Positions 1 through 64,000 of a DNA stretch of 64,000 nt are shown piece after piece; within the stretch, counting starts at the first letter, position 1, and each line of letters starts with the position of its first letter. Origin of the DNA: a virus (lineage: Duplodnaviria; Caudoviricetes); IMG/VR virus record IMGVR_UViG_3300005686_000039, positions 1,913 to 65,912 of that record; one strand, written 5' to 3'. The notes beneath the pieces were generated by a model. It ran no database searches and was not told the DNA's origin. It worked only from the letters and a program-made list of their open reading frames with translations. The position numbers and the translations under genes are program-made.

Positions 1-86
1 TCGCCAGCGGCGCGGGCGATGGCGCCGATTTGCTCGTTGGTCAACTCGACCTTGGCAGCCTTCACCGTCTCGTTGTTCGTGGTCAT
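1..86 (-). CDS. Partial hypothetical protein running off the window start (MTTNNETVKAAKVELTNEQIGAIARAAG...)
   Basis: Manual translation; ATG at 86 preceded by AAGGA RBS; not in ORF track. Confidence 0.6.
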   Translation of the reverse strand, partial: MTTNNETVKAAKVELTNEQIGAIARAAG

Positions 87-159
87 GGTAGCTCATCCTT
101 TCTAGGGGTTTGCCCGGTCTCGGGCGTTGCAAAAATGACACGCTAGGCCAAATCACTGA

Positions 160-192
160 GCAATAGTGCCAGAACTGGCCGGTGCTAGTCAA
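160..192 (-). promoter_or_regulatory. Possible leftward promoter of the TTGACT(W)GCACC family
   Basis: TTGACT at 192-187 followed by AGCACC as in the promoters at 56.9 and 60.2 kb; GCCAG-TT-CTGGC dyad follows; no convincing -10 at 17 bp. Confidence 0.35.
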
Positions 193-234
193 AGCGGATG
201 GCGTCTTTTCGCACGCTATTCGCACAAAGTCTAT

Positions 235-252
235 GGTGACTGCACAGTCACC
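235..252. promoter_or_regulatory. Palindromic motif copy GGTGACTG-CA-CAGTCACC
   Basis: Perfect 8-bp dyad, intergenic. Confidence 0.7.
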
Positions 253-322
253 ACACGTTTTCGCTCGCTAAACATGCTTAGTTGCTCCGCCTACTGATAT
301 ATTCATGCTACCTGGCACGCGG

Positions 323-358
323 GGCTTGCTCGGCTTGCTCGGCTTGCTCGGCTTGCCC
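323..358. repeat. 9-bp tandem repeat GGCTTGCTC x4 (last copy variant)
   Basis: Read directly from sequence. Confidence 0.85.
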
Positions 359-577
359 GGCACGCCTAACGCCGCGTGCTACGCCGTGGCGTATGCCGCA
401 CGCTGGGACAACATTCATCTTGAGCCGCGCACGCGTGCCCGCCGCGCGCCGCGCCGCGAGCCACCGCCCGGTTGCGCGTTCCGGGGCCGCTTGCTGGGCG
501 TCGATGGGGGGTGCGGACCACGGGCGCCGGACGGGGTGGGGCCGAAACGCTAATCCACTAGCGCCCTCGCGATCTAC

Positions 578-822
578 AGGGTCAGAATGGCGAGCCCCGT
601 GGGGTCAGAATGGCGAGCCGCGTGGCGAGCCCCGTGGCGAGCCCCGTGGCGAGCCCCGTGGGGTCAGAATGGCGAGCCCCGTGGGGTCAGAATGGCGAGC
701 CCCGTAACGTGTCCGAATGGCGAGCCCCGTGGGGTCAGAATGGCGAGCCCGGCGCGCACGGCGCGCACGGGAGGGAGACCCCCCGTGGGACCGAAAAGAG
801 CGAGCCCCGTGGGGTCCGAAAA
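578..822. repeat. Composite tandem array of GGCGAGCCCCGT (about 10 copies) and GGGGTCAGAAT (5 copies plus variants)
   Basis: 23-bp and 12-bp units read directly; no unique spacers; apparently non-coding. Confidence 0.9.
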
Positions 823-974
823 GCTCCAAAAATTTTTCAGCCTCGCGCGTATAGCCGAGTTGTATAGACGTATGACATCCCTATTGACGCTAGACCAAAT
901 CAGGCATAGGGTCGTCACACACTCGTTCTAGGGGTGGTCTACTCGTCGTGGCTTTGCTAGGGCCTCACGACTTC

Positions 975-1000
975 GGGGCCGGTGCGCTAACACCGGCCCC
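975..1000. terminator. GC-rich hairpin just after the stop of the 1004-2131 gene
   Basis: GGGGCCGGTG-CGCTAA-CACCGGCCCC 10-bp stem; no U-run on the - strand. Confidence 0.45.
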
Positions 1001-1003
1001 TCT

Positions 1004-2131
1004 TCATTTCACAACCTTGAGCTGTGCAGGTTGCGCAGGCTGAACCGCTACCGACAGCACCCAACGCACATCGCGTCCGACCACCTCGCGGCGGATCTTC
1101 CCCTCCGCTTCGAGCACACCCAGCGCCTCCGATATCGACGACTTGGAGCAACCCGCCCTGGCGGCAAGTTGTATCTGCGAACCGACTAGCCCTCCGTCGC
1201 GCTGTATCTCCGACAATACCCAGGTTCGGACGTTCGGACGGGTCGCCGAACTCGTTCGGTTCGTTCGGTTCGGCTGGTTCGGAGCCGGACGAGTTGCGTT
1301 CGGGAGGATATTAACCACCTGACTGTTAACGTCGGTGCTGGTGCAACCTTTTTCCTTGTCGATCCACCGAAACCCCAGCAAAATCAGGTAAAGTGCACAT
1401 ACAATAAGCACCTCCAGAGCGACCGAACCGATCCGGTTCGGTCGGAAAACCGCCGAACTCCAGTCCGAACTACCGTCCGAACTCGTCCGGTTCGGTTCGA
1501 TCCGGCGCATATGCAAGTCTTTCTCGGGGTCGAACGGCGGCATCGCTGCGAGTTGAGCGTTCAACTTGTCTCGGTTCGCCTTTGCGTCCCATACAACACG
1601 AGCCGTTTTCGCCTCTTCGGCTAGCCGGTCGAGCTGGTCGCAGAGCGTGTCTCGGTACTTCGCGTTGCATGTGATACGCGTGTTGGCGATGCGCCGATAC
1701 TCGGCGTCGACGACATCCCAGGCACGCCCGCCAGCTCCTATCTGCAACTCCAGTTTATCAACCTCGGCGCGCAGGCCGGCGCGTTTCGCCTCCTGCTCCC
1801 GGTACTGCTCGACTATGGCCGCCGCGTCCCTCGCGGCAGCCCACTCCTTCTGCAGGTTGCCGAGTAGCAAGAACATCACCGTGTAGGAGGCGCACGCGAC
1901 ATACAACCATACCCAGCGCCAGCGGTGCCCGCTGGCCCGGCCGAGCATCATGTGACCGAAGGCCAGCTTGCACACCTCGGCGAGCACCACGCTGGCGGCC
2001 ATCGTGTAGGCGAACTGCGGCTCGAAGCCGGCGGATAGCGCGCCCTGCATGGCGAACCACGCCTGCATCGCGGTGAGGCCGGCGCACAGCAATAGCAGTA
2101 GACTGAGCCCGAGCCGGATGATAATGGACAC
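1004..2131 (-). CDS. Membrane protein with coiled coil and C-terminal winged HTH
   Basis: 375 aa; N-terminal hydrophobic helices, heptad region, further hydrophobic helix, C-terminal GSQIQLAARAGCSKSSISEALGVLEAEGKIRR; AGGGAG RBS before GTG. Confidence 0.7.
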   Translation of the reverse strand: MSIIIRLGLSLLLLLCAGLTAMQAWFAMQGALSAGFEPQFAYTMAASVVLAEVCKLAFGHMMLGRASGHRWRWVWLYVACASYTVMFLLLGNLQKEWAAARDAAAIVEQYREQEAKRAGLRAEVDKLELQIGAGGRAWDVVDAEYRRIANTRITCNAKYRDTLCDQLDRLAEEAKTARVVWDAKANRDKLNAQLAAMPPFDPEKDLHMRRIEPNRTSSDGSSDWSSAVFRPNRIGSVALEVLIVCALYLILLGFRWIDKEKGCTSTDVNSQVVNILPNATRPAPNQPNRTNRTSSATRPNVRTWVLSEIQRDGGLVGSQIQLAARAGCSKSSISEALGVLEAEGKIRREVVGRDVRWVLSVAVQPAQPAQLKVVK

Positions 2132-2174
2132 GGCAAATCGCTCCCTGTTCGCACCAGGCGGCGGTTTAGATCCT

Positions 2175-2290
2175 CCCCCGAGTTCGCACCTCGGGGGTTG
2201 ATCGCGGATACATATGCCGTCTTAACGTACTCCATTCATCGCAACAACTCAACATTTCGCTTGACAGCGCAACTCGTTCGTGCCTACGAA
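2175..2290 (+). promoter_or_regulatory. Divergent intergenic region with hairpin and possible rightward promoter
   Basis: CCCCCGAG-N7-CTCGGGGG at 2175-2197; TTGACA at 2261-2266 with only a weak -10 (TACGAA) inside a TTCGT-N4-ACGAA dyad. Confidence 0.35.
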
Positions 2291-2317
2291 TGTTCGTGGT
2301 CTGTAGGGTCGTCATTC

Positions 2318-3022
2318 ATGTTCGGTCGCATCTTCGACATATTCCGCCCAGCTCCCAAGCAGCCGCCGGCCCCGCCGGTGTGGCTCGATATCGCTATGGG
2401 CGAGGTGGGCGTGCACGAGTTCGCCGGCCCCGAGACGCACAACCCGCGCATTCTGGAGTACCATCAGAAGACCACGCTCCGGGCCACCGACGACGAGACG
2501 CCGTGGTGCTCATCGTTCGTGAATTGGGTGCTCGACAAGGGCGGCGTCGTCGGTACGAGCAACGCCCAGGCGCGGTCGTTCCTGACGTGGGGCATCCACC
2601 TGCCGGAGCTGCGCAAGGGCGCGATCGTCGTATTCAAGCGTGGCAAGCACGAGTGGCAGGGGCATGTCGGCTTCGTGCACTCGTGGGACGACAAGAGCGT
2701 ATGGGTCGTCGGCGGCAACCAGGGCGGCCGGGGCGGCGAGTTCGGCGGCGGCGTGACGATCACCGAGTTCCCGATCGCTGACATCCTCGATGCACGCTGG
2801 CCGAAGTCCATCTACAACTCGACGACGGTGCAGGCGGCCGGCGGCGCGGGGCTGAGCACGGTCGCGCAGAAACTCCTCGACGACCCGCTGATCGCGAAGG
2901 GCCTGGACCTGAGCCAGGCCGTGTCGACGAGCCTGCACGTCGTACTGCTGGTCGTGCAGCTCGGGTGCATCGCGTGGATCGTGAGTGAACGTGCCAAGCG
3001 TATGATGAGGGATGGGGCATGA
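2318..3022 (+). CDS. TIGR02594-like (CHAP/NlpC-type) peptidoglycan hydrolase, probable endolysin, with hydrophobic C-terminus
   Basis: W..IA..EVGV.E, DETPWCSSFVNW, ARSFL.WG, GHVGF, GGNQ motifs; start moved to ATG 2318. Confidence 0.72.
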   Translation: MFGRIFDIFRPAPKQPPAPPVWLDIAMGEVGVHEFAGPETHNPRILEYHQKTTLRATDDETPWCSSFVNWVLDKGGVVGTSNAQARSFLTWGIHLPELRKGAIVVFKRGKHEWQGHVGFVHSWDDKSVWVVGGNQGGRGGEFGGGVTITEFPIADILDARWPKSIYNSTTVQAAGGAGLSTVAQKLLDDPLIAKGLDLSQAVSTSLHVVLLVVQLGCIAWIVSERAKRMMRDGA

Positions 3023-3498
3023 AGATGTTCGGCGTCAATCGCTACGTCGCGCTATCGCTGATCGCCTTGACGCTCGGGCTGTGGACGTTGGTCACGTACC
3101 GCGTCGTCAACTACGGCCACCTCAAGGAGACCGTGGCGCAGCAGAAGTCCACGATCGACACGGCCAACCGCGCGAGCCAGGCGGTCGCCGAGGCCGAGAG
3201 GCGCATCGCCACCGACCAGACCACGCTCGACGCCGAGCTGTGCAGGCGCGGGTGGATGGCGCGTTGCCCGTCTAAGCACCCGCTCATTGCGCAGTTCGTG
3301 AACATGAACACCATCGGCCAGGAGCTGCCCCCCGTCGCTCCTGTTGCCGTAGGGGGTGGCAGCTCAACAACAGGTGATCCCTCGTCCCCTGCGGATGGCG
3401 CCCGGCCGTCGCTGCCACCCCCGTCCCAACCTAAGCGCAAGCGTGGCCAGACCAAGGCCGTAGCTTCAACGTCGCCGCCCTGCGGCCCCCTCAAATAA
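3019..3498 (+). CDS. Putative i-spanin (Rz-like)
   Basis: Single N-terminal TM helix, coiled coil, directly after the endolysin. Confidence 0.5.
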   Translation: MKMFGVNRYVALSLIALTLGLWTLVTYRVVNYGHLKETVAQQKSTIDTANRASQAVAEAERRIATDQTTLDAELCRRGWMARCPSKHPLIAQFVNMNTIGQELPPVAPVAVGGGSSTTGDPSSPADGARPSLPPPSQPKRKRGQTKAVASTSPPCGPLK

Positions 3499-3508
3499 GG
3501 AGGGGATC

Positions 3509-3733
3509 TTGCGCGTCCTCGCCCCAATAATAATGCTGCAGTGCGCAGCGTGCTCCGCTGACCCCGTGCCGGACGCGTGCCTCGCGCTGCGGCCCTACCT
3601 GCCGATACAGGTGGAGCAGGCTGACACGGTGCCGACCAAGAAGGCGGTGCTGCGAGCCAACATCGCACACAACGAGGCGTGCTCGCCGCCGGTGATCAAG
3701 CCGTGGTCCACGACAGTCGCGGGGGCACGCTGA
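3509..3733 (+). CDS. Putative o-spanin (Rz1-like) lipoprotein
   Basis: Short signal ending AAC, Pro/Cys-containing mature part, follows the i-spanin candidate; GAGGGG RBS. Confidence 0.5.
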   Translation: MRVLAPIIMLQCAACSADPVPDACLALRPYLPIQVEQADTVPTKKAVLRANIAHNEACSPPVIKPWSTTVAGAR

Positions 3734-4053
3734 TGGCCGACAACGCCGACCTGTTGAAAGAGATCCACGCCCTCGAAGTGCGCTTGCTCTCTGGCATCAC
3801 CGAGTTGAACGAGAAGTGGCGCACAGAGGTGGTTGGCGTCGAGCGCCGGCTGCAGCTTGAGATCCACAAGCTCAACCTCGACATGAACGCGCGCATCGAG
3901 ATGTTCGTGCGCAGCGAGGCGGAGCGGCGCGCGGAGGCGCACAAGGAGAGCGCGAAGGACAACGGGGCGAAGTTCATGGCCGCGATCAGCGTGCTGATCT
4001 CGATCGCCATGGCGTTCGCGCAGTTCGTGGGGAAGGCGATTGTCTCGCAATAG
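3733..4053 (+). CDS. Coiled-coil protein with C-terminal TM helix (holin or antiholin candidate)
   Basis: MADNADLL... start at 3733; C-terminal FMAAISVLISIAMAFAQF. Confidence 0.45.
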   Translation: MADNADLLKEIHALEVRLLSGITELNEKWRTEVVGVERRLQLEIHKLNLDMNARIEMFVRSEAERRAEAHKESAKDNGAKFMAAISVLISIAMAFAQFVGKAIVSQ

Positions 4054-4837
4054 GAACCAACCGCGAGGTGAGGTTGGCCTGCTGAGCCCGGCGGCGCAGT
4101 GGGAACTCCTGTTTGCGTCCAAAGAGGACTTCCACGAGGGCGAGCAGCGCCCGCGCGAAGAGTGGATCGCCCTGCTCGACGAGTTCGGCGAGGACGGCGT
4201 ACTGGAAGTGGTCGCATCGGGGCGCATGCCTGTCGAGATCGCAATCTCCAATCGCATCCCGATGATGGTCTTCCGCGAGTGGATGGACAAGAACGTGTCC
4301 GCCGACCGCATGCTGACGGCCCAGCGCAGCTTCGCGGAGGTGTCCATCTTGAAGAGCCAGCTCAGCCTCGCGGCCCAGCCGGCGAACCCGGCCGAGGCTG
4401 CGCTGCAAAAGGAGCTGTCGAACCGCTACGCGTGGCTGGCCGAGCGCGCGGATCCAGAGAAGTGGGGGCCGCCGCGCCAGAAGAACGACGCGCCGCCGAT
4501 GGTCAACATCGTGTTCAACATGGACAAGGTGCAGGCGGCCCCAAGCGAAGAGCAGATCGCCAAGGTCATCGAGGCGCAGGCGATCAATGTCTCTACGCCC
4601 GACGAACTACTCGACGACGACACACAACACCAGGCGCCGGCGCCCAAGCCGCGCCTCGCCCCGCCGCGCAACGTCGCGGTGCCGCAGCTCTCCATGCCAG
4701 AGGGCTTCGGTGAGGCGACCAGCGCGGGCGTCGTGAAGGTGCAGGCGACCAAGCGCGCCCCGAGCGCTGCCGACAGGTGGACCTTCGGCCCGAGCGCGTT
4801 CGCGCCGCGCAGGGCTGCGGCGGGGGGTGCACGATGA
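4040..4837 (+). CDS. Putative terminase small subunit
   Basis: Immediately upstream of terL; WLAERADPEKWG resembles TerS motifs; start uncertain. Confidence 0.5.
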   Translation: MSRNRNQPRGEVGLLSPAAQWELLFASKEDFHEGEQRPREEWIALLDEFGEDGVLEVVASGRMPVEIAISNRIPMMVFREWMDKNVSADRMLTAQRSFAEVSILKSQLSLAAQPANPAEAALQKELSNRYAWLAERADPEKWGPPRQKNDAPPMVNIVFNMDKVQAAPSEEQIAKVIEAQAINVSTPDELLDDDTQHQAPAPKPRLAPPRNVAVPQLSMPEGFGEATSAGVVKVQATKRAPSAADRWTFGPSAFAPRRAAAGGAR

Positions 4838-6300
4838 GCCTCGATGAAGAGGACTACGTCGAGCCCGAGGGCGACGACACCATCGAGTACGTGCCCTCGC
4901 GCACGCTGGCGAAGTTTCACCAGTCGAATGAGCGCATCCGTGGCGTGCTCGGGCCTGTCGGCTCGGGCAAGAGCGTCGGCATGGTGATGGAGATCCTGCG
5001 CCGCGCGCAGGAGCAGCGACCCAACCGGAAGGGCGTGCGCCCGTTCCGCGCGCTCGTAGTGCGCAACACCTATGCCGAGTTGAAATCGACCACGATCAAG
5101 ACATTCGAGCAGTGGCTTGGTCCGCTTGGCCGCTTCACGTACGGCAGCCCGATCGAGTTCAACGCGTACCGATCGCTGCCGGACGGCACGATCATGGACC
5201 TGACCGTCTACTTCCTGCCGCTCGACCGCGAGGAAGACGCGAAGAAGCTCAAGTCGCTTGAAATCACGATGGCCTGGGTCAACGAGGCGTCGGAGGTTCC
5301 CGAGGCGGCGTTGAAGGTGCTGCGCGGTCGCGTCGGCCGCTTCCCCTCGAAGAAGGCCAACGGCGTCGAGGCGACGTGGCGCGGCATCATCATGGACACC
5401 AACCCGCCGAGCACGCGGTCGTGGTGGTATGAGCTGTTCGAGAAGAAGCGCCCGAAGGGCCACGTCATCTTCAAGCAGCCGGGCGGCCTGGTGCGGCACC
5501 CCGACGACCCCGACACCTACTTGCCGAACCCGCTGGCGGAGAACATCAACCACCTGCCGGGCGGCTACGAGTATTACTACGATCAGGTGAACGGGTCGTC
5601 GCGCGACTACATCACCGCGATGGTGCTCGGCGAGTACGCCGCCACCTACGAGGGCAAGGCGGTCTGGCAGCAGTATGAGGACGCGGCGCACGTCGCGCCG
5701 CACGGGCTGCAGGCGAGCCCCAACGGGCTGCTCATCGTTGGCATGGATTGGGGCCTGAACCCGGCCGCCGTGTTCACGCAGATGAGCCCGACCGGGACAC
5801 TCTACGTCGTCGACGAGATCGCGCCTACCGACCTCACGCTCGACGAGTTCCTGTCGGAGCACTTCATCCCGAAGGTGCTGCAGAATTTCCCGCGCTTCGC
5901 CGTGCAGGTGATCGGCGACCCGGCGGGCGAGCAGCGGTCGCACCTTGGGCAGATGAACGCGTTCCAGACGCTTCGGGCGCGTGGCATTGCCGCCGTGCCG
6001 GCGCCGACTAACGACTTCATCCTTCGGCGCGACGCGGTTGCGCACTTCCTCACGAAGAGGAACGGCTTCCTCATGGACGCCAGGTGCGCGCAGCTCCGGG
6101 AAGCGTTGCTGGGCGGCTACCACTACGCGTTCGCGCGCGGTGCGAAGGACACCTACAAGGACCGCCCCGAGAAGAACCACTCGTCGCACATCGCCGACGC
6201 GCTCCAGTACGCGAGCCTGTTCTACTACAACGCCGCCGTGCGCCCGCCGCGCGTCAAACGTCCGGTGTCCGAAGAGACATCGAACTACCGCTACGCATAA
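4834..6300 (+). CDS. terL: Terminase large subunit
   Basis: Walker A GPVGSGKS, Walker B WVNEASE, MDTNPP coupling motif, nuclease GMDWG and SHIADALQY. Confidence 0.92.
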   Translation: MSLDEEDYVEPEGDDTIEYVPSRTLAKFHQSNERIRGVLGPVGSGKSVGMVMEILRRAQEQRPNRKGVRPFRALVVRNTYAELKSTTIKTFEQWLGPLGRFTYGSPIEFNAYRSLPDGTIMDLTVYFLPLDREEDAKKLKSLEITMAWVNEASEVPEAALKVLRGRVGRFPSKKANGVEATWRGIIMDTNPPSTRSWWYELFEKKRPKGHVIFKQPGGLVRHPDDPDTYLPNPLAENINHLPGGYEYYYDQVNGSSRDYITAMVLGEYAATYEGKAVWQQYEDAAHVAPHGLQASPNGLLIVGMDWGLNPAAVFTQMSPTGTLYVVDEIAPTDLTLDEFLSEHFIPKVLQNFPRFAVQVIGDPAGEQRSHLGQMNAFQTLRARGIAAVPAPTNDFILRRDAVAHFLTKRNGFLMDARCAQLREALLGGYHYAFARGAKDTYKDRPEKNHSSHIADALQYASLFYYNAAVRPPRVKRPVSEETSNYRYA

Positions 6301-6315
6301 GGGGGCACCGACGCC

Positions 6316-8337
6316 ATGCTGCCAGTGACACAGACCGCCTCCGGGGCGATGGACTTCTTCGACATGCTGATGCGCGACTTCGCGCAAGGCGACCTGCTCG
6401 ACGAGCTGAGCAGCTACGTGAGGACCGCGTTCGGCGAGGCGCAGCGGCACAAGACCAGCGCCGGCGTCGAGCAGGAGATCATGCGCTGCATGCGCGCTGT
6501 CAACAGCGAGTACGACCCCGAGGACCGGGAGATGGTCGCCGCGTCAGGCGTCGACATATATATGGGCATCACCAACCTCAAGGTGCGGGCGCTCAAGAGC
6601 TGGGTGACGGACATCCTCGCCAACGCCGAGGACCAGCCGTGGACGTTCAAGGCAACGCCCATGCCCGAGCTGCCGGCCGAGGCCGAAGAGGCGGTGATCG
6701 ACGCGCTGATCCGTGAGCTGCAGGAGAACGGCCTGAACGTCGATCTCCGACAGAAGGCGGCCTACTTCAAGGACGTGGCGCAGAAGCACGCCGACAAGCT
6801 CGCCGAGAAGGCAGTGCGTCGCATGGAGACGAAAGTCCGCGACCTGATGCTCGAAGGCGGCTGGCGCGAGAGCTTCACGTCCTTCATCTCCGACCTGTCG
6901 ACCTACCCGCTGGCCATCCTCAAGGGGCCGGTGATCGAGCGCGTGCCGGGCATGCGCTGGCAGGGCGCTGGACTGAAAGTCGTCGACCGGCTCAAGTACC
7001 GCATGCACCGGGTCCATCCGCTCGACTTCTTCCCGAGCCCCAACAGCTCGACGATGGACGACGGACGCTACGTCATCGAGCGCAAGCGGATGACGAAGGA
7101 CGACATCCTCGGATCTATCGGGGTGCCGGGCTTCATGGAGCAGGCTGTCCGCTCGCTGATCGCGAGCCGGCCGAGCGGCGCGAAGGAAGTGCTGAACACT
7201 GACGCCGAGCGCGACACGCTCGAAGCGAAGGACGGTCGTATGAGCACGACCGACAACGTCTACGACGTGATCTGCTACTACGGGAAGGTTCCCGGCCGGA
7301 TGCTCATCGAGCACGGCGTCGCGGTGGACGACCCGCAAAAGGACCAAGAGGCGGAGGTGTGGGTGTGCAGCGGCTTCGTGCTGCGGGCCATCCTCAACCC
7401 CCACCCGACAGGTAAGCGCCCCTTCTACGGCACCAGCTTCGAGCCGGTGCCTGGGTCTATGTGGGGCCGCTCGCTGCCGATCCTTTTGCGAGACCTCCAG
7501 CGCGTGTGTAATGCCGCGTCCCGGAGCCTCGTGCGGAACATGGCGTTCGCGAGCGGCCCCATCGGCGAGTACGACGTGAACCGCCTCGCCAACGAGACCA
7601 ACATCGATCAGATCAGACCGTTCCGTCTGTACGCGGTGCAGTCGGACCAGTTCGCGCAGACGAACCAGGCGGCGCTCCGTTTCCAGAAGATCGACAGCAA
7701 CGCTTCCGAGCTGATGAAGGTCTACGACTACTACTCGAAGATCGCCGACGACATCTCGGGCATCCCGTCGTACGTGCTCGGCAACCCGGCCACGGCCGGC
7801 GCGGGCCGCACGCTGGGCGGACTGTCGATGCTGATGGGCAACGCGGCCAAGGGCGTGAAGCTCGTCGTCTCGGGCGTGGACAGGTTCGTGATCGAGCCGC
7901 TGGTGGCGAACTACTACATCCTGATGATGCTGTTCGAGCCGGACCCGACCATCAAGGCCGACGTGGCGGTGGTAGCGCGAGGATCCTCCGGCCTGCTGCA
8001 GCGCGAGCTTTCGCAGGCGCGCGCCGTCGAGGTGCTGAACATGCTGACGCCCTACGCGCAGGGTGGCCTCGTGCCGCCGGAGGGGCTGCAGAGCGTGCTC
8101 CGCGACGTGCTGCGCGGCCTGGGCTACACGGCCGACGACATCGTGCCCGACCCCGAGCGGCAGAAGCAGCTCATGGAGCTGGCCCAGCGGATGGGCGTGT
8201 CGCAGCAGTTCGGCGACGGCGAGGCTCCGGCCACCGCCGGCCCGTCCATGGTCCCCGGTACACCAATGCCGCAGCTCGATGGCCGGTCGCTCCCGCCGCC
8301 CAACCCGGCGGACGCCGAGACGTTTCCCACAGCCTAA
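6316..8337 (+). CDS. Portal protein
   Basis: 673 aa helical protein right after terL; GRTLGGLSMLM and ADVAVVARG segments resemble podovirus portals. Confidence 0.78.
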   Translation: MLPVTQTASGAMDFFDMLMRDFAQGDLLDELSSYVRTAFGEAQRHKTSAGVEQEIMRCMRAVNSEYDPEDREMVAASGVDIYMGITNLKVRALKSWVTDILANAEDQPWTFKATPMPELPAEAEEAVIDALIRELQENGLNVDLRQKAAYFKDVAQKHADKLAEKAVRRMETKVRDLMLEGGWRESFTSFISDLSTYPLAILKGPVIERVPGMRWQGAGLKVVDRLKYRMHRVHPLDFFPSPNSSTMDDGRYVIERKRMTKDDILGSIGVPGFMEQAVRSLIASRPSGAKEVLNTDAERDTLEAKDGRMSTTDNVYDVICYYGKVPGRMLIEHGVAVDDPQKDQEAEVWVCSGFVLRAILNPHPTGKRPFYGTSFEPVPGSMWGRSLPILLRDLQRVCNAASRSLVRNMAFASGPIGEYDVNRLANETNIDQIRPFRLYAVQSDQFAQTNQAALRFQKIDSNASELMKVYDYYSKIADDISGIPSYVLGNPATAGAGRTLGGLSMLMGNAAKGVKLVVSGVDRFVIEPLVANYYILMMLFEPDPTIKADVAVVARGSSGLLQRELSQARAVEVLNMLTPYAQGGLVPPEGLQSVLRDVLRGLGYTADDIVPDPERQKQLMELAQRMGVSQQFGDGEAPATAGPSMVPGTPMPQLDGRSLPPPNPADAETFPTA

Positions 8338-8352
8338 AGGAGTAAGTACAAC

Positions 8353-8643
8353 ATGAGTGTGACGATGGACGGCGAGGCCGTCTCGGTTGGCGATCAGGTG
8401 TTCGATGTCGTGTATGGTGTCGGAACGGTCGCCGAACTACTTGACAACGGCATCGTTGTGAGTTATGCGTCGATGCGTCGGCGTATGACCTACAACAGTT
8501 CGGGCATTCTTCGTATGAAGTCCGCACGGACATTGTACTGGCGTGACCCGATCCTCGTAGCGCCCGCCAAGGCGGACGCAAACTGGTCGAAGATCCGGGC
8601 GGTGTGCATGGCGGTGGTCGCTGCGTTCAGGGGGCAGGTATGA
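8353..8643 (+). CDS. Hypothetical protein, 96 aa
   Basis: AAGGAG RBS, operon position. Confidence 0.7.
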   Translation: MSVTMDGEAVSVGDQVFDVVYGVGTVAELLDNGIVVSYASMRRRMTYNSSGILRMKSARTLYWRDPILVAPAKADANWSKIRAVCMAVVAAFRGQV

Positions 8644-9353
8644 GCAGTCTGCGTGCAATCTCGACCGGCGTTTACACGCCCCCGCCGCAGTGGCCGGCGG
8701 GCAACCCCGCGCCGTCTGGCAACGTCTTCTTCCCCAACACCACCGGCTCTCCCCTGTCGCACGTCTTCACCGTCGAAGGCGCCGTGTGGGCCATTCAGGC
8801 GTGGGGCCTGCAGGCCGGCGACGAGATCATCGTCGAGATGGTTGAGGGCTGCGGCAGCGGCGACGTGTTCGAGCAGATGACCCTTGGGTGCTGCGCGATC
8901 TCGCTGACCCAGGACCGCAACACCATCCTGCTGCCGATCGAGGGGCGCTACCGCCTCAACGTCGTGACCGGCGACCCGGAGGACATCTACGTCCGCGCCC
9001 GCCCGTCGCCCATCTCACCCGAGATCGCGGCCAAGATGCTGTGCTGCGAGACGCCGACCGGCGGCGGCGCGGCTTCGACCGTCGCGAACGGCGACGGTTC
9101 GCTCACCGTCACGGGCGGCCCGAACTACACCGTTAACACGAACCCGATCGGTATGGCTGCGGCGCTCGCCGGCAGTGCTCCGGCGGTTCTCACGCTGGCC
9201 ACCGCGCTCGGCGTGAACTTCGCACCGGCGGCGGCGCCCGCCACGTCGGTCGACCCCTCGACGCCCACGACGATGTTCGGCGCGCGTACCGCCCTCCTGG
9301 GCGAGCCGGCGGCGTGGCTGTCGATCGCAGGCTTCAAAGTACCCGCTTACTGA
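8640..9353 (+). CDS. Virion fibre/decoration-like protein, short paralog of 9363-10970
   Basis: ATGA overlap at 8640; shares N- and C-terminal motifs with the next gene. Confidence 0.65.
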   Translation: MSSLRAISTGVYTPPPQWPAGNPAPSGNVFFPNTTGSPLSHVFTVEGAVWAIQAWGLQAGDEIIVEMVEGCGSGDVFEQMTLGCCAISLTQDRNTILLPIEGRYRLNVVTGDPEDIYVRARPSPISPEIAAKMLCCETPTGGGAASTVANGDGSLTVTGGPNYTVNTNPIGMAAALAGSAPAVLTLATALGVNFAPAAAPATSVDPSTPTTMFGARTALLGEPAAWLSIAGFKVPAY

Positions 9354-9362
9354 GGATCGAGC

Positions 9363-10970
9363 ATGCAGCGCAGAAGTGAGTTTCTTTTCAACGGGTTCAA
9401 CCAGGCCCTTGCCATCGGCAACGGGTCTGGCGTGTTCACCGTGTCTGAGAGCGCCGTCCGCATCGGCGTGTTCGGCCTGACCGGGGCGCAGAAGCTCCCG
9501 ATCGAGTACCGCGTCGAGGGCCGCCTGTCCAAGACGCAGGGCCAGGATTTCTACTGGACCCCGTTCGTCGAGGCGGGCGCCGCCGTCGAGCTGAGCACGG
9601 CCAGCACGGTCGTCATCCTGACCGTCCCCGGCACCTACCGCGTGAACGTGTCGTCGATCTCGGTGAGCGCCCCGGTTGTCGTCTCCATGCAGGACATGGA
9701 CCGCGACGAGGTGCACACGCGGTTCGTCTACGTGCACGGCACGGGCATCGGCGGCGGTGCGCCCGTCGCGTCGCACGCTCCGGCCCTCATCGGCTCGCCG
9801 GATGGCACCATCACCACGGGCGCGTCTGGCACCGATAATCAGACCCTCGCGGTCTCCGTCAATCCGGCGGCGACTGGCGCGGCTCTGGCGGGCAACGCTG
9901 GCGCCGTCGCGGCACTCGCGGCGGCTCTCGCCCCAGCGCTCAACGCGCACGCTCCGGCGGCTGTGGCGTCTGCGGACGGCACGATCGACGTTGTGACCGC
10001 AGGTCAGAACTTCGACATTGGCGTCAACGCGGCCAACGTGGCGATCGAGATTGCTACCACGCCGGCTGCCATCACGACCCTGGTTGCGGCGCTGGCTCCC
10101 GGTCTGAACGCTCACGCACCGGCGACGATCTCCAACCCGGATGGGGTCATCGACGTGACCCAGGCCGGGCAGGCGTTCACGCTGGACTTCGATCCGGCGG
10201 CTGCGGCGTCTGAGATCGCGGCCACGCCTGCAGCTATCACGACCCTTGTCACGGCGCTCACGCCCGGCCTCAACGCCCACGTCCCGGCGACGATCGCGTC
10301 CTCGGATAGCAGCGTCACGGTCACGGCGTCTGGCACCGATAGCCAGACCTTCAACCTGCAGGTCAACTCGGCGGGCATCGCGGCGTCGCTGATCTCGGCG
10401 GACGCTGGCAACGATATCGTGCTCGGCACCGACAGCAAGCTCAAGCTCGTCGAGACCGTCACCGCGCTCGCGTACAACCCGACGACCAAGGTGTTCACGT
10501 ACACCGACGAGGCCGGTGCGGCGACGACCTACGACCTGTCTGCGCTCGCTGTGGACATCTACGTGAACGGCGCGACATTCAACGCCGGCACGGGCGTCCT
10601 GACGCTCACCGACAACGACGGCACGTCGCCCGACGTGGTGGTCGACCTGTCGGCCTACAAGGTGACGTGGACCGACAATGGCGATGGCACCCACACGCAC
10701 GCCCAGGCCGGCGCGACGTACGTGCTCGACTTCAACGCCGCCGCGCTGCCCTACAGCAACGTGGCTTCGGGTATGGCCGCGACCGACGTGCAGGCCGCGA
10801 TCGACGAGCTGGAGAACGCGCTGAACACGCCGCCGGCCGCAGCCGCCCCGGCAACCAGCGACGACCCCAGCATCCCCACCACCCTCACCGGGACAGCCAG
10901 GACGGTCTTGCTCGCCGACCCCGATGGCTGGTTCACCATCGGCGGCAAAAAAGTCCCGTTCTGGAACTAA
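9363..10970 (+). CDS. Ala-rich repeat fibre-like virion protein, 535 aa
   Basis: Four roughly 50-aa repeats (NAHAPA...DG.I.V...AAI..L..AL.P.L). Confidence 0.7.
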   Translation: MQRRSEFLFNGFNQALAIGNGSGVFTVSESAVRIGVFGLTGAQKLPIEYRVEGRLSKTQGQDFYWTPFVEAGAAVELSTASTVVILTVPGTYRVNVSSISVSAPVVVSMQDMDRDEVHTRFVYVHGTGIGGGAPVASHAPALIGSPDGTITTGASGTDNQTLAVSVNPAATGAALAGNAGAVAALAAALAPALNAHAPAAVASADGTIDVVTAGQNFDIGVNAANVAIEIATTPAAITTLVAALAPGLNAHAPATISNPDGVIDVTQAGQAFTLDFDPAAAASEIAATPAAITTLVTALTPGLNAHVPATIASSDSSVTVTASGTDSQTFNLQVNSAGIAASLISADAGNDIVLGTDSKLKLVETVTALAYNPTTKVFTYTDEAGAATTYDLSALAVDIYVNGATFNAGTGVLTLTDNDGTSPDVVVDLSAYKVTWTDNGDGTHTHAQAGATYVLDFNAAALPYSNVASGMAATDVQAAIDELENALNTPPAAAAPATSDDPSIPTTLTGTARTVLLADPDGWFTIGGKKVPFWN

Positions 10971-10992
10971 GGCATCTCAGGAGTAGAGACAC

Positions 10993-13900
10993 ATGGCGAA
11001 TTTCGAGTTCCTTCTTTGGGATGCCGGCGCGAAGAAGCACCGTCCGGCCGCCCCTGGCGACGTGGCCGACACCAACACCAAGACGGCCATCGTCGATGCG
11101 ATCGTCGCCGACCCGGTGGCCCAGGCCGCCATTGCCGGCGCGGTCACGGACGACGTGGTGACGGCTATCGCCGCCGACCCGGCCGCGCAGACTGCTATCG
11201 CGGCGGCCATCGCGGACGACCTGATCTCCAAGGACGCGGGCAACGTCGTCTCCAAGGGCAGCGATAGCCTGCTCTTCGCGAGCGCGGCTACCGTGGCTGC
11301 GGCCATCGTCGCCGACCCGGCGGCCCAGGCATCACTGGCAACCGCCATCGCGGACGACGTGGTGACGGCTATCGCCGCCGACCCGGCCGCGCAGACCGCG
11401 CTCGCTGCATCGGTTGCTGACGACCTGCTGTCGAAGGACGCGGGCAACGCGGCGGTGCTCGGTGCCGATAAGCTCGTCTACGTCCCGGCGGCCAAGTCTT
11501 CGGACCTGATCTCGGCCGACGCTGGCAACATCGTCAAGACGGGCACGGACAGCAAGCTGTTCGCCGACGCCTCGGGCGTCGTCGCGGCCATCGTGGCGGA
11601 CCCCGCTGCGCAGACCGCGCTCGGCAATGTGATGGCGGACGACGTGGTGACGGCTATCGTTGCGCTCCCCCCGCAGCAGGACGCCCTCTCCGCTGCGCTG
11701 CTCGACGACATGGTGGCCGACATTGTCGGCGACGCCGCGTCGCAGACCGCGCTCGCTGGCGCGCTGGCCGACGACCTTCTCTCGAAGGACGCTGGCAACG
11801 TCGCTGTGCTCGGCACCGACAAGCTGATCTACGTCGCCCCTGGCGCGGCTCCGACCATCGTGTCGGCCGATGCAGGCAACAAGCTGACCAAGGGCTCGGA
11901 CGGCGGCGCGTTCTACGTGATGCCCGACACGGACCTGTCGAACACTCCTTCGGCGGGCGACGTTGTCGTGTCCATCACCACCGGCGCGAGCACCACGCTC
12001 CCCGGCGCCACTGCCGCGCTCGCTGGCGTGATGACTGCTACCGACAAGGCCAAGCTCGACGGCATCCCGTCGTCTGCCGTACCTACGTCCCGCGTTCTCA
12101 CGGCGGGCGCTGGCCTGACCGGCGGCGGCGATCTGTCGGCTGACCGCTCGTTCGCAGTGGCGGCCAACGGCGTCGACAACACCATGCTCGCCGACATGGC
12201 GGCCAACACGATCAAGGGCGCTGTCGGCGCTGGCGATCCGGCGGATCTCACGCCGGCCCAGGTGTCGACGATGATCATGTCGGCGGACGGCGGCAACGCC
12301 ATCGTCGCGGGCACGGACGGCAAGCTCTACGTCGCTCCTGGCGCAACCCCGACCATCGTGTCGAAGGACGCTGGCAACGATGTCGTTGCAGGCACGGACG
12401 GCGGCGCGTACCTCGCCGAGACCGTTACCTCGCTGGCGTACAGCGCGGCCACGAAGGTTCTGACGTTCAAGGACGAGGCGGGCAACAGCACCGCGCTCGA
12501 CCTGTCCGCGCTTGCCGCCGACATCTACGTGAACGGCGCCACCTTCAACGCCGGCACGGGCATCCTGACCCTGACCGACAACGACGGTGCGTCGCCCGAC
12601 GTGGTGGTGGACCTGTCGGCGTACAAGGTCGGCGTAACCGACAACGCGGACGGCACCTACACGCTGGCCCAGGCGGGCAACACGTTCACGATCGACACCG
12701 TCGACGCGCTGAACTCGCTCGGCGCGGGCGAGAGCATCCTGGGCGCTGCGGCGGGCCGCACGCACGGCATCAAGTCGCTCAAGGCTGTCGGCGCGACGCT
12801 CAGCTCGGACGCCAACGAGATCACGATCACGGTCGCGGCAACGACGGTTGTTTCTGCGGACGCGGGCAACCAGATCGTGGCGGGCGCGGACGGTGGCGCA
12901 TTTCTCACCGGCAAGGTGGCGGAGACCCGTGCGGTCAACACCGGCACCGGCCTGACCGGCGGCGGCAACTTGTCCGCCGACCGCACGCTCGCGGTCGACT
13001 TCCCGAACGTGATCTCGACGGACGCGTCCAACGTCATCACGCAGGGTACGGACGGCAAGCTCTATGTCGCTCCGGGCGGCGCTCCGACCATCGTGTCGGC
13101 CGACGCTGGCAACGATATCAGCAAGGGTACGGACGGCGGCGCGTTCATCGACGGCGTGGTCTTCGAGGCTCGCGTGGTCAACACCGGCTCCGGCTTGACT
13201 GGCGGCGGCGACCTGACGGCCGATCGCACGTTCGCGATCGACTATGCCGGCGCCATCTCGTCCGACGCGAGCAACGCGCTCAAGGTCGGCACGGACGGCA
13301 AGTTCCACGTCACGGTAGGCGCGGCCCCTGTCTCGTCCGTGTTCGGTCGGACTGGCGCGGTCGTGGCTGCGGCGGGCGACTACACGGCTGCCCAGGTCGT
13401 GAACGTCCCGGCGGGCACGCTCAGCGCCACCGACGTGCAGGCGGCCATCAACGAGATCGATGGCGACAACGTCGCGCAGGACGCGCTCATCGCGGCCAAC
13501 GCGTCAGCCATCGCCACGAAGGCCAGCTCGGCGATCACCATCACGGGCACCGGCGCGCTCACGGGCGGCGGCGACCTGACGGCGAACCGCACGATCAGCC
13601 TGGCGAACGACGGCGTGACTAACGCCCACCTCGCCAACATGCCGGCCAACACGATCAAGGGCAACAACACGGGCGCTGCTGCGGACCCGGTCGACATGAC
13701 CGCCGCGCAGACCTGGGCAGTGCTCGACACGGTCGTCTACAGCTTCAACAAGCAGAAGGGCGCCGCGCTCAAGACGCTGGCTGACGCCGCTTCGATCGCC
13801 TGGGCGCTCGACGACAATCAGGTCGCGCAGGTCACGCTCGCGGGCAACCGCGCGCTGGCCAACCCGACGCAGATGGTCGCCGGGCACACCTACATCCTGA

Positions 13901-14070
13901 TCGTCGAGCAGGACGCCACCGGCTCGCGTACGCTGTCCTTCGGCACCGCGTACAAGTTCCCCGGTGGCAAGGACCCGGTGATGAGCACGGCGGCCAACGC
14001 CGTCGACATCATCACGTTCGTCTCTGACGGCACGAGCATGTACGGCGTCGCTCAGAAGGCGTTCGCGTAA
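10993..14070 (+). CDS. Long fibre protein, 1025 aa
   Basis: IVADPAAQ.AL repeats, many S.DAGN...G.DG repeats, G.GLTGGGDL.A.RT repeats, C-terminal QDATGSRTLSF...AVDIITF fibre-tip-like domain. Confidence 0.78.
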   Translation: MANFEFLLWDAGAKKHRPAAPGDVADTNTKTAIVDAIVADPVAQAAIAGAVTDDVVTAIAADPAAQTAIAAAIADDLISKDAGNVVSKGSDSLLFASAATVAAAIVADPAAQASLATAIADDVVTAIAADPAAQTALAASVADDLLSKDAGNAAVLGADKLVYVPAAKSSDLISADAGNIVKTGTDSKLFADASGVVAAIVADPAAQTALGNVMADDVVTAIVALPPQQDALSAALLDDMVADIVGDAASQTALAGALADDLLSKDAGNVAVLGTDKLIYVAPGAAPTIVSADAGNKLTKGSDGGAFYVMPDTDLSNTPSAGDVVVSITTGASTTLPGATAALAGVMTATDKAKLDGIPSSAVPTSRVLTAGAGLTGGGDLSADRSFAVAANGVDNTMLADMAANTIKGAVGAGDPADLTPAQVSTMIMSADGGNAIVAGTDGKLYVAPGATPTIVSKDAGNDVVAGTDGGAYLAETVTSLAYSAATKVLTFKDEAGNSTALDLSALAADIYVNGATFNAGTGILTLTDNDGASPDVVVDLSAYKVGVTDNADGTYTLAQAGNTFTIDTVDALNSLGAGESILGAAAGRTHGIKSLKAVGATLSSDANEITITVAATTVVSADAGNQIVAGADGGAFLTGKVAETRAVNTGTGLTGGGNLSADRTLAVDFPNVISTDASNVITQGTDGKLYVAPGGAPTIVSADAGNDISKGTDGGAFIDGVVFEARVVNTGSGLTGGGDLTADRTFAIDYAGAISSDASNALKVGTDGKFHVTVGAAPVSSVFGRTGAVVAAAGDYTAAQVVNVPAGTLSATDVQAAINEIDGDNVAQDALIAANASAIATKASSAITITGTGALTGGGDLTANRTISLANDGVTNAHLANMPANTIKGNNTGAAADPVDMTAAQTWAVLDTVVYSFNKQKGAALKTLADAASIAWALDDNQVAQVTLAGNRALANPTQMVAGHTYILIVEQDATGSRTLSFGTAYKFPGGKDPVMSTAANAVDIITFVSDGTSMYGVAQKAFA

Positions 14071-14077
14071 GACCTAA

Positions 14078-14101
14078 AGGGCGGGCCGCGCGGCCCGCCC
14101 T
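14078..14101. terminator. Perfect GC hairpin after the fibre gene
   Basis: AGGGCGGGCCG-CG-CGGCCCGCCCT; no U-run. Confidence 0.45.
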
Positions 14102-14157
14102 GACTGCCCATCTCGGCCTACGGCCGACAGTGCAATTCTCAAAGGTTAGAAGCACCC

Positions 14158-16482
14158 ATGCTCACCTTCCCGATCAATAACTGGTCCGGTTCGTCCGTCC
14201 CGATCAATTCGCTGCGCTTCGCGTCGCCGTCAGGCAGCTACCTGACGCGCACACCCACCGTCGCCGGCAACCGTAAGCTGTGGACGTTTGCTGCGTGGGT
14301 GAAGCGCGGCCAGCTATCGACCGCACAAAACCTGCTGACTGCAGTCACGGCGACAGTGGACAGCCTAACGTTCAGCGCCTCGAACAATATAACGTTCAGC
14401 ACTGCTGCCGGGCTCACCCTGGCCACAACCCAGGTGTTCCGTGACTCCGGCGCATGGATGCACATCGTACTGCGCTACGATCAAGCGCAGCCCGTGGCGG
14501 CTGACCGCGTGAAGCTCTACGTAAATGGCGTCGAGATCACGTCGTTCGTCGTGGATAATCGCGGATCGCTGACGCCGACCAGCAGCCGTTTCAACACGGC
14601 GGTCATCCACTCCATCGGTAGGCACAACAACGGCTCGGCGTTCTTCGACGGCTACATGGCTGACATCTACCTGATCGACGGCGCCGCGCTCGCCCCGACC
14701 GCGTTCGGCTCGTTCGACGCTGACGGCATCTGGCAGCCCGGCCCGCAGTACGCCGGCGCGTACGGGACCAACGGCTTCTTCCTCGACACGGCGGAGGTCG
14801 TCGGCGGATCCTCGGTTCTCGACAGCGGCCCGAACGGATTGACGTGGACGCCGGTCAACTTCGACTTCAACCCGACCAGCTTCGACTTCCACGGCAGCTA
14901 CGACAGCCCGGCCGACAACTACTGCCACATGGGCTCAGTGTTCCTCACTGGGTCGACGGTGCGCGGCGGCGGCCTCGACATCACCAACGTCACTACCAAC
15001 CCATCGGTGGTGAACGGCACCTTCGGCATCTCCTACGGCAAGTGGTATTGGGAGGTCGAAGCCGAGGTGGTCACGGGCTCCTTCGCCGGCATCATCAACA
15101 ACACGGCGCGCGAGGCGACGGACGGTCGCACCGACTACCCCGGTCGCAGCGCTGACGGCTACTCGCTCGCGTTCGCGACGGGCAACAAGGTCAATGCCAG
15201 CGTCGCGGGCGTGGCCTACGGCACCCCGATCGTCGCCAACGATGTCGTGATGGTCGCGTTCGACGCCGACAACGGCAAGATCTGGTTCGGCAAGAACGGG
15301 ACGTGGTTCGGCGGCGGCGACCCGGCGGCGGGCACTGGCGAGGCGTTCGCGGGCATACCGCTGACGCGCGAGGTCTACTTCCCCGCGCACGGTAACAACG
15401 CGGCGGCCGGCGTCTCGCACTACAATTTCGGCCAGCGCGACTTCAAGCACGTCCCTCCGGCGGGCTTCGGCAAGCTGCGCGCGTCGTCGCTCAACCCGGT
15501 CGCGATCATCGACGGCGAGGACTACTTCGACGCCAAGCTGTACGCCGGCACGGGCGCTGCGCAGAGCATCACGGGCTACAACTTCCAGCCCGATCTCGTC
15601 GAGGTTCGTCCGCGAACGGCGCAAGGCACCAATTCGCCAATATATGACGCGGTGCGCGGTGCGCAGCGGCGGTGGTCTATCGAGCAGGCGGCGGCGGAGG
15701 CAGTCACGGACGACGGCGTGACCGGGTTCCTGGCCAACGGCTTCTCGCTGGGCACGCAGGCGTTGGTGAATAACGCGGGCCGCAATTTCGTCGGTGCGGC
15801 GTGGAAGCAGGGCAACGTACCTGGCCTGCAGATCATCACCTACACGGGCGACGGCGCGGCCAGCCGCAACATCGCGCACACGCTCGGCAAGAAGCCGGCG
15901 ATGATCATCATCAAGGCGCGCACATCGGCGAACTTCGGCGTGATGTACCACCAGTGGGGCGGCTGGCCCGGCAACGCGCCGGAGACTGGCGGCATGCCGT
16001 TCAACCTCGCGACTACGCAGTGGGCCGTCGTCGCCAGCTTGTGGAACAACACGGCGCCCACCGCTGCGCAGTTTACGGTTGGCAACGACGTGCGCGTCAA
16101 CGCGGCGGGTGTCGACTACGTCGCGTACGTGTGGTGCGAGGTGGAGGGCTTCTCTAAGTTCGGCCTCTACTACGCCAACGGCAACGCCAACGGCGCGTTC
16201 GCTTACTGCGGCTTCCGCCCGCAGTGGTTCTTCTGCATGGAGAGCGACACGCTCGCGGCGCCGACTGGCATGGACGACGCGCGCAACCCGCGCAACGTGC
16301 AGGGTACGGCGTTCCGGTGGATGTCCAACACGACATCCGAGAGCACGACGGACGACATGGACTTTGTGTCCAACGGCGCGAAGATGCGCGCGACCGGGAA
16401 CCAGACGAACCAGGCCGCGACGCTGCGGTATATGTTCGCCGCGTTCGCGCACCACCCGTTCAAACACGGAAGGGCTCGCTGA
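14158..16482 (+). CDS. Concanavalin-A/LamG-like plus SPRY-like virion protein, possible receptor-binding protein
   Basis: WTFAAWVKR, AWMHIVL, FDGYMAD (LamG-like); GKWYWEV, VAFDADNGKIWFGKNG (SPRY-like). Confidence 0.72.
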   Translation: MLTFPINNWSGSSVPINSLRFASPSGSYLTRTPTVAGNRKLWTFAAWVKRGQLSTAQNLLTAVTATVDSLTFSASNNITFSTAAGLTLATTQVFRDSGAWMHIVLRYDQAQPVAADRVKLYVNGVEITSFVVDNRGSLTPTSSRFNTAVIHSIGRHNNGSAFFDGYMADIYLIDGAALAPTAFGSFDADGIWQPGPQYAGAYGTNGFFLDTAEVVGGSSVLDSGPNGLTWTPVNFDFNPTSFDFHGSYDSPADNYCHMGSVFLTGSTVRGGGLDITNVTTNPSVVNGTFGISYGKWYWEVEAEVVTGSFAGIINNTAREATDGRTDYPGRSADGYSLAFATGNKVNASVAGVAYGTPIVANDVVMVAFDADNGKIWFGKNGTWFGGGDPAAGTGEAFAGIPLTREVYFPAHGNNAAAGVSHYNFGQRDFKHVPPAGFGKLRASSLNPVAIIDGEDYFDAKLYAGTGAAQSITGYNFQPDLVEVRPRTAQGTNSPIYDAVRGAQRRWSIEQAAAEAVTDDGVTGFLANGFSLGTQALVNNAGRNFVGAAWKQGNVPGLQIITYTGDGAASRNIAHTLGKKPAMIIIKARTSANFGVMYHQWGGWPGNAPETGGMPFNLATTQWAVVASLWNNTAPTAAQFTVGNDVRVNAAGVDYVAYVWCEVEGFSKFGLYYANGNANGAFAYCGFRPQWFFCMESDTLAAPTGMDDARNPRNVQGTAFRWMSNTTSESTTDDMDFVSNGAKMRATGNQTNQAATLRYMFAAFAHHPFKHGRAR

Positions 16483-16637
16483 TGGCAGCAGGCTGCTCAA
16501 AATGCCAGGCGGCGCGTGCGCGCCTCCTGGCCGGTGCCAAGGCGGGCAAGCCGACCGAAGTGGCGGCTGCCGTAGTGACGGGCGCCAAGATCATCGTCGA
16601 CAAGGTCACAGGCAAGAGGACGGTCCACAATGGCTGA
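16482..16637 (+). CDS. Small basic protein with CxxC (MAAGCSKCQAARARLL...)
   Basis: TGATG overlap with the previous stop; 51 aa. Confidence 0.55.
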   Translation: MAAGCSKCQAARARLLAGAKAGKPTEVAAAVVTGAKIIVDKVTGKRTVHNG

Positions 16638-16788
16638 CAGCAAGATCAAGACGCAGGGTGACAAGCACCCGCAGATGTTCGGCACCAAGTTCCCCGAGTA
16701 CACGGGGAACAAGTCGAAGGGACCGAGCTGGGGCATCCAGCAGGGCCAGAACGCCGGCAAAGGCGCCGGCGAGAAGAAGGGCAAGTGA
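16630..16788 (+). CDS. Small Gly/Lys-rich protein, 52 aa (MADSKIKTQG...GEKKGK)
   Basis: Manual translation; overlaps both neighbours; below the track size cut-off. Confidence 0.55.
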   Translation: MADSKIKTQGDKHPQMFGTKFPEYTGNKSKGPSWGIQQGQNAGKGAGEKKGK

Positions 16789-17024
16789 TGCGTACCCCTG
16801 ACGCACAGCTCGCAGACGCTTTGTCCCGACAGCCCATGCGGGACCGCCTTGTTGCGTATCTGCGGTCTGTGCGTGAGGACGAGATGGAGCGGCTGGCGAC
16901 AGCCCCAACCGTAGCTGCGACGCGTATCCAGCAGGGTAGGGCTTCCGCAATCGCCGACTTGATCAAGATCCTTGAACAGCAGAGCAGGCCCAATGGCACA
17001 ACCAGCAGCAACCCCGTCTTCTGA
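16788..17024 (+). CDS. Small head-module protein preceding the scaffold
   Basis: TGATG coupling; helical with QQGRA motif. Confidence 0.6.
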   Translation: MRTPDAQLADALSRQPMRDRLVAYLRSVREDEMERLATAPTVAATRIQQGRASAIADLIKILEQQSRPNGTTSSNPVF

Positions 17025-18042
17025 CACGGGCATCAACGACAGCCTCATCCCCGCAGCGCTCAAGCAGCGCCGCGCCGAGGTGCAGCAACAGCAGGCAGCG
17101 AACGACCAGCCGGCGGCCGACGCGCCAGCCGAGCAGGAGGACAACCCGTTCGACGCTTCGTCGTACGCCGTCCCTACGGTCTCCCAACAACAGGCGCCGG
17201 CGCAGCCGACCCCTCCGACCGCCGCGCCCGAGGGCGACGACCAGTCGTGGGAGCACCGCTACAAGACGCTGCAGGGTATGTACCGGGCCGAGAAGACCAA
17301 GCTCGCCGTGCTCGAAGACGAGGTGGCCGCGCTGAAAGACGCGCTCACCGCTCGCAAGGGTGCCGCGCCCGCCGCGCCCGCCGCGCCGACAGGTGATCAG
17401 GCGATCACGCTGGCGGTGAAGGACATCCCCGCCCAGCTCACCGACGAGCAGCGCCAGCAGTACGAGCGCTCGATGCCGGTGATCAAGCACCTCGCGTTCT
17501 CCGTGATGCAGGAGGCGATGCAGCCCGTGCTTGCACGGCTCGCGGCACTGGAGCGCGGCATCGGCGATGTGAAGACCCACACGCAGACGACGATCACGAC
17601 ACTCGCGGATCGCTCGTTCAAGGGCCAGCTCCGGCAGGCCGTACCCGACCTCGACGCGCTCACCGCGTCGGCAGATTTCAAGACCTTCCTCGAACGTCCC
17701 ATTCCCTACAGCGGCGGCGAGACGATCCGTGATCGTCTCAAGAAAGCCTACGAGGGACAGGACGCTCACACCATAGCGAGCATCGTTGCGGACTTCCGGG
17801 CGAACACGGGCGGCGGCAAGCCGCCGGTGACGCCTGCGCATTTCCAGCAACCGGCGGGATCAGGCGGGCAGCCCACGGCTACCGCGCCGGAAGCCCAGCC
17901 GAAGCCAACGCTTGCGTGGTCCAAGCGGAAGGAAGCCACGGCTCGGTTCCAACGGGGTCAGATGACCCAGGCGGAGCTGACCAAAGTCCAACAGCTCTAC
18001 GATCAGGCCGCCAAGGAAGGCCGCGTGGACTACGATAAGTAA
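16993..18042 (+). CDS. Capsid scaffolding protein
   Basis: Ala/Gln/Pro-rich, WEHRYKTLQGMY coiled coil, directly upstream of the capsid gene. Confidence 0.72.
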   Translation: MAQPAATPSSDTGINDSLIPAALKQRRAEVQQQQAANDQPAADAPAEQEDNPFDASSYAVPTVSQQQAPAQPTPPTAAPEGDDQSWEHRYKTLQGMYRAEKTKLAVLEDEVAALKDALTARKGAAPAAPAAPTGDQAITLAVKDIPAQLTDEQRQQYERSMPVIKHLAFSVMQEAMQPVLARLAALERGIGDVKTHTQTTITTLADRSFKGQLRQAVPDLDALTASADFKTFLERPIPYSGGETIRDRLKKAYEGQDAHTIASIVADFRANTGGGKPPVTPAHFQQPAGSGGQPTATAPEAQPKPTLAWSKRKEATARFQRGQMTQAELTKVQQLYDQAAKEGRVDYDK

Positions 18043-18053
18043 GGGAACTGCGC

Positions 18054-18998
18054 ATGACCCGTCGTGCAATCCCGGCTGCTGCGGGCTACCCGCAGTATTC
18101 CGGCAACCTCATCCACCCGGTTATCACCCAGGAGTTGATCGAGCGCTTCTACTGCTCGACCATCTTCGGTGAGATCTCGACCACCAACTACCTCGGTCAG
18201 CTCAACGCTGGCGGCGACCAGATCACCTTCTGGCGCGAGCCCTGCGTCATCGTCCGCGACCACATCAAGGACGGATCCATCGTGCACGACACGCTGGAGA
18301 GCGCGCCCATCACGCTCGTCATCGACAAGGCGAAGGAGTTCTCGCTCAAGATCGCCCGCGTCGACGAGAAGATGATGCAGATGTGGGAGACGTTCAAGAA
18401 CTCGTTCTTGAAGGGCGCCTCGCGCGAGCTGGCCAAGCAGATCGACTGCGAGATCCTGGGCACGGTCTACGCCGACGTGGACTGCCGGAACAGCGGCGGC
18501 AACGCCGGCTGCGTCAGCCAGTCCTACAACCTCGGCCAGCCCGGCAACCCGGTCGTCGTGACGCCCGGCAACATCATTCAGGTTCTCTCGGACCTGCACG
18601 GCACTCTCAACGAGGCGTGCATTCCCCGTGAGGGTCGCTGGATCGTGTTGCCGTCCGTGTTCGAGGTGGCGCTGATCAACAGCCCGCTGCAGAACGCGTA
18701 CGTCACCGGCATGTCGATGTCGCCGATGCTGAATGGCAAGCTGCCCACGCAGATCATGGGCTTCGATGTCTACATCAGCGACAACGTCAGCCGCGTGTTC
18801 GACGCCGGCACCGGCACCTGGGCCTACAACATCCTCTGTGGCACCAAGGCCGGCATCGTGTTCGCGTCGACGCTGAACGACACGCGCACGATCGAGGATG
18901 CGAATAGCTGGGACCGATACTTTCAGGGCCTTCAAGTGTTCGGATACGATGTGATCCAGCCCTCGGCCCTCGCCCACCTGTACGCTCGCGTGGCGTAA
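18054..18998 (+). CDS. Major capsid protein
   Basis: 314 aa after the scaffold; C-terminal GLQVFGYDVIQP.AL motif typical of HK97-fold coat proteins. Confidence 0.8.
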   Translation: MTRRAIPAAAGYPQYSGNLIHPVITQELIERFYCSTIFGEISTTNYLGQLNAGGDQITFWREPCVIVRDHIKDGSIVHDTLESAPITLVIDKAKEFSLKIARVDEKMMQMWETFKNSFLKGASRELAKQIDCEILGTVYADVDCRNSGGNAGCVSQSYNLGQPGNPVVVTPGNIIQVLSDLHGTLNEACIPREGRWIVLPSVFEVALINSPLQNAYVTGMSMSPMLNGKLPTQIMGFDVYISDNVSRVFDAGTGTWAYNILCGTKAGIVFASTLNDTRTIEDANSWDRYFQGLQVFGYDVIQPSALAHLYARVA

Positions 18999-19001
18999 CT
19001 C

Positions 19002-19026
19002 AAACCCCTGAAAACATTGGGGTTTT
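19002..19026 (+). terminator. Possible intrinsic terminator after the capsid gene
   Basis: AAACCCC-N10-GGGGTTTT. Confidence 0.5.
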
Positions 19027-19130
19027 CGCGGTTCTATCAGGTCAGACAATCAGTGCAAAAAGCTGTAGACATAAACTCCAGAACGGTGTATCTAGGGACA
19101 GTGTTCCTAGATACCAAAGGGGGTGTGTCT

Positions 19131-19814
19131 ATGGCTATGAGCAAGGAAGAACTGGCCGCCAGGAAGCGCGAGTTGCGTGCGCAGATGAAAGCCAACGACC
19201 CGGAGCGGTACGCGGAAGAGAAGCGGAAGAACCGCGAGCGCAACAACGCTCGCTATGCCGCCGATCCCGAATACCGCGCCCGTGTCAACGCGCGGAACAA
19301 GGAGGCGAAGCGCCTGGAGCGGGTTGCCATGCAAACCGATCCGGCCGTGCGAGACCGAGTGAACGCGCAGTGGCGCAAGTGGTACTACGCCAACGGCGGC
19401 AAGGAGCAGGCGGCGCGCAAGCGAGCCAACCGGGCAGCCCGAGGTGTGTGCAGGCTCTGCGCTACACCAGTTCACGCGCGGTCTTCGATGTGCGAGAAGC
19501 ACCACTGGATGGTGCTGTGCAACAACCACGGGCTGCCGACTAGCCAGTGGGAGATGCTTCGCGCGCTCGCCGAAGCGCAAGACTACAAGTGCGCATACTC
19601 CGGCGTTCCGCTCGTGCTTAGTAAAGGGCTGACGATCGATCACGTCATACCGAAGAAGTCGCCGTTCTACCCCGGCGATCACGACTTCACGAACATGAAG
19701 ATCGTGCATCGGCGGGTCAACACCGCGAAGAACGACATGCCGCTTGACGAGTTCCTGCGCATGGTCGAGAACGTCTACAACGTGTCGGTAGTACCCAGGT
19801 ACACCAAACAGTGA
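19131..19814 (+). mobile_element. Free-standing HNH endonuclease gene
   Basis: C..C Zn motifs, LTIDHVIP...VHRRVNTAKND; basic N-terminus; AAAGGGGG RBS; interrupts the head operon. Confidence 0.8.
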
Positions 19815-19827
19815 AAGGAAGGCAGCA

Positions 19828-20490
19828 ATGCTGCATCAGCTATTTAATGGGGGTCAGCGCACCCGCAACCTCGATTGGGCGATGTTCCCCCAGGTCGCCC
19901 CTGGGATCGACGAGCCCATGGAGAGCGACGCTCGTCGCTCTCACGTCATGTTCTCGCTGACCCGCGACCTCTGGTTCGGCGGCGTCAGCGGCGTGACCTC
20001 GTCCGCTGGCCCGTGTGGCTGCGGCTGCGGCTCGACCAACAGCGGGTGCAAGGGCTCTATCGCCCTGAACCACTACATCAGCGAGACGCCGATCGTGGCC
20101 GGCGATGTGATCCAGACGCACATCCTGCCCCGCCGGTCGATGCTGATGTTCGTGCACTGGTCGGTCGAAAGCCCGATCGATCCGTTCACGTTCGACCTGC
20201 GCGTTCGCGGGCAGGCGGCGTCGATGGGTGGCACCGAGGCTGCGCCGGTCAACCTCGTCCTGCAGGCGGGCATCAACGGCACCGTGGCGGACAGCGGCGT
20301 GATCGACGTGTCGGCCGTCAACGGCGGCCCGCTGTACCTCGACCAGAACGACTTCATCGAGATGGTCGTGAACAGCCTTCCGCCGGCCGGCGCGTCTTCC
20401 GGCTGCTCGGACTGCGCGAGCGGCGGCATCCACGGACTTCGCGTCCTGATCTCGCCGGTCGTGATGGAGTTCCAGCGCGGCTCGTGGTGA
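19828..20490 (+). CDS. Putative head decoration protein with CGCGC and CSDC
   Basis: First structural-like gene after capsid/HNH; beta-rich. Confidence 0.55.
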   Translation: MLHQLFNGGQRTRNLDWAMFPQVAPGIDEPMESDARRSHVMFSLTRDLWFGGVSGVTSSAGPCGCGCGSTNSGCKGSIALNHYISETPIVAGDVIQTHILPRRSMLMFVHWSVESPIDPFTFDLRVRGQAASMGGTEAAPVNLVLQAGINGTVADSGVIDVSAVNGGPLYLDQNDFIEMVVNSLPPAGASSGCSDCASGGIHGLRVLISPVVMEFQRGSW

Positions 20491-20535
20491 GCCCGCTGCC
20501 TGCACAGCGAGACCAGCGTGGGAGCGTACTCGCTC

Positions 20536-20559
20536 GGGGCCGGGGTAACACCCGGCCCC
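20536..20559. terminator. GC hairpin
   Basis: GGGGCCGGG-GTAACA-CCCGGCCCC, intergenic. Confidence 0.4.
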
Positions 20560-20587
20560 ACCCAACACCAACAGAAAGGGTCCAACG

Positions 20588-20971
20588 ATGGCTGCACCTG
20601 TACGTCAAGCTCCGTTCCTGCTCGATGAGCGCAACGGTCGCATCTTCCCATTCGATCCAATCCTGGCCAAGCACCGCGCGATGAAGCCGCACTATAAGGC
20701 TCCCGTGGTGGTGAGGCCCGCCGCCGAGCAGGCGCGCGAGGACATGGTGAACTACCACGAGCGCCCCGTCCCGCCTGTCGAGCAGCGCCCTGTCGTTCAG
20801 CCGAACGAGCTGGAGACCCAGCAGCCCGAAGCCAAGGCCGAGAAGAAGGACGGTCGCAGCAAGGCCGCCCGCGACGCGCGCAAAGCGCAGCAGCAGGCGC
20901 CGCAACTGACCGCGCCGGCGCAGAGCGATATCGACGACATCATCGGCGACCTGGGCGGCGATACGGAGTGA
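20588..20971 (+). CDS. Hypothetical protein, 127 aa
   Basis: AAAGGG RBS, operon position. Confidence 0.65.
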   Translation: MAAPVRQAPFLLDERNGRIFPFDPILAKHRAMKPHYKAPVVVRPAAEQAREDMVNYHERPVPPVEQRPVVQPNELETQQPEAKAEKKDGRSKAARDARKAQQQAPQLTAPAQSDIDDIIGDLGGDTE

Positions 20972-20974
20972 CCC

Positions 20975-21715
20975 ATGTCTTGCGATCAGGGCTGCACGAC
21001 GGTAGGCACCATTCTTGACCGGGTGTCGGGGCTTCTCAACGACAGAGACCCCGCGCTCGGCAACGTGCGTTGGTCCCGTGCAGATCTGATCGGCCACCTG
21101 AACGAAGCGTTGTGCGAGCTGTCGGCGCACGTCCCGGATGCCTTCGCCGAAGTGCTCGACATCGTGCTCAAGCCGGGCGCGCAGCAGAAGCTCGCCGACA
21201 AGTTCGGCGGGCTGATCTCCATCGAGGCGCACTATGCCAACGGCGAGGCGCGGCCGGTCAGCGAGGCGAACTACCGCTATGCCAAGATCTTCAAGAAAAA
21301 GCCGTGCCTGGCTCGCAATGCTTGTGGCGGCGGCACTGGCGATCCGTGTCGCGACTACCGACTGAAAAGCTACGTGAAGAACCCGGTCGACGACACGGTC
21401 TTCACGGTCGAACCTCCGGTCCCTCCGGGCTGCAGCATTACCGTCAAGGCGACTGTGTACGGGCGCCCGTCGCGGTTCTGCTCCGCCGACGAGAAGAAGT
21501 GCCTTGGCATCGGCTGCGAGTACGAGGCGCAGGTCGTCAACTGGATCTTGTACCGCGCGTTCTCGGTCGACATGGAGAGCACGCAGTCGCGTGACAACGC
21601 GAAGCTCTACTACGAGCTGTTCAATCGCGGCATCGAGTTGAAGAACCGCGCCGCCCTGCGCGTCGAGAAAGAGATCGACGAGGCGGCGGGCAACAGGACC
21701 GGGAGGCAACGATGA
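20975..21715 (+). CDS. Head-tail adaptor-like protein (DUF6682-like)
   Basis: RWSRADLIGHLNEAL...PDAF motif; 10 Cys. Confidence 0.6.
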   Translation: MSCDQGCTTVGTILDRVSGLLNDRDPALGNVRWSRADLIGHLNEALCELSAHVPDAFAEVLDIVLKPGAQQKLADKFGGLISIEAHYANGEARPVSEANYRYAKIFKKKPCLARNACGGGTGDPCRDYRLKSYVKNPVDDTVFTVEPPVPPGCSITVKATVYGRPSRFCSADEKKCLGIGCEYEAQVVNWILYRAFSVDMESTQSRDNAKLYYELFNRGIELKNRAALRVEKEIDEAAGNRTGRQR

Positions 21716-22350
21716 GCTGCGGCTGCGACGCCCGCGACGACATGGTCCCCCTCGACGAGTTCGTCCCCTACGTCCTCCCGAGCGTGCCCGAGGCGCCCGA
21801 AGAGATGGTGGCGCACTACGTCCGCATGGCCGCGATCGACTTCTGCCGCCGGACGCACGTCGTCAAGGCAACGGTCACGTTCGATCTGCAGAAGGGCGTG
21901 AGCGACTACTGCTTCGACTGCATCGATGGGCTCAAGCCTTTCGTGCTCAACAGCGTGTGCCTCGGGAGCAAGAAGCTGCCGTCGCTGCGCGAGACACCGT
22001 GCCCCGGCCCGACGTGCGCCTACGGGTACTCCTATGACGGAGCGTACGATGTTCTTGTGTTCCCGGCCCCGAAGTGCGACGTGCCCCAAGGGCTGTCCAT
22101 CGAGGCTGTTATGCAGCCTGACCAAGATGCTTGCGAGCTGCCGCGCATCCTTTACGAGCAATACGCAGAGGCCCTGGCTGACGGCGCACTACACCGTCTG
22201 CTGTCTCTACCGACCGCAGACTGGTTCAACAACTCGGCCGCCGGCATCCACATGCGGCGGTTCATCAACGCGATGACGCAGGCCAAGCTGCTCGTGGCTC
22301 GCCGTAACGTCAACGGCCCGCTCGTGGCGCAAGCGCCGAGGTGGGTGTGA
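21712..22350 (+). CDS. Head-tail adaptor/connector-like protein
   Basis: LDEFVPYVLPSVP.AP....VRMAAIDFCRRT motif; 10 Cys. Confidence 0.6.
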   Translation: MSCGCDARDDMVPLDEFVPYVLPSVPEAPEEMVAHYVRMAAIDFCRRTHVVKATVTFDLQKGVSDYCFDCIDGLKPFVLNSVCLGSKKLPSLRETPCPGPTCAYGYSYDGAYDVLVFPAPKCDVPQGLSIEAVMQPDQDACELPRILYEQYAEALADGALHRLLSLPTADWFNNSAAGIHMRRFINAMTQAKLLVARRNVNGPLVAQAPRWV

Positions 22351-23120
22351 TGGGATGCTCGACATGCAAATGCGAGGACGCTCACCCATTGTCGTCGTGC
22401 GGCTGTGGCTGCAAGCCGCCGCCGAAGCCCTGCGCGCCGCCAACGATCCTGTCGTGCGCGGCGAAAGTAAAAGTGCTCGCAAGCGACGCAGGCGTCGTCT
22501 TGCCAAGGAGCTGCATCTGCACTGACGGGCTCGACGTGTCGCTGCTCAAGATGCGCGTGCGCCGGCGCGGCGAATGCGAGTGGACCCTGGAGTACCCCGC
22601 GTGGGATCTCGACGACGCGGGCGGCGTGCGCTTCCTGCTCGATGACCTGTTTTTCAAGCAGAAGCTCGGGCGCTACGAGGCGGAGCTGGCCTACGACGGA
22701 GAGCGCTGCGCGACCATCGAGATCGACTACCGCAAGAAATGCCCGGTATCGGCGAAGCGACCTGCGCCGATCAAGCGCGTCGAGCCGTGCTATCCGAGCG
22801 CCCCGCAAGGAGTGAACCCCGTGTTCGAGCCCCTTTACACGTTCTGCACGTCGCTGTGTTCGATCATGGAGAAGGACGCCCAAGTGCTCCCGATCTGCGA
22901 TCCGTCGCTGTTGTGCGGCCTCGTGCTGTGCCGCCCGGTCCAGCTCGCGATCGACGACGGTGTGCACCACGAGCTGGTGGAGTTCTCAGCCTGCCAGTCT
23001 GGCGCAGTCGTCGTCACGCGCGGCGTGGGCGGTACGACGCCCCAGCGCTTTCCGGCGGGCTCTCGTGTGATGTTCGTATGGTCGCCGGACAACGTGACCG
23101 CCGCAGTCGAGGGGTGCTGA
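22350..23120 (+). CDS. Very Cys-rich virion protein (21 Cys in 256 aa)
   Basis: TGATG coupling; MGCSTCKC...CGCGC; C-terminal V.RGVGGT.P..FPAGS resembles tail-associated beta domains. Confidence 0.65.
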   Translation: MGCSTCKCEDAHPLSSCGCGCKPPPKPCAPPTILSCAAKVKVLASDAGVVLPRSCICTDGLDVSLLKMRVRRRGECEWTLEYPAWDLDDAGGVRFLLDDLFFKQKLGRYEAELAYDGERCATIEIDYRKKCPVSAKRPAPIKRVEPCYPSAPQGVNPVFEPLYTFCTSLCSIMEKDAQVLPICDPSLLCGLVLCRPVQLAIDDGVHHELVEFSACQSGAVVVTRGVGGTTPQRFPAGSRVMFVWSPDNVTAAVEGC

Positions 23121-23123
23121 CCC

Positions 23124-24743
23124 ATGCACATGAATACGACCCACTCGATCACCGCCGACGCGACGAAGGTACGCATCACGGGGCTCGACGCGGCGATCTG
23201 CCCGGCGATGGACGGCGCGCACCACGCGCGCCTGGAGATCTACACCGCGCTCGGGAGCGAGGTTGTCGTCGCGACGGAGTGCAGCGGGACCGAGTTGACG
23301 ATCGCGCGAGGCTACGCGGGCACCGAGCCCCGTGACTGGCCGGCGTTTGCGTGTGTGAAGCTGCTGGAGATAGTCGATCAGCCTCTCGGTGAGACCGAGC
23401 GGGGCGAGTGCTGCGAGTGTCTTGATGGCGTATCTGTTGGTACGGGTCTGATCCTAACTCGCCCCGACCCGTGCGCGTTGCGTTTCGACTTGAAGCCGTC
23501 CGGCGTGGTGCCTGGCGTCTACTGCGGCATGACTGTCAACGAGTTCGGTCAGATCACGTCGCTCGATCCGTCGTTCCCGGCGTCGTGCATCCCGGTGTTC
23601 AATCCGTGCGGCCCGTGCGACGAGGGTGGCACCGGCGGAGGTGCGGTCAATGCTGCCACGGTTTCTTACACGCCGATCTCGGCGCCGCCGTTCGCCCTCG
23701 GCCCGACCGTCCAAGACGCAATCCGCCAGCTCGAAGCAGGGCTCGCGGCAATCCCGCCTCCGAGCGGAATTGAAACTGCGGCGGCTGGCGCTGGCATTGT
23801 TGTCGGCGGGACATCAACGGACATCACGATCAGCCTTGAGCCTAGCGGCATCGCACCGGGGACGTACGCCGGGTTCACGATTGACCAGTATGGTCGCGTC
23901 ACTGGCTACACCGCAGTCGGTGGCGGCGGGGGCTCCGTTACCCTACCCAACTTCGCCGACGCTGCGCCCATCAACATCAGCTACAACGCCGGCACGAACA
24001 CCTACACATGGACGATCGACGACGCCGGCATCGGGGCCAAAGGCGTCGTATCGCTTGCGAACCCGACGCAGGTCACGGCGGGCACCGCAGCCAACGACGA
24101 CGTGATCAGCTACCAGTCGCTCGCGCTCGTCAAGGCGGGCGTGGAGGCCGACTACAACAACCAGATCGCCATCGAGCGCGCGAGGATCGACCAGAACGAC
24201 CTCGACATCAACTCGATGAACACGCACATCGGCGACATCGAGGCCACCACGATCACGGGTACGGATGGCCTCTCGGGTGGCGGCGACCTGTCGGCGAACC
24301 GCCAGATCAAGCTCGACTACGACAGCCTGCCGGCGCACACGATCCTCGATCCGATCGACCTAGCGAACGACAAGCTGTCGTACTTCGACGCGAGCGCGGG
24401 CGTCCACAAGTCGATCAAGCTGCAAGAGCTGGCCGACATGATCGGTGCGCCTCGGGCGGCGGCGCTCTGCACGAGCACGGGCACGATCGTCTCGCACCGG
24501 AACGTCGCAAGCGTGTCGCCGAGCGGGGCGGGCGTGTTCAACGTCACGCTCGCGTCGCCGATGCCGAGCGTCAACTACATCGTCAACGCCATGGCGCACG
24601 ATCCGTCGCCGGGCACGCGCGGCGTGTGCGACGGCGTGCTGGTGGTGATACAGAGCGCGACCGTGTTCACACTGCACTTCACCAACGGCAACGGCCTCGC
24701 GGCGAGCGCGTCGCGGTTCTCGTTCCAAGTCTGTTCGCTGTGA
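23124..24743 (+). CDS. Tail/fibre-like protein with Cys-rich N-terminus
   Basis: GECCEC, PCGPC; GLSGGGDLSANR repeat shared with 10993-14070. Confidence 0.65.
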   Translation: MHMNTTHSITADATKVRITGLDAAICPAMDGAHHARLEIYTALGSEVVVATECSGTELTIARGYAGTEPRDWPAFACVKLLEIVDQPLGETERGECCECLDGVSVGTGLILTRPDPCALRFDLKPSGVVPGVYCGMTVNEFGQITSLDPSFPASCIPVFNPCGPCDEGGTGGGAVNAATVSYTPISAPPFALGPTVQDAIRQLEAGLAAIPPPSGIETAAAGAGIVVGGTSTDITISLEPSGIAPGTYAGFTIDQYGRVTGYTAVGGGGGSVTLPNFADAAPINISYNAGTNTYTWTIDDAGIGAKGVVSLANPTQVTAGTAANDDVISYQSLALVKAGVEADYNNQIAIERARIDQNDLDINSMNTHIGDIEATTITGTDGLSGGGDLSANRQIKLDYDSLPAHTILDPIDLANDKLSYFDASAGVHKSIKLQELADMIGAPRAAALCTSTGTIVSHRNVASVSPSGAGVFNVTLASPMPSVNYIVNAMAHDPSPGTRGVCDGVLVVIQSATVFTLHFTNGNGLAASASRFSFQVCSL

Positions 24744-24749
24744 GGCACC

Positions 24750-26534
24750 GTGGCGACCATCCGCACCACACGCTTCGCCGGGCTCCGCCCGGCGGTCTCG
24801 TCGCGCGAGATTGACCGCAATCGAGCAGTAGTTGCGCACAATGCGCGGCTCGTGGACGGGTCTTTGCGCTCGTTTCGCTCGCCAGTGCACATTCGCAGCG
24901 AGACGTTCGACATCAAGACGATCCACCTCCCGAGCGACATGGGCTGCTGCACCGAGCCCGTCGCGTACGACCACTGCGTCTCCATCACTGAGACGCCAAC
25001 CGAGGGGTCGTGCTGCTGCTGGGGGCACATGATCGCGTGGCACCACAACTGCACCGAGCCCGAGTGGGTCGACGTGTGCGAGAAGACGACGTGCCAGCTC
25101 ACACTCCCGGCACCGGCCGTGCCGCTCACGCCGATGCTGCTGGTCGACGGCACGATGAACGACGCCAACTGCGGCGACGACTGCTCGCCGTACAAGGGGC
25201 CGGACCAGCGGTCCTACACGTACACATGGATCAACTGCTCTGGCGCGGAGAGCCGCCCCGCGCCGCCGTCGCCTGCTGTCCTTGCGTACGACGATCAGAC
25301 ATGGAGCTTGTGCGGCTTCGACACGCCGCCGGCCAACGCGGTCGCGGTGAGGATCTATCGCACCAGCTCGACGCTCGAAGACGGCAGCAAGGTGAGCCAG
25401 GCGTTCGACACCACGTTTCAGCTCGTCGAGGAAATCGAACTCGACCCCGGCGCCGCGCTGCCGCCCGCCCTGGCGGGCAACTGCTACGTCGACAATAAGC
25501 GCCTCGCCGACATCGCGTGGGGCACGCTGCTCACGCACCACAACTGCGATCCGCCGGCCTGCATGGATCAGGTCGTCGTCACCGAGCAGGGCTACCACGT
25601 CGGCTTCCACGGCAACGACCTCTACGTCAGCGAGCGCAACGAGCCGCATAACTGGCCCGAGAAGTATCGGTGTGTGCTGCCAGACAAGATCGTCGGCATT
25701 GTCGCGCACTACGACATGGTCTACGTCGTCACGACCGGGCGCCCGTACCGGGTGAACATCGCGTTCCGCGCAGCCGGCGCGGAGGCGGACGCCACGGTCG
25801 ATCCGGTTCCGTACCCGGAGCGGTACCCCTGCCTGCAGCGCCAGACGCTCGTCGAGACCTCGTTCGGCGCGATGTACGTCAGCGAGCGCGGGCTGGTCGC
25901 GCTGCAGCCCAATGGCAACGCCGTGCTCATGTCGAAGCCCCGCATCGGCGAGGACGACTGGATCCGGTTCATGCCCAACATGGCGGTCTGGTGGCAGGGC
26001 AAGTATGTCGGCGTGCGGTCTCCAGCGGGCATCGGGTTCATCTTCGACGTGCTCGACCGGGCGGAAGGTGGCCTCGACCTCGGCGACTTCGTGACGATCG
26101 ACCTGCCGGCGGACGCCATTCACGCCGGGCGCGACGGGCGCCTCTACTACTCCAAGGGCGCGGACCTGTTCGCTTTTGGTGAAGGTACAACTTTCACGGA
26201 GTACACCTGGCGGTCGAAGACGTTCCGCATGAACGCCCCCGTGGCCATGTCGGCGGCGAAAGTGGTGGGCGATTTCGGCGGCCCTGTCACTTTTTCGCTG
26301 TACGTTGGGACATCGAACGTGGCATACTACAGCCGTGTAGTTACATCCAGCGAGCCGTTCCGCCTTCCAGCTCGGGGGCGTTTCATCGAATGGCAGGTGG
26401 AGATCAAGGGGCGTACCCGTGTTCATGAGGTTCACGTCGGGCCGTCTCTTTGGGATCTGGCCCGCGATCTGGAGGACGCCCGAGGCGGGCGCTCCATCAA
26501 CGTCGGAGGGCTGAGAGATGAGGGTGTGGGCTGA
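24750..26534 (+). CDS. Putative tail nozzle/tubular protein
   Basis: 594 aa; N-terminal F.GL.P...A.NA.L.DG.L pattern typical of podovirus tail nozzle proteins; 18 Cys. Confidence 0.6.
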   Translation: MATIRTTRFAGLRPAVSSREIDRNRAVVAHNARLVDGSLRSFRSPVHIRSETFDIKTIHLPSDMGCCTEPVAYDHCVSITETPTEGSCCCWGHMIAWHHNCTEPEWVDVCEKTTCQLTLPAPAVPLTPMLLVDGTMNDANCGDDCSPYKGPDQRSYTYTWINCSGAESRPAPPSPAVLAYDDQTWSLCGFDTPPANAVAVRIYRTSSTLEDGSKVSQAFDTTFQLVEEIELDPGAALPPALAGNCYVDNKRLADIAWGTLLTHHNCDPPACMDQVVVTEQGYHVGFHGNDLYVSERNEPHNWPEKYRCVLPDKIVGIVAHYDMVYVVTTGRPYRVNIAFRAAGAEADATVDPVPYPERYPCLQRQTLVETSFGAMYVSERGLVALQPNGNAVLMSKPRIGEDDWIRFMPNMAVWWQGKYVGVRSPAGIGFIFDVLDRAEGGLDLGDFVTIDLPADAIHAGRDGRLYYSKGADLFAFGEGTTFTEYTWRSKTFRMNAPVAMSAAKVVGDFGGPVTFSLYVGTSNVAYYSRVVTSSEPFRLPARGRFIEWQVEIKGRTRVHEVHVGPSLWDLARDLEDARGGRSINVGGLRDEGVG

Positions 26535-26967
26535 TCAGACGAACCGGGTGCTCCGTGAGCACCTGAGCGAGCCGGCGGCAGCCGCGTGCTTTGCGCTGCT
26601 GTCCGCGATGCGCACGGTCGAGGAAGTCCTGTCCGGCAAGGGCGCCGAGGACGACGTGAAGCGCGGCGTCGTGCAGATGCTCGTCGACCTGTCCTACGGG
26701 CTGCAGTTCAACCCCTTCTGGCAGAAGGCGGCGCCGCTTGTGCAGCCCGTGTTCACGGCGGCCATCGTCGCGTGGTTCGACAGCATGCGCTACGGCGAGC
26801 GCGCGATGGCTGACCGTACGGACAACGGACACGGGGCGAAGGCGTTCGCCACCAAGAACGTGATCTTCGAGGTGGCCATGATGGTGTTCCTCGCCGACAA
26901 GGGGCCTAACGCGGTCTCGGGCGAGGGGGTGAAGTTCCGTGACGCGCTTGCGTCCATCAAGGGGTGA
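26518..26967 (+). CDS. Hypothetical protein, 149 aa
   Basis: Overlap-coupled in the operon. Confidence 0.65.
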   Translation: MRVWADQTNRVLREHLSEPAAAACFALLSAMRTVEEVLSGKGAEDDVKRGVVQMLVDLSYGLQFNPFWQKAAPLVQPVFTAAIVAWFDSMRYGERAMADRTDNGHGAKAFATKNVIFEVAMMVFLADKGPNAVSGEGVKFRDALASIKG

Positions 26968-26971
26968 GTAA

Positions 26972-28090
26972 ATGGCCGGCGGCACGCAGATCGGTACTGC
27001 TACGCAGAGCAATACCTACAACGACAACGACACCTTCGAGAGCTTGAAGGCTGACGCCACGCGGGCGTGGGCGGCCGAAGGCATGGCGTCGTACTCCGGC
27101 GCCATCATCACGGCGGCGCAGACCCAGGCTGCGGCGTACACGGCGGTCAACGCCACGCAGAACGGGTGGATGTCGGTGCTCGCCGGCCTCATCGGCACGT
27201 ACGGGCTGATCAAGCAGTACGAGCTGCAGAAGGAGCAGATGAAGCTCGCCGAGCGCGGCGTGAACCAGGCCGAGGGCTACCTGACGCTCGCGCAGAACAA
27301 CTATTCGGTGATCGCGCTGCCGACGTTCACGCGCCAGCGCGACTTGTTCGATCGCTACCTGAACCAGTTCTCTGGCTACGAGGCGACATACCTCGCCGAC
27401 GCGTTCCGCCTGAAAGAATACTGCCCCGACTACACGCTGCAGGAGGGCCGCGCTCTCGGGCGCGTGCAGGCGCAGTTCGACCGGGCGGCGCTGCAGCGTC
27501 GTCGCCAGACGGGCAAGTACAACTGCGGCCGGGCGTGCCACGACACAACGATGAACTCGATCATGCTGGCGCTTGCCAAGGTCGACGCGGCGAACCATGC
27601 CTACCGTTACGAAGAGCAGAAGAAGCAGCACCTCGACGAGTGGTACTGGAAGCGCCGCAGCGACGGCGCACGCATCGTCGACAGCATGGCCGGGCGGGTC
27701 GTATCGGGCATCATCAACGGCGTCGCGGCGGCGACCGGCGCGCTCAACGGCATCGGCACGGCCAGCAGCTCGCTCCGCCTCGCCGGCCAGCAGGCGATGG
27801 CCGCGTACGACAACAGCTCGGACTTTTGGGGCTCGATCTCCAACGGCGCGTTCCGCATGGCCGGCTACGGCGTCGGGCGCTTCGGCAGCTCCATGTTCGG
27901 CGGGCAGCAGGCGGCGGCGCCGATGGGCAACTGGTCTACGACGGTCAGCCCGGCCGGCGGCTTCAATCTCAAAGACGGCGAGTACGGCGGCGCGACCGGC
28001 CTGGGCGCGTTCAACCCGGCGGCCACGGCGCGCAGCGACGCAATCTACGCCGACCTGTTCGCGGGCGGCGGGCACCTTGGGGGCTTCTGA
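26972..28090 (+). CDS. Putative internal virion (ejection) protein
   Basis: Gly/Ala-rich helical protein after the tail genes. Confidence 0.55.
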   Translation: MAGGTQIGTATQSNTYNDNDTFESLKADATRAWAAEGMASYSGAIITAAQTQAAAYTAVNATQNGWMSVLAGLIGTYGLIKQYELQKEQMKLAERGVNQAEGYLTLAQNNYSVIALPTFTRQRDLFDRYLNQFSGYEATYLADAFRLKEYCPDYTLQEGRALGRVQAQFDRAALQRRRQTGKYNCGRACHDTTMNSIMLALAKVDAANHAYRYEEQKKQHLDEWYWKRRSDGARIVDSMAGRVVSGIINGVAAATGALNGIGTASSSLRLAGQQAMAAYDNSSDFWGSISNGAFRMAGYGVGRFGSSMFGGQQAAAPMGNWSTTVSPAGGFNLKDGEYGGATGLGAFNPAATARSDAIYADLFAGGGHLGGF

Positions 28091-28746
28091 TGGCACGCAG
28101 GAATTTCATCGATCCGTTCGGTCAGCTTCTCAACGGCTACCGCGAAGGCGAGAAGGACTACTACGACAACATCCTGCGGCGGTTGCAGATCGCCGAGAAG
28201 ATGAACGATATGGAGATCAAGCGGGCGAAGTCCAACCAGTCGCTCACGATGAACGACGAGCAGCGGGCGCGCACGAAGGCAGGACAGCCGGCGGCGGACG
28301 AGCTGCGCAACGTCAACCTGCAGATCGCCAAGGAACGGCTCGCCACGGCGCGCATGAACCGCGCCGAGAAGGCGCGCGAGATCGAGAAGGCCCGCACCGC
28401 CGACAGCCAGGTTCCGCTCGGCTACGGCGGCGGGCGACCGGACGACACCGATCTCGCGCCAAACAACCCCCGGATCGCAGGCGACGTGCGCGGCGCGCGA
28501 CAGGCGGCACCGGCGAAGGAGTTCGAGCAGGAGACCATCGACGACGCGGAGGCCCAGGCGCGGCGCGACGCGGCCAAGGCGCGCAGCCAGGCCAAGCGCA
28601 GCCCGCGCACATCGCAGGCGGATCCGATGATCGACGATACGGGCGGCGCTGGCGACCCGCTCAAGAAAGTGCTGTTCGTGGACGAGCAGGACTACAACGA
28701 GGACGACGGGGCCGGGTTCAACTTCGAGCAGGAGTACGCCGTATGA
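28090..28746 (+). CDS. Putative internal virion protein (MARRNFIDPF...)
   Basis: TGATG coupling; start re-assigned within ORF 27067-28746. Confidence 0.6.
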   Translation: MARRNFIDPFGQLLNGYREGEKDYYDNILRRLQIAEKMNDMEIKRAKSNQSLTMNDEQRARTKAGQPAADELRNVNLQIAKERLATARMNRAEKAREIEKARTADSQVPLGYGGGRPDDTDLAPNNPRIAGDVRGARQAAPAKEFEQETIDDAEAQARRDAAKARSQAKRSPRTSQADPMIDDTGGAGDPLKKVLFVDEQDYNEDDGAGFNFEQEYAV

Positions 28747-29327
28747 TGTTCGAGGACATGATCGGCGTGAGCGCCAACCCGTTCGCGGTGCCTGCGAACC
28801 CCGTGCCGATGGAGCCCACCGAGCTGCAGCGCCAGCTCTACACGGACGATCCCAAGCTCGACGCTCCGCGCTCGCAGGCGAAAGACCTATCGCTCGACGC
28901 GCTGCTGCACGAGATGCGCAAGGCGCACCGCACGACTGTCACCGCCCGGTTGGGCGTCAATCCAGGCGAGGCGTACTACACGTCGCCGGTCTACGCGCCG
29001 TCCGCTCCGACGCTGCTTGACGACACGGGCGCCGGCACGCCGTTCGACGAAGAGGAAGTCGCGCCCGCGCGCGACGCCGTGGGCGCTGACGACGTGTTCG
29101 GCCGGTATCTGGCCGACAGCTTCGGCGGCGATACGGACCCCATGCAGCCGATCCTCGGCGGGCAGTCGGGCGTGTTCCCCATCACGCCGGAGACGTACGA
29201 GCCGCTGATGGAGATCCTGCCGCCCAACATCGGGTCACTGTCGAAGTACGGGTACAGCGAGCCACTGACGGACCCCAACGGCCAGCTCTTGCGCGAAGCC
29301 CTGCGCAAGCTGGTGCGCTCCGTCTAA
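28743..29327 (+). CDS. Acidic Pro-rich hypothetical protein (MMFEDMIG...)
   Basis: ATGA overlap; start re-assigned within ORF 27573-29327. Confidence 0.6.
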   Translation: MMFEDMIGVSANPFAVPANPVPMEPTELQRQLYTDDPKLDAPRSQAKDLSLDALLHEMRKAHRTTVTARLGVNPGEAYYTSPVYAPSAPTLLDDTGAGTPFDEEEVAPARDAVGADDVFGRYLADSFGGDTDPMQPILGGQSGVFPITPETYEPLMEILPPNIGSLSKYGYSEPLTDPNGQLLREALRKLVRSV

Positions 29328-29355
29328 TCGACCGACCTACCTACGGACATCACAC

Positions 29356-32300
29356 ATGGCTGACGAACTCGACGATCTGATCGACACCGAAGCGGCTCCG
29401 CTGGCCGCACCCGTGAAGGAAGCGGCGCAAGAGCCCGAGCCCCAAGACGACGGCGGCGATACGGCGGACGCTGCCGATCAGCTCGCGCGCGAGGCACCTG
29501 TCGCCAAGTTCGCGTCGTCCCGCCAGACCGCGCCGGACCCGGCGCCGGTGAAGACCGGCCCATCGGTGCAGCGCCAGATCATCGACCGCAACAAGGGCAA
29601 GTTCTCCTACTTCCTGGGCGAGGCGGAAGACGACAACCCGGCGGCGGCCGAGGCGGAGACCAACCGCCTGCTCATGACCGAGCGGTTCTTGAACGGTGGC
29701 ATGCGCGATGCCTACCTCAAGGGTGACGACAAGGCGCGCGAGAAGATCGTCAAGAACCTCGTCAAGGCCGAGGCGGCGGAGCAGGCGGGCGACCCCGGCT
29801 CGAAGGGCTACGCGGCCCGCCAGAAGGCGATCGAGGCGAAGCTGATGGCGCAGGCGGCCGGGCTCGCCGACCTCGCCGACTTCCAGCCCGAGAAGAAGGC
29901 GGACAAGAAAAAGAAGGACGACAAGGACGACGTTGGCCTCGTTCGTGAGTTGGGCGTCGGCGCGGCTACCGGCGTGGGCCAGGGGCTCGTGGGGCTCGTC
30001 GGCGTCAGTGGGACCGTGCTCGGGCTGCTGGGTGGCGACGAGACCGATCGGAACGTGGTTGGCCGTTTCGCCGATGGTATCCGCCGGTTCGCCGACGATG
30101 CGATTGCCGACCTCGACAAGGTCGCCGAGAACAACCGCTCGCAGGCCACGAAGGACCAGATGGCCGAGTGGGCGAAGATCAAAGAGGAAGGGAGCAACTA
30201 CGAGATCGCGAAGCAGGCGCTCAGCTCGCCTCGGATGTGGGCCAGCCAGGGCGCGAATATGCTCGGCATGCTCGTCCCCGGCCTCGGCGCGGCGGGCACC
30301 GCCGCGCGCATGATCGGTGCGATATCCAAGCTCGGCAAGGCTGCGGTCGCCGGCACGGGCGCGCTCGCGGCGGGCGGCTCCGTCGCCGAAGTCGACCTCG
30401 CCAAGTATGAGAAGTCGATCATCGAGCAGGGCGTCGAGAAGCACAAGGAGTACGTCGGCTGGCACGACACGAAGGCGCTGCTCGAAGCAGCGCGCGGCAA
30501 GGAAGTGCCCGACGAGGAAGTGTCGAAGGTGATGGCGCGTCAGATGCGCAACATCGCCAGCAAGTACGACTACGCCCTTTCCACCGCCGTGATGCTCGTC
30601 GGCCCGGTCAGCGTAGGCGGGCTCGGTCGCATGCTCGGGCGCGAAGCGGCAGAGGGCTACGCCGGTGGCATCGTCAAGCGCGCGGCCAAGGGCGGCGCGA
30701 CAGAAGCCGCGCAGGAAGTCGGCCAGCAGTACGGCAGCAACGTCGCCCGCGAGGCGACGCGGCGCAGCATGGAAGAGGGCGAGAAGGGCAACGAGCTGGC
30801 GTTCGCCCGCGAGGCGGCCACGTCGAAGGCCGCGTTCGACGACCTGATCGACAGCGCCATCATGGGCGGCCTCATGGGCGCCGGCGTGGGCGCGGCGCAG
30901 AAAGGTAAGGGCAAGCCGTCCAACGATCCGCAGCCTGCGGCTGCGGCGGTCGACGAGCTGGCGGCCGACTTCGACGCCAGTGTGACGGCAGGTGAGCGGC
31001 AGCGCCAGGCCGACATCGCTCGCGCAGCCCAGGACGGCTTGACGGAGGTGGACGCGGACGCTGCGCGCCGCGCCTACGCGCTCAACGAACTCGAAGCAGG
31101 CTCGCGGACTGCGCCGTTCGGTAGCCGGCCGGCCCCCACGCCGGAGTTCGGCAGCCAGCGCAACCCGCGCGCGATCGACGGCCTGGTCGAGCCAGAGGCC
31201 CCTGCGTTCACCCGCCGCCCGGTCAACGAGCTGGTTGCGATGCAGTCTCAGACGCGAGACAGCGCGTCGCGTATCGCCGCGCAGATCGCCAGCCGCCTGC
31301 CTGAGAACCCGACGCTGCGCGATGTCGAGCAGGCGCTTGGGCAGCGGTACGGGCAGACGGACCTCGCCGCGCCGGATGCGCAGACGGAAGTCCTGCGCGA
31401 TCAGGTCAACTCTCTAGTGTTCGACCAGATCTTCCGCCAGCGCCCGCGCGCCATAGACGCGGCTGACCCGAACCACGTCGTCAACACCTTGCCGCAGGAC
31501 CGGCTCGACGAGATCGCGGCGGGCGTCGCGGAGCAGCTTGCCGACCCTGGCCACCGCTTCGTGGAGAGCGTGGCCGGCGATACCGTCGCCGACGTGCTGA
31601 GCGCCGAGCTTCCAGACGCGCCAGCCGAGATGCGGGCCGAAGTAGCCGCCGGTGTGCAGGACGCCAAGGAGACAGGCGGCGTCGTCCGCGCGCCAAAGAA
31701 GCAGGCCAAGCAGCCGGACAAGTGGACGACGCGCAACATGACCGACCACCTGCTCGACGGCGCGCGGGATGTCGAGCTGGCCAACGAGATCGCCGAGATG
31801 GTGCCGACGCGCAAGAGCCCCAAGAAGGAGGCCGTGTGGGCTGCTGAGTTCAAGAGCGCGATGGAAGCCGCGAGCAAGGGGCAGATGACTGAGCGCCACC
31901 GGCTCGTCATCAAGGCCGACACCGCGCGCCGTCTGTCGCCGTCGCGTCTCGGCGTCATGACGCCGGCCATCTTCACCCGCTCGAAGGCGTCGGTTGGCGA
32001 CCGCCCGCGCTCGCACGTCAGCGCGCCGCGCGTCACGCAGATCGCCAGCGACTACATCAACGGGCCGTTCAAAGACCTGGGCCTCAACGCGATTGTTGTC
32101 CGTACGCACAGCGAAATCAATCCAGCGTTCGGCGACGTGCCGGCCAACGCTCGCGCGTTCGTCCACACCGACGTTGACGGGACTACCACAATCGGGCTCG
32201 TCGCCGACATGCTCGGCACCGAGGCGGACGTTCGCAAGGCGATCGAGCACGAAGTCGTCGGCCACTACAAGCTGGAGCGCGTGCTGGGCGAGAAAGGAAT

Positions 32301-35300
32301 GGACACGCTCGTCGACAAGGTGTTCGCTGGCATCGGCCGCGACCCGCAGTCGCGCGCCATGTGGGACGCGATCAAGGCGGACTATCCGGGCCTGAAAGTC
32401 GAAGACCAAGTGCTGGAGTTCATCGCCCGCGCCGCCGAGCAGCCGAAGGACACCAACGGCGGGAAGGTCTCGCTCAACGGCGTGAAGGACGCGCTCGTCG
32501 GCGCAGGCTACCGCACGACCGATGCCATGAGCCTAGCCGAGTTGAAGTCGCTGCTCGCCGAGGTGCGAGCAGTGCGCGACCCCGACTACAACAAGATCAA
32601 CGCGAAGGACTACGAGCTGCAGGCCCAGGAGCGGATCGTCAACCCGCGCGAGCAGCGCATCCGGCCGACGCGGCTTCGCAAGATGGAGCGCTACCTGTTC
32701 GATCGATCGATCGACATGCAGTTCATGTTCCGCGCGATGGGCGTCCTCAACCAGCGAGCGCATCGCATGTTCCTGGCGCTGCAGTCCGACAAGGACCGGG
32801 TCGTCAACGGCGAGATCATCGAGAACCACGTCAAGCCGCTACACGACGCGCTGTCGCGCATCGCCGAGAAGCACGGGCGCACGCTCGGCGAAGTCCACAA
32901 GATGGCCAACGATTGGGCGCAGGCGAAGCACGCGCCCGAGGTGAACGCGTGGCTGCGCGCCACGCAGGCCAAGCTCAAGAGCGACGCGCTCGCCAGCCAG
33001 CGCGAGGTGGTCATCAACAACGCGCTCAAAGGAACGATCGACCCGGCGCGTGCGCGTCAGATGCTCGACGCGATCGTCACCGATGCCAACGTCGACGCGG
33101 ACCAGCAGCTCGCCGCCGTCAAGTACGCCGGCATGACCAACGCCGAGGCCGCCGCGCTCATCGCCAAGATCCCCATCGCGGCCGATCTGGAAACGCTCGC
33201 CGGCCCCAACGGCGAGCTGACGCGCCTGCGCGACGTGACGAAGAAGTACGCCTTGTCGTCGGGCCACTACAATCGCGTGCTCACCGAGATGGCGGGCTAC
33301 GACAACTACGTCCCGAGGAAGGGCATCGAGTATGACGCGCGGGCCACGCGCCCGTGGCAGGACGACTTCTCGGCTATGAACGAAAGCCGGGGCGCGGCGG
33401 AGGGTCGCAAGCAGAAGGCCGAGTACGGCATAACGCAGCTCATGCTCGAAGGTCAGCTCATGGGCGCCCGCCACGTCAACCAGCGGTTCATGCGGGCCAT
33501 GACCGAAACCTTCGACCGGCCGGGCGGCGAGCGCTGGGGCAAGGTGAGCAAGCGCAGCGAGATCAGCTACGCGGGCGACAAGTTCAACTACCCGGAGCGC
33601 CCCAACCAGTTCATGCTCACCGACTTCGCAGTGAGCGACCCTGACACGGGCGCGACGCGCGTGCTCACCCTCAAGGACACCGGCGTCGCCGAGGTGCTGC
33701 AGAACACCTACAAGACGGACGACCCGGCGAACGCCGCGCTCCGTATGGTGGCCGCAGGGACGCGGTTCATGGGGCGGCTCTACACGTCCCTGTCGCCGTC
33801 CTTCATGGTGACGAACGTGATCCGTGACGTGCAGGGCGCGCTCGAAGCCATCGCCACCGAGGACGCCAAAGGCGACCCGTCGAAGCGTCGGAAGTTCAAC
33901 ACCGACCAGCTCAAGAACGTGAGCAAGGCGATGCTCGCGGCCTACACGTCGGGGGACATGCGCGAGCTGTTCATGGCGTCGGCGGGCGAGCGTGAGGTGA
34001 TCGTACAGCGGTGGAAGTCGCAGTCGGTCAACGACCTCTTGCCGAAGTACGACGGGGACCGCGAGGCCGCGCAGCGCGCGTTCGACATGCGCGCGGCTGC
34101 CGTAGAGTACGTCGAAGGGGGTGGCGTGATCGGCTTCGGGCGGTTCGTCGATCCTGCGAACACGTTCAGGGCGCTCAACGATCTGGAGGGTGGGCGCAAC
34201 GTCGTGTCGCGCGGCGTCGGCGTCACCACCGACTACATGGAGAGCATCGGCACGTTCCTCGACAACTCGCACCGCCTGGGCGTCTACATCGGCCTGACCG
34301 AGATGGGCGTGCCCGCCGACCGCGCGCTCGTCAAGGCGCGCACAACGTCGCTGGATTTCAACCAGCGCTCGGGAATGCACGACGGCATGAACAGCCAATG
34401 GCTGCAGGCGGCGTATATGTTCGTGCAGCCGTCGCTGACGGGTTTGCACTCCATGGTCACGCGGCGCGCGTGGCGCGGCGGCGAGATCCCTCTTGAAGTC
34501 GTCGACGGCCCCAACGGGCAGAAGTTCCAGCGGTTGAAGGCGGGCTGGGAGAAGGATCTGAACTGGCCGCTCGCCGCCTACCTCGCGGCGGTCGGGTTCG
34601 CAACGACCATGGCCGCGTCGCAGATGATGGGCACGGACGACGACGGGGAGGACCGGGCGAAGAAGCTCGCCACCGGCTCGTGGTTCCGCAACCACGTCAT
34701 CGCCGGCCCTGGCGACCGGCCGTTCCTGCTGCCCCAGCAGTACGGTATGCACCAGATCTTCTCGAACATCGGCACGATCATCGCGCTGCGCTCGCTGGGC
34801 TACGCCGACACGGGCGAGCTGGCGAAGGAGTACACCAACGTCGTGCTGCAGAACACGGTCCCTGGCGTGCGCGTGCAGGCGCCGGAGGGCAGCGACACGG
34901 TAGCCCGCTCGCTGCTGGCGGGCATAACTCCGTCGCTGCTGCAGCCGATCTCGCAGGTCGTGTGGAACCGCAACGCGTTCGGCCAGAAGGTCTACGACGA
35001 GCCGTTGCCGGGCAAGCCCAAGTTCGCGTCCGACATGGGTCGCAAGTCCACGCCGCAGGCGTTCTCGGAGATCGCGACGATGGTGCGCGAAGCCGGCGGC
35101 CCCGACTGGCAGCCGGAAATCTACGCCCATGGCGTCCAGCAGTTCGGTTGGGTCGGGTCCACGCTCGTCGAGATCGGCAAATGGGCGCAAGGCAACAGCG
35201 ACAAGACCCTGCTTGACGTGTCGAAGATCGGCGTCCGCCGTGATTTCTCGGCGGACGGCTACGAGGCCCGCCAGTACCGCAAGTTCCTCGAAGAGACCCA

Positions 35301-35658
35301 CGACCCGCTGGTCAAGGCGTGGGAGCGAGCGAAGCTACTCGACGCGGAAGATGGCGGGATGAAGCAGGCGAGGGGTAAGAAGCGGACCATCGGCCCGCGC
35401 GAGCAAGCATTCCTCGACGCCAACCCCGAGGCGCCGGCGGTCTTCAAGACCAAGCGCGCGTTCGACGAGGCGGGCGCGGTGATCAACCAGGCCGCGCAGC
35501 AGGCCAAATCCAAGGGCGACGGCGAGAAGGCGGCGGCGATCCGCGACGTGCGCAAGGGGCTCGTGAACGAGTTCCTGCTGCGGCAAAAAGAAGGGCGGCT
35601 CAACGGAGCCGCCCAGGACTTCGACAGATTTGTACGCGACAGGATCAGTGGTCTCTAA
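29356..35658 (+). CDS. Large internal virion/polyvalent protein, 2100 aa, LPD38-like C-terminus
   Basis: Last gene of the structural arm; HEVVGHY metallopeptidase-like motif; C-terminal LPQQYG...NRNAFGQKVY resembles LPD38. Confidence 0.7.
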   Translation: MADELDDLIDTEAAPLAAPVKEAAQEPEPQDDGGDTADAADQLAREAPVAKFASSRQTAPDPAPVKTGPSVQRQIIDRNKGKFSYFLGEAEDDNPAAAEAETNRLLMTERFLNGGMRDAYLKGDDKAREKIVKNLVKAEAAEQAGDPGSKGYAARQKAIEAKLMAQAAGLADLADFQPEKKADKKKKDDKDDVGLVRELGVGAATGVGQGLVGLVGVSGTVLGLLGGDETDRNVVGRFADGIRRFADDAIADLDKVAENNRSQATKDQMAEWAKIKEEGSNYEIAKQALSSPRMWASQGANMLGMLVPGLGAAGTAARMIGAISKLGKAAVAGTGALAAGGSVAEVDLAKYEKSIIEQGVEKHKEYVGWHDTKALLEAARGKEVPDEEVSKVMARQMRNIASKYDYALSTAVMLVGPVSVGGLGRMLGREAAEGYAGGIVKRAAKGGATEAAQEVGQQYGSNVAREATRRSMEEGEKGNELAFAREAATSKAAFDDLIDSAIMGGLMGAGVGAAQKGKGKPSNDPQPAAAAVDELAADFDASVTAGERQRQADIARAAQDGLTEVDADAARRAYALNELEAGSRTAPFGSRPAPTPEFGSQRNPRAIDGLVEPEAPAFTRRPVNELVAMQSQTRDSASRIAAQIASRLPENPTLRDVEQALGQRYGQTDLAAPDAQTEVLRDQVNSLVFDQIFRQRPRAIDAADPNHVVNTLPQDRLDEIAAGVAEQLADPGHRFVESVAGDTVADVLSAELPDAPAEMRAEVAAGVQDAKETGGVVRAPKKQAKQPDKWTTRNMTDHLLDGARDVELANEIAEMVPTRKSPKKEAVWAAEFKSAMEAASKGQMTERHRLVIKADTARRLSPSRLGVMTPAIFTRSKASVGDRPRSHVSAPRVTQIASDYINGPFKDLGLNAIVVRTHSEINPAFGDVPANARAFVHTDVDGTTTIGLVADMLGTEADVRKAIEHEVVGHYKLERVLGEKGMDTLVDKVFAGIGRDPQSRAMWDAIKADYPGLKVEDQVLEFIARAAEQPKDTNGGKVSLNGVKDALVGAGYRTTDAMSLAELKSLLAEVRAVRDPDYNKINAKDYELQAQERIVNPREQRIRPTRLRKMERYLFDRSIDMQFMFRAMGVLNQRAHRMFLALQSDKDRVVNGEIIENHVKPLHDALSRIAEKHGRTLGEVHKMANDWAQAKHAPEVNAWLRATQAKLKSDALASQREVVINNALKGTIDPARARQMLDAIVTDANVDADQQLAAVKYAGMTNAEAAALIAKIPIAADLETLAGPNGELTRLRDVTKKYALSSGHYNRVLTEMAGYDNYVPRKGIEYDARATRPWQDDFSAMNESRGAAEGRKQKAEYGITQLMLEGQLMGARHVNQRFMRAMTETFDRPGGERWGKVSKRSEISYAGDKFNYPERPNQFMLTDFAVSDPDTGATRVLTLKDTGVAEVLQNTYKTDDPANAALRMVAAGTRFMGRLYTSLSPSFMVTNVIRDVQGALEAIATEDAKGDPSKRRKFNTDQLKNVSKAMLAAYTSGDMRELFMASAGEREVIVQRWKSQSVNDLLPKYDGDREAAQRAFDMRAAAVEYVEGGGVIGFGRFVDPANTFRALNDLEGGRNVVSRGVGVTTDYMESIGTFLDNSHRLGVYIGLTEMGVPADRALVKARTTSLDFNQRSGMHDGMNSQWLQAAYMFVQPSLTGLHSMVTRRAWRGGEIPLEVVDGPNGQKFQRLKAGWEKDLNWPLAAYLAAVGFATTMAASQMMGTDDDGEDRAKKLATGSWFRNHVIAGPGDRPFLLPQQYGMHQIFSNIGTIIALRSLGYADTGELAKEYTNVVLQNTVPGVRVQAPEGSDTVARSLLAGITPSLLQPISQVVWNRNAFGQKVYDEPLPGKPKFASDMGRKSTPQAFSEIATMVREAGGPDWQPEIYAHGVQQFGWVGSTLVEIGKWAQGNSDKTLLDVSKIGVRRDFSADGYEARQYRKFLEETHDPLVKAWERAKLLDAEDGGMKQARGKKRTIGPREQAFLDANPEAPAVFKTKRAFDEAGAVINQAAQQAKSKGDGEKAAAIRDVRKGLVNEFLLRQKEGRLNGAAQDFDRFVRDRISGL

Positions 35659-36059
35659 GCGTCGGGCTCGGTGGGCAGGCTCTCCAGCGTCGAGGCGTGG
35701 TCGGGATCGTCGAACTCCAGATCGTCCGGCCACTCCAGCTCGGCCTCGGCGTCGAAGCCTGCGCTCGCCCACGCTTCCTGCATCGCGGTAGCCGCCTGGC
35801 CCTTCTCGCCATCCTGCCACTTCTCCGACTTTTCGCCGATCTCGTCGGTGAGGCGGCAGTCGATCTCTGCGGAGAACTCGTGGGCTTCGCTGACTGCTTC
35901 GTTGTAGAGTTCGTGCGCGGCCTCGACGACGGCCTTCAACGCTTGGACTTGTTCGTTGTAGTTGTCGACCGCGATCTGTAAATCTTGCGCCGCTGTCCGC
36001 AGTTTTTCGACGATCACGTCGCGTCGCTTCAACTCGTCCTTGCTCAGCTTGATGGCCAC
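35655..36059 (-). CDS. Acidic coiled-coil hypothetical protein
   Basis: GGAGG RBS; stop overlaps the convergent stop of the 2100-aa gene. Confidence 0.7.
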   Translation of the reverse strand: MAIKLSKDELKRRDVIVEKLRTAAQDLQIAVDNYNEQVQALKAVVEAAHELYNEAVSEAHEFSAEIDCRLTDEIGEKSEKWQDGEKGQAATAMQEAWASAGFDAEAELEWPDDLEFDDPDHASTLESLPTEPDA

Positions 36060-36060
36060 G

Positions 36061-36453
36061 TCAGTCCTCCAGGGTTGGTCTATCTTCGATCCACACTACG
36101 AACTCGACGACCGCGCCGACCTTGTCGGGGTGCGGTCGTTTCTCTATCGTCACGCCGCGTCGTACGATGTCGGCTAGGACAGCTTTCGGATTGAGGCGGT
36201 CGCGCAGGCAGTGCTTCTCGAAGGCCAGCCTCGGGATGAGCCAGTGGATCTCGTCGGGGTAGAAGAACGCGTAGGGCGTCTGACCGCTGATGAGCGTGGG
36301 GCCGCGCCGCCGGCCGTTCTCGATGATCACCGACCGGGCTGCGTGCTGGTTCAGATAGTCCTCGACGACTTGGAGCTTGGCGCTCGCCGCGCGCCGGGCC
36401 GCCTGCTCCGTATCGCGGAGCCCTTGGCCGATGCTGTCGAACAACGTGAACAT
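36061..36453 (-). CDS. Hypothetical protein, 130 aa
   Basis: GGAGG RBS. Confidence 0.65.
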   Translation of the reverse strand: MFTLFDSIGQGLRDTEQAARRAASAKLQVVEDYLNQHAARSVIIENGRRRGPTLISGQTPYAFFYPDEIHWLIPRLAFEKHCLRDRLNPKAVLADIVRRGVTIEKRPHPDKVGAVVEFVVWIEDRPTLED

Positions 36454-36469
36454 GACAACCTCCAGAAGT

Positions 36470-36498
36470 GAGGGGCGGCGTGGGCCACGCCGCCCCTC
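36470..36498. terminator. 13-bp stem hairpin
   Basis: GAGGGGCGGCGTG-GGC-CACGCCGCCCCTC, intergenic. Confidence 0.5.
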
Positions 36499-36506
36499 GT
36501 TGACGC

Positions 36507-37775
36507 TTACATCTGACCGAGGGCGTTCATCACGTCCTCATCGAAGTCACCCATCGGCTGGCTCGGGGTCTGCACGGGCGTCACCGCACGACCACGACCG
36601 AGGGTAGGCTTGGCGGCAGCGGGAGCCGCCTGCTGGGGAGGACGCGCGCCACCGAGACGGGGACGAGCCTGGGCCGCCTGCGCGGCGTTGGTCGTGGCGG
36701 CCTCCAGCGGATCCAGCACCTCACCCTCGATCGCCTCGGGAGCCGGCGCCGGAGCTGCCTGCTGCGCAGGAGCAGGACGAGCACCCGAGCGGAGCGACTT
36801 GGCCGGGGCCGCCGGGGCCGCCTGCGGAACCGGGCGCGCGGCAGGAGCCGCCGCAGCCTGCGCCGGAGCGCGTGCCGCCGGAGCCGCCTGGCGAGGCGCA
36901 GGAGCGGCAGCAGCCGCCGGGGCTACCTGGGTAGCCTGGTTCTGCTGGATCGCCGCGCTGAGCGAAGTCTGGCGCGGCGCCGGGGCCTCGGCCGCAGGGG
37001 CGTCGACCGCCGCACCGAACGCCTTCATGATCTTCGGCACCTCGGTGTCGATCTTCTCCAGCGCGTACGCCATCGAGTCCTCGTCGAGGTAGTCGCCCGG
37101 CGTGAAGATCAGCTTCGGCACCGACGAGCGGGGATCGAAGTGCAGCGTGGTGTAGATCTCGAACATATCCACGCCCTGCTTGGTGATGAACTGGCCGTAG
37201 TTCTTGAGGTTGAAGTAGCCCTCCTTCTTGCTGTCCTCGCCGAACAGCGACAGCGCCTTGATGTCGAGCGCGTAGACGCTCTCGGTCACGTCGCCGGGCA
37301 CCATGACCGCGAGGCGCTGCACGTAGGAGCAACCCTTGGCCTTGGAGTTGCCCGCCGTGTTCGAGCCCTTGACGTTCATCGGGCAGCCGGCGCAGGTGCC
37401 GCACTGCGGCTTCGGCGAGGCCGCCGAAGGGCGAACGCCGTCGTGCGAGAAGCAGGCCGGTGCGACGCCTTCCGCGTTGGGATCGTAGGCCCCCTCGTAG
37501 AACTGGCGGCCGACCGCCGGCTGCAGGCCGAGGATCACCACTTCGAGCTGGGCCAGCGGGGAGATCGCGACCGTCTCGCCGTCGACGATCTGGTTGAAGC
37601 GGTTGCCCTTGAGCGAGATGCGGTTGATCGAGTTGCCGCCACCGCCGCCCAGGCGAGCCGCCATCAACTCCTGACCCGACGCCTGGCGAGCGGCCATACG
37701 GGCGGCGATGTGCGCCGGAACGGGGCCGGAGAGCGCGTTGGCGCGAGACGGGAGTGTGAGTGCGTTAGAAGCCAT
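36507..37775 (-). CDS. Putative ssDNA-binding/annealing protein with Zn motif and long Ala/Pro tail
   Basis: RISLKGNRF, CFSHDG.RP...C..CP.N.KGS...C; acidic C-terminal tip; replication-module context. Confidence 0.55.
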   Translation of the reverse strand: MASNALTLPSRANALSGPVPAHIAARMAARQASGQELMAARLGGGGGNSINRISLKGNRFNQIVDGETVAISPLAQLEVVILGLQPAVGRQFYEGAYDPNAEGVAPACFSHDGVRPSAASPKPQCGTCAGCPMNVKGSNTAGNSKAKGCSYVQRLAVMVPGDVTESVYALDIKALSLFGEDSKKEGYFNLKNYGQFITKQGVDMFEIYTTLHFDPRSSVPKLIFTPGDYLDEDSMAYALEKIDTEVPKIMKAFGAAVDAPAAEAPAPRQTSLSAAIQQNQATQVAPAAAAAPAPRQAAPAARAPAQAAAAPAARPVPQAAPAAPAKSLRSGARPAPAQQAAPAPAPEAIEGEVLDPLEAATTNAAQAAQARPRLGGARPPQQAAPAAAKPTLGRGRAVTPVQTPSQPMGDFDEDVMNALGQM

Positions 37776-37839
37776 CTGTCTAGTCCTCATGGTTGTTTGA
37801 AGTCTCTGTGTACGCTACACAACTTGAACTGCCACTCGG

Positions 37840-38556
37840 TTACGCCTTCGAGCCGGGAGCCCGGAAACGAACAACGCGCTCCTGCAACATGGTGACGCCG
37901 GGCGGAAGCTCGCCGGTCTCGGCCTCCAAGTCCTTGACGGCCTGGGCGCCGAGGCGCCGCTGCAGCAGGTCGAAGCGCTCGTTCTCCGCGATGTACTTGT
38001 AGAGCGCCTGCCAGTCGCCGCACGTCGGCGTCTTTGATGTCTCAACATACGCCATACCGGCCGCAGTTTTCAACTGCGAAGTGCCGACCGCGTCCATGTG
38101 CTTGAGCATGGCGAACTCCAGCGCTTCCATCTTGGCCTTGAGATCCTTGTCGATCTCGTCGAACTCGGCCTTGAGCTGGGCGCGCTGCTCGCGGAGCGCG
38201 TGGTACGCGCCTATCGCCTTCTCGATCTTGTTGGCTGACTGCTCAGTCACGTCTATCCCCCGTTTTGGTTGAAGCTCTTCGACCCGCCGCTTTGCCGCCG
38301 CGCGACAGATCGTCGGTGTCTTGTCGGCCTGACCCAGGAAGCTCGTGCTCTCGAAGATCGACCGTTTACAGATCTTATCACGATGCTCGGTGCAAGGCAA
38401 ATCGTCCCACTCTCGCCGAAGCCTGGCAACCAGGCTATCCCACGCATCGTCGGTCATGAGCGACGTACCGAGAACTTCGTAGGCATAGCCGGCTTGCCAG
38501 TAGTAGGCGATCAGCCGATGACCCGAGAAAGTCGCGACATCGGCTGCGGTGATCAC
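37840..38556 (-). CDS. Two-domain protein: NAD-ligase-Ia-like N-terminus plus Gam-like coiled-coil C-terminus
   Basis: AYYW.A.YAYEV...LMTDDAWDSL resembles ligase subdomain Ia; possible second start GTG at 38250 after GGGGG. Confidence 0.5.
   Translation of the reverse strand: MITAADVATFSGHRLIAYYWQAGYAYEVLGTSLMTDDAWDSLVARLRREWDDLPCTEHRDKICKRSIFESTSFLGQADKTPTICRAAAKRRVEELQPKRGIDVTEQSANKIEKAIGAYHALREQRAQLKAEFDEIDKDLKAKMEALEFAMLKHMDAVGTSQLKTAAGMAYVETSKTPTCGDWQALYKYIAENERFDLLQRRLGAQAVKDLEAETGELPPGVTMLQERVVRFRAPGSKA
38236..38250. promoter_or_regulatory. Palindromic motif copy TGACTG-CT-CAGTCAC
   Basis: On the internal GTG start. Confidence 0.6.
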
Positions 38557-38870
38557 AGCAGCTTCTCGATGTGGTAGCGCGGCATCTCCAGCGAGAAGCC
38601 CTCACCACGCGGGTCGTCCTTGAGGATCGCGATGATGCTGCCGAACGTCAGCTTCGCGACGCCGGCGCACGTCTCGGTGAGCCACGGATACAGGGCGAGC
38701 ACCGTATCGGCGACCCACTTGGACGCTTCCTCGCGCGTGCCGAACACGCCGTTGGCCGTCTCGCCAGTCGCGGTCTTGATGTGCGCGCCGTACACTTCCA
38801 TCTTGATCGTGGAGATCGACAGGGACACGCTGTCGAACGGCGTCTCTTCGGCCGTGACGAACTCAGTCAT
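38553..38870 (-). CDS. Hypothetical protein (MTEFVTAEE...)
   Basis: AAGGAG RBS; start re-assigned. Confidence 0.6.
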   Translation of the reverse strand: MTEFVTAEETPFDSVSLSISTIKMEVYGAHIKTATGETANGVFGTREEASKWVADTVLALYPWLTETCAGVAKLTFGSIIAILKDDPRGEGFSLEMPRYHIEKLL

Positions 38871-39087
38871 TGGTAGTCTCCTTCGGTTTGTAGTACGCAA
38901 GGCACTTCTCGGGATCGTCGAAGAACGTGCAGCTCTCGACGAGTTTGTGTGTCGGCTCGAACGTGATGGCACTGTCGTCGAGCCAACGCAGCTTCGCGTG
39001 ATCCTCGTCGTTGAACCTCGCGAGGGCTTCGACCTGCACGACGTGCGTTCCGCCGTCGTCATCGAAGCATGTGTAGAGGCCGATCAT
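38863..39087 (-). CDS. Hypothetical protein, 74 aa
   Basis: GAGGGGG RBS, overlap-coupled. Confidence 0.55.
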   Translation of the reverse strand: MIGLYTCFDDDGGTHVVQVEALARFNDEDHAKLRWLDDSAITFEPTHKLVESCTFFDDPEKCLAYYKPKETTND

Positions 39088-39088
39088 G

Positions 39089-39532
39089 TCACAGCCCCCT
39101 CGTCGTCATGTGTGACTGCATGCCTGCGCGAACGCGGTCAATCACGTCGGCCACGTCGTTGCTGTATGCGCCGAACACGGGCGGAAGGAACGTGTCGGCG
39201 ATCCGCGATGCGTTGCCGGCGAGCGCGTGACCTACGAGCTGCACGATGATGTCGGTGACGGCCCGCTGCACGATCGCGTGCAGGTTCGCGTCGATCCATC
39301 TGCGCGCCTCGGTGATCACGTCGCTGCGCTGCCGAAGCTCGTTCGCGACGGTCGCGTCGAGCGCCTTGATCGTCTCCGAGTGCGTGATGTAGCCGGAGCG
39401 CGCGAAGAACCGTTCGACGATAGCCGGCCCGTTCGTGTCGAGCGCGGCCAGCACCGCGACGCGGTGCTTTTCGAGGATCGACGCTTCGATGATCGCGAAC
39501 ACCTCGTCGCGCTGTTCTTTGGTGAGGCTCAT
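39089..39532 (-). CDS. Hypothetical protein (MSLTKEQRDE...)
   Basis: AAGGAG RBS; ATGA overlap with the helicase stop. Confidence 0.6.
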   Translation of the reverse strand: MSLTKEQRDEVFAIIEASILEKHRVAVLAALDTNGPAIVERFFARSGYITHSETIKALDATVANELRQRSDVITEARRWIDANLHAIVQRAVTDIIVQLVGHALAGNASRIADTFLPPVFGAYSNDVADVIDRVRAGMQSHMTTRGL

Positions 39533-42210
39533 GCCGCTCTCCTTCTCGTCTTGATGCTGGCCACCCGCGTCGTCTCTTCGGCGTACATGCCCAAGAGCAT
39601 CGACTGGAGCCGCTGCTTCTGCTTCACACCCTGGTAGGCTTTCAGCTCCGCAGGCGTCGAATGGATGTGGGCGATGAGCATGTGGTTCACCTGCCCTGGC
39701 CGGTCCATTCGGTTGTTCGCCTGCTCGTAGCCCTCGGCGGAGAAGTACACGCCCCACCAGATCGTCGTGTCGGCCGCAGTCAGCGTCAGTCCGTGCGACG
39801 CCGTCTTGGGATGCGCGACGAGGATCTTCGGACCACCGACTGCCTGGAACCTGCTCACGATGTCGCCGCGCTGGCCGCCCGACGTGTCGCCGGTGACACT
39901 CTCGACGACCCCCTCGCCGTACCGGGCGGTCAACTCGCGAACCAGTCGGCTGATCACGCCGGTGTAGGTGGCGAACACGATCGACTTGCCGACTGCGCTT
40001 TCGATCAGTTCACATAGTAACTCGAAACGCGGGGACCAGTCAAATTCGACAGTGCCCTGATCGCCGATTACAACGCCCTGGTAGATCTGGTGGATCTTCG
40101 ACATGCGCGCCGCCGCAGTCTGCGCGAGCACCGCCGTACCCGACTGCTGGTCCTCGTAGACCCACTGCTTGCCGATCTCGTCGATCGCCTTCTGCTGCTC
40201 GTCGCTGAGCGGTGCGTAGTAGTCGAGGTGCTGCACGGGCGGGATGTCGACGCAGTCCTCCTTCGCGAACCGAACCGCCGGCTGCAGCATGGAGAAGACG
40301 TAGTCCTTCACCTCGGCCTCGGGCTTGGGCGTGTACTTCGTCACCGACTTCGGGCCGTAGTTCACGACCTTCGCCGTGCACACCTTGTCGCGGTACGCGT
40401 TCATGGACGACGGCATGATGTGTGGGCAGATGATACGGCCCAGCGACCACGCGTCCTCCGGCGTCTGTGCCATCGGCGTGCCGGTCATCATCCAGATCGA
40501 GCGGTCGTGCAGCATGGCGCGCAGCGCCTTCGTCACGTCTGCGCGGAAGTTCTTGTACGCCGTCGCCTCGTCGCAGATGATGTGCGTGATCGTCGTGTCC
40601 TTCGCCAGCTCGGGCCAGATGGTGCGCAGGCCATCGTGGTTCAGGATCAGGATTTCGGCGCTCGTGTTGGCGAGCGCGGCGAGCCGCTTCTTCTTCGAGC
40701 CGGTCATCAGACCGACGACGGTCTGCGGCAGGATGTTGAAGCACTCGCGAGACCACACCGCCTCGGTGCACGAGAGCGGGCACAGTATGAGCAGGCGGCC
40801 GGCGAGCCCTTCCCGGCGCAGGTAGTCGTAGGCCCACAGCGCCGCCGCCGTCTTGCCGGTGTTACCCGTGACGAACACACAACCGTTGCGACGAAGCACG
40901 AGGAACGTGCTCGGCACCATGAAGCAGTATTTGAAGCCGTCCGAACTGCCGACGACCTTCGCGTTGAGCAGCCGAGTACCGTCCGCTCTTGAGCCGGCCA
41001 GCCCGACGTGTTGGCGATCGGTGACAGTAACGGTGAACTCGGTGTGACCCTTGTCCTCACGTACCGTGGCCACGACACGCGCGGTGCGGCCCGTAGCCGA
41101 AAACGCGTACTGCACGAAGTCGGCGGACGCCCGCGCGGTTGTCGAAAACACCCTCCGCCGGTCGCTCTGTGTGCCGTCCCAATGCAGCACCTCGTCGGCG
41201 ACCGTCGCGAGCTGACCCGGACTGCACGCCCACCACCACTCTCCGAACTCCTTGTCGGAGCGCGGGGCAGCGAACTTGAACACGCTGTACCCTTTGGCCG
41301 ACGCGTACTCGGGTTGGCACACTCGGTACTCGACCCCTGCGGCCTTGAGCAGCGCGTGCATACGGTCGATCTTGCGCTGGCGCTTCAAGCGAACTACGCA
41401 ATGTCGCGTGCGCGACGGGAAGCGCCCATCCGCTATGACCGCGATCTGCAGGCGCAGCATGTCGTCCGACATATCCACGCCAGCCGTGGCCGGAGCGCCG
41501 AACACGGTCGGTACCGCCGCGCTTTTGTACGCGATGGTATTCGTCCCGAGCTTGCGCGACCCTGCGGTCGGCAGTGGAGTGCCGTTGACCCACGCTACTC
41601 CACCCGCCAACACTTCGGCTGCCTGCATGACTACACGCTTCTCGCGCCCCACGTTGCGCGCTTTGTGATCGACGAGCAGCATGCGGTGTTCTAGGCTCAA
41701 GAGCTGGTCCACGCCGTACTTGTTCTTGAAGTGGACCATCTCATCGCACGGCAACTTAACGAACTCGCCGTCAACGAACTCCGCTTGGCCCGTGTCGTTG
41801 TTGAACTGCGCTACCTGCCCACCTGCGTAGTCGGCGATACGCCGCCACCCGGTAGGTGACAGGTATTCTGTGTCGGCGTCCACGCACCCGAGGCCGTTGA
41901 AGCAGAACGCCCGGTGATGCAGCGACAGGAAGCCCGCCGTCACCATCTGGTGCTCGAAGGGTTGGAACCGCCCAGGCCAGTCATAGCTCTCCAGCATCGG
42001 GCTCGGCGCGTCGTAGCCCAGCGACGCGAGCTTCTGCGCGTGGGCTAGATCGCGCGGCACGGCGACCAAAGTGCCAGCGGACGCCGTACTGATCTGCTTC
42101 GCCGAGCCCAGGTGGCTCGCGATCGTGTCGTAGTGCTCGTCGTCGAAGACGAACCAGCCGGGGTAGACCGCCCGAGGGGCGATGTTGTTGGTCAGGTGAC
42201 TGGCAGTCAT
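39529..42210 (-). CDS. SNF2-family helicase containing an intein
   Basis: Q motif FEHQ, split motif I GLG/TGKT, ICDEAT, MTGTP, SHGLTLT, QANNRMDRPGQ. Confidence 0.88.
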   Translation of the reverse strand: MTASHLTNNIAPRAVYPGWFVFDDEHYDTIASHLGSAKQISTASAGTLVAVPRDLAHAQKLASLGYDAPSPMLESYDWPGRFQPFEHQMVTAGFLSLHHRAFCFNGLGCVDADTEYLSPTGWRRIADYAGGQVAQFNNDTGQAEFVDGEFVKLPCDEMVHFKNKYGVDQLLSLEHRMLLVDHKARNVGREKRVVMQAAEVLAGGVAWVNGTPLPTAGSRKLGTNTIAYKSAAVPTVFGAPATAGVDMSDDMLRLQIAVIADGRFPSRTRHCVVRLKRQRKIDRMHALLKAAGVEYRVCQPEYASAKGYSVFKFAAPRSDKEFGEWWWACSPGQLATVADEVLHWDGTQSDRRRVFSTTARASADFVQYAFSATGRTARVVATVREDKGHTEFTVTVTDRQHVGLAGSRADGTRLLNAKVVGSSDGFKYCFMVPSTFLVLRRNGCVFVTGNTGKTAAALWAYDYLRREGLAGRLLILCPLSCTEAVWSRECFNILPQTVVGLMTGSKKKRLAALANTSAEILILNHDGLRTIWPELAKDTTITHIICDEATAYKNFRADVTKALRAMLHDRSIWMMTGTPMAQTPEDAWSLGRIICPHIMPSSMNAYRDKVCTAKVVNYGPKSVTKYTPKPEAEVKDYVFSMLQPAVRFAKEDCVDIPPVQHLDYYAPLSDEQQKAIDEIGKQWVYEDQQSGTAVLAQTAAARMSKIHQIYQGVVIGDQGTVEFDWSPRFELLCELIESAVGKSIVFATYTGVISRLVRELTARYGEGVVESVTGDTSGGQRGDIVSRFQAVGGPKILVAHPKTASHGLTLTAADTTIWWGVYFSAEGYEQANNRMDRPGQVNHMLIAHIHSTPAELKAYQGVKQKQRLQSMLLGMYAEETTRVASIKTRRRAA
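40861..41886 (-). mobile_element. Intein (342 aa) with LAGLIDADG-type endonuclease domain
   Basis: Starts CVDADTEYLSPTGW, ends YCFMVPSTFLVLRRNGCVFVTGN before Thr; AVIADG and LHWDG blocks. Confidence 0.88.
42196..42210. promoter_or_regulatory. Palindromic motif copy GTGACTG-G-CAGTCAT
   Basis: Contains the VRR-NUC stop and the helicase ATG. Confidence 0.65.
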
Positions 42211-42512
42211 AGTCTCTCCTTGCCGGGCAGCCCGAAGAAGCTCCGCAGCTCGTCGAAGTTGTGCTCGTTGATCACGAGCGCGATGCCGCCGGCCTTCGTG
42301 ATGTCGGCCAGCTCGCGGTCCTGCAGCTTGGTGGTCTTGCCCTTGCCGGCCTTGCACTCGATGGCGATGAAGCGCCCCTGGTGGCACGCGATGTAGTCGG
42401 GGACGCCGGCCCGGCTGTACGCACTGGCGATGGGGGTAACATACCATGCGCCTACGGAGCGAAGCAAGTCACGCACCTTGCTCTTCACTCTCCCTTCGGG
42501 GGTCATGCTCAT
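42207..42512 (-). CDS. VRR-NUC nuclease
   Basis: TPEGRVK, GVPDYIAC..GRFIAIECKAG, LQ..EL..I...GG. Confidence 0.85.
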   Translation of the reverse strand: MSMTPEGRVKSKVRDLLRSVGAWYVTPIASAYSRAGVPDYIACHQGRFIAIECKAGKGKTTKLQDRELADITKAGGIALVINEHNFDELRSFFGLPGKERL

Positions 42513-42778
42513 AGCGCACTCCCCGAGGTCGGGGGCTCGTCGCCACGCTTGCTGCACGGGCAGTGCGTTAGGGCGGCTTCCTCGTAGCACGACACCCAGC
42601 CGGTGCCCGAGCAGTGGATGCACCTCGGGTTGGCCGTGAGGAGCATGTCCACCCACGCCGATGTTTCCCGGCCACGCTCCAGCCAGCGACCGATGGTCAG
42701 CATGACGAAGCCGTAGGCGCCTACGGCCAGGATGCTCGCGGCGACCGCGAACCAAAAGTCTGGACTGCTGATGTTCAT
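42509..42778 (-). CDS. Small membrane protein with CxxC...CxC zinc motif
   Basis: MNISSPDFW...; TM helix; CIHCSGTGW...CPC. Confidence 0.55.
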   Translation of the reverse strand: MNISSPDFWFAVAASILAVGAYGFVMLTIGRWLERGRETSAWVDMLLTANPRCIHCSGTGWVSCYEEAALTHCPCSKRGDEPPTSGSAL

Positions 42779-43287
42779 CACACGCGCTCCTTCGAGTTGT
42801 ATGCGGCGTCCGAGCAGAACTTCTTCGCCTGTTGGCCACGCTTGATCGGAGTGGTGACGCTGAACCACTGGAGGGGGCCGCCCGTGTGCACGTCGAGGTC
42901 GCGAGCGGCCGACACCGCGTCGAGCGCCGAGGCGCCGACGTGCATTGCGCCGAGCGCGAACTCCTTGCCCGTGCCGATCGCCCACTTGGCCGGCATGGCG
43001 CACCCGTGGGGCTGGCCGTTATCGTACTGCGTGGACACCCACTCGCCGCCACGGCGCTCGACGACCGCGAGCGTCCACCCGTGCGGGGTGGCTGGCAGCT
43101 TGCCCACGTCGGCGCCCTTCTCGAACCAGTCGATGAGGTACTGCATGAGCCCGTCCGTGCCGGCGACGGCGAAGTAGCGGCCCTTGCTGAATTGGATCTT
43201 GGTGACGACCCGCTGCTCCTTTATGTTGACCCAGCAACAGAGGGTGTCGGCGACGAGCAGCGCGCCGTCGAAGGCGATGGTGGTCAT
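42778..43287 (-). CDS. Ntn-hydrolase (HslV/proteasome-beta-like) protease
   Basis: MTTIAFDG..L.ADT N-terminus; AIGTG.EFALGAM; DVHTGG. Confidence 0.7.
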   Translation of the reverse strand: MTTIAFDGALLVADTLCCWVNIKEQRVVTKIQFSKGRYFAVAGTDGLMQYLIDWFEKGADVGKLPATPHGWTLAVVERRGGEWVSTQYDNGQPHGCAMPAKWAIGTGKEFALGAMHVGASALDAVSAARDLDVHTGGPLQWFSVTTPIKRGQQAKKFCSDAAYNSKERV

Positions 43288-43436
43288 GGTGTGTTGTACC
43301 TGCGGACGTTGTTCTGTTGTATGGACAAACCGGGAACTGGTGAAGGGACTACTGCAGGGACTTCGGCTTCTGGTACGCACTGTGTTCGTGTCCGGTTCTA
43401 GCGCTCCGTTGTCCGGCTTTCGGACCCCGGATGGTG

Positions 43437-43562
43437 CGCGCAAACCCCTGTGTTTACTGGCATTTTCACGGGACTGCCCCTTCAAGAACTCCACTTGTGA
43501 CACAAGTCGTCTCGGACTATATACGCCATTCGAGAAGCCTTGTAAATTCAGGGGTTTACGCG
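43437..43562. other. Candidate attP: nested inverted repeats beside the integrase
   Basis: 21-bp IR (18/21) at 43437-43457 and 43542-43562 centred on ACTTGTG-A-CACAAGT (43493-43507); CTGCAGGGACTT repeated near 43352 and 43577. Confidence 0.5.
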
Positions 43563-43591
43563 GGTTATTTAATTCTCTGCAGGGACTTTTA

Positions 43592-44674
43592 TCACCCTGC
43601 AGTACGCGGTTTCTGCAGCCGGTTTTCCGGCAGCGTGATGACGTTGGCGTCGTCCAGACCGGGCAAACGATCGACCGCAGCCTGCACGTCCTCGCGAACG
43701 GCGTGCGCGTAGCGCATCGTGTGCTTGATGCTGGAGTGGCCGAGGATCTTTTGTATGATCTGCAACCCGACGCCCCGGTGGCCCAGCCACGTCGCCGTCG
43801 TGTGCCGCAGGTCATGCCAGTGGAAGTCCGCGATCCCGCACTGCTTCAATGCGCGCTCCCACTCGCGCTGGTGGTTCGTGAAGTCGAAGACGTGCTCGCT
43901 GTTGCGCGGCATCGACTGCAGGAGCTTCAACGCCTGGGCGCCGATGGGGAGCTGCTTGCGCCCGCCGCCCTTGGTCAGCACGTCCGCCGTGCGGGCGGTC
44001 CAGTCGATGCGGTCCCACCTCATCGACTGCGTCTCGATCCTGCGAGCGCCGGTGAAGAGGGTCCACAGCATCGCCACGGCGAGGTGCTGCGGCAGCGCGT
44101 CGGCGAGCTGCTTGGCCTGCTCCGGGGTCAGGTAGCGAATGCGCTCGCCGGCCTCCTTCTGCCAGTACAGCGACCACTCGATGTCTTGCACCGGCACCTT
44201 GAGCGCCTTCTTCGCGAACAGGTGCACGCCGCGCAGCCGGACGATCATGCGGTTCATGCCGGCGCCGTTGATACGCTTGCCGAGCCCGCGCCCGGTAGCC
44301 GCGCCCAGCCAGGCTTCGATCAGGCGGGTCACGTCGTTGCCGTCGACTGTAGCGTAGGCGCGGTCGGAGCCCAGCGTTTCCTCGATGCGCATGAGGTGGA
44401 CCATGGTCGTGTCTTCGGACGGGCGGTCCTTCACACGGACGGCGTGGTACTTCTCGATGACGGTCCCGACCGTCATCCGGTCTGGCTCCTGCGCGCGAGC
44501 CTCCTGCGACTTCAACGCGCCGGCGCGGGCCTCTCGTTCGACCTGTTCCGCTTTTCGGCGATCAGCCGTGCCGCAACTCCCTTGAAACCGCTGGCCTGCG
44601 ACGACGAAGTCGTAGTGGTATGTGACCGTTTTCGACCCATCCGCTTTTTTGGTTGTTCGCTTGGTGAGGGACAT
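43592..44674 (-). CDS. int: Tyrosine integrase
   Basis: TGARR, WHDLRH, LGH, TMRY catalytic residues. Confidence 0.92.
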   Translation of the reverse strand: MSLTKRTTKKADGSKTVTYHYDFVVAGQRFQGSCGTADRRKAEQVEREARAGALKSQEARAQEPDRMTVGTVIEKYHAVRVKDRPSEDTTMVHLMRIEETLGSDRAYATVDGNDVTRLIEAWLGAATGRGLGKRINGAGMNRMIVRLRGVHLFAKKALKVPVQDIEWSLYWQKEAGERIRYLTPEQAKQLADALPQHLAVAMLWTLFTGARRIETQSMRWDRIDWTARTADVLTKGGGRKQLPIGAQALKLLQSMPRNSEHVFDFTNHQREWERALKQCGIADFHWHDLRHTTATWLGHRGVGLQIIQKILGHSSIKHTMRYAHAVREDVQAAVDRLPGLDDANVITLPENRLQKPRTAG

Positions 44675-44832
44675 TTCTGCTGGCTCTCGATGAACGCTTC
44701 GATGTCGGACATCCTATAGCGCTTCTCGCGCCGGGTCGTGGGGTGCAGGTAGAAGTGCGGAATGTCGGTGCGCTGCAGCGAGCGCACCGAAACCCGAAGC
44801 ATCTCCGCAACCTCATGCGGCTTGAGGAACAT
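44512..44832 (-). CDS. xis: Excisionase-like HTH protein
   Basis: FLKPHEVAEMLRVS.RSL...RYRMSDIEAFI; upstream of and overlapping int. Confidence 0.65.
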   Translation of the reverse strand: MFLKPHEVAEMLRVSVRSLQRTDIPHFYLHPTTRREKRYRMSDIEAFIESQQKCPSPSEQPKKRMGRKRSHTTTTSSSQASGFKGVAARLIAEKRNRSNERPAPAR

Positions 44833-45043
44833 CGCCCCTCACTTCCGAGCCGGCGAGCGCATGCCGCCCCTTCGACGTGAGCTTGTACTTGAACTCGACG
44901 CGGTCCCACTCGACGAGACCGTTCACCGTGAGGTAGCTCACGACCCGCTTGCGGTCGGCGTCGATGCCGCCGAGCTGCAGCGATGGGAACATCTGCCCCG
45001 TCTGCCCCACGTACTCCAACGCGTCACGCGCCTGCTTGTCCAT
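44813..45043 (-). CDS. Small winged-helix-like hypothetical protein
   Basis: YL..NGLV...YKLTSKG; GGAGG RBS. Confidence 0.55.
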   Translation of the reverse strand: MDKQARDALEYVGQTGQMFPSLQLGGIDADRKRVVSYLTVNGLVEWDRVEFKYKLTSKGRHALAGSEVRGDVPQAA

Positions 45044-45344
45044 CCCCGCCTCCCGTTGCTGTCTGCAGCAGTGCTTCGCCTCTACTCGTCAGTACAACTT
45101 TCTTGCGGTCGAGCGTGATCCTGACGAGCCCCGCCCTGACCGCGTCCCAATACTTCGGGTGGTCTTTCATCTTGTCGTGCTCGCCGCCCTGCACGAGCAG
45201 CACTTCGATCAGGAACGCGCGCATGTTGTCCGCGTCCTGCACGACGCAGTCGGGGTTGATCAGCATGCGCTCGGTGCGTTCCTGTCCGTAGCGCACCTCG
45301 CGAGGGAGGTACACGCCGCGCGATTTGTAGACGCCCATCACCAT
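45024..45344 (-). CDS. Hypothetical protein, 106 aa
   Basis: Ends in a similar GLV...LTSRG winged-helix-like motif. Confidence 0.55.
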   Translation of the reverse strand: MVMGVYKSRGVYLPREVRYGQERTERMLINPDCVVQDADNMRAFLIEVLLVQGGEHDKMKDHPKYWDAVRAGLVRITLDRKKVVLTSRGEALLQTATGGGDGQAGA

Positions 45345-45345
45345 G

Positions 45346-45696
45346 TCATCCGCTCCACGTCACGAGCAGCTTCCACACGTCTGCAACGACGCCAGGCGTA
45401 GTCCCTGCCTTGTCGGCGATTGCTCGCAGCGCGTCCTCGCTTGGAGGTTCCTTGTCGAGCGCGACCTGCTTATCGTTGATCAGGTCCAGCCCGTGGTCGG
45501 CGCACACGGCGAGCGCCGCGATCAGCTTGTCGAGGTTGGTGCGCTTGGTCTGCATGTCTTTGTAGCTCATGAGCTGCTGCCGCAGCTTGTCGATGTCGAC
45601 GCCGACAAACGACGACGAGTGCGCGTCGGGGCCTACCGCGACTGTGTCGTCGGGGTTCAACACGACCGACGAAAAGTACCTTGTTGGGTCGCTCAT
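45346..45696 (-). CDS. Hypothetical protein (MSDPTRYF...)
   Basis: AGGGG RBS; ATGA overlap. Confidence 0.6.
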   Translation of the reverse strand: MSDPTRYFSSVVLNPDDTVAVGPDAHSSSFVGVDIDKLRQQLMSYKDMQTKRTNLDKLIAALAVCADHGLDLINDKQVALDKEPPSEDALRAIADKAGTTPGVVADVWKLLVTWSG

Positions 45697-46358
45697 TTGT
45701 TCCCCCTGTCGCGCCAGTGAACGCACGATTTCACGGCACACCAGCCGCAAAGACCGCTCGGTTTCTTCGGCCACGAGTTGTTGGCCAGCGAGTGCTCGAT
45801 GTCCGCAACGACGCTATTCGTGTCGCGGATCAGGTGACTGATGTCACTGCGATGGAACGTGTCCTTCGCCATGTGCCGCTCCTTCATGTAGATGAAGCGG
45901 CTGTCGATGGTCTGCACCTCGGGGAACTTCGCGAACACGAGGACCGCGCAGCGCTCGGCCTGGCCGTCGCCGCCCCTGTACTTTCCCGTCTTCCAATCGA
46001 TGATGATCGCGTGCGGGCCGCGCAGGATCACGAGATCGACGATGCCCCTGAACCAGCAGCGCTCTTTGTCGAAGTAGTCGCACGCGTCCAAGTCGATAGT
46101 GATGCCCAGTTTCAACTCGGCGTGCTTCTCGCCGGGGATCTGCTCGACGGCCTGGGCAAGCTGCTCGTACTGCGCGAAGTTGGGCGGCAAGGGAGTGCCC
46201 TCGCCTACCCGGTGCTCGATGGCCTTGTGCATCTGCTCGCCGTACGCGCCGGCCTTGGACTGCACGTCCTTGACCTGCTTCGTGACAGCGATCTGGTTGT
46301 ACTGCCACGGGCAGTTCTCGTAGCGCTTGAGCGCCGAGTGCGAGTGGATGATGTTCAT
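45693..46358 (-). CDS. PD-(D/E)XK (Cas4/RecB-like) exonuclease
   Basis: SHSAL..YENCP, RGIVDLV, IIDWKTGK, PSGLCGWC....C. Confidence 0.82.
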   Translation of the reverse strand: MNIIHSHSALKRYENCPWQYNQIAVTKQVKDVQSKAGAYGEQMHKAIEHRVGEGTPLPPNFAQYEQLAQAVEQIPGEKHAELKLGITIDLDACDYFDKERCWFRGIVDLVILRGPHAIIIDWKTGKYRGGDGQAERCAVLVFAKFPEVQTIDSRFIYMKERHMAKDTFHRSDISHLIRDTNSVVADIEHSLANNSWPKKPSGLCGWCAVKSCVHWRDRGNK

Positions 46359-46588
46359 GGCTTGTCGATCCGTTGGACTATCGGCTCGACCAGCAGCAAC
46401 ACCGCACGAATATGCTCGCGAGCTTTGAGAAGTCGTTCGCCGACGCCAAGCCCGTTGACCAACCCGTCCAGGGTGCGCGCCGCCTGGGCAATCTCATACC
46501 CCAGCGGGCCGTGCCCGTCAAGATTGATGTCCGTAGTCATGGCATACCGCTCGATGATGTCGCCGGTGTCGATGTGGTCACTCGTCAT
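46355..46588 (-). CDS. Hypothetical protein, 77 aa
   Basis: ATGA overlaps. Confidence 0.55.
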   Translation of the reverse strand: MTSDHIDTGDIIERYAMTTDINLDGHGPLGYEIAQAARTLDGLVNGLGVGERLLKAREHIRAVLLLVEPIVQRIDKP

Positions 46589-46662
46589 CCTACGATCTCC
46601 GTCAGATCCTCAAGCGTGGCGTCCACCCAAACCCATTCGAACTCAATGTCGGGTCCGCTCAT
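46585..46662 (-). CDS. 25-aa acidic peptide MSGPDIEFEWVWVDATLEDLTEIVG
   Basis: ATGA overlap at both ends; GGAGG about 10 nt upstream. Confidence 0.45.
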   Translation of the reverse strand: MSGPDIEFEWVWVDATLEDLTEIVG

Positions 46663-48533
46663 GTTTTCTTGATACCTCCGTATGTCTTCCCGTAGCCGGC
46701 CTCGCAGGCGATCGGGATGCCCGGCCACCAGCTCGGCGCCTCACTCATGCACTCGCGAACGTAGGCGACACCCTCTTCGGCCTCCGCCTCGGGGACGAGC
46801 GCGAGCACGGCGTCGTGCACCTGCAGCAGCACCGGATACCGACGACGGATCTTCTGCACCTGCGGGTCGATGATCTCGCGGGCGAGCGACTGGCCCAGGT
46901 TCTCCAGCAGCGTACCGCCGTGGATGTATTTGAGGCCGTTCGACTTGCCGCCGAAGAACGTGAACGCCAGCGACTTGCGCCCGGTCTGCTGGTCCGTGAT
47001 GTAGCGCAGGTCGGGGTACTTGAGCTTGAAGCCCGAAGGCAACTCGATGCTGTCGCTGTGCCAGATGATCGGGTGCGTCGGGTCGAGATCGGGCGGAACC
47101 GCGCCCGTCGCCATGGTCTTGAGCTGCTTGTCGAGCAGCGTCCACATCCCCGATATGCCCGTGTACGTCTTGCGGTACAGCGTGTTGATGCGCTCGGCCT
47201 CGTCCTCGCTGACGCGCAAGCCGGCCTGCACCCACAACATCTTCTGGAACGTCCGCGCGCCGACGCGGTACTGCGACGAGAGCATCGCGACCTTGCCGGT
47301 CTGGCGGTAGTTGGCGACGATCGGATCCGTCTTGGTAAGCGCCTTCGTCACGGGCACGCCGAACAGCGTCGTGGCGAAGTCGGAGTACGCGTCGCCGCCG
47401 ACGCGCAGCGTCTCGACGAGATCGTCCTGCCCGCAGAACTTGGCGACCACGCGCAGCTCGATGTTGGAGCTGTCGGCCTCGACGAACACATACCCATCGG
47501 GAGCCTCGACACCGTCGCGCATCTTCGACGAGCGGCCGACGTTCTGCCAGTTGAGCCCTTCCTGCCCCGACAGGCGGCCGGTCTGCATCGCCCCGCAGAA
47601 AGCGAGCGGGACCGGGCACAGCTTGCCGTCCTCGGCCAGTTCGAGATACGCCTTCGACCGGGTCTCTTCGATCGACGACTTCACCGCAAGGCGGGCGAGC
47701 ACGAGATCGCGAACGTCGGTGTTCGGATCGTCTTGCAGGTCGACGAACTCCTGATCCGTCTTGCTGAACGCGTAGGTCTCCTTGCCCGTGGCGCGCGAGA
47801 TCTTCGTCGGCGGCTCGATGCCGTGCTCGCGCAAGATGTCCGCGAACTGCTTGTTGCTGTTGAGCTGCGTCTTGGTGAGGCGGCAGTTCGCGACGGCGTT
47901 CCTCTTGATTTCCACCTCCGTCTCGTGACACTCGCGCATCACGTCAGCGTTGAGGACGATGCCCGGCTGGGTCATCATCCTGACGGTCCAGTCGAGTGTG
48001 GCGAGCATCTTCTTCGGGAACTCCGGCCACATCGATCGGAAGATGAGGGCGGTCTGCTCGGCGTCCTGGCAGGCGTACGCACCCAGCGTGCGCTCTTGCT
48101 CGGGCGACAGGTCGCGGACGCCCTTCGTGGCGTAGAGCGCGCCGCCCTTCTCCAGCTTGCCGACGTGCCCGTAGTGCTGGGCCACGGCGTCCAGCGAGCG
48201 AGACGGGACCGTGCCGCCGAGCACGCATCGCGCCATGCCGAGCGTGTCGACGTAGGTGTGCGGGTGGCACTCGTCGATCTCGGCGAGGATGAGCCCATCG
48301 AACGGCAGGTTGTGGCCGATCAGCAGGGTCTTCGACCAGTCGATGTCGTTCTGCAGAACCGACTTGAGGTGACTGCCAGTCACCCACTCGGCCGGCGCAC
48401 CGTTCAGCTTGAGCGCGGCGCCGTGGTACTTGAAGCGCGGGTCACGCACGTAGCGGATGGTGTTCATCTTGCTGAGCGAGTAGTCGTTCGACCAGTAGCT
48501 CTCGTAGTCTAGGACGAGTACGTCGTATTTCAT
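46659..48533 (-). CDS. Family A DNA polymerase with 3'-5' exonuclease domain
   Basis: LDYES, HNLPFD, YACQD exonuclease motifs; EADSSNIELR, R..GK.....QY, QVHDA polymerase motifs. Confidence 0.88.
   Translation of the reverse strand: MKYDVLVLDYESYWSNDYSLSKMNTIRYVRDPRFKYHGAALKLNGAPAEWVTGSHLKSVLQNDIDWSKTLLIGHNLPFDGLILAEIDECHPHTYVDTLGMARCVLGGTVPSRSLDAVAQHYGHVGKLEKGGALYATKGVRDLSPEQERTLGAYACQDAEQTALIFRSMWPEFPKKMLATLDWTVRMMTQPGIVLNADVMRECHETEVEIKRNAVANCRLTKTQLNSNKQFADILREHGIEPPTKISRATGKETYAFSKTDQEFVDLQDDPNTDVRDLVLARLAVKSSIEETRSKAYLELAEDGKLCPVPLAFCGAMQTGRLSGQEGLNWQNVGRSSKMRDGVEAPDGYVFVEADSSNIELRVVAKFCGQDDLVETLRVGGDAYSDFATTLFGVPVTKALTKTDPIVANYRQTGKVAMLSSQYRVGARTFQKMLWVQAGLRVSEDEAERINTLYRKTYTGISGMWTLLDKQLKTMATGAVPPDLDPTHPIIWHSDSIELPSGFKLKYPDLRYITDQQTGRKSLAFTFFGGKSNGLKYIHGGTLLENLGQSLAREIIDPQVQKIRRRYPVLLQVHDAVLALVPEAEAEEGVAYVRECMSEAPSWWPGIPIACEAGYGKTYGGIKKT
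48368..48384. promoter_or_regulatory. Palindromic motif copy GGTGACTG-C-CAGTCACC inside the polymerase gene
   Basis: Perfect 8-bp dyad in coding sequence. Confidence 0.55.
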
Positions 48534-48784
48534 GTTGGTCTGTACCCCAGCTCTTCGAGTTTCTTCGTGTACTCATCGGCGAGCAACGCGGCTGTCACGA
48601 TGTCGCCTTCTCGAACCACACAAACGGTGCAGTCCGCACCGTTCCGAATAACTCTCGCGACTAGCATGTCCCCACGAAACACGTCGCGCAGGGTGAGAGC
48701 ACCGTGCCGCACATGAATGTGCACTTCCGCCGTCGCCCCAGCGGCGTACAGCTCGCACCTGTAGCCGTTGACGCACTGCTTCAT
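48530..48784 (-). CDS. Hypothetical protein, 84 aa (paralogous C-terminus)
   Basis: Ends AALLADEYTKKLEELGYRPT. Confidence 0.6.
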   Translation of the reverse strand: MKQCVNGYRCELYAAGATAEVHIHVRHGALTLRDVFRGDMLVARVIRNGADCTVCVVREGDIVTAALLADEYTKKLEELGYRPT

Positions 48785-49101
48785 GTCGGTCTGTACCCCA
48801 GCTCTTCGAGTTTCTTCGTGTACTCATCAAGCAACAGCGCGGCAGTGACTTCGTCGCCAACGGCCGATATGTAGAGGTAGACGAGCCCACCTGCCTCGTG
48901 GGCGTGCACGTTGCCTCGCATGTACGTGCGGAACTGGCCATCGAGCGTCGGCCTGTGCGCCCTCGGAACCCATATCGCGGCTCGCGCCCAGCCCTCCCCT
49001 TCCAGCCCGCACACCCATCCGTTTACGGTCTTGTCCATGCGCAGCGGGCCAAAACGTAGCGCCGACAGGTCCGGCCGAAGTAGGTGTGGCGGTATGCTCA
49101 T
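48781..49101 (-). CDS. Hypothetical protein, 106 aa (paralogous C-terminus)
   Basis: Ends AALLLDEYTKKLEELGYRPT. Confidence 0.6.
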   Translation of the reverse strand: MSIPPHLLRPDLSALRFGPLRMDKTVNGWVCGLEGEGWARAAIWVPRAHRPTLDGQFRTYMRGNVHAHEAGGLVYLYISAVGDEVTAALLLDEYTKKLEELGYRPT

Positions 49102-49340
49102 GGCTTCACTCCGAGTTCTTTCAGCACCTCGATCATCGTCAGGAGGCTGTTCAGCGCGCCGATCTTACGCTCCGAACACGTCGTAGTGGTGGCCGAGCAC
49201 CATCCACCACGGCCACATGGGACGTATGAACGATGCCTTCACGCTCGTCGGGCAGCTTGTAGAGCCCGACGCCGAACTTGTAGTTGGTCGCTGCGTGTGC
49301 GCCGCACGAGACGAGCAGCGCGACAGCGAACACGGTACAT
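49098..49340 (-). pseudogene. Apparently frameshifted small gene
   Basis: Three consecutive GC3-biased segments in three frames, ending IEVLKELGVKP with ATGA overlap into the next gene. Confidence 0.35.
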
Positions 49341-49349
49341 ACGGACGCC

Positions 49350-49535
49350 TTACGGGCGCGACTTCTCCGTGGGGTCATCGCATATTGCCTTGTGCGTGTT
49401 GCCAAACCTGGGGTGCCACTCGGTCTGCACGCGGCACTGCACGCGCTCGATCGTGCATCCTGCCTGCCCGATGGTGGCGAGAGCGACGAACGCCAGCGAC
49501 AGTCCGAACGCCAGCCAGAAGCCCGCCTCCTTCAT
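49350..49535 (-). CDS. Small membrane protein, 61 aa
   Basis: N-terminal TM helix; two Cys. Confidence 0.55.
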   Translation of the reverse strand: MKEAGFWLAFGLSLAFVALATIGQAGCTIERVQCRVQTEWHPRFGNTHKAICDDPTEKSRP

Positions 49536-49536
49536 G

Positions 49537-50091
49537 TCACGAACTCCTGGCGTGGGGGACGGGGTAGCCGGTCATGCCCTGCACGACGCGCGGCATCGGA
49601 TCGCGGGCGTTCTCGGCCTTCATCTGCCGGCCGTAGTGATCCGTCGTGGTGCCGTCCATGCAGTCCTGCACGTCCTGCATCCAGGCTCCGATGATGGCGC
49701 CGCGTACGGGCTGCCCCTCGTGGGTGAAAAGCTGCGGCCCCTGCATCGCCTTCATCACCTCGATGGCGTCGCGGATCACCCGCTTGTGCTCGTTGAGGTT
49801 CGACTGCTGGTGAAGCATCTCGGTGGCCAGCGTGTGCAGGTGCCCGAGCATGGCCTGCCGGAGGCCCGTGTTGGGCACGCGCTTGATCGCCTCGTGCAGA
49901 CCGTCGATGGCTTCCTTGATGCGAGGCAGCGCGCCGACCCGCAGCAGGTTTTCGGCGTCGGGCATGGGAGAGTTGTGCATGGTAGCGGTGTCCTTTCGGT
50001 TAAGTGTCTCATCGTACAACAAACGCAGACATCGGGCAACGCCCGCGTCCGCGAGCGGGCGCTTATCCTTTGGTCTGAGCATCGCACTCAC
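49537..50091 (-). CDS. Hypothetical protein (start uncertain)
   Basis: Coding-like codon bias; alternative ATG near 49980. Confidence 0.55.
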   Translation of the reverse strand: MSAMLRPKDKRPLADAGVARCLRLLYDETLNRKDTATMHNSPMPDAENLLRVGALPRIKEAIDGLHEAIKRVPNTGLRQAMLGHLHTLATEMLHQQSNLNEHKRVIRDAIEVMKAMQGPQLFTHEGQPVRGAIIGAWMQDVQDCMDGTTTDHYGRQMKAENARDPMPRVVQGMTGYPVPHARSS

Positions 50092-50121
50092 ATTTCGCTC
50101 GGTCGCGGGCTACGCCCGCCC

Positions 50122-51012
50122 TCACATTTCGCTGCTCAGCTTCTTCAAGATCTTCGCCGCAGCCTGCGTCGCTGCGCGCTTGGCCGCCGGGTTGATCGGC
50201 TTGCCCTGCAGGTTGCGCAGGTCACTCGCGTCGTGCACGACGATCTGCTCGTTGAGCGTCTTGATCACCTCCGCCAGCTTCGGATCGTCCGCCACGTTCA
50301 GCGAGGGGAGCAGCTTGGCCAACGACTGCATGTGCTCGAACGTCTTGGGCCTCACCCCCACCCAATCCTCGGACGTGATCTGGTCGTGGAACTTCTGCAC
50401 CGCATCGTGGATGCGATAGAAGACCGAACGTAGCGCGTACCCCAGCTCGTCCTTCACGCTCTCGTCCACCGCCTGCTTGAGCTTGGCGAGCCGGCCGTTG
50501 GCGAGATCGACACGCAGGTCGCCGCTCTCTGGCACCGGCGAGTACGTGACCTCGAACGTGAAGCGCTTGCGCACCGTCTCCACCGGCGGGTAGTCCTTGT
50601 CCTTGTAGAGCTTGCCGAGCCGGCGCTTGTTGGCGCGGTGCTCTTCGTAGCCCCGAAGGAAGTCCTCGACCGTGTTCCAGAACTCTTGACGGTGCGTCTC
50701 GAACGTGTCGTTGAAGGGAAGCCACTGCTCGGTCGGGAGTAGGCGTGCACCGTCGTCGCCCCACGGCAGCGTGATCTCTTCAAACTTGCGCCGGGCCTGC
50801 TTCACCGTCGCGTTCATGCGGTTGGTGAGCTGCTTCGACACGAGCGTCTTGGTGTACTGACCGACGCCGACCTCGGCGCCCATGAACTTCTCCAACTCCT
50901 GGCCGGCGCGGGCGTCCTTCACGCGAGCCGTGTAGATCGTGATCTTCACCTTGGCCAGCAGCGCCTTGGTGTGCAGCGCCTCGCTCGCCGCCTCGTCCAG
51001 CTTCTTCGACAT
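50122..51012 (-). CDS. DUF3150-like helical protein
   Basis: GQYTKTL, TLPWGDDGARLLP, RF.FEV...PVP pattern; GGAGACGAGG RBS. Confidence 0.55.
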   Translation of the reverse strand: MSKKLDEAASEALHTKALLAKVKITIYTARVKDARAGQELEKFMGAEVGVGQYTKTLVSKQLTNRMNATVKQARRKFEEITLPWGDDGARLLPTEQWLPFNDTFETHRQEFWNTVEDFLRGYEEHRANKRRLGKLYKDKDYPPVETVRKRFTFEVTYSPVPESGDLRVDLANGRLAKLKQAVDESVKDELGYALRSVFYRIHDAVQKFHDQITSEDWVGVRPKTFEHMQSLAKLLPSLNVADDPKLAEVIKTLNEQIVVHDASDLRNLQGKPINPAAKRAATQAAAKILKKLSSEM

Positions 51013-51022
51013 CCTCGTCTCC

Positions 51023-51037
51023 GTGACTGTCAGTCAC
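51023..51037. promoter_or_regulatory. Palindromic motif copy GTGACTG-T-CAGTCAC
   Basis: Contains the stop of 51034-51813, just upstream of the DUF3150-like RBS. Confidence 0.7.
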
Positions 51038-51813
51038 CACTTTGGCGACCGGGTAAACAGCTCCAGCGTCTCGCCGGTATCGACATGCACGAGGCGCGTG
51101 ACCCCGAGCACCACGTCTACCCCTAGCGGGTTTTCCTCGGATACTACGCACAAATTGGTGAACAAACCAACAACACAGGCCAGTTCGTGCGACACGCCGT
51201 TCACTTCTCCGATGGTCATACTACGGACGGCTGTGTCCGTGGCCGACCCGCCGCTGCGGTACGCACAGACCGCCAGCGACACGCACTCGGCGATGAAGTC
51301 AGTCGTCGTCGGCATCGCCTCCGCGACGCGCTCTAACGTAGCCGGCGGCAGCAGCTCCATCACCACACCCAGCTCGTCGGCGAGGCGCTTCGCAACGACG
51401 AAGACCTCGCGCATCCGGTCGCTGTCCGTGCGTACTACGTACGACCCCTCGCCCGGAATGTATAGCCTGTCGTTGAAGCATCCGACGAACTCGGGCACGT
51501 TCCCATCGCCGGGGTCTGCCGGCGCCCGTGCCACACCGCTCGGCTCGATCTGCAGGATGGACAACCCCTTGTAGCGGATGACGGCGTCATGCACCGTGAA
51601 CGGAACGCCATCGGCCTGGCTGTCGCACTTGGGGTAGTACGGGACAGCCATGCCGTACCGGCAGTGGTAGTCGATGGCGTGCCCGGTCGCGCTCAATCGA
51701 GCGAGCGTGTACTGCTCGGCCTTCTTACCCGGCCAGTGCTTCAACCCGACCGGCGCCACTCCCGAGCCGGGCGTCATCGCGCGCTTCGCCAGCTTTTGGT
51801 ACGACTTGTTCAT
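51034..51813 (-). CDS. Hypothetical protein, 259 aa
   Basis: Open frame with coding-like bias. Confidence 0.6.
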   Translation of the reverse strand: MNKSYQKLAKRAMTPGSGVAPVGLKHWPGKKAEQYTLARLSATGHAIDYHCRYGMAVPYYPKCDSQADGVPFTVHDAVIRYKGLSILQIEPSGVARAPADPGDGNVPEFVGCFNDRLYIPGEGSYVVRTDSDRMREVFVVAKRLADELGVVMELLPPATLERVAEAMPTTTDFIAECVSLAVCAYRSGGSATDTAVRSMTIGEVNGVSHELACVVGLFTNLCVVSEENPLGVDVVLGVTRLVHVDTGETLELFTRSPKW

Positions 51814-52729
51814 GCGCTCCGCTCATGTGCTTGCGTGCTGCCAACAACGCCCACGTATCTTGCTTCTCCGGCTCGTCAAGATCGAGCGGGACACACTCGC
51901 CGGTGCTCCTGTTCACGAGATACGTTTCGCCTAAGAGTTGACGTGCCGACGTGAATTGCCACACAGAATGGTAGTTATCGCTGTTGTCGGCGATCATGGC
52001 GGCAAGGCGGCGAGCCGCGCCAACCGCTTGCACGCGCTTGCTCAGACGCCCCTTCAAGCCGGCAGGACGCTTGCGACGGAACACGAGCGCGTCGACGACC
52101 GCGTCGGGCTTAACGCCGTCGAGAAACAGTTTCGTCGCACGGGCGATGTTCTTGTCCACAAGATCCGTGTCGCCGAACGACATGGCTTCGCCGACCAGCG
52201 CCAACTCGCCGAACGCGTCCTGCACGTCCTTGCACATGGCCTTCATGGCGTGGTCAATCGCAACAGTGTCGGTACGGACATCGTACGCAACCGGCCCGTT
52301 CGACGTGGGCTGCCAGATCGTGGTGCGCCCGGCGGACTCTTCGACCACGTACGTCGAGGAAAGATCGGCGGCGACGCGCACGCTTCGCACGCAGGACGTG
52401 AAGCACTTGGACTCCTGGCCCAGGCGAGGAAGCTCTGCGACGCCGGTGAGCGCGCCCTTATCGAACCGACGTGAGCCCCCCTGCAGACTGCGCATCCGGG
52501 CGCGCGTGGTCTTGCTGTCGACCCACTCGTGGTTGAACGACGCCGACGCGTCCCTGCAGTGGTAGACGATCGCCGTGTAGTGCAGAATGACCGCGATGGT
52601 TTCCTGCGGCTCGGCGAGATGCGGCCACTTCGCCATGTAGCGCACCGCGTAGGTGTTGTTGGCGATCTTCTTGCTCGGCTTGCGCGTCTTGAACTTCGCA
52701 CGCAGGTCTTTGAAAGTTCGGTTAGACAT
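51725..52729 (-). CDS. Hypothetical protein (MSNRTFKDL...)
   Basis: Start re-assigned to ATG 52729. Confidence 0.6.
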   Translation of the reverse strand: MSNRTFKDLRAKFKTRKPSKKIANNTYAVRYMAKWPHLAEPQETIAVILHYTAIVYHCRDASASFNHEWVDSKTTRARMRSLQGGSRRFDKGALTGVAELPRLGQESKCFTSCVRSVRVAADLSSTYVVEESAGRTTIWQPTSNGPVAYDVRTDTVAIDHAMKAMCKDVQDAFGELALVGEAMSFGDTDLVDKNIARATKLFLDGVKPDAVVDALVFRRKRPAGLKGRLSKRVQAVGAARRLAAMIADNSDNYHSVWQFTSARQLLGETYLVNRSTGECVPLDLDEPEKQDTWALLAARKHMSGAHEQVVPKAGEARDDARLGSGAGRVEALAG

Positions 52730-53219
52730 TGTGCTCGTCCGTGTTGGGCTGCTCCAGTTTGCGCAGCATGTGCTGTACTTCGAGAGGTAGCCCCATGTGT
52801 ACGATGTACGAGAGGACGGCCAACTCGGTCGTGTGCTCGGGGAACAGCGCCTTGGCGTACGCTTCAATCGACGTGACTGTCAGTCGCTTGCCGTCGACCC
52901 ACCACTCGCTAATACCATTGGCGATGTTGATCACGGCGGGACCATCACGTCGATCCCGCTTGCCGTGTCGGCGCCACTCCGTAACGCCGGTCGCCTTGTT
53001 GATGTACGCAGGCTCGGTGTCGTGGTGCACGACGCCGTTGACATAGTGCGTGCGTACGCCGTGCTTGTCGCGCCAGCCGTTGGCGGGCACCACCTTTCCT
53101 TGTGGGTTCATCTCGAACACCGCTCGTTCCTCCACCATCCGCCTGCGATCCTCGGCCGTGCCCCACGCCGGTATGTTACCCGGCAGGTAGATCAGCACTT
53201 TCCTTGTCGGATCGGACAC
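52722..53219 (-). CDS. Protein with W..G..HR.DGPA-type beta-hairpin repeats
   Basis: HHDTEPAY...EWRRHGKRDRRDGPAV...EWWVDGKR; GTG start after GAGG. Confidence 0.6.
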   Translation of the reverse strand: MSDPTRKVLIYLPGNIPAWGTAEDRRRMVEERAVFEMNPQGKVVPANGWRDKHGVRTHYVNGVVHHDTEPAYINKATGVTEWRRHGKRDRRDGPAVINIANGISEWWVDGKRLTVTSIEAYAKALFPEHTTELAVLSYIVHMGLPLEVQHMLRKLEQPNTDEHNV

Positions 53220-53622
53220 GCCAGCCTCGCTGCTTGAAGAGCCGCTGTCGGGCGTACTCGCACAGTATCTCGATGTCGCCCGGCAGGTCGAAGTGAATGA
53301 TGTACGCAACGACAGCGGACATAACCGACGTGTAGCTGGCGTGCTCGCCCTCGATGCTCCTGTCGAGGTTGTTGCGCGAGGCGTACCAGTACCACGCGAT
53401 GTTCTCGATCCAGCCGCCGCGCTGCCCGTGCTCGTTGCCCATCTCGGCCAGCCACTTGAAGTCCAAGTACCCCTTGTAGCTGATCGCGCACGGGCCACCG
53501 TCCGGCACGTCGGTAAGGGTGTTGTTCTTGTAGTAGTTGAACACGCCCTTCCAGCTCTCGTCCGTCCAGCCGTCGTAGCGTACGCCGCCCTTCGCGTTCC
53601 TGTAGTCGTGGACGTGGGGCAT
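53176..53622 (-). CDS. Aromatic-rich hypothetical protein (MPHVHDYRN...)
   Basis: TGATG coupling; GAGG RBS. Confidence 0.6.
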   Translation of the reverse strand: MPHVHDYRNAKGGVRYDGWTDESWKGVFNYYKNNTLTDVPDGGPCAISYKGYLDFKWLAEMGNEHGQRGGWIENIAWYWYASRNNLDRSIEGEHASYTSVMSAVVAYIIHFDLPGDIEILCEYARQRLFKQRGWRVRSDKESADLPAG

Positions 53623-53960
53623 CAGATCCTCACACTCTCGTGGGGTGCATTGTCCACGCCGCAGTTTGGGCACTCGTCGTCGACCCGGCAGTCGTACACG
53701 TCGTCCCACTTCTCGCCGCACCCGCGACACTCGTACGAGTTCTTGTACTCGACGACCGGCCACAGCACCTTGCGTATCTTCGCGGCCCGCTCAGTGTCGC
53801 CGGACTTCTCCGCCCAATTCGCCGCGTCTTCGAGCGCCGACCTGAGCCAGTCGCCGTCCTCCGGTGGTGACAGCCAGTCAGGGTCCACGCCCATGTGCTG
53901 CACGAGCATCATGACGGCCTGCACGCAGGCGCGGTGGAACCGTTCGGTGTTGGTGTTCAC
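53622..53960 (-). CDS. Zinc-ribbon protein
   Basis: YECRGCG...DECPNCG; AAGGAG RBS before GTG. Confidence 0.6.
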   Translation of the reverse strand: MNTNTERFHRACVQAVMMLVQHMGVDPDWLSPPEDGDWLRSALEDAANWAEKSGDTERAAKIRKVLWPVVEYKNSYECRGCGEKWDDVYDCRVDDECPNCGVDNAPHESVRI

Positions 53961-54217
53961 GTCGCTTTCTCCTTCGCGCTTTCGCGCAGCTTGTCCAACT
54001 CGTGTTGCGCTGTGTGGCCGGGGGCGCCGCCGGTCATGTAGTAGGCGAGCGCGCCGCACTCGGGGCACTCGCCGACCGGGACCGTGCAGCCGGCTTCCAG
54101 GCGGTCGTAGAGGTCGTTTATGAACCGCGTGTCGCACGCGAGCCCGGTCCACTCGCAGTTGTCACACTCGACGGGGAACTCGCCCTCGTGATAGACGCCC
54201 GTTGTCGTCGACATCAC
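53957..54217 (-). CDS. Zinc-ribbon protein, 86 aa
   Basis: VECDNCEW...GECPECG. Confidence 0.65.
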   Translation of the reverse strand: MMSTTTGVYHEGEFPVECDNCEWTGLACDTRFINDLYDRLEAGCTVPVGECPECGALAYYMTGGAPGHTAQHELDKLRESAKEKAT

Positions 54218-55611
54218 ACACGGATCCTTATGGTCTGGCCGTAGGGTGCGACAACGTCAGTCGTCGCCACCCACAAGACCGGGAACTTCGGCTCGTTGTT
54301 GAAGGCCGTCACCATGTCGGTGAGAACCACCGCGCAGCACGGCTTGATCTTCTCCTTCTCAACGTACTTCCACGCGACTTCCAGATCGGTGCCGCCACCG
54401 CCGCCCGGCTTGAACGTGATCCGATCGTCGGGCTGGAACTGCTGGTGCTCGTTGACGCGAGTGTCCACCCACAGAACGTGGGTCACGCTCGGCCGCACGG
54501 TCTTGATGATAGCGCTGATCTCGGCGCCGAAGGCGGCCAGCTCCTTGTCGGAGATCGAGCCGGACGTGTCGACGATCACGACAAGCGGCGAGCTGGGCTG
54601 CTTCACCAGCGACGGCATGATGATCTTCGACGCGTCGAACCTGCGAGACGGGCGACGGTACGACCAGTCACCGGCGAGCACGGCGGGACCATACTTCCCT
54701 ACGATGAAGCGCCGGAGCTGCGAGGCCCAATTCACCTGCGGCTTCCCGTACTTCTCGATGATCCGCTTCGCCAGACCCGGCTCGTTGCCGATCGCCTTCG
54801 CCGACTGCGCCGCCTGGAGAACCTGGGCTGTCAGCTCGCGCTCGACTTCCTCTTCGGACATGCCTTCGGCCTTGACCGCTTGGTCGAACGCCTCGGTGTC
54901 GAGATCGCCCGACAGGTCGGGCGAAGGAATGTTGGAGCGGCCAGAACCCGGCTCGGGCGAAGACGGCTCGTCAGGCCCAGCTCCATCGGAGCCGTCCCCC
55001 CTGTCGCCCTTGTCGCCTTTCTGGTCCTGGCCGCTCCCCCCGCTGCCGTCCGGTGACTGCTTGTCACCGGGGCGCGATCCCGACTTCTTCCCCTTCCCGT
55101 TCTGCGGTTGCTTCTGCCGCGCCTTGTCGAGCTGATCGTAGATGTCCTCCCACGAGCGCTCGACACCCAGGTGCGGATCCAGACAGATCGCGCCCGGTAT
55201 CGGTTGTGCCTTGCCGGCGAGCACGTCGCACATCTGGTCGATCGTCATGCCCTTCCAGTACGAGAAGTCGTGCTTGTCTTCGAGCAGGGTGCGGTTGATC
55301 ACGAAGTCCTGCGCGATGTTCGCCAGCAGCGGATCGCGGTCGCCCCGACGCAGCATGTGCATCAGGGTCTTGTGTCGCGTCTCGTGCGCCAGCGCCATCA
55401 TGATGTGGCTGGGCTTGAGCTTGGCGACGAACTCGCGGTTGTACTTGATGACCGTCATGCAGTCGGTCGCCATCGTCGGCACGCGGTTGTCCTCGACGAT
55501 CTTCATGGTGGACATGATCGATGCGTCGAAGATGGCGCGGTTGAACAGGCCCGCAACCGCGAGCCTGATCTTGTCCTCTACGCTCTGCTCGGTGGATGCG
55601 GGCTTGCTCAT
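54214..55611 (-). CDS. Metallopeptidase-like plus vWA domain protein (DUF2201-like)
   Basis: HETRH HExxH, NIAQD..IN, VIVDTSGSIS MIDAS, GGGGTD, VLTD. Confidence 0.82.
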   Translation of the reverse strand: MSKPASTEQSVEDKIRLAVAGLFNRAIFDASIMSTMKIVEDNRVPTMATDCMTVIKYNREFVAKLKPSHIMMALAHETRHKTLMHMLRRGDRDPLLANIAQDFVINRTLLEDKHDFSYWKGMTIDQMCDVLAGKAQPIPGAICLDPHLGVERSWEDIYDQLDKARQKQPQNGKGKKSGSRPGDKQSPDGSGGSGQDQKGDKGDRGDGSDGAGPDEPSSPEPGSGRSNIPSPDLSGDLDTEAFDQAVKAEGMSEEEVERELTAQVLQAAQSAKAIGNEPGLAKRIIEKYGKPQVNWASQLRRFIVGKYGPAVLAGDWSYRRPSRRFDASKIIMPSLVKQPSSPLVVIVDTSGSISDKELAAFGAEISAIIKTVRPSVTHVLWVDTRVNEHQQFQPDDRITFKPGGGGGTDLEVAWKYVEKEKIKPCCAVVLTDMVTAFNNEPKFPVLWVATTDVVAPYGQTIRIRV

Positions 55612-55640
55612 TGTGTGGTGTCCTTTGGTACGGTAAGCGC

Positions 55641-55654
55641 GACTGCTCAGTCAC
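55641..55654. promoter_or_regulatory. Palindromic motif variant GACTG-CT-CAGTCAC
   Basis: Between the ATPase stop and the vWA start. Confidence 0.55.
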
Positions 55655-55658
55655 ACGT

Positions 55659-56747
55659 TCAGGCGGCGAGGCCGACGCCGGCCGTGGCGAACTCCCGGTA
55701 CTTCTGCAGCAGGTCGATCCGCTTGAGGATGAACTGCGCCTTCTGCGGACGGGCGAGGACCGAGCGGAAGAACACGCCGATCAGCTCCTTCGGCATGCGC
55801 TCGACGTACTGGAACGCCGTGTCGAACTGCTTCTGGTCCGCGATGCGCTCGACGATGAGCAGCGATTGCAGGTAGCTCGCCGCCAGGTCGTTCGGATAGA
55901 CCGCCGCGCCCGTGGGGTTGGCGACGACTTCCTCGAAGCTGACCAGCTTCTCGGCCATGCGCAGGATCGTCTCGAACTTGAGCGCCGCCGCGTCGCCGAC
56001 CACGGCCGACACCTGCAGCATGCGGTCACGAACACGAACGCCCGTGTCGTCGGCGTGGTACATCACGCGGCTGACGAACTCCCAGGTGCGCGGCGTCGGG
56101 TTGCGCCCTTCCTCGTCCTCCACGTCGACCTCGCCGCAGATCAGCGCCGGGTTCTGCTTGAGCGCAGAGATCACCAGCGGATGGAACTCGGAGCGGATGG
56201 CGTAGGTCTCGAACTCGTCCCACGTCGGGCCGACGTACTCGACGATCATCAGGCGGTTCGCCATCGGGCGAGGCAGGTCGTACGTCACGCCACGGTCCTG
56301 CGGACGATTGCCGGCGCAGACGATGCGCGTCCCCTCGGGCAGGCAGTATTCGCCGAGGCAGCGATCGAGCACGAGCTGGTAGGCCGCCGCCAGGATCGTC
56401 GGCAGGCCCGACGTGATCTCGTCCAAGAAGAGAAGCACGGGCTTGCCCGTCGCCTTGTGCACCGCGTTGACGCGGGCGATCAGGTCCGGCATGAGGCGCT
56501 GCACGAAGTCGCCCTTCTTCGCCGGCACCGGCAGGCCGCCCAGGTCTTCGGGGAGCATCTGCGACAGCCGCACGTCGACCATCGCGTAGCCCAGCTTCTC
56601 GGCCACCTGACCGACGATCGCCGACTTGCCGAGGCCGAAGCCGCCGAGGATGAGCAGCGGCACATCGGTCGCGACGCTGGTCTTGATCATCATCTCCAGC
56701 CCGCCGACGCGAACCGTGTTGTACTTCTGCTGGGTGTTCTTCGCCAT
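55659..56747 (-). CDS. MoxR-type AAA+ ATPase
   Basis: GGFGLGKS Walker A, LFLDEI Walker B, AGNR, L.RPMANR, PTPRTWE. Confidence 0.85.
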   Translation of the reverse strand: MAKNTQQKYNTVRVGGLEMMIKTSVATDVPLLILGGFGLGKSAIVGQVAEKLGYAMVDVRLSQMLPEDLGGLPVPAKKGDFVQRLMPDLIARVNAVHKATGKPVLLFLDEITSGLPTILAAAYQLVLDRCLGEYCLPEGTRIVCAGNRPQDRGVTYDLPRPMANRLMIVEYVGPTWDEFETYAIRSEFHPLVISALKQNPALICGEVDVEDEEGRNPTPRTWEFVSRVMYHADDTGVRVRDRMLQVSAVVGDAAALKFETILRMAEKLVSFEEVVANPTGAAVYPNDLAASYLQSLLIVERIADQKQFDTAFQYVERMPKELIGVFFRSVLARPQKAQFILKRIDLLQKYREFATAGVGLAA

Positions 56748-56799
56748 GTTGGTTTCTCTCGCTCTTGCTAGGGGTTTCTAAGACGCAGTCGTCCGCCGG

Positions 56800-56814
56800 G
56801 TGACTGTCTGTCAC
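56800..56814. promoter_or_regulatory. Palindromic motif variant GTGACTG-T-CTGTCAC
   Basis: In the leader downstream of the 56.9 kb promoter. Confidence 0.6.
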
Positions 56815-56880
56815 TCGGTCGTTGTTCACTCGGTCTACTGTGTTGGGATCGTCGAGCTGGGCAATCTCGACTGTATGAAG

Positions 56881-56909
56881 ATTATACCCCAATACGGGGT
56901 GCAAGTCAA
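56881..56909 (-). promoter_or_regulatory. Sigma70-type promoter TTGACT-N17-TATAAT
   Basis: Near-consensus; spacer holds ACCCC-GTATT-GGGGT dyad. Confidence 0.85.
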
Positions 56910-56995
56910 ATCGACCGGCGTCTCTGCGGACGCCCGTCACTACGAAAGTCTAGCGCGCTCGTCGCGATTTCTGTTTCTACGCGCGCGGGGCTTGA

Positions 56996-57340
56996 TCACC
57001 CATACGCTGCCAGCTTGTGTGCGTTCTCGGGGGTGGCGAACTCGATGATGAACTCGATGAACGTATATTCGATATCGTTCACCCACCACGCACGAGCGCC
57101 GTCCGCAAACTCGATAGCAGGTCCGTCGAGGCGATGAAGTTTCCCGTTCACCCACCACACACGAGTGCCGCCCGCGCCCTCGTACGCAGGCCCGTCGATA
57201 CGATGAAGTTTCCCGTTCACGTACCACTCACGGGTGCCGGTCGCAAACTCGATAGCAGGTCCGTCGAGGCGATGAAGTTTCCCGTTCACCCGCCACTCAC
57301 GGGTGCCGTTCGCATATGTAGTAGCCGTTGGCGTGGTCAT
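56996..57340 (-). CDS. Repeat protein with three 23-aa W.VNGKLHR.DGPA units
   Basis: Protein repeats; 50-nt exact DNA repeat at 57104-57153 and 57242-57291. Confidence 0.75.
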   Translation of the reverse strand: MTTPTATTYANGTREWRVNGKLHRLDGPAIEFATGTREWYVNGKLHRIDGPAYEGAGGTRVWWVNGKLHRLDGPAIEFADGARAWWVNDIEYTFIEFIIEFATPENAHKLAAYG

Positions 57341-57341
57341 G

Positions 57342-57884
57342 TCACATGCACTCCGCTAGCTTATCCACGAAGTCGGCCGCCGCCAGCGTGGCCTGCAACT
57401 TGTCGCTCTCACTCCCTATGAAGACGAGCAGCGCGCCTGGGGTGCCCACGCTGGGCGTGACCGTGATCGACGTGTACGACCGGAACGATTGCAGCTTCGC
57501 TTCGACGCGCTGCTTGCGCTTCTGTGCCCCCTCGAGCCGCGCCATGCTGTAGCGCATGGCGAGCGGATGTTGCTTCGGAACGAGAAGCGAAATCCTCCAC
57601 ACGTCGATGGTCTCCCACCTGCGCATCCTGTTCGCCGTCTCGACCTGCCGCTGCGCCGTCTTGCGCAGCATAGCGCACTGATAGACGAGCCCGCGCTGCT
57701 CGATGAACCACGTGTGGACATCGGGATTAGCGGGAACCGCGTCTTCCGGCAGCGCCGCGACGGCGTCAGCGAGCATGGTGTCGAAGTTCGTGCCCATGGT
57801 GTAGCTCTTCCCTTGGCGGCGCCCGACAAACGCGTAGGCGAACGCGTCTGCTAGGTCGTTCTTCGTGTGGTGACTGTCAGTCAC
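57342..57884 (-). CDS. Hypothetical protein (start uncertain)
   Basis: GTG start lies inside a palindrome copy; alternative ATG near 57797. Confidence 0.55.
   Translation of the reverse strand: MTDSHHTKNDLADAFAYAFVGRRQGKSYTMGTNFDTMLADAVAALPEDAVPANPDVHTWFIEQRGLVYQCAMLRKTAQRQVETANRMRRWETIDVWRISLLVPKQHPLAMRYSMARLEGAQKRKQRVEAKLQSFRSYTSITVTPSVGTPGALLVFIGSESDKLQATLAAADFVDKLAECM
57870..57884. promoter_or_regulatory. Palindromic motif copy GTGACTG-T-CAGTCAC
   Basis: Contains the upstream stop (57877) and the downstream GTG. Confidence 0.7.
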
Positions 57885-58254
57885 GGCGCGTCACCGCCGA
57901 CAGCACTGCGTACTTCTTCGCGGCAAGCTGCTCGGCGAGCCAGTTCAGGCGCATCACTGCCGACAGTGGCTCGTTCGCCGACCCTACGGTCGTGAAACGA
58001 ACAGACCATCGCCGGCGGGCAGACACCGCACCGCTGCACGACGGTCCCAACACCACCAGGGCATGGCCGAACTCACGATCGATGAGCGCGGCGGGCCACG
58101 CCACATCGACGTAGCCAGACGGCGCCGCGCGCTCCAGCTCGTGCGCCTCCCATGACGAGACCTGCACGACGCCGGTAATGGTGTGGACGCCCCAGTTCGG
58201 GCCGTACTTGTACGGCTCCAGCCGCAGGTCGAAGCCGGCGTGGGTCCACGCCAT
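57877..58254 (-). CDS. Hypothetical protein (MAWTHAGFDL...)
   Basis: 3' part of ORF 57877-58809; GGGAGGG RBS upstream. Confidence 0.55.
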   Translation of the reverse strand: MAWTHAGFDLRLEPYKYGPNWGVHTITGVVQVSSWEAHELERAAPSGYVDVAWPAALIDREFGHALVVLGPSCSGAVSARRRWSVRFTTVGSANEPLSAVMRLNWLAEQLAAKKYAVLSAVTRRD

Positions 58255-58265
58255 GGTCTCGAAGC

Positions 58266-58682
58266 TCACGACGCCCTCCCGCCACCTTCGGCGCGGCCGA
58301 CACATTTGAACGTCAGCTCGCCCGTGTGCTTGAGGTAGGGAACCGACGCGCCCAGGATCGGGATCGAGTGGGCGATGCCGACGTTGCTCTGCACGCCGGA
58401 CGAGAAGCCGACCTCGACGGCCTGCGCCTGCAACCCGTGGCAGTGGTGCTGCGCCGCCGCCCAGGTGGTAGCCTTGGCCTCGGCCACGCTCGACATGCCG
58501 GTCACGTCCACCTTGAACTTGCCGTCGTGGGTGGCGCGGACGGGAGCGCCATTTGCCGGGGCGTAGAGGGGGGCAGGACGGGCAGTTGCAGTTTCGGCTA
58601 CATGGGTAGCGGGGGCATGGCCGCAGCCCGCCAGCGCGCCAGCGCCGGCCGACAGGAGGGCTATCAGAAGGGTCTTGCGCAT
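58266..58682 (-). CDS. Lipoprotein, 138 aa
   Basis: MRK-hydrophobic-LAGC lipobox; two further Cys; AGAGG RBS. Confidence 0.75.
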   Translation of the reverse strand: MRKTLLIALLSAGAGALAGCGHAPATHVAETATARPAPLYAPANGAPVRATHDGKFKVDVTGMSSVAEAKATTWAAAQHHCHGLQAQAVEVGFSSGVQSNVGIAHSIPILGASVPYLKHTGELTFKCVGRAEGGGRAS

Positions 58683-58747
58683 GGTGCGCCTCTCTTTTGC
58701 TTGAGTTGTATGGACGCAGCACGGCAGGATCGTAGTCGATTTGGGTG

Positions 58748-58760
58748 GTGACTGTCAGTC
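58748..58760. promoter_or_regulatory. Palindromic motif variant GTGACTG-T-CAGTC
   Basis: Contains the stop of the 58755 gene. Confidence 0.65.
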
Positions 58761-59072
58761 GCCCTCGCGCCGAGTATCCCCAGCCTGCGCATCCAGCGTG
58801 CGGTCCCACGTATCGTAGGTGCCACGCGGAAAGTTGGCTGCGCGCTGTTCAGCGCGCTCGCGCATCGCTCGGGCGACCTCGGTCAGCGCAATGACGCAGT
58901 CGAGACGATCGGCGAACCGGCGCTCGATCTGGCCATTCGAGGACAGCGACACGGCCTGCGGATGCGTCACCGGCACCCACACGACGGGCTCGCACCCGCC
59001 AGGGCAGTGCTCGACCCAACACTCGTAGCCGGCGTGCTCGAAGATGTCTCTGTGCATAACTGACCCTGGCAC
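58755..59072 (-). CDS. Hypothetical protein
   Basis: GGGAGGGAGG RBS before GTG 59072 (or ATG 59057). Confidence 0.55.
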   Translation of the reverse strand: MPGSVMHRDIFEHAGYECWVEHCPGGCEPVVWVPVTHPQAVSLSSNGQIERRFADRLDCVIALTEVARAMRERAEQRAANFPRGTYDTWDRTLDAQAGDTRREGD

Positions 59073-59100
59073 GCCTCCCTCCCCTCGCTCGTTGTGTTTG

Positions 59101-59409
59101 TCAGTGGACCGTACAGACGGCGTACTGTGTGACAAGCTCGGTCATCGGGTCGCCAGCGTCCTCGATGGTGTCCAAGTCTGCGAGCACGCGCCGCTCGATG
59201 GCGTCCGCCATCCGCTTGTTGCGTGCGAAGTCGATGTCGTAGATCGCGCGCCGGTAGTCGTCGTGGCTCACGAGCGCGTTGTAGAACGTCACGCCCGTCA
59301 CGATGTTGTGCAGTATGTGCGCGTCGTTGTCGTTGGTCTCGTCGATCTTGACGACGCGGTAGCGTGGGTTCTTCTCGGCGGGCTTGGGTCTTCTCTTGGT
59401 CTTGCTCAT
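59101..59409 (-). CDS. Hypothetical protein, 102 aa
   Basis: ATG abuts a palindrome copy. Confidence 0.6.
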   Translation of the reverse strand: MSKTKRRPKPAEKNPRYRVVKIDETNDNDAHILHNIVTGVTFYNALVSHDDYRRAIYDIDFARNKRMADAIERRVLADLDTIEDAGDPMTELVTQYAVCTVH

Positions 59410-59422
59410 GACTGGCAGTCAC
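59409..59422. promoter_or_regulatory. Palindromic motif copy TGACTG-G-CAGTCAC
   Basis: Contains the stop at 59419 and touches the ATG at 59409. Confidence 0.7.
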
Positions 59423-59625
59423 TCCCCGTTCTCGTTCACCGGCCGCACGCTCACGATCCTGGGCTTGCCCGCTCTCTGTATCGGAAACGTGCCACGAAAC
59501 CACGTCCAGAACGCCGCTCGCGCTTTGCGCTCGGTCGGCTCTACCGAGAACCAGGCGCTCTCCACGCCCCAATCTCGATAGTAGATTTTGTACGTGAACT
59601 TTTGGCCTTTGAGGTTGTACTTCAT
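59419..59625 (-). CDS. Hypothetical basic/aromatic protein, 68 aa
   Basis: Bracketed by two palindrome copies. Confidence 0.6.
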   Translation of the reverse strand: MKYNLKGQKFTYKIYYRDWGVESAWFSVEPTERKARAAFWTWFRGTFPIQRAGKPRIVSVRPVNENGE

Positions 59626-59638
59626 GACTGGCAGTCAC
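59625..59638. promoter_or_regulatory. Palindromic motif copy TGACTG-G-CAGTCAC
   Basis: Touches the ATG at 59625. Confidence 0.7.
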
Positions 59639-59656
59639 CCGTTGTTCGGTTGTTCC

Positions 59657-59956
59657 TCACACGCTCCTGACGACGCGGTCGTATTCGGCCGGCGCGTTGG
59701 TGCGAAGCACGTCGAGCGCCCTGACGTGTAGCGGGTTGCCGGAAAGCACCTTCGCCATGACGTGCCGCCATGCGGCTTTGTCGTTCTCGGAGAACGGGGC
59801 GATCGTCTCGTCGTCCTCGGCGTAGATGCCATGCAGTTGCAGCTCGGCGCGGCAGTTGTGACCGCCGACATCGACGAACAAGTCCCAGCCTTCGCGGCGA
59901 GCCGCTGCGCTGTCGTCGTCGGTCCAGCCGGAAAGCAGTGGGTGCTCGCCGCCCAT
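59657..59956 (-). CDS. Hypothetical protein, 99 aa
   Basis: AGGAG RBS. Confidence 0.65.
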   Translation of the reverse strand: MGGEHPLLSGWTDDDSAAARREGWDLFVDVGGHNCRAELQLHGIYAEDDETIAPFSENDKAAWRHVMAKVLSGNPLHVRALDVLRTNAPAEYDRVVRSV

Positions 59957-60045
59957 GCGGGTCTCCTGTATGGTCTGCGTTTCACTCTCTCTCTGGTGGT
60001 GCGTGCGAGGCTCGGCCGAGTGCCCCGTCTCGGTTGTCCTGGCCG

Positions 60046-60060
60046 GTGACTGTCAGTCAC
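60046..60060. promoter_or_regulatory. Palindromic motif copy GTGACTG-T-CAGTCAC
   Basis: In the leader downstream of the 60.2 kb promoter, enclosed by a 12-bp IR. Confidence 0.75.
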
Positions 60061-60158
60061 TATTCGGCGGATCGGAGGGGCACTCGGCTTCTGCGCTCTC
60101 GTCTGCTTCGATGGGCCGGGCTCGGTATCAGCACCGCGTCTCCTTCGAGCATTTGAGA

Positions 60159-60187
60159 AGTATAACCCGAAACGCGGTGCAAGTCAA
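60159..60187 (-). promoter_or_regulatory. Sigma70-type promoter TTGACT-N17-TATACT
   Basis: Near-consensus; shares GATTTGACTTGCACC with the 56.9 kb promoter. Confidence 0.82.
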
Positions 60188-60212
60188 ATCGAGTGGTGTC
60201 GGTAGGGACTGG

Positions 60213-60650
60213 TTACGAAGCAACGGATCGCAACTTCGCGCCCGCTGGCTTCGCTGCGATCGGCCGCGCTGGGCGTGCCGGCGGGCGCGGCGGAACATCA
60301 ACCGGCTCCACACCCGCCTCCCCGATCACGGCATGCTCCACTACGGCCTCGTTGGCGCCCTCGCCCCACGCTGTTTCGATAAACAACGCCAACCGCTCGC
60401 GCGCTTCGCGGTTGCACCACGTCACTGCCAGCGTGCCCTTGTGGTCGTGCAGCTCGATCACTGCGCCAGCAAACCACTTGCCGACGCTCGGGCTCAACTG
60501 GTCCGCCATGTGCAGCGCTTGGCTGTACGCCATCAGGACACGGAACAGCCGCGTGCTCTCCCTGTAGCAAGATACGCGAACGCCGAGGGTGCTTCCGTAG
60601 TCCACGTCGGCGGGCGGTATGCTGCGTGTGTTCTCTTCGTCGATTTCCAT
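60213..60650 (-). CDS. Hypothetical protein, 145 aa
   Basis: GAAGGG RBS. Confidence 0.6.
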   Translation of the reverse strand: MEIDEENTRSIPPADVDYGSTLGVRVSCYRESTRLFRVLMAYSQALHMADQLSPSVGKWFAGAVIELHDHKGTLAVTWCNREARERLALFIETAWGEGANEAVVEHAVIGEAGVEPVDVPPRPPARPARPIAAKPAGAKLRSVAS

Positions 60651-60674
60651 GCCAGTACCCTTCGTTCTAGGGGT

Positions 60675-63464
60675 TCACTTCTTCACGAGCGACAAGTGTG
60701 ACTGCGGCAGCTTGGGGCGCTTGCCGCTCAACGGTACGCCGTCGTCGCCCCAATCGATGTTGCCCTTCATGTGCGCGCTCATGGCCGCACGCGCCGCACT
60801 CAGCTTCGGCAGCACGTAGTAGCTACCTTCGGCGTTGCGCTGCTTGAACGCGTCGCCGAATATCTTTTTCAGCCGTCGAACAATCTTGTTGCGCGTCGTG
60901 CGGTTGCGCGCTCCGAGGTAGCGGTTCGCAGCCCGTGTCAGGTCGTTCATGTGGTCGCCCGTCAGCGTTATGGCGCCGTCCTGCCATTCACCAGATTTCA
61001 TGTTGGCGATCACGCCGGGGTTCTGCGCGGTCGGGTCGTCGTATATGATGCCCATCGACATGGCCTGGATCATGAAGCCGTCGATCGTCCCTTCCGCCGT
61101 CTCCACCTTCTGGTCGATCAAGGCGTCCGTCGTCGGCACCGTGCTCGCCGGCCGCCATCCGGTAAGGTCGATCGTCTCGCAGTAGTACGCGAACGCCGCT
61201 ATCACGTCGGGGTTGTCGATGGCGTCGTGGACTTTGTCCCAATACTCACGGTCGCGCGCTCTGTGCGTCGACACGTCGAACACGGCGAAGCGGCGGGCCA
61301 TCGGGCCGGCAGGCACGACGAAATCCTCGTTGCTGGCCATTATCACAGCCATGCGGTTCGGTGCGCTGTACGGCTCGCGGTTCTTGCGCTCAATCACGAT
61401 GCTGTCCGCCGTGATCAGGTCTTTCAACGGGCCGCGCACGCGATGGTCGCCGGCAAAGAAACTCTCTTCGGCGAACAGGATACGCACGCCTTCGAGGATG
61501 GAGTTGAAGTTGCCCGTGACGTGCTTCTGCTGCGAGACTTTTTGCGACGCTGGATCGAAGAGCTTCATGAGGATCTTCGCGAAGCTCGTCTTGCCCGTGC
61601 CTTCCTCTTCGGAGTGCAGCACGACCGCGACGCCGGGGTTGCTCGCGGGGTTCTGCCACAGCCACGCGCAGTACCGTATCAGCCACTCGTAGTAGTCAGT
61701 GTTGCTGTTGGCTATGACCTCGTAGACCATGTCGAGCAGGATGTCGCAGTTGCCCGGTCGTGACTGCACAGTCAGCCCCGAGAACGTGTTGATAGCTCCG
61801 TCCACGATCGCGCCGAACGGGGCGGATATGTCGCTCTTGGTGCCCTTGTACTGCGGGACGGTCGGCACCCACGCCTTGAGCTGCTTGTCGGTGAGCCCGG
61901 TCACGTACTGCAACGCGCTGGAGTTCAGCTCGCGCCGCTCCTGCAGGTCGTAGAAGAACATCTTCGCGCCTTCGAGGTACGGGATGAACCGCTGGCTCAT
62001 GCCGTCCGCCAGCAGACCCGCGCCAGCGAGCTTGTACGTGCCATACCCCTTGGGCTTGAACAGCGCCGGTCCTTCGGCAGTGATAGCTGGATCGAGCGCA
62101 TCTGAGACTTCGATGCTCGTGGTGAGCGACGGGTCGGCGGGAGACGGGTCGGCGGGAGACGGGTCGGCGGGAGACGGGTCGGCGGGCGCTTGCGCATATG
62201 CCGCAGCCTTGTCCGTGCGGATGATCGTCTCGGGGCGCATGTGTTCGGGGATGCCCGCCCGGTCGGCGACCTCGCGCGCTGCCCTGCGCACGGACGCCGT
62301 CGTGAGCAGGCCCCCCTTTTCGCCCACTCGCGCGCCCTCGCTGTCTTTGCGCTCCTGCTGGTTGCTGGCCTGCTCCAGCAAGTCGAGGTTGTCTTGGACG
62401 GTGTACGCCGCGTTCGCCTCGGGCACCTCGGCCATCGTGTCAAGGAACACCTGCACGGCGTAGTTGGGGTCCGCGCCGTCCGCGACAGCAACGGCGATAG
62501 CGCACGCGATGCGGAAGCACCCGTCGCGCTCGAAGATGTTGAAGGTGTCCCCTGGCTTGGCGGTGCGCGCGAGGAACGGGAGGATTTCGGATAGCTGCTC
62601 AAGATCACGCGCGCCGGCCCGCACGAGGGCTCTGCGAGGCTTAGCGGCTCTGGCTGCCGCAGCTTGCGTCGGTGTGGGCGCTGGGACGGCTGCTTGCGCC
62701 TGCATCGCGCCGGTGACTGTGGCAGTCACGGGGAGAAGGATGGCTTCGATCTCGGATCGCGAGTGCAGGGCGCCGTTGCTGATGACGTAGACCGGGCGCG
62801 GCGGCAGACCGGGCTTGAGGTTGTACGTGCCGGGCAGGCGCATGTACGCGCTCTCGACCGTGAACTTCGACTTGTCGGCCACGAGCTTCACGTCTTGCGC
62901 CGCGATGGCGACCGTGAAACTGGCGGCGAGCGCCTTCCACGTCTGTGGGTCTATCGCTTCGTCAAGCTCGACATGGACGTGGATGCCGCCCCCCGAGTTG
63001 ACGTACGTCGGCTCCAGGCCCAGCAGCGTCTCGAAGGTGTAGCGAGCGGCGGCGAGAGCGCCTTCCTGCGTTTCGTAGCAGGGCGCACCCGATTTCGTCG
63101 TGCCTCCCGCCTTCACGTCGATATCGAACCAGAAGCGGTCGACGGCGCAGACGTTGGCGTTGGTGTGCTGCTTGGCAATCGCCGCTTCCAGGCTGGAGCG
63201 CTTTCCCGTGCTCGCGACCGACAAAGGGACGAAGCTGGCGTAGCTGGCCCAAACCTCGGCCTCGGCGTTCTTCGGGTCGTGCGCGAACGCAATGGCTTGT
63301 TGCACCGTAGCGCACTGCCATGCCCGCGTGGGCGCACTGGAGCGTGGCCAGCGGAGGCCGATGATTACGTTCGAGGCGTGCGCGGCCCAATTGTCGAGAA
63401 ACGTCTGGTTCTCGTTGTCGTTTGGTGCGCCGAGAGGGTTGACGGAGGGTGCGGTCTGCGGCAT
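60675..63464 (-). CDS. Primase-polymerase (AEP-type) fused to an SF3/DUF5906-like helicase
   Basis: FWFDID, VNSGGGIHVH, MRLPGTYN primase motifs; GTGKTSF Walker A, LFAEES, IMASN. Confidence 0.85.
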   Translation of the reverse strand: MPQTAPSVNPLGAPNDNENQTFLDNWAAHASNVIIGLRWPRSSAPTRAWQCATVQQAIAFAHDPKNAEAEVWASYASFVPLSVASTGKRSSLEAAIAKQHTNANVCAVDRFWFDIDVKAGGTTKSGAPCYETQEGALAAARYTFETLLGLEPTYVNSGGGIHVHVELDEAIDPQTWKALAASFTVAIAAQDVKLVADKSKFTVESAYMRLPGTYNLKPGLPPRPVYVISNGALHSRSEIEAILLPVTATVTGAMQAQAAVPAPTPTQAAAARAAKPRRALVRAGARDLEQLSEILPFLARTAKPGDTFNIFERDGCFRIACAIAVAVADGADPNYAVQVFLDTMAEVPEANAAYTVQDNLDLLEQASNQQERKDSEGARVGEKGGLLTTASVRRAAREVADRAGIPEHMRPETIIRTDKAAAYAQAPADPSPADPSPADPSPADPSLTTSIEVSDALDPAITAEGPALFKPKGYGTYKLAGAGLLADGMSQRFIPYLEGAKMFFYDLQERRELNSSALQYVTGLTDKQLKAWVPTVPQYKGTKSDISAPFGAIVDGAINTFSGLTVQSRPGNCDILLDMVYEVIANSNTDYYEWLIRYCAWLWQNPASNPGVAVVLHSEEEGTGKTSFAKILMKLFDPASQKVSQQKHVTGNFNSILEGVRILFAEESFFAGDHRVRGPLKDLITADSIVIERKNREPYSAPNRMAVIMASNEDFVVPAGPMARRFAVFDVSTHRARDREYWDKVHDAIDNPDVIAAFAYYCETIDLTGWRPASTVPTTDALIDQKVETAEGTIDGFMIQAMSMGIIYDDPTAQNPGVIANMKSGEWQDGAITLTGDHMNDLTRAANRYLGARNRTTRNKIVRRLKKIFGDAFKQRNAEGSYYVLPKLSAARAAMSAHMKGNIDWGDDGVPLSGKRPKLPQSHLSLVKK
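62128..62186. repeat. 15-bp tandem repeat x4 encoding the PADPS linker
   Basis: GACGGGTCGGCGGGA units. Confidence 0.9.
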
Positions 63465-63509
63465 AGATATTCGGCCTTCGGCTGTGGTTGGAACAGTCGT
63501 CGGACTTGC

Positions 63510-63550
63510 AAGGCCCGTGCGCTCCTGGCAGAGCGGCGGGCCTTTTTCTT
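63510..63550 (+). terminator. Intrinsic-terminator-like hairpin with U-run on the + strand
   Basis: AAGGCCCG...GCTC-N6-GAGC...CGGGCCTT followed by TTTCTT. Confidence 0.55.
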
Positions 63551-63567
63551 TGCCCCGGCGAACGTGG

Positions 63568-63582
63568 GTGACTGACAGTCAC
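63568..63582. promoter_or_regulatory. Palindromic motif copy GTGACTG-A-CAGTCAC
   Basis: In the primase leader. Confidence 0.75.
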
Positions 63583-63630
63583 GAAGCGCGCGAGGCAGAT
63601 AGTTGCACGTCGAACGGTGTATGAGCGGAC

Positions 63631-63660
63631 AACGTAGCCCGATTTCGGCCCCGAAGTCAA
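63631..63660 (-). promoter_or_regulatory. Sigma70-type promoter TTGACT-N18-TACGTT for the primase gene
   Basis: Same -35 as the other promoters; CCGA-AA-TCGG dyad in the spacer; weaker -10. Confidence 0.6.
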
Positions 63661-63679
63661 ATAGGGAATTGAAGAACGA

Positions 63680-63860
63680 AATACGACAATGATTTGGGGT
63701 CTCCGAGGCCAGTGTTTGCGGGCCTCGGCGCGGCCCATGTCGTATTATGTATTATTATGATGTAAAATAATATATATACATTCGTGTGTGCGCGAGCTGG
63801 ATGATCTCCTTGTAACTGGTTAACGATGATTTGGTTAACGATCTCTTGAAAAACCCTTAG
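63680..63860. other. Candidate replication origin: nested inverted repeat plus AT-rich tract
   Basis: AATACGACA/TGTCGTATT enclosing CCGAGGCC/GGCCTCGG, then an AT-rich run at about 63741-63782 and GGTTAACGAT twice. Confidence 0.45.
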
Positions 63861-64000
63861 CGAATGAAAGTGTGAGAAAAGACCCTCAAAATACGGCGAA
63901 TAGGACACGAAAAGCGCTTTTGTGTCGTGTCGTGTCGCAATTAACGCCTCAGATGATTTCGCTGGACGTTGCCGCCCTCGAATGATCGAGGCAATGATCA

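Follow-up and report, generated by a model that had tools for sequence, protein, structure and literature searches.

What role could be played by a short palindrome that recurs throughout one half of a phage genome? The conserved unit is a 15-base palindrome, GTGACTG-N1-3-CAGTCAC, present in ~20 copies in the 65,912-bp genome of an uncultured phage. It was first pointed out in an earlier note on the stretch analyzed here (the window), which comprises 64,000 nucleotides, bases 1913-65912 of the 65,912-bp virus record.

Copy number, arm confinement and selection

All 12 perfect copies of TGACTG-N1-3-CAGTCA listed in the earlier note were found in the window, their positions agreeing to 1-2 nt, a shift that reflects inclusion or exclusion of the flanking G. 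Its four one-mismatch copies (52874, 55640, 56801, and 58749) are also real, and a fifth, at 53868, had been missed (Table 1). The 1,912 bases beyond the window add two perfect copies (genome positions 932 and 1308) and one one-mismatch copy (genome position 627) in the same minus-strand arm. The complete genome thus has 14 perfect and 6 one-mismatch copies, and 20/20 are located in the minus-strand early/replication arm (P = 4.9e-5 for 14/14 perfect copies falling in the 32.5-kb early arm). In the structural arm (window 2198-35658), the sole look-alike is the zero-spacer variant at 14336, as had been reported. The claim that the motif is far above chance also held: dinucleotide shuffles of the window give a mean of 0.00 copies, with 0/100 shuffles giving even one, and synonymous-codon shuffles of the early-arm ORFs give 0.02 expected copies versus 7 observed, a number reached in 0/300 shuffles. 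The data show sites that depart from randomness, keep to a single arm, persist in relatives, are under nucleotide-level selection, and have a sequence-defined identity.

Among 38 non-redundant copies, the motif is flanked by G at -1 in 32/38 and by C at +1 in 35/38. Complementarity past ±1 is found in 9/38 versus 12.4 expected, showing no excess and no covarying extension of the stem. The arms are invariant over exactly 7 bp and the center is free to vary, with 1-, 2-, and 3-nt spacers in a ratio of 9:4:1 in this phage. The motif is ~3-fold enriched at gene junctions and promoter leaders, although many copies are nonetheless intragenic, and the earlier placement of copies within PolA (48370) and within the prim-pol gene (61761, 62714) was confirmed. 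A stop codon, Shine-Dalgarno sequence, or start codon is overlapped or abutted by 9/20 copies, and positions relative to start codons range from ~-160 to +10, with half of the copies deep within genes. At copy 38236, the frame reads GTG ACT G.. with GGGGGA just before it, a possible internal start. A Shine-Dalgarno sequence, AAGGAGAG, lies upstream of the SNF2 helicase ATG at copy 42197.

Table 1. Motif copies, promoters, and candidate regulatory genes (window coordinates)
Feature	Position	Strand	Context
Perfect copy, 2-nt spacer	237..250	.	Non-coding gap; ~50 nt upstream of TTGACT box; 150 nt before first early gene (ATG at 86)
375-aa protein, MarR-like C-terminal winged helix	1004..2131	-	Separate unit upstream of early arm
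Zero-spacer variant TGACTGCAGTCA	14336..14347	.	Only structural-arm look-alike
Perfect copy, 2-nt spacer	38236..38249	.	Within 238-aa ORF 37840-38556(-); kept in L062 and L065
Perfect copy	42197..42209	.	Gives SNF2 helicase ATG start and Hjc-like gene TGA stop; kept in L062 and L065
Tyrosine integrase	43592..44674	-	
HTH_17 (Xis/AlpA-like) protein	44512..44832	-	Adjoins integrase
76-aa winged-helix-looking protein	44813..45043	-	Assigned by sequence pattern only
106-aa winged-helix-like protein (wHTH-106)	45024..45344	-	Family restricted to motif-bearing relatives
Perfect copy	48370..48382	.	In PolA, codons ~51-55; kept in relatives
Perfect copy	51024..51036	.	Gene junction: 259-aa gene TGA stop; ATG of DUF3150-like 296-aa gene 11 nt further; orthologous junction copy in L065, L066, L071
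One-mismatch copy (CGACTG on sense strand)	52874..52886	.	Intragenic; in-frame TGA removed by mismatch
One-mismatch copy	53868..53880	.	Intragenic; absent from earlier list
One-mismatch copy	55640..55653	.	Between MoxR-like AAA gene and DUF2201/VWA gene; perfect copy at equivalent place in L065, L070, L071
One-mismatch copy	56801..56813	.	Leader, ~+61 to +73 from TTGACT-17-TATAAT promoter; AAA gene ATG 54 nt on
Sigma-70-like promoter TTGACT-17-TATAAT, 11/12	56881..56909	-	
Perfect copy	57871..57883	.	Gene junction: holds upstream gene's TGA stop; flanking G is GTG start of 180-aa gene
One-mismatch copy	58749..58761	.	Overlaps 126-aa gene stop; lipoprotein-like gene (58266-58682) 54 nt on
Perfect copy	59409..59421	.	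Fills gap from 68-aa gene TGA stop to 102-aa gene ATG
Perfect copy	59625..59637	.	Abuts 68-aa gene ATG
Perfect copy	60047..60059	.	Leader, ~+93 from TTGACT-17-TATACT promoter; ATG (59956) 91 nt on
Sigma-70-like promoter TTGACT-17-TATACT, 10/12	60159..60187	-	Promoter-then-motif arrangement conserved in L070
Perfect copy, 2-nt spacer	61761..61774	.	Inside prim-pol/DUF5906 gene
Perfect copy, 3-nt spacer	62714..62728	.	Inside prim-pol/DUF5906 gene
Perfect copy	63569..63581	.	Leader, ~105 nt before prim-pol ATG; downstream of TTGACT box 63660-63655

Conservation in relatives and published counterparts

Lack of conservation in related phages had been named in advance as a refutation of the site system; the comparison was run, and the motif is conserved. 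In relatives with just 62-63% PolA identity, it is kept at orthologous places, mostly with a 2-nt spacer, including PolA codon ~51, the start of the helicase gene, and the junctions at AAA/DUF2201 and ahead of the 296-aa gene. In the L065/L070 phage, the ratio of 1- to 2-nt spacers is ~4:14, and copies in relatives are enriched near starts (8/21 versus 14%, P 0.005). The right half of the PolA copy codes for SH in this phage and QS in relatives, with the motif DNA kept regardless; the motif is maintained at the DNA level. In a 45% relative, another palindrome with a similar architecture is found instead (GACTC-N3-5-GAGTC), and relatives beyond it have none, which is the pattern expected of a site co-evolving with its reader. 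No integrase was found in the 19.7 kb of sequence from the 45% relative bearing its own palindrome, making a purely lysogenic role doubtful.

The sites had also been set apart from the clustered operators of lambdoid phages, a contrast that overlooks the stoperators and the Cluster O and Cluster EG palindromes. Dispersed phage operators have published precedents (PMC9283540, PMC4351075, PMC7302621). Repeats of this kind have already been described in other phages, so far without explanation, and those found here are most likely docking sites for a phage protein. Cluster O mycobacteriophages, which have no integrase, carry 17-bp palindromic repeats, TGTTCGGNNNCCGAACA, with a spacer fixed at 3 bp and an intergenic/5'-proximal/intragenic distribution of 14/10/10, for which a dimeric DNA-binding protein was predicted (PMC4351075). 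As in our phage, the repeats are short and inverted, their 7-bp arms do not vary while the center does, and copies number in the tens, with the greatest density in the leftward non-structural arm and a similar positional mix; they are not tied to promoters and are conserved across the cluster. In contrast, spacers in our phage vary from 1 to 3 bp with a preference that depends on the lineage, stop or start codons are provided by many copies, and an integrase is present; the repeats share no sequence relationship, and the phages differ in type and host phylum. Microbacterium Cluster EG phages have 18-bp inverted repeats, GATCAACCNNGGTTGATC, at a rather fixed 14-22 bp upstream of starts (PMC7302621). 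They are comparable in number (8-10+ copies), in lying in the short spaces between genes of the non-structural arm, and in being conserved while the surrounding DNA diverges, but their near-fixed upstream position differs from the range seen here, from well upstream to intragenic.

Cluster A mycobacteriophages and the R4-like phages of Streptomyces carry stoperators, 13-mers without symmetry to which a two-domain monomer binds; these function in a single orientation and are present in both arms (PMC9283540, PMC10276819). With one repressor site repeated at many scattered places in a temperate phage, in short intergenic spaces away from promoters, they provide a mechanistic model for an elongation block, whereas the site here is a palindrome limited to one arm and no gp71-like repressor was recognized in this phage. 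The conserved inverted repeats (CIRs) of Streptomyces phage phiC31, the subject of work by Ingham et al. in 1994 and Wilson et al. in 1995, are reportedly 17-bp inverted repeats with a fixed spacer that recur between the genes of the early region and are bound by the c repressor. The likeness lies in a temperate phage whose early region is dotted with an inverted repeat, there repressor-bound; the two systems involve unrelated phages and hosts, and the CIR spacer is reportedly fixed.

Duplex site, hairpin, recombination joint or chromosome marker

At a probability of about 0.45, we favor the reading that the palindromes are dsDNA sites for a co-evolved, probably dimeric phage protein that silences or blocks early transcription; the duplex binding, the reader, and the transcriptional effect are all inferred. 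A single sequence-specific, phage-encoded protein, probably dimeric, would bind the palindromes as duplex DNA. The sites occupy the transcribed leader of each early operon, many cistron junctions, and some genes across the whole 32-kb arm, and this spread suggests that the bound protein would mainly roadblock or silence transcription of the arm, a mode different from that of a classical operator overlapping its promoter. The early arm would thereby be held off in a lysogen or shut down late in infection. A duplex site is favored because the arms are invariant, the center is free, and no covarying stem extension is seen. Invariant arms around a free center are the pattern of an operator read in the major groove, while a hairpin constrained by structure alone would be expected to accumulate compensatory changes or to lengthen. 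The variable position relative to start codons further argues against a fixed role in translation initiation. On the other side, 1-, 2-, and 3-nt spacers are mixed in one genome, which a rigid dimer should tolerate poorly; copy 237 is upstream, not downstream, of its nearest promoter; and every feature that depends on palindromy is compatible with a hairpin too.

Contrary to the argument in the earlier note, a 1-nt spacer does not preclude a loop: the inner G-C pair opens, leaving a 6-bp stem closed by a tri- or tetraloop (RNA, -6.2 to -8.8 kcal/mol, 79-96% of the ensemble; DNA, -4 to -5.5 kcal/mol). It is possible, if doubtful, that the motif is a hairpin in early mRNA (6-7 bp stem, 3-4 nt loop) for a phage RNA-binding protein or nuclease, which would repress translation, couple cistrons, or trigger or limit early-transcript decay in the style of T4 RegA/RegB. 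Its loop would accommodate the variable spacer naturally, copies are confined to places where the sense transcript is early, every leader copy is transcribed, and the copies at stops, Shine-Dalgarno sequences, or starts, together with the enrichment near starts in relatives, would fit. However, the stem is conserved and the loop variable, and most RNA-binding proteins read hairpins the opposite way; neither covariation nor stem extension is seen, one-mismatch copies have no sense-strand G-U bias (2/7 compatible, 3/7 C-A), and the unfixed distance to start codons and the deep intragenic copies fit poorly. T4 RegA/RegB serves as a model in that a single factor targets numerous early mRNAs in or close to their translation-initiation regions, but its targets are short unstructured motifs rather than a conserved stem, and no homologue turned up in this phage. 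An extruded or single-stranded DNA hairpin, acting as an N4-type promoter, a prim-pol priming signal, or an Hjc-like resolvase target, is improbable. The folding energy as DNA would allow it, a 5-7 bp stem with a 3-nt loop is comparable to the hairpin geometry of N4 early promoters, the mismatch is T-G on the plus (template) strand in 3/6 one-mismatch copies, and the arm also codes for prim-pol, an Hjc-like protein, and a PD-(D/E)XK nuclease. The loops are not conserved, though, and copies lie on start codons and within genes, not at promoter distance. A virion RNA polymerase is not in evidence (LPD38 and phrog_616 are the only matches of the 2,100-aa virion protein, which has no PDB relative), the arm is already served by promoters of host type, and confinement to one arm would be unexpected of a priming signal.

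Very improbable are recombination joints (of the PeSL, integron-site, or boundary-sequence type) for early-gene swaps between phages, even with a tyrosine integrase encoded, six copies splitting window 56.8-60.1 kb into small-gene units, and 2/6 L070/L071 indel ends ≤35 nt from a copy. Between this phage and a 96% relative, 0 of ~10 indel or replacement ends adjoin a copy, and the overall 2/16 is about what chance would give, since motifs and junctions tend to fall together in any case; conserved core genes (PolA, prim-pol, DUF2201) contain copies as well, and 7-bp arms are too short for homologous exchange. The distributed system proposed in the earlier note is upheld as real, selected, arm-restricted, and dispersed, with a dsDNA dimer site still its best reading, while its recombination option finds no support in indel breakpoints. 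Its matS analogy comes down to a shared pentamer, and a matS/MatP- or Noc/SlmA-like system that compacts or organizes half the phage chromosome, rather than controlling transcription, is extremely improbable. E. coli matS has GTGAC and GTCAC outer pentamers, a 3-nt spacer, and sites confined to one chromosomal region; our motif, in a phage, has the same pentamers and a single-region confinement resembling macrodomain markers, and the DUF3150-like 296-aa protein beside copy 51024 has a weak MatP-family match. The pentamers here are 5-7 nt apart, however, and the match scores 15.5 bits versus a cut-off of 27 (Pfam-wide E 0.067) and is confined to two near-identical members of the 296-aa family, another member of which matches DUF3150. 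The same weak search also matches control genomes, not over the cut-off, and the family also occurs in relatives without any palindrome. With a different spacing and no credible MatP homologue, a matS/MatP site was rejected; a search for ParB found none.

Promoters and candidate readers

Two scan-supported sigma-70-like promoters and one weaker TTGACT box each have a motif copy 43-105 nt downstream, in keeping with the favored reading. The tyrosine integrase indicates that the phage is probably temperate, and the earlier note's statement that no repressor is visible is wrong, as the integrase is accompanied by four candidates: the HTH_17 Xis-like protein, the 76-aa and 106-aa proteins of winged-helix appearance, and the 375-aa protein, whose C-terminus is MarR-like (Table 1). 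The best current candidate for the motif reader is the 106-aa wHTH-like protein beside xis/int. Its family is found in 4/4 motif-bearing loci covering the region versus 0/5 loci without this motif, a co-occurrence confounded by phylogeny, and its structural model is of moderate confidence (pLDDT 63), with fold matches at E 0.09-0.6. The unit of the 375-aa MarR-like gene ends at a strong hairpin (975-1000).

Copies, sequence unit and conservation of the palindrome

All 12 copies of TGACTG-N1-3-CAGTCA (N, spacer) claimed in the earlier note were found in the window, where 100 dinucleotide shuffles gave none, and two further perfect copies lie beyond it, at genome positions 932 and 1308. Allowing one mismatch brought in six more, of which the window holds five: the four already listed and one at 53868 that had been overlooked. 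The genome total is 14 perfect and 6 one-mismatch copies, and the claimed restriction to the early/replication arm was borne out for all 20 (P = 4.9e-5 for the arm bias of the 14 perfect copies), the structural arm holding only a zero-spacer variant at 14336. The same held for enrichment over codon-preserving shuffles, with seven copies observed in early ORFs versus 0.02 after synonymous-codon shuffling, and the two kinds of shuffle together rule out chance or codon bias as the origin of the motif. Across 38 non-redundant copies from the phage and its relatives, a G precedes the motif in 32 and a C follows it in 35; therefore, the unit is GTGACTG-N1-3-CAGTCAC, a short inverted repeat with invariant 7-bp arms and a free centre. 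Lone half-sites showed no enrichment. The palindrome is a genuine feature, conserved and subject to selection.

Syntenic contigs of relatives were found via PolA homologues, and the conservation in related phages on which the earlier note had staked its proposal extends to 62-63% PolA identity. One relative at 96% (L062) keeps the same copies, one-mismatch variants included. Eighteen perfect copies occur on a single 35.5-kb JGI contig at 63% PolA identity (loci L065 and L070), 8 perfect copies in 11.7 kb of a further relative (L071), and 3 plus 1 copies in 12 kb of another (L066, 62% PolA identity). In these lineages the spacer is mainly 2 nt, frequently GC or CG; spacers of 1, 2, and 3 nt coexist in a single genome, and the preferred length differs by lineage. 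Orthologous copies recur within the 238-aa gene and at PolA codon ~51, at the start of the helicase gene, between the AAA and DUF2201 genes, and at the junction preceding the DUF3150-like gene. In PolA, the conserved DxE exonuclease motif among the 50 residues ahead of the copy shows the site to be genuinely intragenic; its right arm persists whether translated as Ser-His (this phage) or as Gln-Ser (the relatives), so that selection acts on the nucleotides.

At 45% PolA identity (L068/L069), no TGACTG palindrome was present in 19.7 kb, which instead carries 11-13 copies of GACTC-N3-5-GAGTC (e.g., L068:1265-14720), with a GANTC site in each arm and a GACT/AGTC core in common with the phage motif; no integrase was found in the 19.7 kb covered. 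Four other relatives at 38-49% identity (L067 and L073-L075) had no enriched palindrome. Exact 15-mer and 16-mer scans of 2.9 million IMG/VR contigs returned just singletons and a few local pairs on unrelated contigs (pairs in L100, L183, and L020), which rules out a widespread mobile element. One unrelated 44-kb contig (L134:10497-11662) holds the same 14-mer four times, each within a 30-nt repeat; these repeats encode the N-terminal 10 residues (MT(E/A)QSPRVPA) of four paralogous small genes lying side by side.

A link of the motif to CcrM/GANTC was rejected, since GANTC is contained in the L068/L069 palindrome and not in the phage motif and is nearly absent here. In window 1-64000 there are 4 GANTC sites versus ~213 expected, in L075 none versus 77 expected, and in L068 a normal number; this scarcity suggests that the host either restricts GANTC specifically or exerts CcrM-linked pressure. 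CCCGGG, CCGCGG, GGGCCC, GAGCTC, CAGCTG, GACGTC, AGGCCT, ACCGGT, TCCGGA, and CCTAGG are also missing from window 1-64000 (22-78 expected), CACGTG and CTCGAG occur once each, and CGATCG, CTGCAG, GTCGAC, GATC, and TCGA are 2-3-fold over-represented. The ten missing GC-rich 6-bp palindromes represent extreme restriction-site avoidance, and yet one 15-bp palindrome is enriched.

Genome context and placement of the copies

The source record is a single-contig IMG/VR virus of 65,912 bp and 65% G+C, rated complete by CheckV. Megablast for cultured relatives gave no match, and no prophage relatives were found in reference genomes. The portal is 28% identical to those of Rhizobium and HMO-2011-type phages, leaving the phage with no near cultured relative, and its prim-pol C-terminus resembles YuA- and Xp12-type phages at ~30% identity. 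Nearly all of ~40 early proteins compared with Pfam and PHROGs were without a family. In distant relatives, a GapR-type DNA-binding protein at the early-arm end (L073:21807-21890, L074:20682-20969) hints at alphaproteobacterial hosts for the phage group.

Genome arms, motif copies, and other features (window coordinates unless marked as genome)
Feature	Position	Strand	Content or role
Structural arm	2198-35658	+	Terminase, portal, major head protein, internal virion protein, tail fibres, 2,100-aa LPD38 protein
Early/replication arm	35655-64000 plus genome 47-4043	-	Prim-pol/DUF5906, many small ORFs, MoxR-like AAA, DUF2201/VWA, DUF3150-like, PolA, PD-(D/E)XK nuclease, small winged-helix-looking proteins, HTH_17, tyrosine integrase, Hjc-like, SNF2 helicase
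Motif copy	42197		Provides ATG of helicase (Shine-Dalgarno AAGGAGAG) and a TGA stop
Motif copy	57871		Provides GTG start and a TGA stop
Motif copy	genome 932		Provides GTG start of another gene
Motif copies	51024, 58749		Provide TGA stops
Motif copy	59409		Provides TGA stop; occupies whole stop-to-start gap
Motif copy	59625		Adjoins an ATG
Motif copies	56801, 60047, 63569		In transcribed leaders, downstream of sigma-70-like promoters (two copies) or of a weaker TTGACT box (one)
Motif copy	237		Upstream of nearest TTGACT box
Non-coding gap	250-1004		0.75 kb, heads early arm; tandem repeats (GGGGCTCGCC-type units; 9-bp x4)
Strong hairpin	975-1000		Terminates 375-aa gene
SNF2 helicase insertion	40861-41886	-	1,026 bp, in frame
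MORN-like repeat proteins	56996-57340, 52722-53498	-	Small proteins with G.REW.VNGKLHR.DGPA repeats
138-aa ORF	58266-58682	-	In small-gene region; lipoprotein signal peptide and lipobox (…LAGC)
GATGATC / ATGATCA words	genome 1-60, 65853-65912		Repeated at both contig ends

Read on the sense (minus) strand, 13 of the 20 copies sit at junctions or in leaders and 7 are intragenic, including those in PolA and the prim-pol gene. When the relatives were scored on gene calls taken independently from databases, intergenic DNA (12% of the sequence) held 8 of 21 copies (P 0.002), and the stretches from -60 to +30 nt around starts (14%) also held 8 of 21 (P 0.005); most copies in the relatives are still intragenic. 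The distance to start codons is not fixed, ranging from about -160 to +10 in addition to the intragenic sites. A shared N-terminal peptide (MTxSH / MTxQS) was ruled out as the origin of the motif, as the flanks are unrelated, other frames are used, and PolA shows two coding registers.

The non-coding gap heading the early arm may be an origin or control region; a similar gap lies ahead of the early arm in L070. The insertion makes the SNF2 helicase 893 aa versus 552 aa in the 96% relative, and no domain was recognised in it. Of the small proteins shared with the relatives, the best conserved is one with MORN-like repeats (114 aa; 63% identity). From its signal peptide and lipobox, the 138-aa ORF is possibly a superinfection-exclusion or host-modifying lipoprotein. 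The words repeated at the contig ends may be terminal or packaging-related repeats, or may mark an assembly boundary.

Comparison with known systems

The motif was compared with several other site systems. The matS analogy drawn in the earlier note does not hold, the gap between GTGAC and GTCAC being 5-7 nt here versus a 3-nt spacer in the 13-bp matS site GTGACRNYGTCAC. MatP is not credible as the reader, since the sole PF06303 signal in the genome, in the DUF3150-like protein, is below the cut-off (15.5 versus 27 bits; Pfam-wide E 0.067). ParB/parS was rejected because no ParB-family protein is encoded (no PF02195 match in the genome). The geometry of N4-type promoters (5-7 bp stem, 3-nt loop) fits the motif, but its copies occupy start codons and gene interiors. 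No sign of a virion RNA polymerase of N4 type was seen, the 2,100-aa virion protein matching only LPD38 and phrog_616 and having no PDB match. Start-associated sequences of Cluster K are asymmetric and fixed just upstream of starts, whereas the motif is palindromic and variable in position, and its palindromy, range of positions, and intragenic sites exclude membership.

The idea that the copies are recombination sites gained no support: none of ~10 indel or replacement ends relative to L062 adjoins a copy. Between L070 and L071, 2 of 6 indel ends lie within 35 nt of one, an overlap that is about that of chance because motifs and breakpoints both favour gene junctions. On the same counts, PeSL or integron-like cassette joints are unlikely, as these gene-content breakpoints do not coincide with the sites.

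The nearest published counterparts are the 17-bp palindromes of Cluster O mycobacteriophages, present in 34 copies (10 intragenic, 10 close to 5' ends, and 14 intergenic) that are densest in the leftward arm and of no known function; their authors predict that a dimeric DNA-binding protein uses them for something other than initiation (PMC4351075). Phages of Microbacterium Cluster EG have comparable 18-bp repeats (PMC7302621). Shared features are an inverted repeat with invariant arms, many copies among non-structural genes, and conservation despite flank divergence. Unlike the fixed spacer in those clusters, the spacer here varies from 1 to 3 nt in a lineage-dependent manner. The mechanistic model is the pairing of repressor and stoperators in L5 and R4-like phages; however, stoperators are asymmetric 13-14-mers, oriented with transcription and monomer-bound (PMC9283540, PMC10276819), whereas the motif is a perfect palindrome and is therefore no member of that family. 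What is shared is that sites are dispersed both at promoters and over short intergenic stretches. The phiC31 CIR/repressor system is likewise close.

The motif is a further instance of a described but unexplained class, in a new uncultured phage lineage, and is peculiar in its variable, lineage-shifted spacer, its use as stop and start codons, and its intragenic conservation. Short palindromes scattered over the non-structural arm are on record for several actinophage clusters, and the phenomenon is here extended to an uncultured, probably temperate, podovirus-like lineage not near any cultured phage. This lineage offers the following experimental handles: (i) relatives that share the arms and prefer a 2-nt instead of a 1-nt spacer, (ii) a farther relative whose palindrome is built alike but differs in sequence, (iii) intragenic copies retained against coding pressure, and (iv) one small winged-helix protein, a candidate reader, whose presence tracks the motif.

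Duplex site or hairpin, and candidate readers

The earlier note had argued for a duplex site on the grounds that a 1-nt spacer cannot form a normal RNA loop, which is wrong: opening the inner G-C pair leaves a 6-bp stem with a triloop. As RNA, the hairpin energies are -6.2 to -8.4 kcal/mol for the triloop of 1-nt spacers, -6.8 for the 2-nt tetraloop, and -8.8 for the 3-nt spacer with its 7-bp stem; as DNA, they are -4 to -5.5 kcal/mol. Duplex and hairpin readings are both physically possible. We slightly favour the view that the motif is read as duplex DNA (probability about 0.55), and most of that probability goes to sites that would act by roadblocking or silencing, a mechanism that we infer. 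Several observations argue for duplex DNA: all copies in all lineages have identical arms around a free centre, the conserved block stops sharply at 7 bp with complementarity at +-2 to +-8 not above chance, placement relative to ribosome-binding sites is irregular, and the one-mismatch copies (few in number, two of them forced by stop-codon avoidance) show no apparent sense-strand G-U bias.

A hairpin, whether of RNA or of DNA, would more readily accommodate spacers of 1, 2, and 3 nt within one genome, and it fits the limitation of the copies to early transcripts and their frequency at initiation regions; we consider it less likely than duplex DNA. Less probable again is its more specific form, in which hairpins in early mRNA or transient single-stranded DNA would be read by a stem-recognising phage factor tolerating 3-5-nt loops. 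If true, this would amount to a dispersed, arm-wide switch silencing or processing all early transcripts together, with the preferred loop length shifting by lineage (from 1 to 2 nt) together with the reader. Global control of early genes by such a switch would be of a new kind and could account also for the unexplained palindromes of Clusters O and EG.

The statement that there is no visible repressor fails, as the early arm encodes an integrase, an HTH_17 Xis-like protein, and two proteins of 106 and 76 aa with the winged-helix pattern ...GL(V/I)...LT.(K/R)G..., and a 375-aa protein with a MarR-like C-terminus forms its own unit upstream of that arm. The predicted candidates for a cognate motif-binding repressor are the 106-aa protein (wHTH-106), the 76-aa winged-helix protein, HTH_17, and the MarR-like 375-aa protein. 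A family profile of wHTH-106 matched all four motif-bearing loci spanning the region and none of five loci without the TGACTG motif; these loci are phylogenetically non-independent, and wHTH-106 is therefore to be taken as a candidate reader. An AlphaFold model from seven sequences was of moderate confidence (pLDDT 63 overall, 74-83 in the core), and all of its top Foldseek matches, at weak E values of 0.09-0.6, were winged-helix regulators (MarR family, DtxR/IdeR, and AspA). Orthologues of wHTH-106 are recognisable beside int in L062, L065, and L066.

What the first reader, a model, noticed from the sequence alone, without database searches (positions are those of the whole stretch)
19828..26534. 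Strikingly Cys-rich head-tail connector and tail module
Counted by hand: 6 Cys/220 aa (19828), 10/246 (20975), 10/212 (21712), 21/256 (22350), 14/539 (23124, 11 of them in the first third) and 18/594 (24750). Clusters include CGCGC (twice), MSCGC, MGCSTCKC, CCEC and CCC. The capsid protein has 7 Cys and the 8640 protein has two CC pairs, whereas I see no Cys in the long fibres at 9363 and 10993. Known: tailed-phage structural proteins assemble in a reducing cytoplasm and are usually Cys-poor. Inference: the virion neck may be stitched by metal-thiolate clusters or by disulfides formed after lysis, possibly as a redox-triggered ejection gate.
Basis: partly seen in the sequence, partly recalled or inferred. 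Interest (0 to 1): 0.75.

Follow-up and report, generated by a model that had tools for sequence, protein, structure and literature searches.

The report
Cysteine-armoured podophage virion shell
An uncultured 66-kb temperate podophage packs conserved cysteines into seven proteins of its rigid outer particle, most likely as disulfide cross-bracing of a kind recently shown in other phages, while a sister lineage with the same gene order has lost almost all of them.

Summary
All six Cys counts and motifs are correct and in the right frames. Together with the capsid protein, seven proteins hold 86 Cys in 2384 aa (3.6%). Other virion proteins hold 0.27% and non-structural proteins 1.36%.

The module is wider than a neck. 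It comprises the major capsid protein, a capsid cement protein (19828, not a connector), two stacked adaptor rings, a two-domain tail protein with 8% Cys, a fibre anchor and the nozzle. The architecture resembles Ralstonia phage GP4.

GC content does not explain the enrichment. Relatives of 57-67% GC keep the cysteines, and Cys is their most conserved residue type. Cultured cousins are Cys-poor, as is a nested sister lineage with the same synteny (L033 and L012; L033 has 67% GC), so nearly the whole set was lost secondarily.

I found no export signals by eye and no radical-SAM, thioredoxin or DsbA gene.

The best reading is a virion-wide disulfide network for particle robustness, possibly with some metal-thiolate sites, as shown experimentally for phages Milano, Jabs and Pam3. 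An obligatory redox ejection gate is unlikely.

No coordinates were available, so the bonding chemistry is inferred. This scan has noted Cys-rich virion exteriors on other genomes. I class it as a new variant of a known kind.

The parts
18054..18998 (+). Major capsid protein, 314 aa, 7 Cys (2.2%)
   Evidence: Matches phrog_267 (major head protein) at 4e-24. Five of the 7 Cys align with Cys in L001. All 7 are replaced in the 60%-identical L012 capsid.
19828..20490 (+). Capsid cement (decoration) protein with a jelly-roll fold, 220 aa, 6 Cys, all in two Gly-rich loops (63-74 and 193-196)
   Evidence: The AF2 model has pLDDT 73, and both Cys loops are below 50. The top Foldseek hit is GP4 capsid chain 8h89_J (E 6.5e-5, TMt 0.61), followed by the KHP30/KHP40 cement proteins and a chain of the Pam1 capsid entry. 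The Cys loops are shortened or Cys-free in Cys-poor homologues.
20588..20971 (+). Cys-free, charged 127-aa protein of unknown role between the cement and adaptor genes. It lies inside the block but does not share the trait.
   Evidence: Searches gave no family hit. The L001 homologue also has 0 Cys.
20975..21715 (+). Adaptor protein (dodecameric ring in GP4), 246 aa, 10 Cys including an N-terminal C3-x3-C7 pair
   Evidence: Pfam SU10_adaptor PF24175 scores 59.7 bits against a cut-off of 27. PDB chain 8jov_2 (12 chains) matches at 9e-6. Eight of the 10 Cys are conserved in L001.
21712..22350 (+). Second adaptor-like ring protein (counterpart of GP4 gp81), 212 aa, 10 Cys, N-terminus MSCGC
   Evidence: PF24175 scores 36.6 bits and phrog_437 matches at 3e-34. 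The best BLASTP match in phage Gamede is the 206-aa protein that matches GP4 gp81 (chain 8jov_G, 12 chains) at 5e-125.
22341..23120 (+). Two-domain beta-sandwich tail protein, 259 aa, 21 Cys (8.1%). It has a Cys/Pro/Gly-rich N-terminal tail (8 Cys in residues 6-39), 12 Cys in the folded domains and a conserved C-terminal Cys259.
   Evidence: The AF2 model has pLDDT 90.5, with the N-terminal 20 residues near 50. The C-terminal domain matches a chain of the GP4 portal-tail complex, 8jov_1 (Z 9.6, rmsd 2.9, 97 residues aligned). The family has 70 representatives, most with 4-9% Cys.
23124..24743 (+). Tail-fibre-like protein, 539 aa, 14 Cys, 11 of them in the N-terminal anchor (residues 26-165)
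   Evidence: Matches phrog_3484 and phrog_11355 (tail fibre) in the C-terminal part. Nine Cys align with L001. The first 313 aa of the L011 homologue contain no Cys.
24750..26534 (+). Nozzle protein (hexamer in GP4), 594 aa, 18 Cys, 13 of them between residues 66 and 188 (motifs CC and CCC)
   Evidence: Matches phrog_511 at 2e-70 and PDB chain 8jov_A (6 chains) at 3e-20. C66, H75, C76 and C101 are invariant in five relatives. The L033 nozzle has 1 Cys in 593 aa over the same N-terminal segment, with no large gaps.

Best explanation
The window is nearly the whole genome of an uncultured temperate podophage whose particle resembles Ralstonia phage GP4. The parts that match are the capsid with its cement protein, two stacked adaptor rings and the nozzle. 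In this lineage the rigid outer shell of the virion has been loaded with conserved cysteines. The shell comprises the major capsid protein, cement protein, both adaptor rings, a two-domain tail protein, the fibre anchor and the nozzle. [quoted passage not shown] These bonds would form once particles leave the reducing cytoplasm and would lock neighbouring proteins together, raising mechanical, thermal and chemical robustness. The N-terminal Cys tails (C3/C7, C3/C5, the CxCxC runs), the CC/CCC motifs and the C-terminal Cys259 would act as covalent hooks to neighbouring subunits. Some Gly-rich CxC/CxxC loops may instead hold metal ions. Distal fibres and ejected internal proteins stay Cys-free, as they also do in Cys-poor cousins. 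The trait is an optional reinforcement, not part of the core assembly or ejection machinery, because a nested sister lineage dispensed with it. Shown here: the enrichment, its conservation, its distribution over proteins, its secondary loss, and the lack of detectable dedicated enzymes. Export signals were judged absent only from reading the N-termini. Inferred: that the cysteines are oxidised, that bonds cross subunit boundaries, and that the benefit is robustness.
For: Enrichment: the seven proteins hold 3.61% Cys, against 0.27% in other virion proteins and 1.36% in non-structural proteins, P 2e-26.

GC content is not the cause. Relatives of 57%, 65% and 67% GC keep 72-89 Cys in the same seven genes. 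JC1, Itty13 and Gamede (65-67% GC) have Cys-poor homologues of the three genes I could match (adaptor, second ring protein, nozzle) and Cys-poor neighbouring genes. L033 (67% GC, full synteny) has 10 Cys in its seven.

Selection: Cys is the most conserved residue class against L001, at 63% versus 41% overall. Twenty-eight columns are Cys in W, L001 and L023 or L026.

The trait is concerted. In L012 and L033 every gene of the set is Cys-poor at once, with 2% of Cys retained at 40% overall identity.

A Cys-masked concatenated ML tree with outgroups groups L012+L033 with the window clade, apart from L001 and the rest, with support 100. The set was therefore lost secondarily.

Structural roles follow.

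All six cement-protein Cys and the N-terminal Cys tail of the 22341 protein lie in segments AF2 cannot order in a monomer. Cys number in that family shows no even-number bias, 26 even against 23 odd. Both observations fit inter-subunit links.

No radical-SAM, thioredoxin or DsbA gene was found in the six-frame genome. No hydrophobic signal peptide is visible at the N-termini (by eye).

Precedents come from papers. Milano structural proteins are 2.4% Cys and form an extensive disulfide network over capsid, neck, collar and tail. That network uses N-terminal Cys3/Cys7 hooks and a Cys22-23-24 run, and robustness is lost with DTT (PMC10491603). Jabs has about 1,700 disulfides linking capsid, connector and tail (PMC13419713). 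In Pam3 the fibres are disulfide-linked to the wedge (PMC9942802).
Against: No coordinates were returned for the models and the complex predictor was closed. No S-S distance, interface location or oligomer model could therefore be examined.

The CxC/CxxC runs in Gly-rich loops, the invariant C66/H75/C76/C101 in the nozzle and the metallothionein-like N-terminal tail would equally suit metal binding.

Host and habitat are unknown. If the particles live in anoxic settings, disulfides would not form spontaneously.

No oxidising enzyme is encoded, so the route of oxidation is unexplained, as it also is for Milano.
Confidence: 0.55

Rival explanations
1. Metal-thiolate staples. Many of the cysteines, especially the Gly-rich CxCxC/CxxC loops of the cement protein, the N-terminal tail of the 22341 protein and the Cys/His cluster of the nozzle, bind Zn, Fe-S or Cu. 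They would do so within or between subunits, and metal rather than disulfide would hold the shell together. This may coexist with disulfides at other sites.
For: The motifs resemble metal knuckles or metallothionein. The Cys loops are disordered in metal-free monomer models. C66, H75, C76 and C101 are invariant in five nozzles. Four-Cys Fe-S clusters are established in lambda gpL-type tail hubs and in RcGTA (PMC7296036). Metal sites would form in a reducing cytoplasm without any oxidase.
Against: Eighty-six Cys per protomer set is far more than known phage metal sites use. No Pfam metal-binding or gpL-type domain was detected. CC/CCC runs and N-terminal CxxxC hooks are exactly what Milano uses for disulfides. 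The whole set is dispensable in the sister lineage, and the nozzle segment that carries it there aligns without large gaps.
Confidence: 0.2
2. Redox-triggered ejection gate. Disulfides in the adaptor, nozzle and tail proteins keep the channel locked, and contact with a reductant at the host envelope opens it.
For: Both ring proteins and the nozzle N-terminal third are Cys-dense. In cyanophage Pam3, DTT detaches the fibres and leads to tail contraction, and its authors propose a redox-dependent mechanism.
Against: The trait also covers the capsid and cement proteins, which gate nothing. L033 and L012 have homologues of the Cys-rich genes in the same order (all seven in L033, five on the short L012 contig) but keep only 2% of the Cys, so ejection does not need them. 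The periplasm of Gram-negative hosts is oxidising.
Confidence: 0.08
3. Enzymatic thioether or other post-translational cross-linking of Cys arrays by a dedicated maturase, as this scan has noted for radical-SAM/SPASM cassettes next to Cys-repeat fibre proteins in other phages.
For: Dense, short-spaced Cys runs occur in virion proteins. Earlier scan notes describe such cassettes on other genomes.
Against: A six-frame search found no radical-SAM domain in the genome, which CheckV rates 100% complete, and the control genomes all gave hits. The Cys are not in regular CxxxC ladders. No unexplained enzyme gene lies in the structural arm.
Confidence: 0.03
4. No structural role. The enrichment is compositional drift, or a thiol buffer against oxidants or toxic metals.
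For: The cysteines are dispensable in the sister lineage.
Against: Cys is the most conserved residue type in Cys-rich lineages. Positions are shared over about 35-50% identity. Enrichment is confined to specific proteins and segments, while neighbouring virion proteins have none.
Confidence: 0.05

Closest known systems
Agrobacterium myophage Milano, with 7-7-1 and OLIVR4 (PMC10491603)
   Same: Structural proteins are Cys-enriched above the rest of the proteome, and the Cys are conserved in close relatives. The trait spans capsid, decoration proteins, neck and tail. N-terminal CxxxC hooks (LP1 Cys3/Cys7) and consecutive-Cys runs (collar Cys22-24) are used. The function shown is robustness that is lost with DTT.
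   Different: Milano is a flagellotropic myophage with no homologous proteins identified here. Its structural Cys content is 2.4%, against 3.6% for the seven proteins here and 8.1% for one of them. Here the bonds are only inferred, the phage is a GP4-like temperate podophage, and a Cys-free sister lineage is documented.
Mycobacterium abscessus siphophage Jabs (PMC13419713, preprint)
   Same: [quoted passage not shown] This is the same virion-wide logic.
   Different: Jabs is a siphophage of an actinobacterium with an unrelated architecture. Only its abstract was available to me.
Ralstonia podophage GP4 (PDB 8JOV, 8JOU, 8H89) and relatives JC1, Itty13 and Gamede
   Same: The particle parts match: cement protein, adaptor dodecamer, gp81-like second ring and nozzle hexamer. 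There is also a chain resembling the C-terminal domain of the 22341 protein. The order of the matched genes is similar.
   Different: Identity is only about 25%. In the three relatives I examined (JC1, Itty13, Gamede) the counterparts are Cys-poor: the nozzle has 2-5 Cys and the matched adaptor in Itty13 has none. They are therefore not members of the Cys-rich state. I did not count cysteines in GP4 itself.
Cyanomyophage Pam3 fibre-wedge disulfides (PMC9942802)
   Same: Cys-rich regions form covalent fibre attachment, and DTT detaches the fibres and leads to contraction. This is the precedent for a redox-dependent tail.
   Different: The Pam3 bonds are local to the baseplate of a myophage, not virion-wide.
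Lambda gpL / RcGTA hub Fe-S cluster (PMC7296036, citing Tam et al. 2013)
   Same: Conserved cysteines in a tail-tip protein bind a metal cluster.
   Different: That site is a single four-Cys site in one protein of long-tailed phages. No homology was detected here.
Cysteine enrichment in gut-phage major capsid proteins (bioRxiv 10.64898/2026.07.03.736451)
   Same: Convergent, conserved Cys enrichment in HK97-fold capsid proteins is interpreted as stabilisation.
   Different: That study covers capsid proteins only, and most of those Cys are buried. Here the capsid is the least enriched member of a seven-protein set.

Membership tests
Disulfide-networked ('armoured') tailed-phage virions (Milano/Jabs type) | Structural proteins enriched in Cys over the rest of the proteome | tested here: met
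   3.61% against 1.36% (non-structural) and 0.27% (other virion proteins); P 2e-26.
Disulfide-networked ('armoured') tailed-phage virions (Milano/Jabs type) | Cys positions conserved among relatives | tested here: met
   Of 86 Cys, 54 align with L001 at 41% overall identity. Twenty-eight columns are shared with more distant L023 or L026. Family-wide conserved columns are shown.
Disulfide-networked ('armoured') tailed-phage virions (Milano/Jabs type) | The trait spans capsid, neck and tail components | tested here: met
   Capsid protein, cement protein, two adaptor rings, tail protein, fibre anchor and nozzle.
Disulfide-networked ('armoured') tailed-phage virions (Milano/Jabs type) | Cysteines actually form intra- and inter-chain disulfides in the particle | not testable with these tools
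   Model coordinates were not returned and the complex predictor was closed. This needs cryo-EM, non-reducing gels or mass spectrometry.
Disulfide-networked ('armoured') tailed-phage virions (Milano/Jabs type) | Particle robustness is lost on reduction | not testable with these tools
   Experimental; the phage is uncultured.
SU10_adaptor (Pfam PF24175) | Score above the curated gathering threshold | tested here: met
   The 20975 protein scores 59.7 bits and the 21712 protein 36.6 bits, against a cut-off of 27.
GP4-type podophage nozzle (phrog_511; PDB 8jov_A) | Sequence homology over most of the protein | tested here: met
   phrog_511 matches at 2e-70 over residues 1-571. 8jov_A matches at 3.2e-20 over residues 154-507.
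Trimeric jelly-roll capsid cement protein (GP4 gp1, KHP30 gp15, Pam1 gp6) | Jelly-roll fold matching known cement proteins, encoded next to the capsid gene | tested here: met
   The top Foldseek hit is 8h89_J (E 6.5e-5, TMt 0.61), then 7dou_4, 7dn2_1 and 7eel_H. The model is of moderate quality (pLDDT 73). The trimeric state was not tested.
Lambda gpL-type Fe-S tail-tip proteins | Homology to the gpL iron-binding domain with four conserved Cys | tested here: not met
   No Pfam family of that kind was hit by any of the proteins at E <= 0.01. This does not exclude unrelated metal sites.
Radical-SAM/SPASM-matured Cys-repeat virion proteins | Maturase gene in the phage genome | tested here: not met
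   PF04055 was absent from the six-frame search of the complete record, and it was found in all 14 control genomes.

The most novel reading that the evidence does not exclude
The cysteines form a mixed disulfide and metal-thiolate lattice whose redox or metal state the phage exploits. An example would be reduction or metal loss at the host surface loosening the adaptor-nozzle stack. The Cys-on and Cys-off sister lineages would then be two alternative infection or persistence strategies tied to different hosts or micro-habitats. That would make a natural, genetically matched pair for testing what virion cross-linking costs and buys.
Probability: 0.12. Interest if true: 0.75.

Novelty: new variant of a known kind. 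Interest (0 to 1): 0.45.

Why it matters
Disulfide-networked virions have only recently been recognised (Milano 2023, Pam3 2023, Jabs 2026), and I found podophage precedent only for single bonds. This lineage would extend the phenomenon to a GP4-like podophage at a higher Cys density, with 8% in one tail protein.

It also supplies something the published cases lack. Several uncultured relatives keep the cysteines under strong conservation, and a nested sister lineage with the same synteny purged them.

That contrast shows the cross-links are an optional layer under on/off selection. It gives a matched natural pair for asking what drives virion armouring, such as habitat, host or persistence time, and whether it trades off against infectivity.

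Conserved hook positions on a known architecture could also guide engineering of sturdier therapeutic or biocontrol podophages. The relatives include phages of Ralstonia, Burkholderia and Pseudomonas.

Tried and rejected
GC or frame artefact: rejected. GC3 marks the frames, and relatives of equal GC are Cys-poor.

Cys co-occurrence in the 22341 family gave one strong association, C192-C218 (phi 0.94), joined by C134. This is confounded by phylogeny and does not separate a disulfide from a metal site. Parity of Cys number showed no even bias.

Host identification failed:
- No tRNA genes were found.
- No prophage relative was found in 185,579 reference genomes with the nozzle alignment. Alignments A1 and A2 were too divergent to search with.
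- The Atlas search returned only viral clusters.
- Sample accessions were not found in papers.
- The nearest cultured capsids are about 30% identical, from Rhizobium phages.

Thiol-oxidoreductase and maturase search: Pfam scans of 40 proteins and six-frame searches for radical SAM, thioredoxin and DsbA found none. The Erv1/ALR search was uninformative because no control genome gave a hit.

The identity of GP4 chain 8jov_1 was not resolved. Two Gamede candidate proteins gave no PDB match.

The viral-contig scan with the 22341 protein gave no new locus, and phage GenBank records hold no homologue of it.

Full report
**1. What is there**

The window is 64 kb of a 65.9-kb single-contig IMG/VR virus record that CheckV rates complete. 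It has 65% GC.

A rightward structural arm runs from the terminase and portal to a 2100-aa internal protein. A leftward arm holds an integrase, a family-A DNA polymerase, an SNF2 helicase, a primase-like protein and a MoxR/VWA pair.

Every count and motif it gave is correct:

| ORF start | Cys / length |
|---|---|
| 19828 | 6/220 |
| 20975 | 10/246 |
| 21712 | 10/212 |
| 22341 | 21/259 |
| 23124 | 14/539 (11 within residues 26-165) |
| 24750 | 18/594 |
| capsid (18054) | 7/314 |

The 8640 protein has two CC pairs, and the long fibres have no Cys.

**2. More than chance**

| Group | Cys / residues | Percent |
|---|---|---|
| Seven Cys-rich proteins | 86/2384 | 3.61% |
| Other virion or morphogenesis proteins | 17/6348 | 0.27% |
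| Non-structural proteins | 116/8546 | 1.36% |

The second group comprises the portal, the 8640 protein, the fibres, the scaffold, the 20588, 26518 and 26972 proteins and the 2100-aa protein. The binomial P is 2e-26. Virion proteins therefore fall into a Cys-dense set and a nearly Cys-free set.

**3. What the proteins are**

- 20975 and 21712 are SU10_adaptor paralogues (PF24175).
- 20975 matches the 12-copy adaptor chain of the Ralstonia phage GP4 portal-tail complex (8jov_2).
- 21712 corresponds to the Gamede protein that matches GP4 gp81 at 5e-125. GP4 gp81 is also present in 12 copies.
- 24750 is the nozzle (phrog_511 at 2e-70; 8jov_A, 6 copies, at 3e-20).
- 23124 has tail-fibre PHROG matches in its C-terminal part.
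- 19828 had no sequence annotation. Its AF2 model (pLDDT 73) has a jelly-roll fold. The best match is the cement-protein chain of the GP4 capsid (8h89_J, E 6.5e-5), followed by the KHP30/KHP40 cement proteins and a chain of the Pam1 capsid entry. It is a capsid decoration protein, not a connector.
- 22341, the 8%-Cys protein, folds confidently (pLDDT 90.5) into two beta-sandwich domains behind a poorly ordered N-terminal tail. Its C-terminal domain best matches a chain of the GP4 portal-tail complex (8jov_1; Z 9.6, rmsd 2.9, 97 residues). Next come parts of the VP1, Chi and JBD30 tail or capsid entries.

The Cys-rich set is therefore the rigid exterior of the whole particle.

**4. Relatives**

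GenBank phages are only about 25% identical in the nozzle. They include Burkholderia JC1, Pseudomonas Itty13, Ralstonia Gamede/GP4-like phages, Erwinia Pavtok, Stx-converting phages and Vibrio phages. The 22341 protein has no GenBank phage homologue.

Metagenomic and IMG/VR relatives were fetched. Cys totals over the seven genes are as follows:

| Genome | GC | Total Cys |
|---|---|---|
| Window | 65% | 86 |
| L001 | 57% | 72 |
| L002 | 67% | 89 (includes about 3 from an over-extended ORF call) |
| L005 | 65% | 87 |
| L023 | 58% | 33 |
| L026 | 55% | 38 |
| L033 | 67% | 10 |
| L012 | 60% | 7 (five genes only) |

- L033 has full synteny and a capsid 66% identical to the window's.
- L011 has no Cys in its 22341 homologue or in the 313-aa N-terminal part of its 23124 homologue.
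- JC1, Itty13 and Gamede (65-67% GC) are Cys-poor, with 2-5 Cys in the nozzle.
- A distant 51%-GC relative, L007, again has 8.9% and 5.9% Cys proteins at the same position.

GC content is therefore not the cause. The trait is lineage-specific and concerted across genes.

**5. Selection**

Against L001, at 41% overall identity, Cys is the best-conserved residue class. It is conserved at 63% (54/86), ahead of Phe, Tyr, Gly, Pro and Trp. Against L033, at 40% overall identity, Cys is the least conserved class at 2%.

The 22341 family has 70 representatives at 50% clustering. Of 49 aligned members, 45 have at least 3% Cys and most have 4-9%. Columns C58, C123, C192, C197, C218 and C259 are Cys in about 75-95% of members, and C134 in about two-thirds. 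Three members have 0-2 Cys.

**6. Direction of change**

I built a concatenated ML tree from scaffold, capsid, both adaptors and the nozzle, with Cys masked to X and with outgroups. It groups the Cys-poor pair L012+L033 with the window clade, apart from L001 and all other taxa, with bootstrap support 100. L001 lies outside that group. The capsid-only tree agrees.

The window and L001 share 54 aligned Cys. Twenty-eight columns are also Cys in L023 or L026. The common ancestor was therefore Cys-rich, and the L012/L033 lineage lost nearly the whole set.

Replacement residues are diverse: A, V, S, T, G, P and charged residues. The Cys loops of the cement protein are shortened, and the N-terminal Cys tail of 22341 is replaced by unrelated sequence. 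In the nozzle, the Cys-rich N-terminal segment aligns without large gaps in L033, which has no Cys there.

L023 (intermediate) and L033 (poor) come from the same ENA metagenome set, FRDC01. Habitat redox alone may therefore not explain the switch.

**7. Mechanism**

No coordinates are returned for the models and the complex predictor was closed, so bonding is inferred. The pointers to inter-subunit links are:

- All six cement-protein Cys, and the eight Cys of the 22341 N-terminal tail, lie in segments AF2 cannot order in a monomer.
- Conserved Cys sit at the chain ends: C3/C7 and C3/C5 in the two ring proteins, and C259 as the last residue of 22341.
- Cys number in the 22341 family shows no even-number bias.

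The closest precedent is Agrobacterium phage Milano. Its structural proteins are 2.4% Cys. Cryo-EM shows an extensive disulfide network over capsid, decoration proteins, neck, collar and sheath. That network includes N-terminal Cys3/Cys7 hooks and a Cys22-23-24 run. DTT abolishes its resistance to sonication and heat (PMC10491603).

Further precedents are Jabs (about 1,700 disulfides), Pam3 (fibre-wedge disulfides and a DTT effect) and a preprint on Cys-enriched gut-phage capsids.

I therefore favour disulfide cross-bracing for robustness, at 0.55.

Metal-thiolate sites remain a real alternative or admixture, at 0.2. The supporting features are the CxC/CxxC loops, the invariant C66/H75/C76/C101 in the nozzle and the known Fe-S hubs in gpL-type proteins.

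An obligatory redox gate is unlikely, at 0.08. The capsid and cement proteins share the trait, and the sister lineage lacks the cysteines yet has homologues of the same genes in the same order.

Enzymatic thioether stapling is disfavoured because no radical-SAM gene is present.

No thioredoxin or DsbA gene was found. The N-termini show no signal peptides (by eye). Oxidation would therefore have to occur after release, or by host factors. This step is unexplained.

The Cys-free state of the internal and ejected proteins is not special to this lineage. The Cys-poor cousins show it too, and an earlier scan note reports it as ordinary in other podophage groups.

**8. Verdict**

The finding is a new, denser, podophage variant of a recently recognised kind, the disulfide-armoured virion. 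The added evolutionary result is that the armour is conserved where present and was purged wholesale in a nested sister lineage. Host, habitat and actual chemistry remain open.

Noticed in passing
window 19017-19814 (+): An HNH endonuclease gene (265 aa, 5 Cys, PF01844) sits between the capsid and cement genes. L002 and L005 have an ORF at the same place. In L001 the cement gene follows the capsid gene directly (L001 4129 to 4146). It looks like a mobile insertion in the window clade and is not part of the Cys-rich virion set.
   Followed up: partly
window 22818-23117 and 23124-23450 (+): The C-terminal domain of the 22341 protein and the N-terminal domain of the 23124 fibre protein share a motif (DG.HH...E.V....C..G...v.RG..GT.P..fPA). 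BLASTP gives E 1e-5 for the pair, with a Cys at the equivalent position. This suggests a duplicated tail-docking domain.
   Followed up: partly
window 8640-9353 (+): A 237-aa protein upstream of the Cys-free fibres has 5 Cys, including two CC pairs (GCCAIS, LCCETP). It may be another member of the Cys-linked set, for example a fibre adaptor. It was not compared with relatives.
   Followed up: no
window 54214-56747 (-): A MoxR-type AAA+ ATPase lies next to a DUF2201 metallopeptidase/VWA protein. To my knowledge, such pairs act elsewhere as chaperones that insert metal cofactors. Whether they relate to the Cys-rich virion is untested speculation.
   Followed up: no
L007 11397-12518: A distant relative of 51% GC has two short proteins at the position of the 22341 gene, with 15/169 (8.9%) and 12/202 (5.9%) Cys. 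The extreme Cys density at this locus therefore recurs outside the window's clade.
   Followed up: partly
L028 443-1375: A related capsid protein from another branch has 11 Cys in 314 aa (3.5%), more than the window's capsid. The cement-like protein next to it has 6 Cys in 224 aa.
   Followed up: no
L023 and L033 (ENA FRDC01003065.1 and FRDC01000650.1): A Cys-intermediate relative (33 Cys) and a Cys-poor relative (10 Cys) come from the same metagenome accession set. This argues against a purely habitat-level explanation of the trait.
   Followed up: no
L008 12592-13314 and L010 12410-13135: The Cys-poor cultured cousins JC1 and Gamede carry a PAPS reductase (cysH) gene inside their virion gene block. 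The window has no counterpart at the equivalent position.
   Followed up: no
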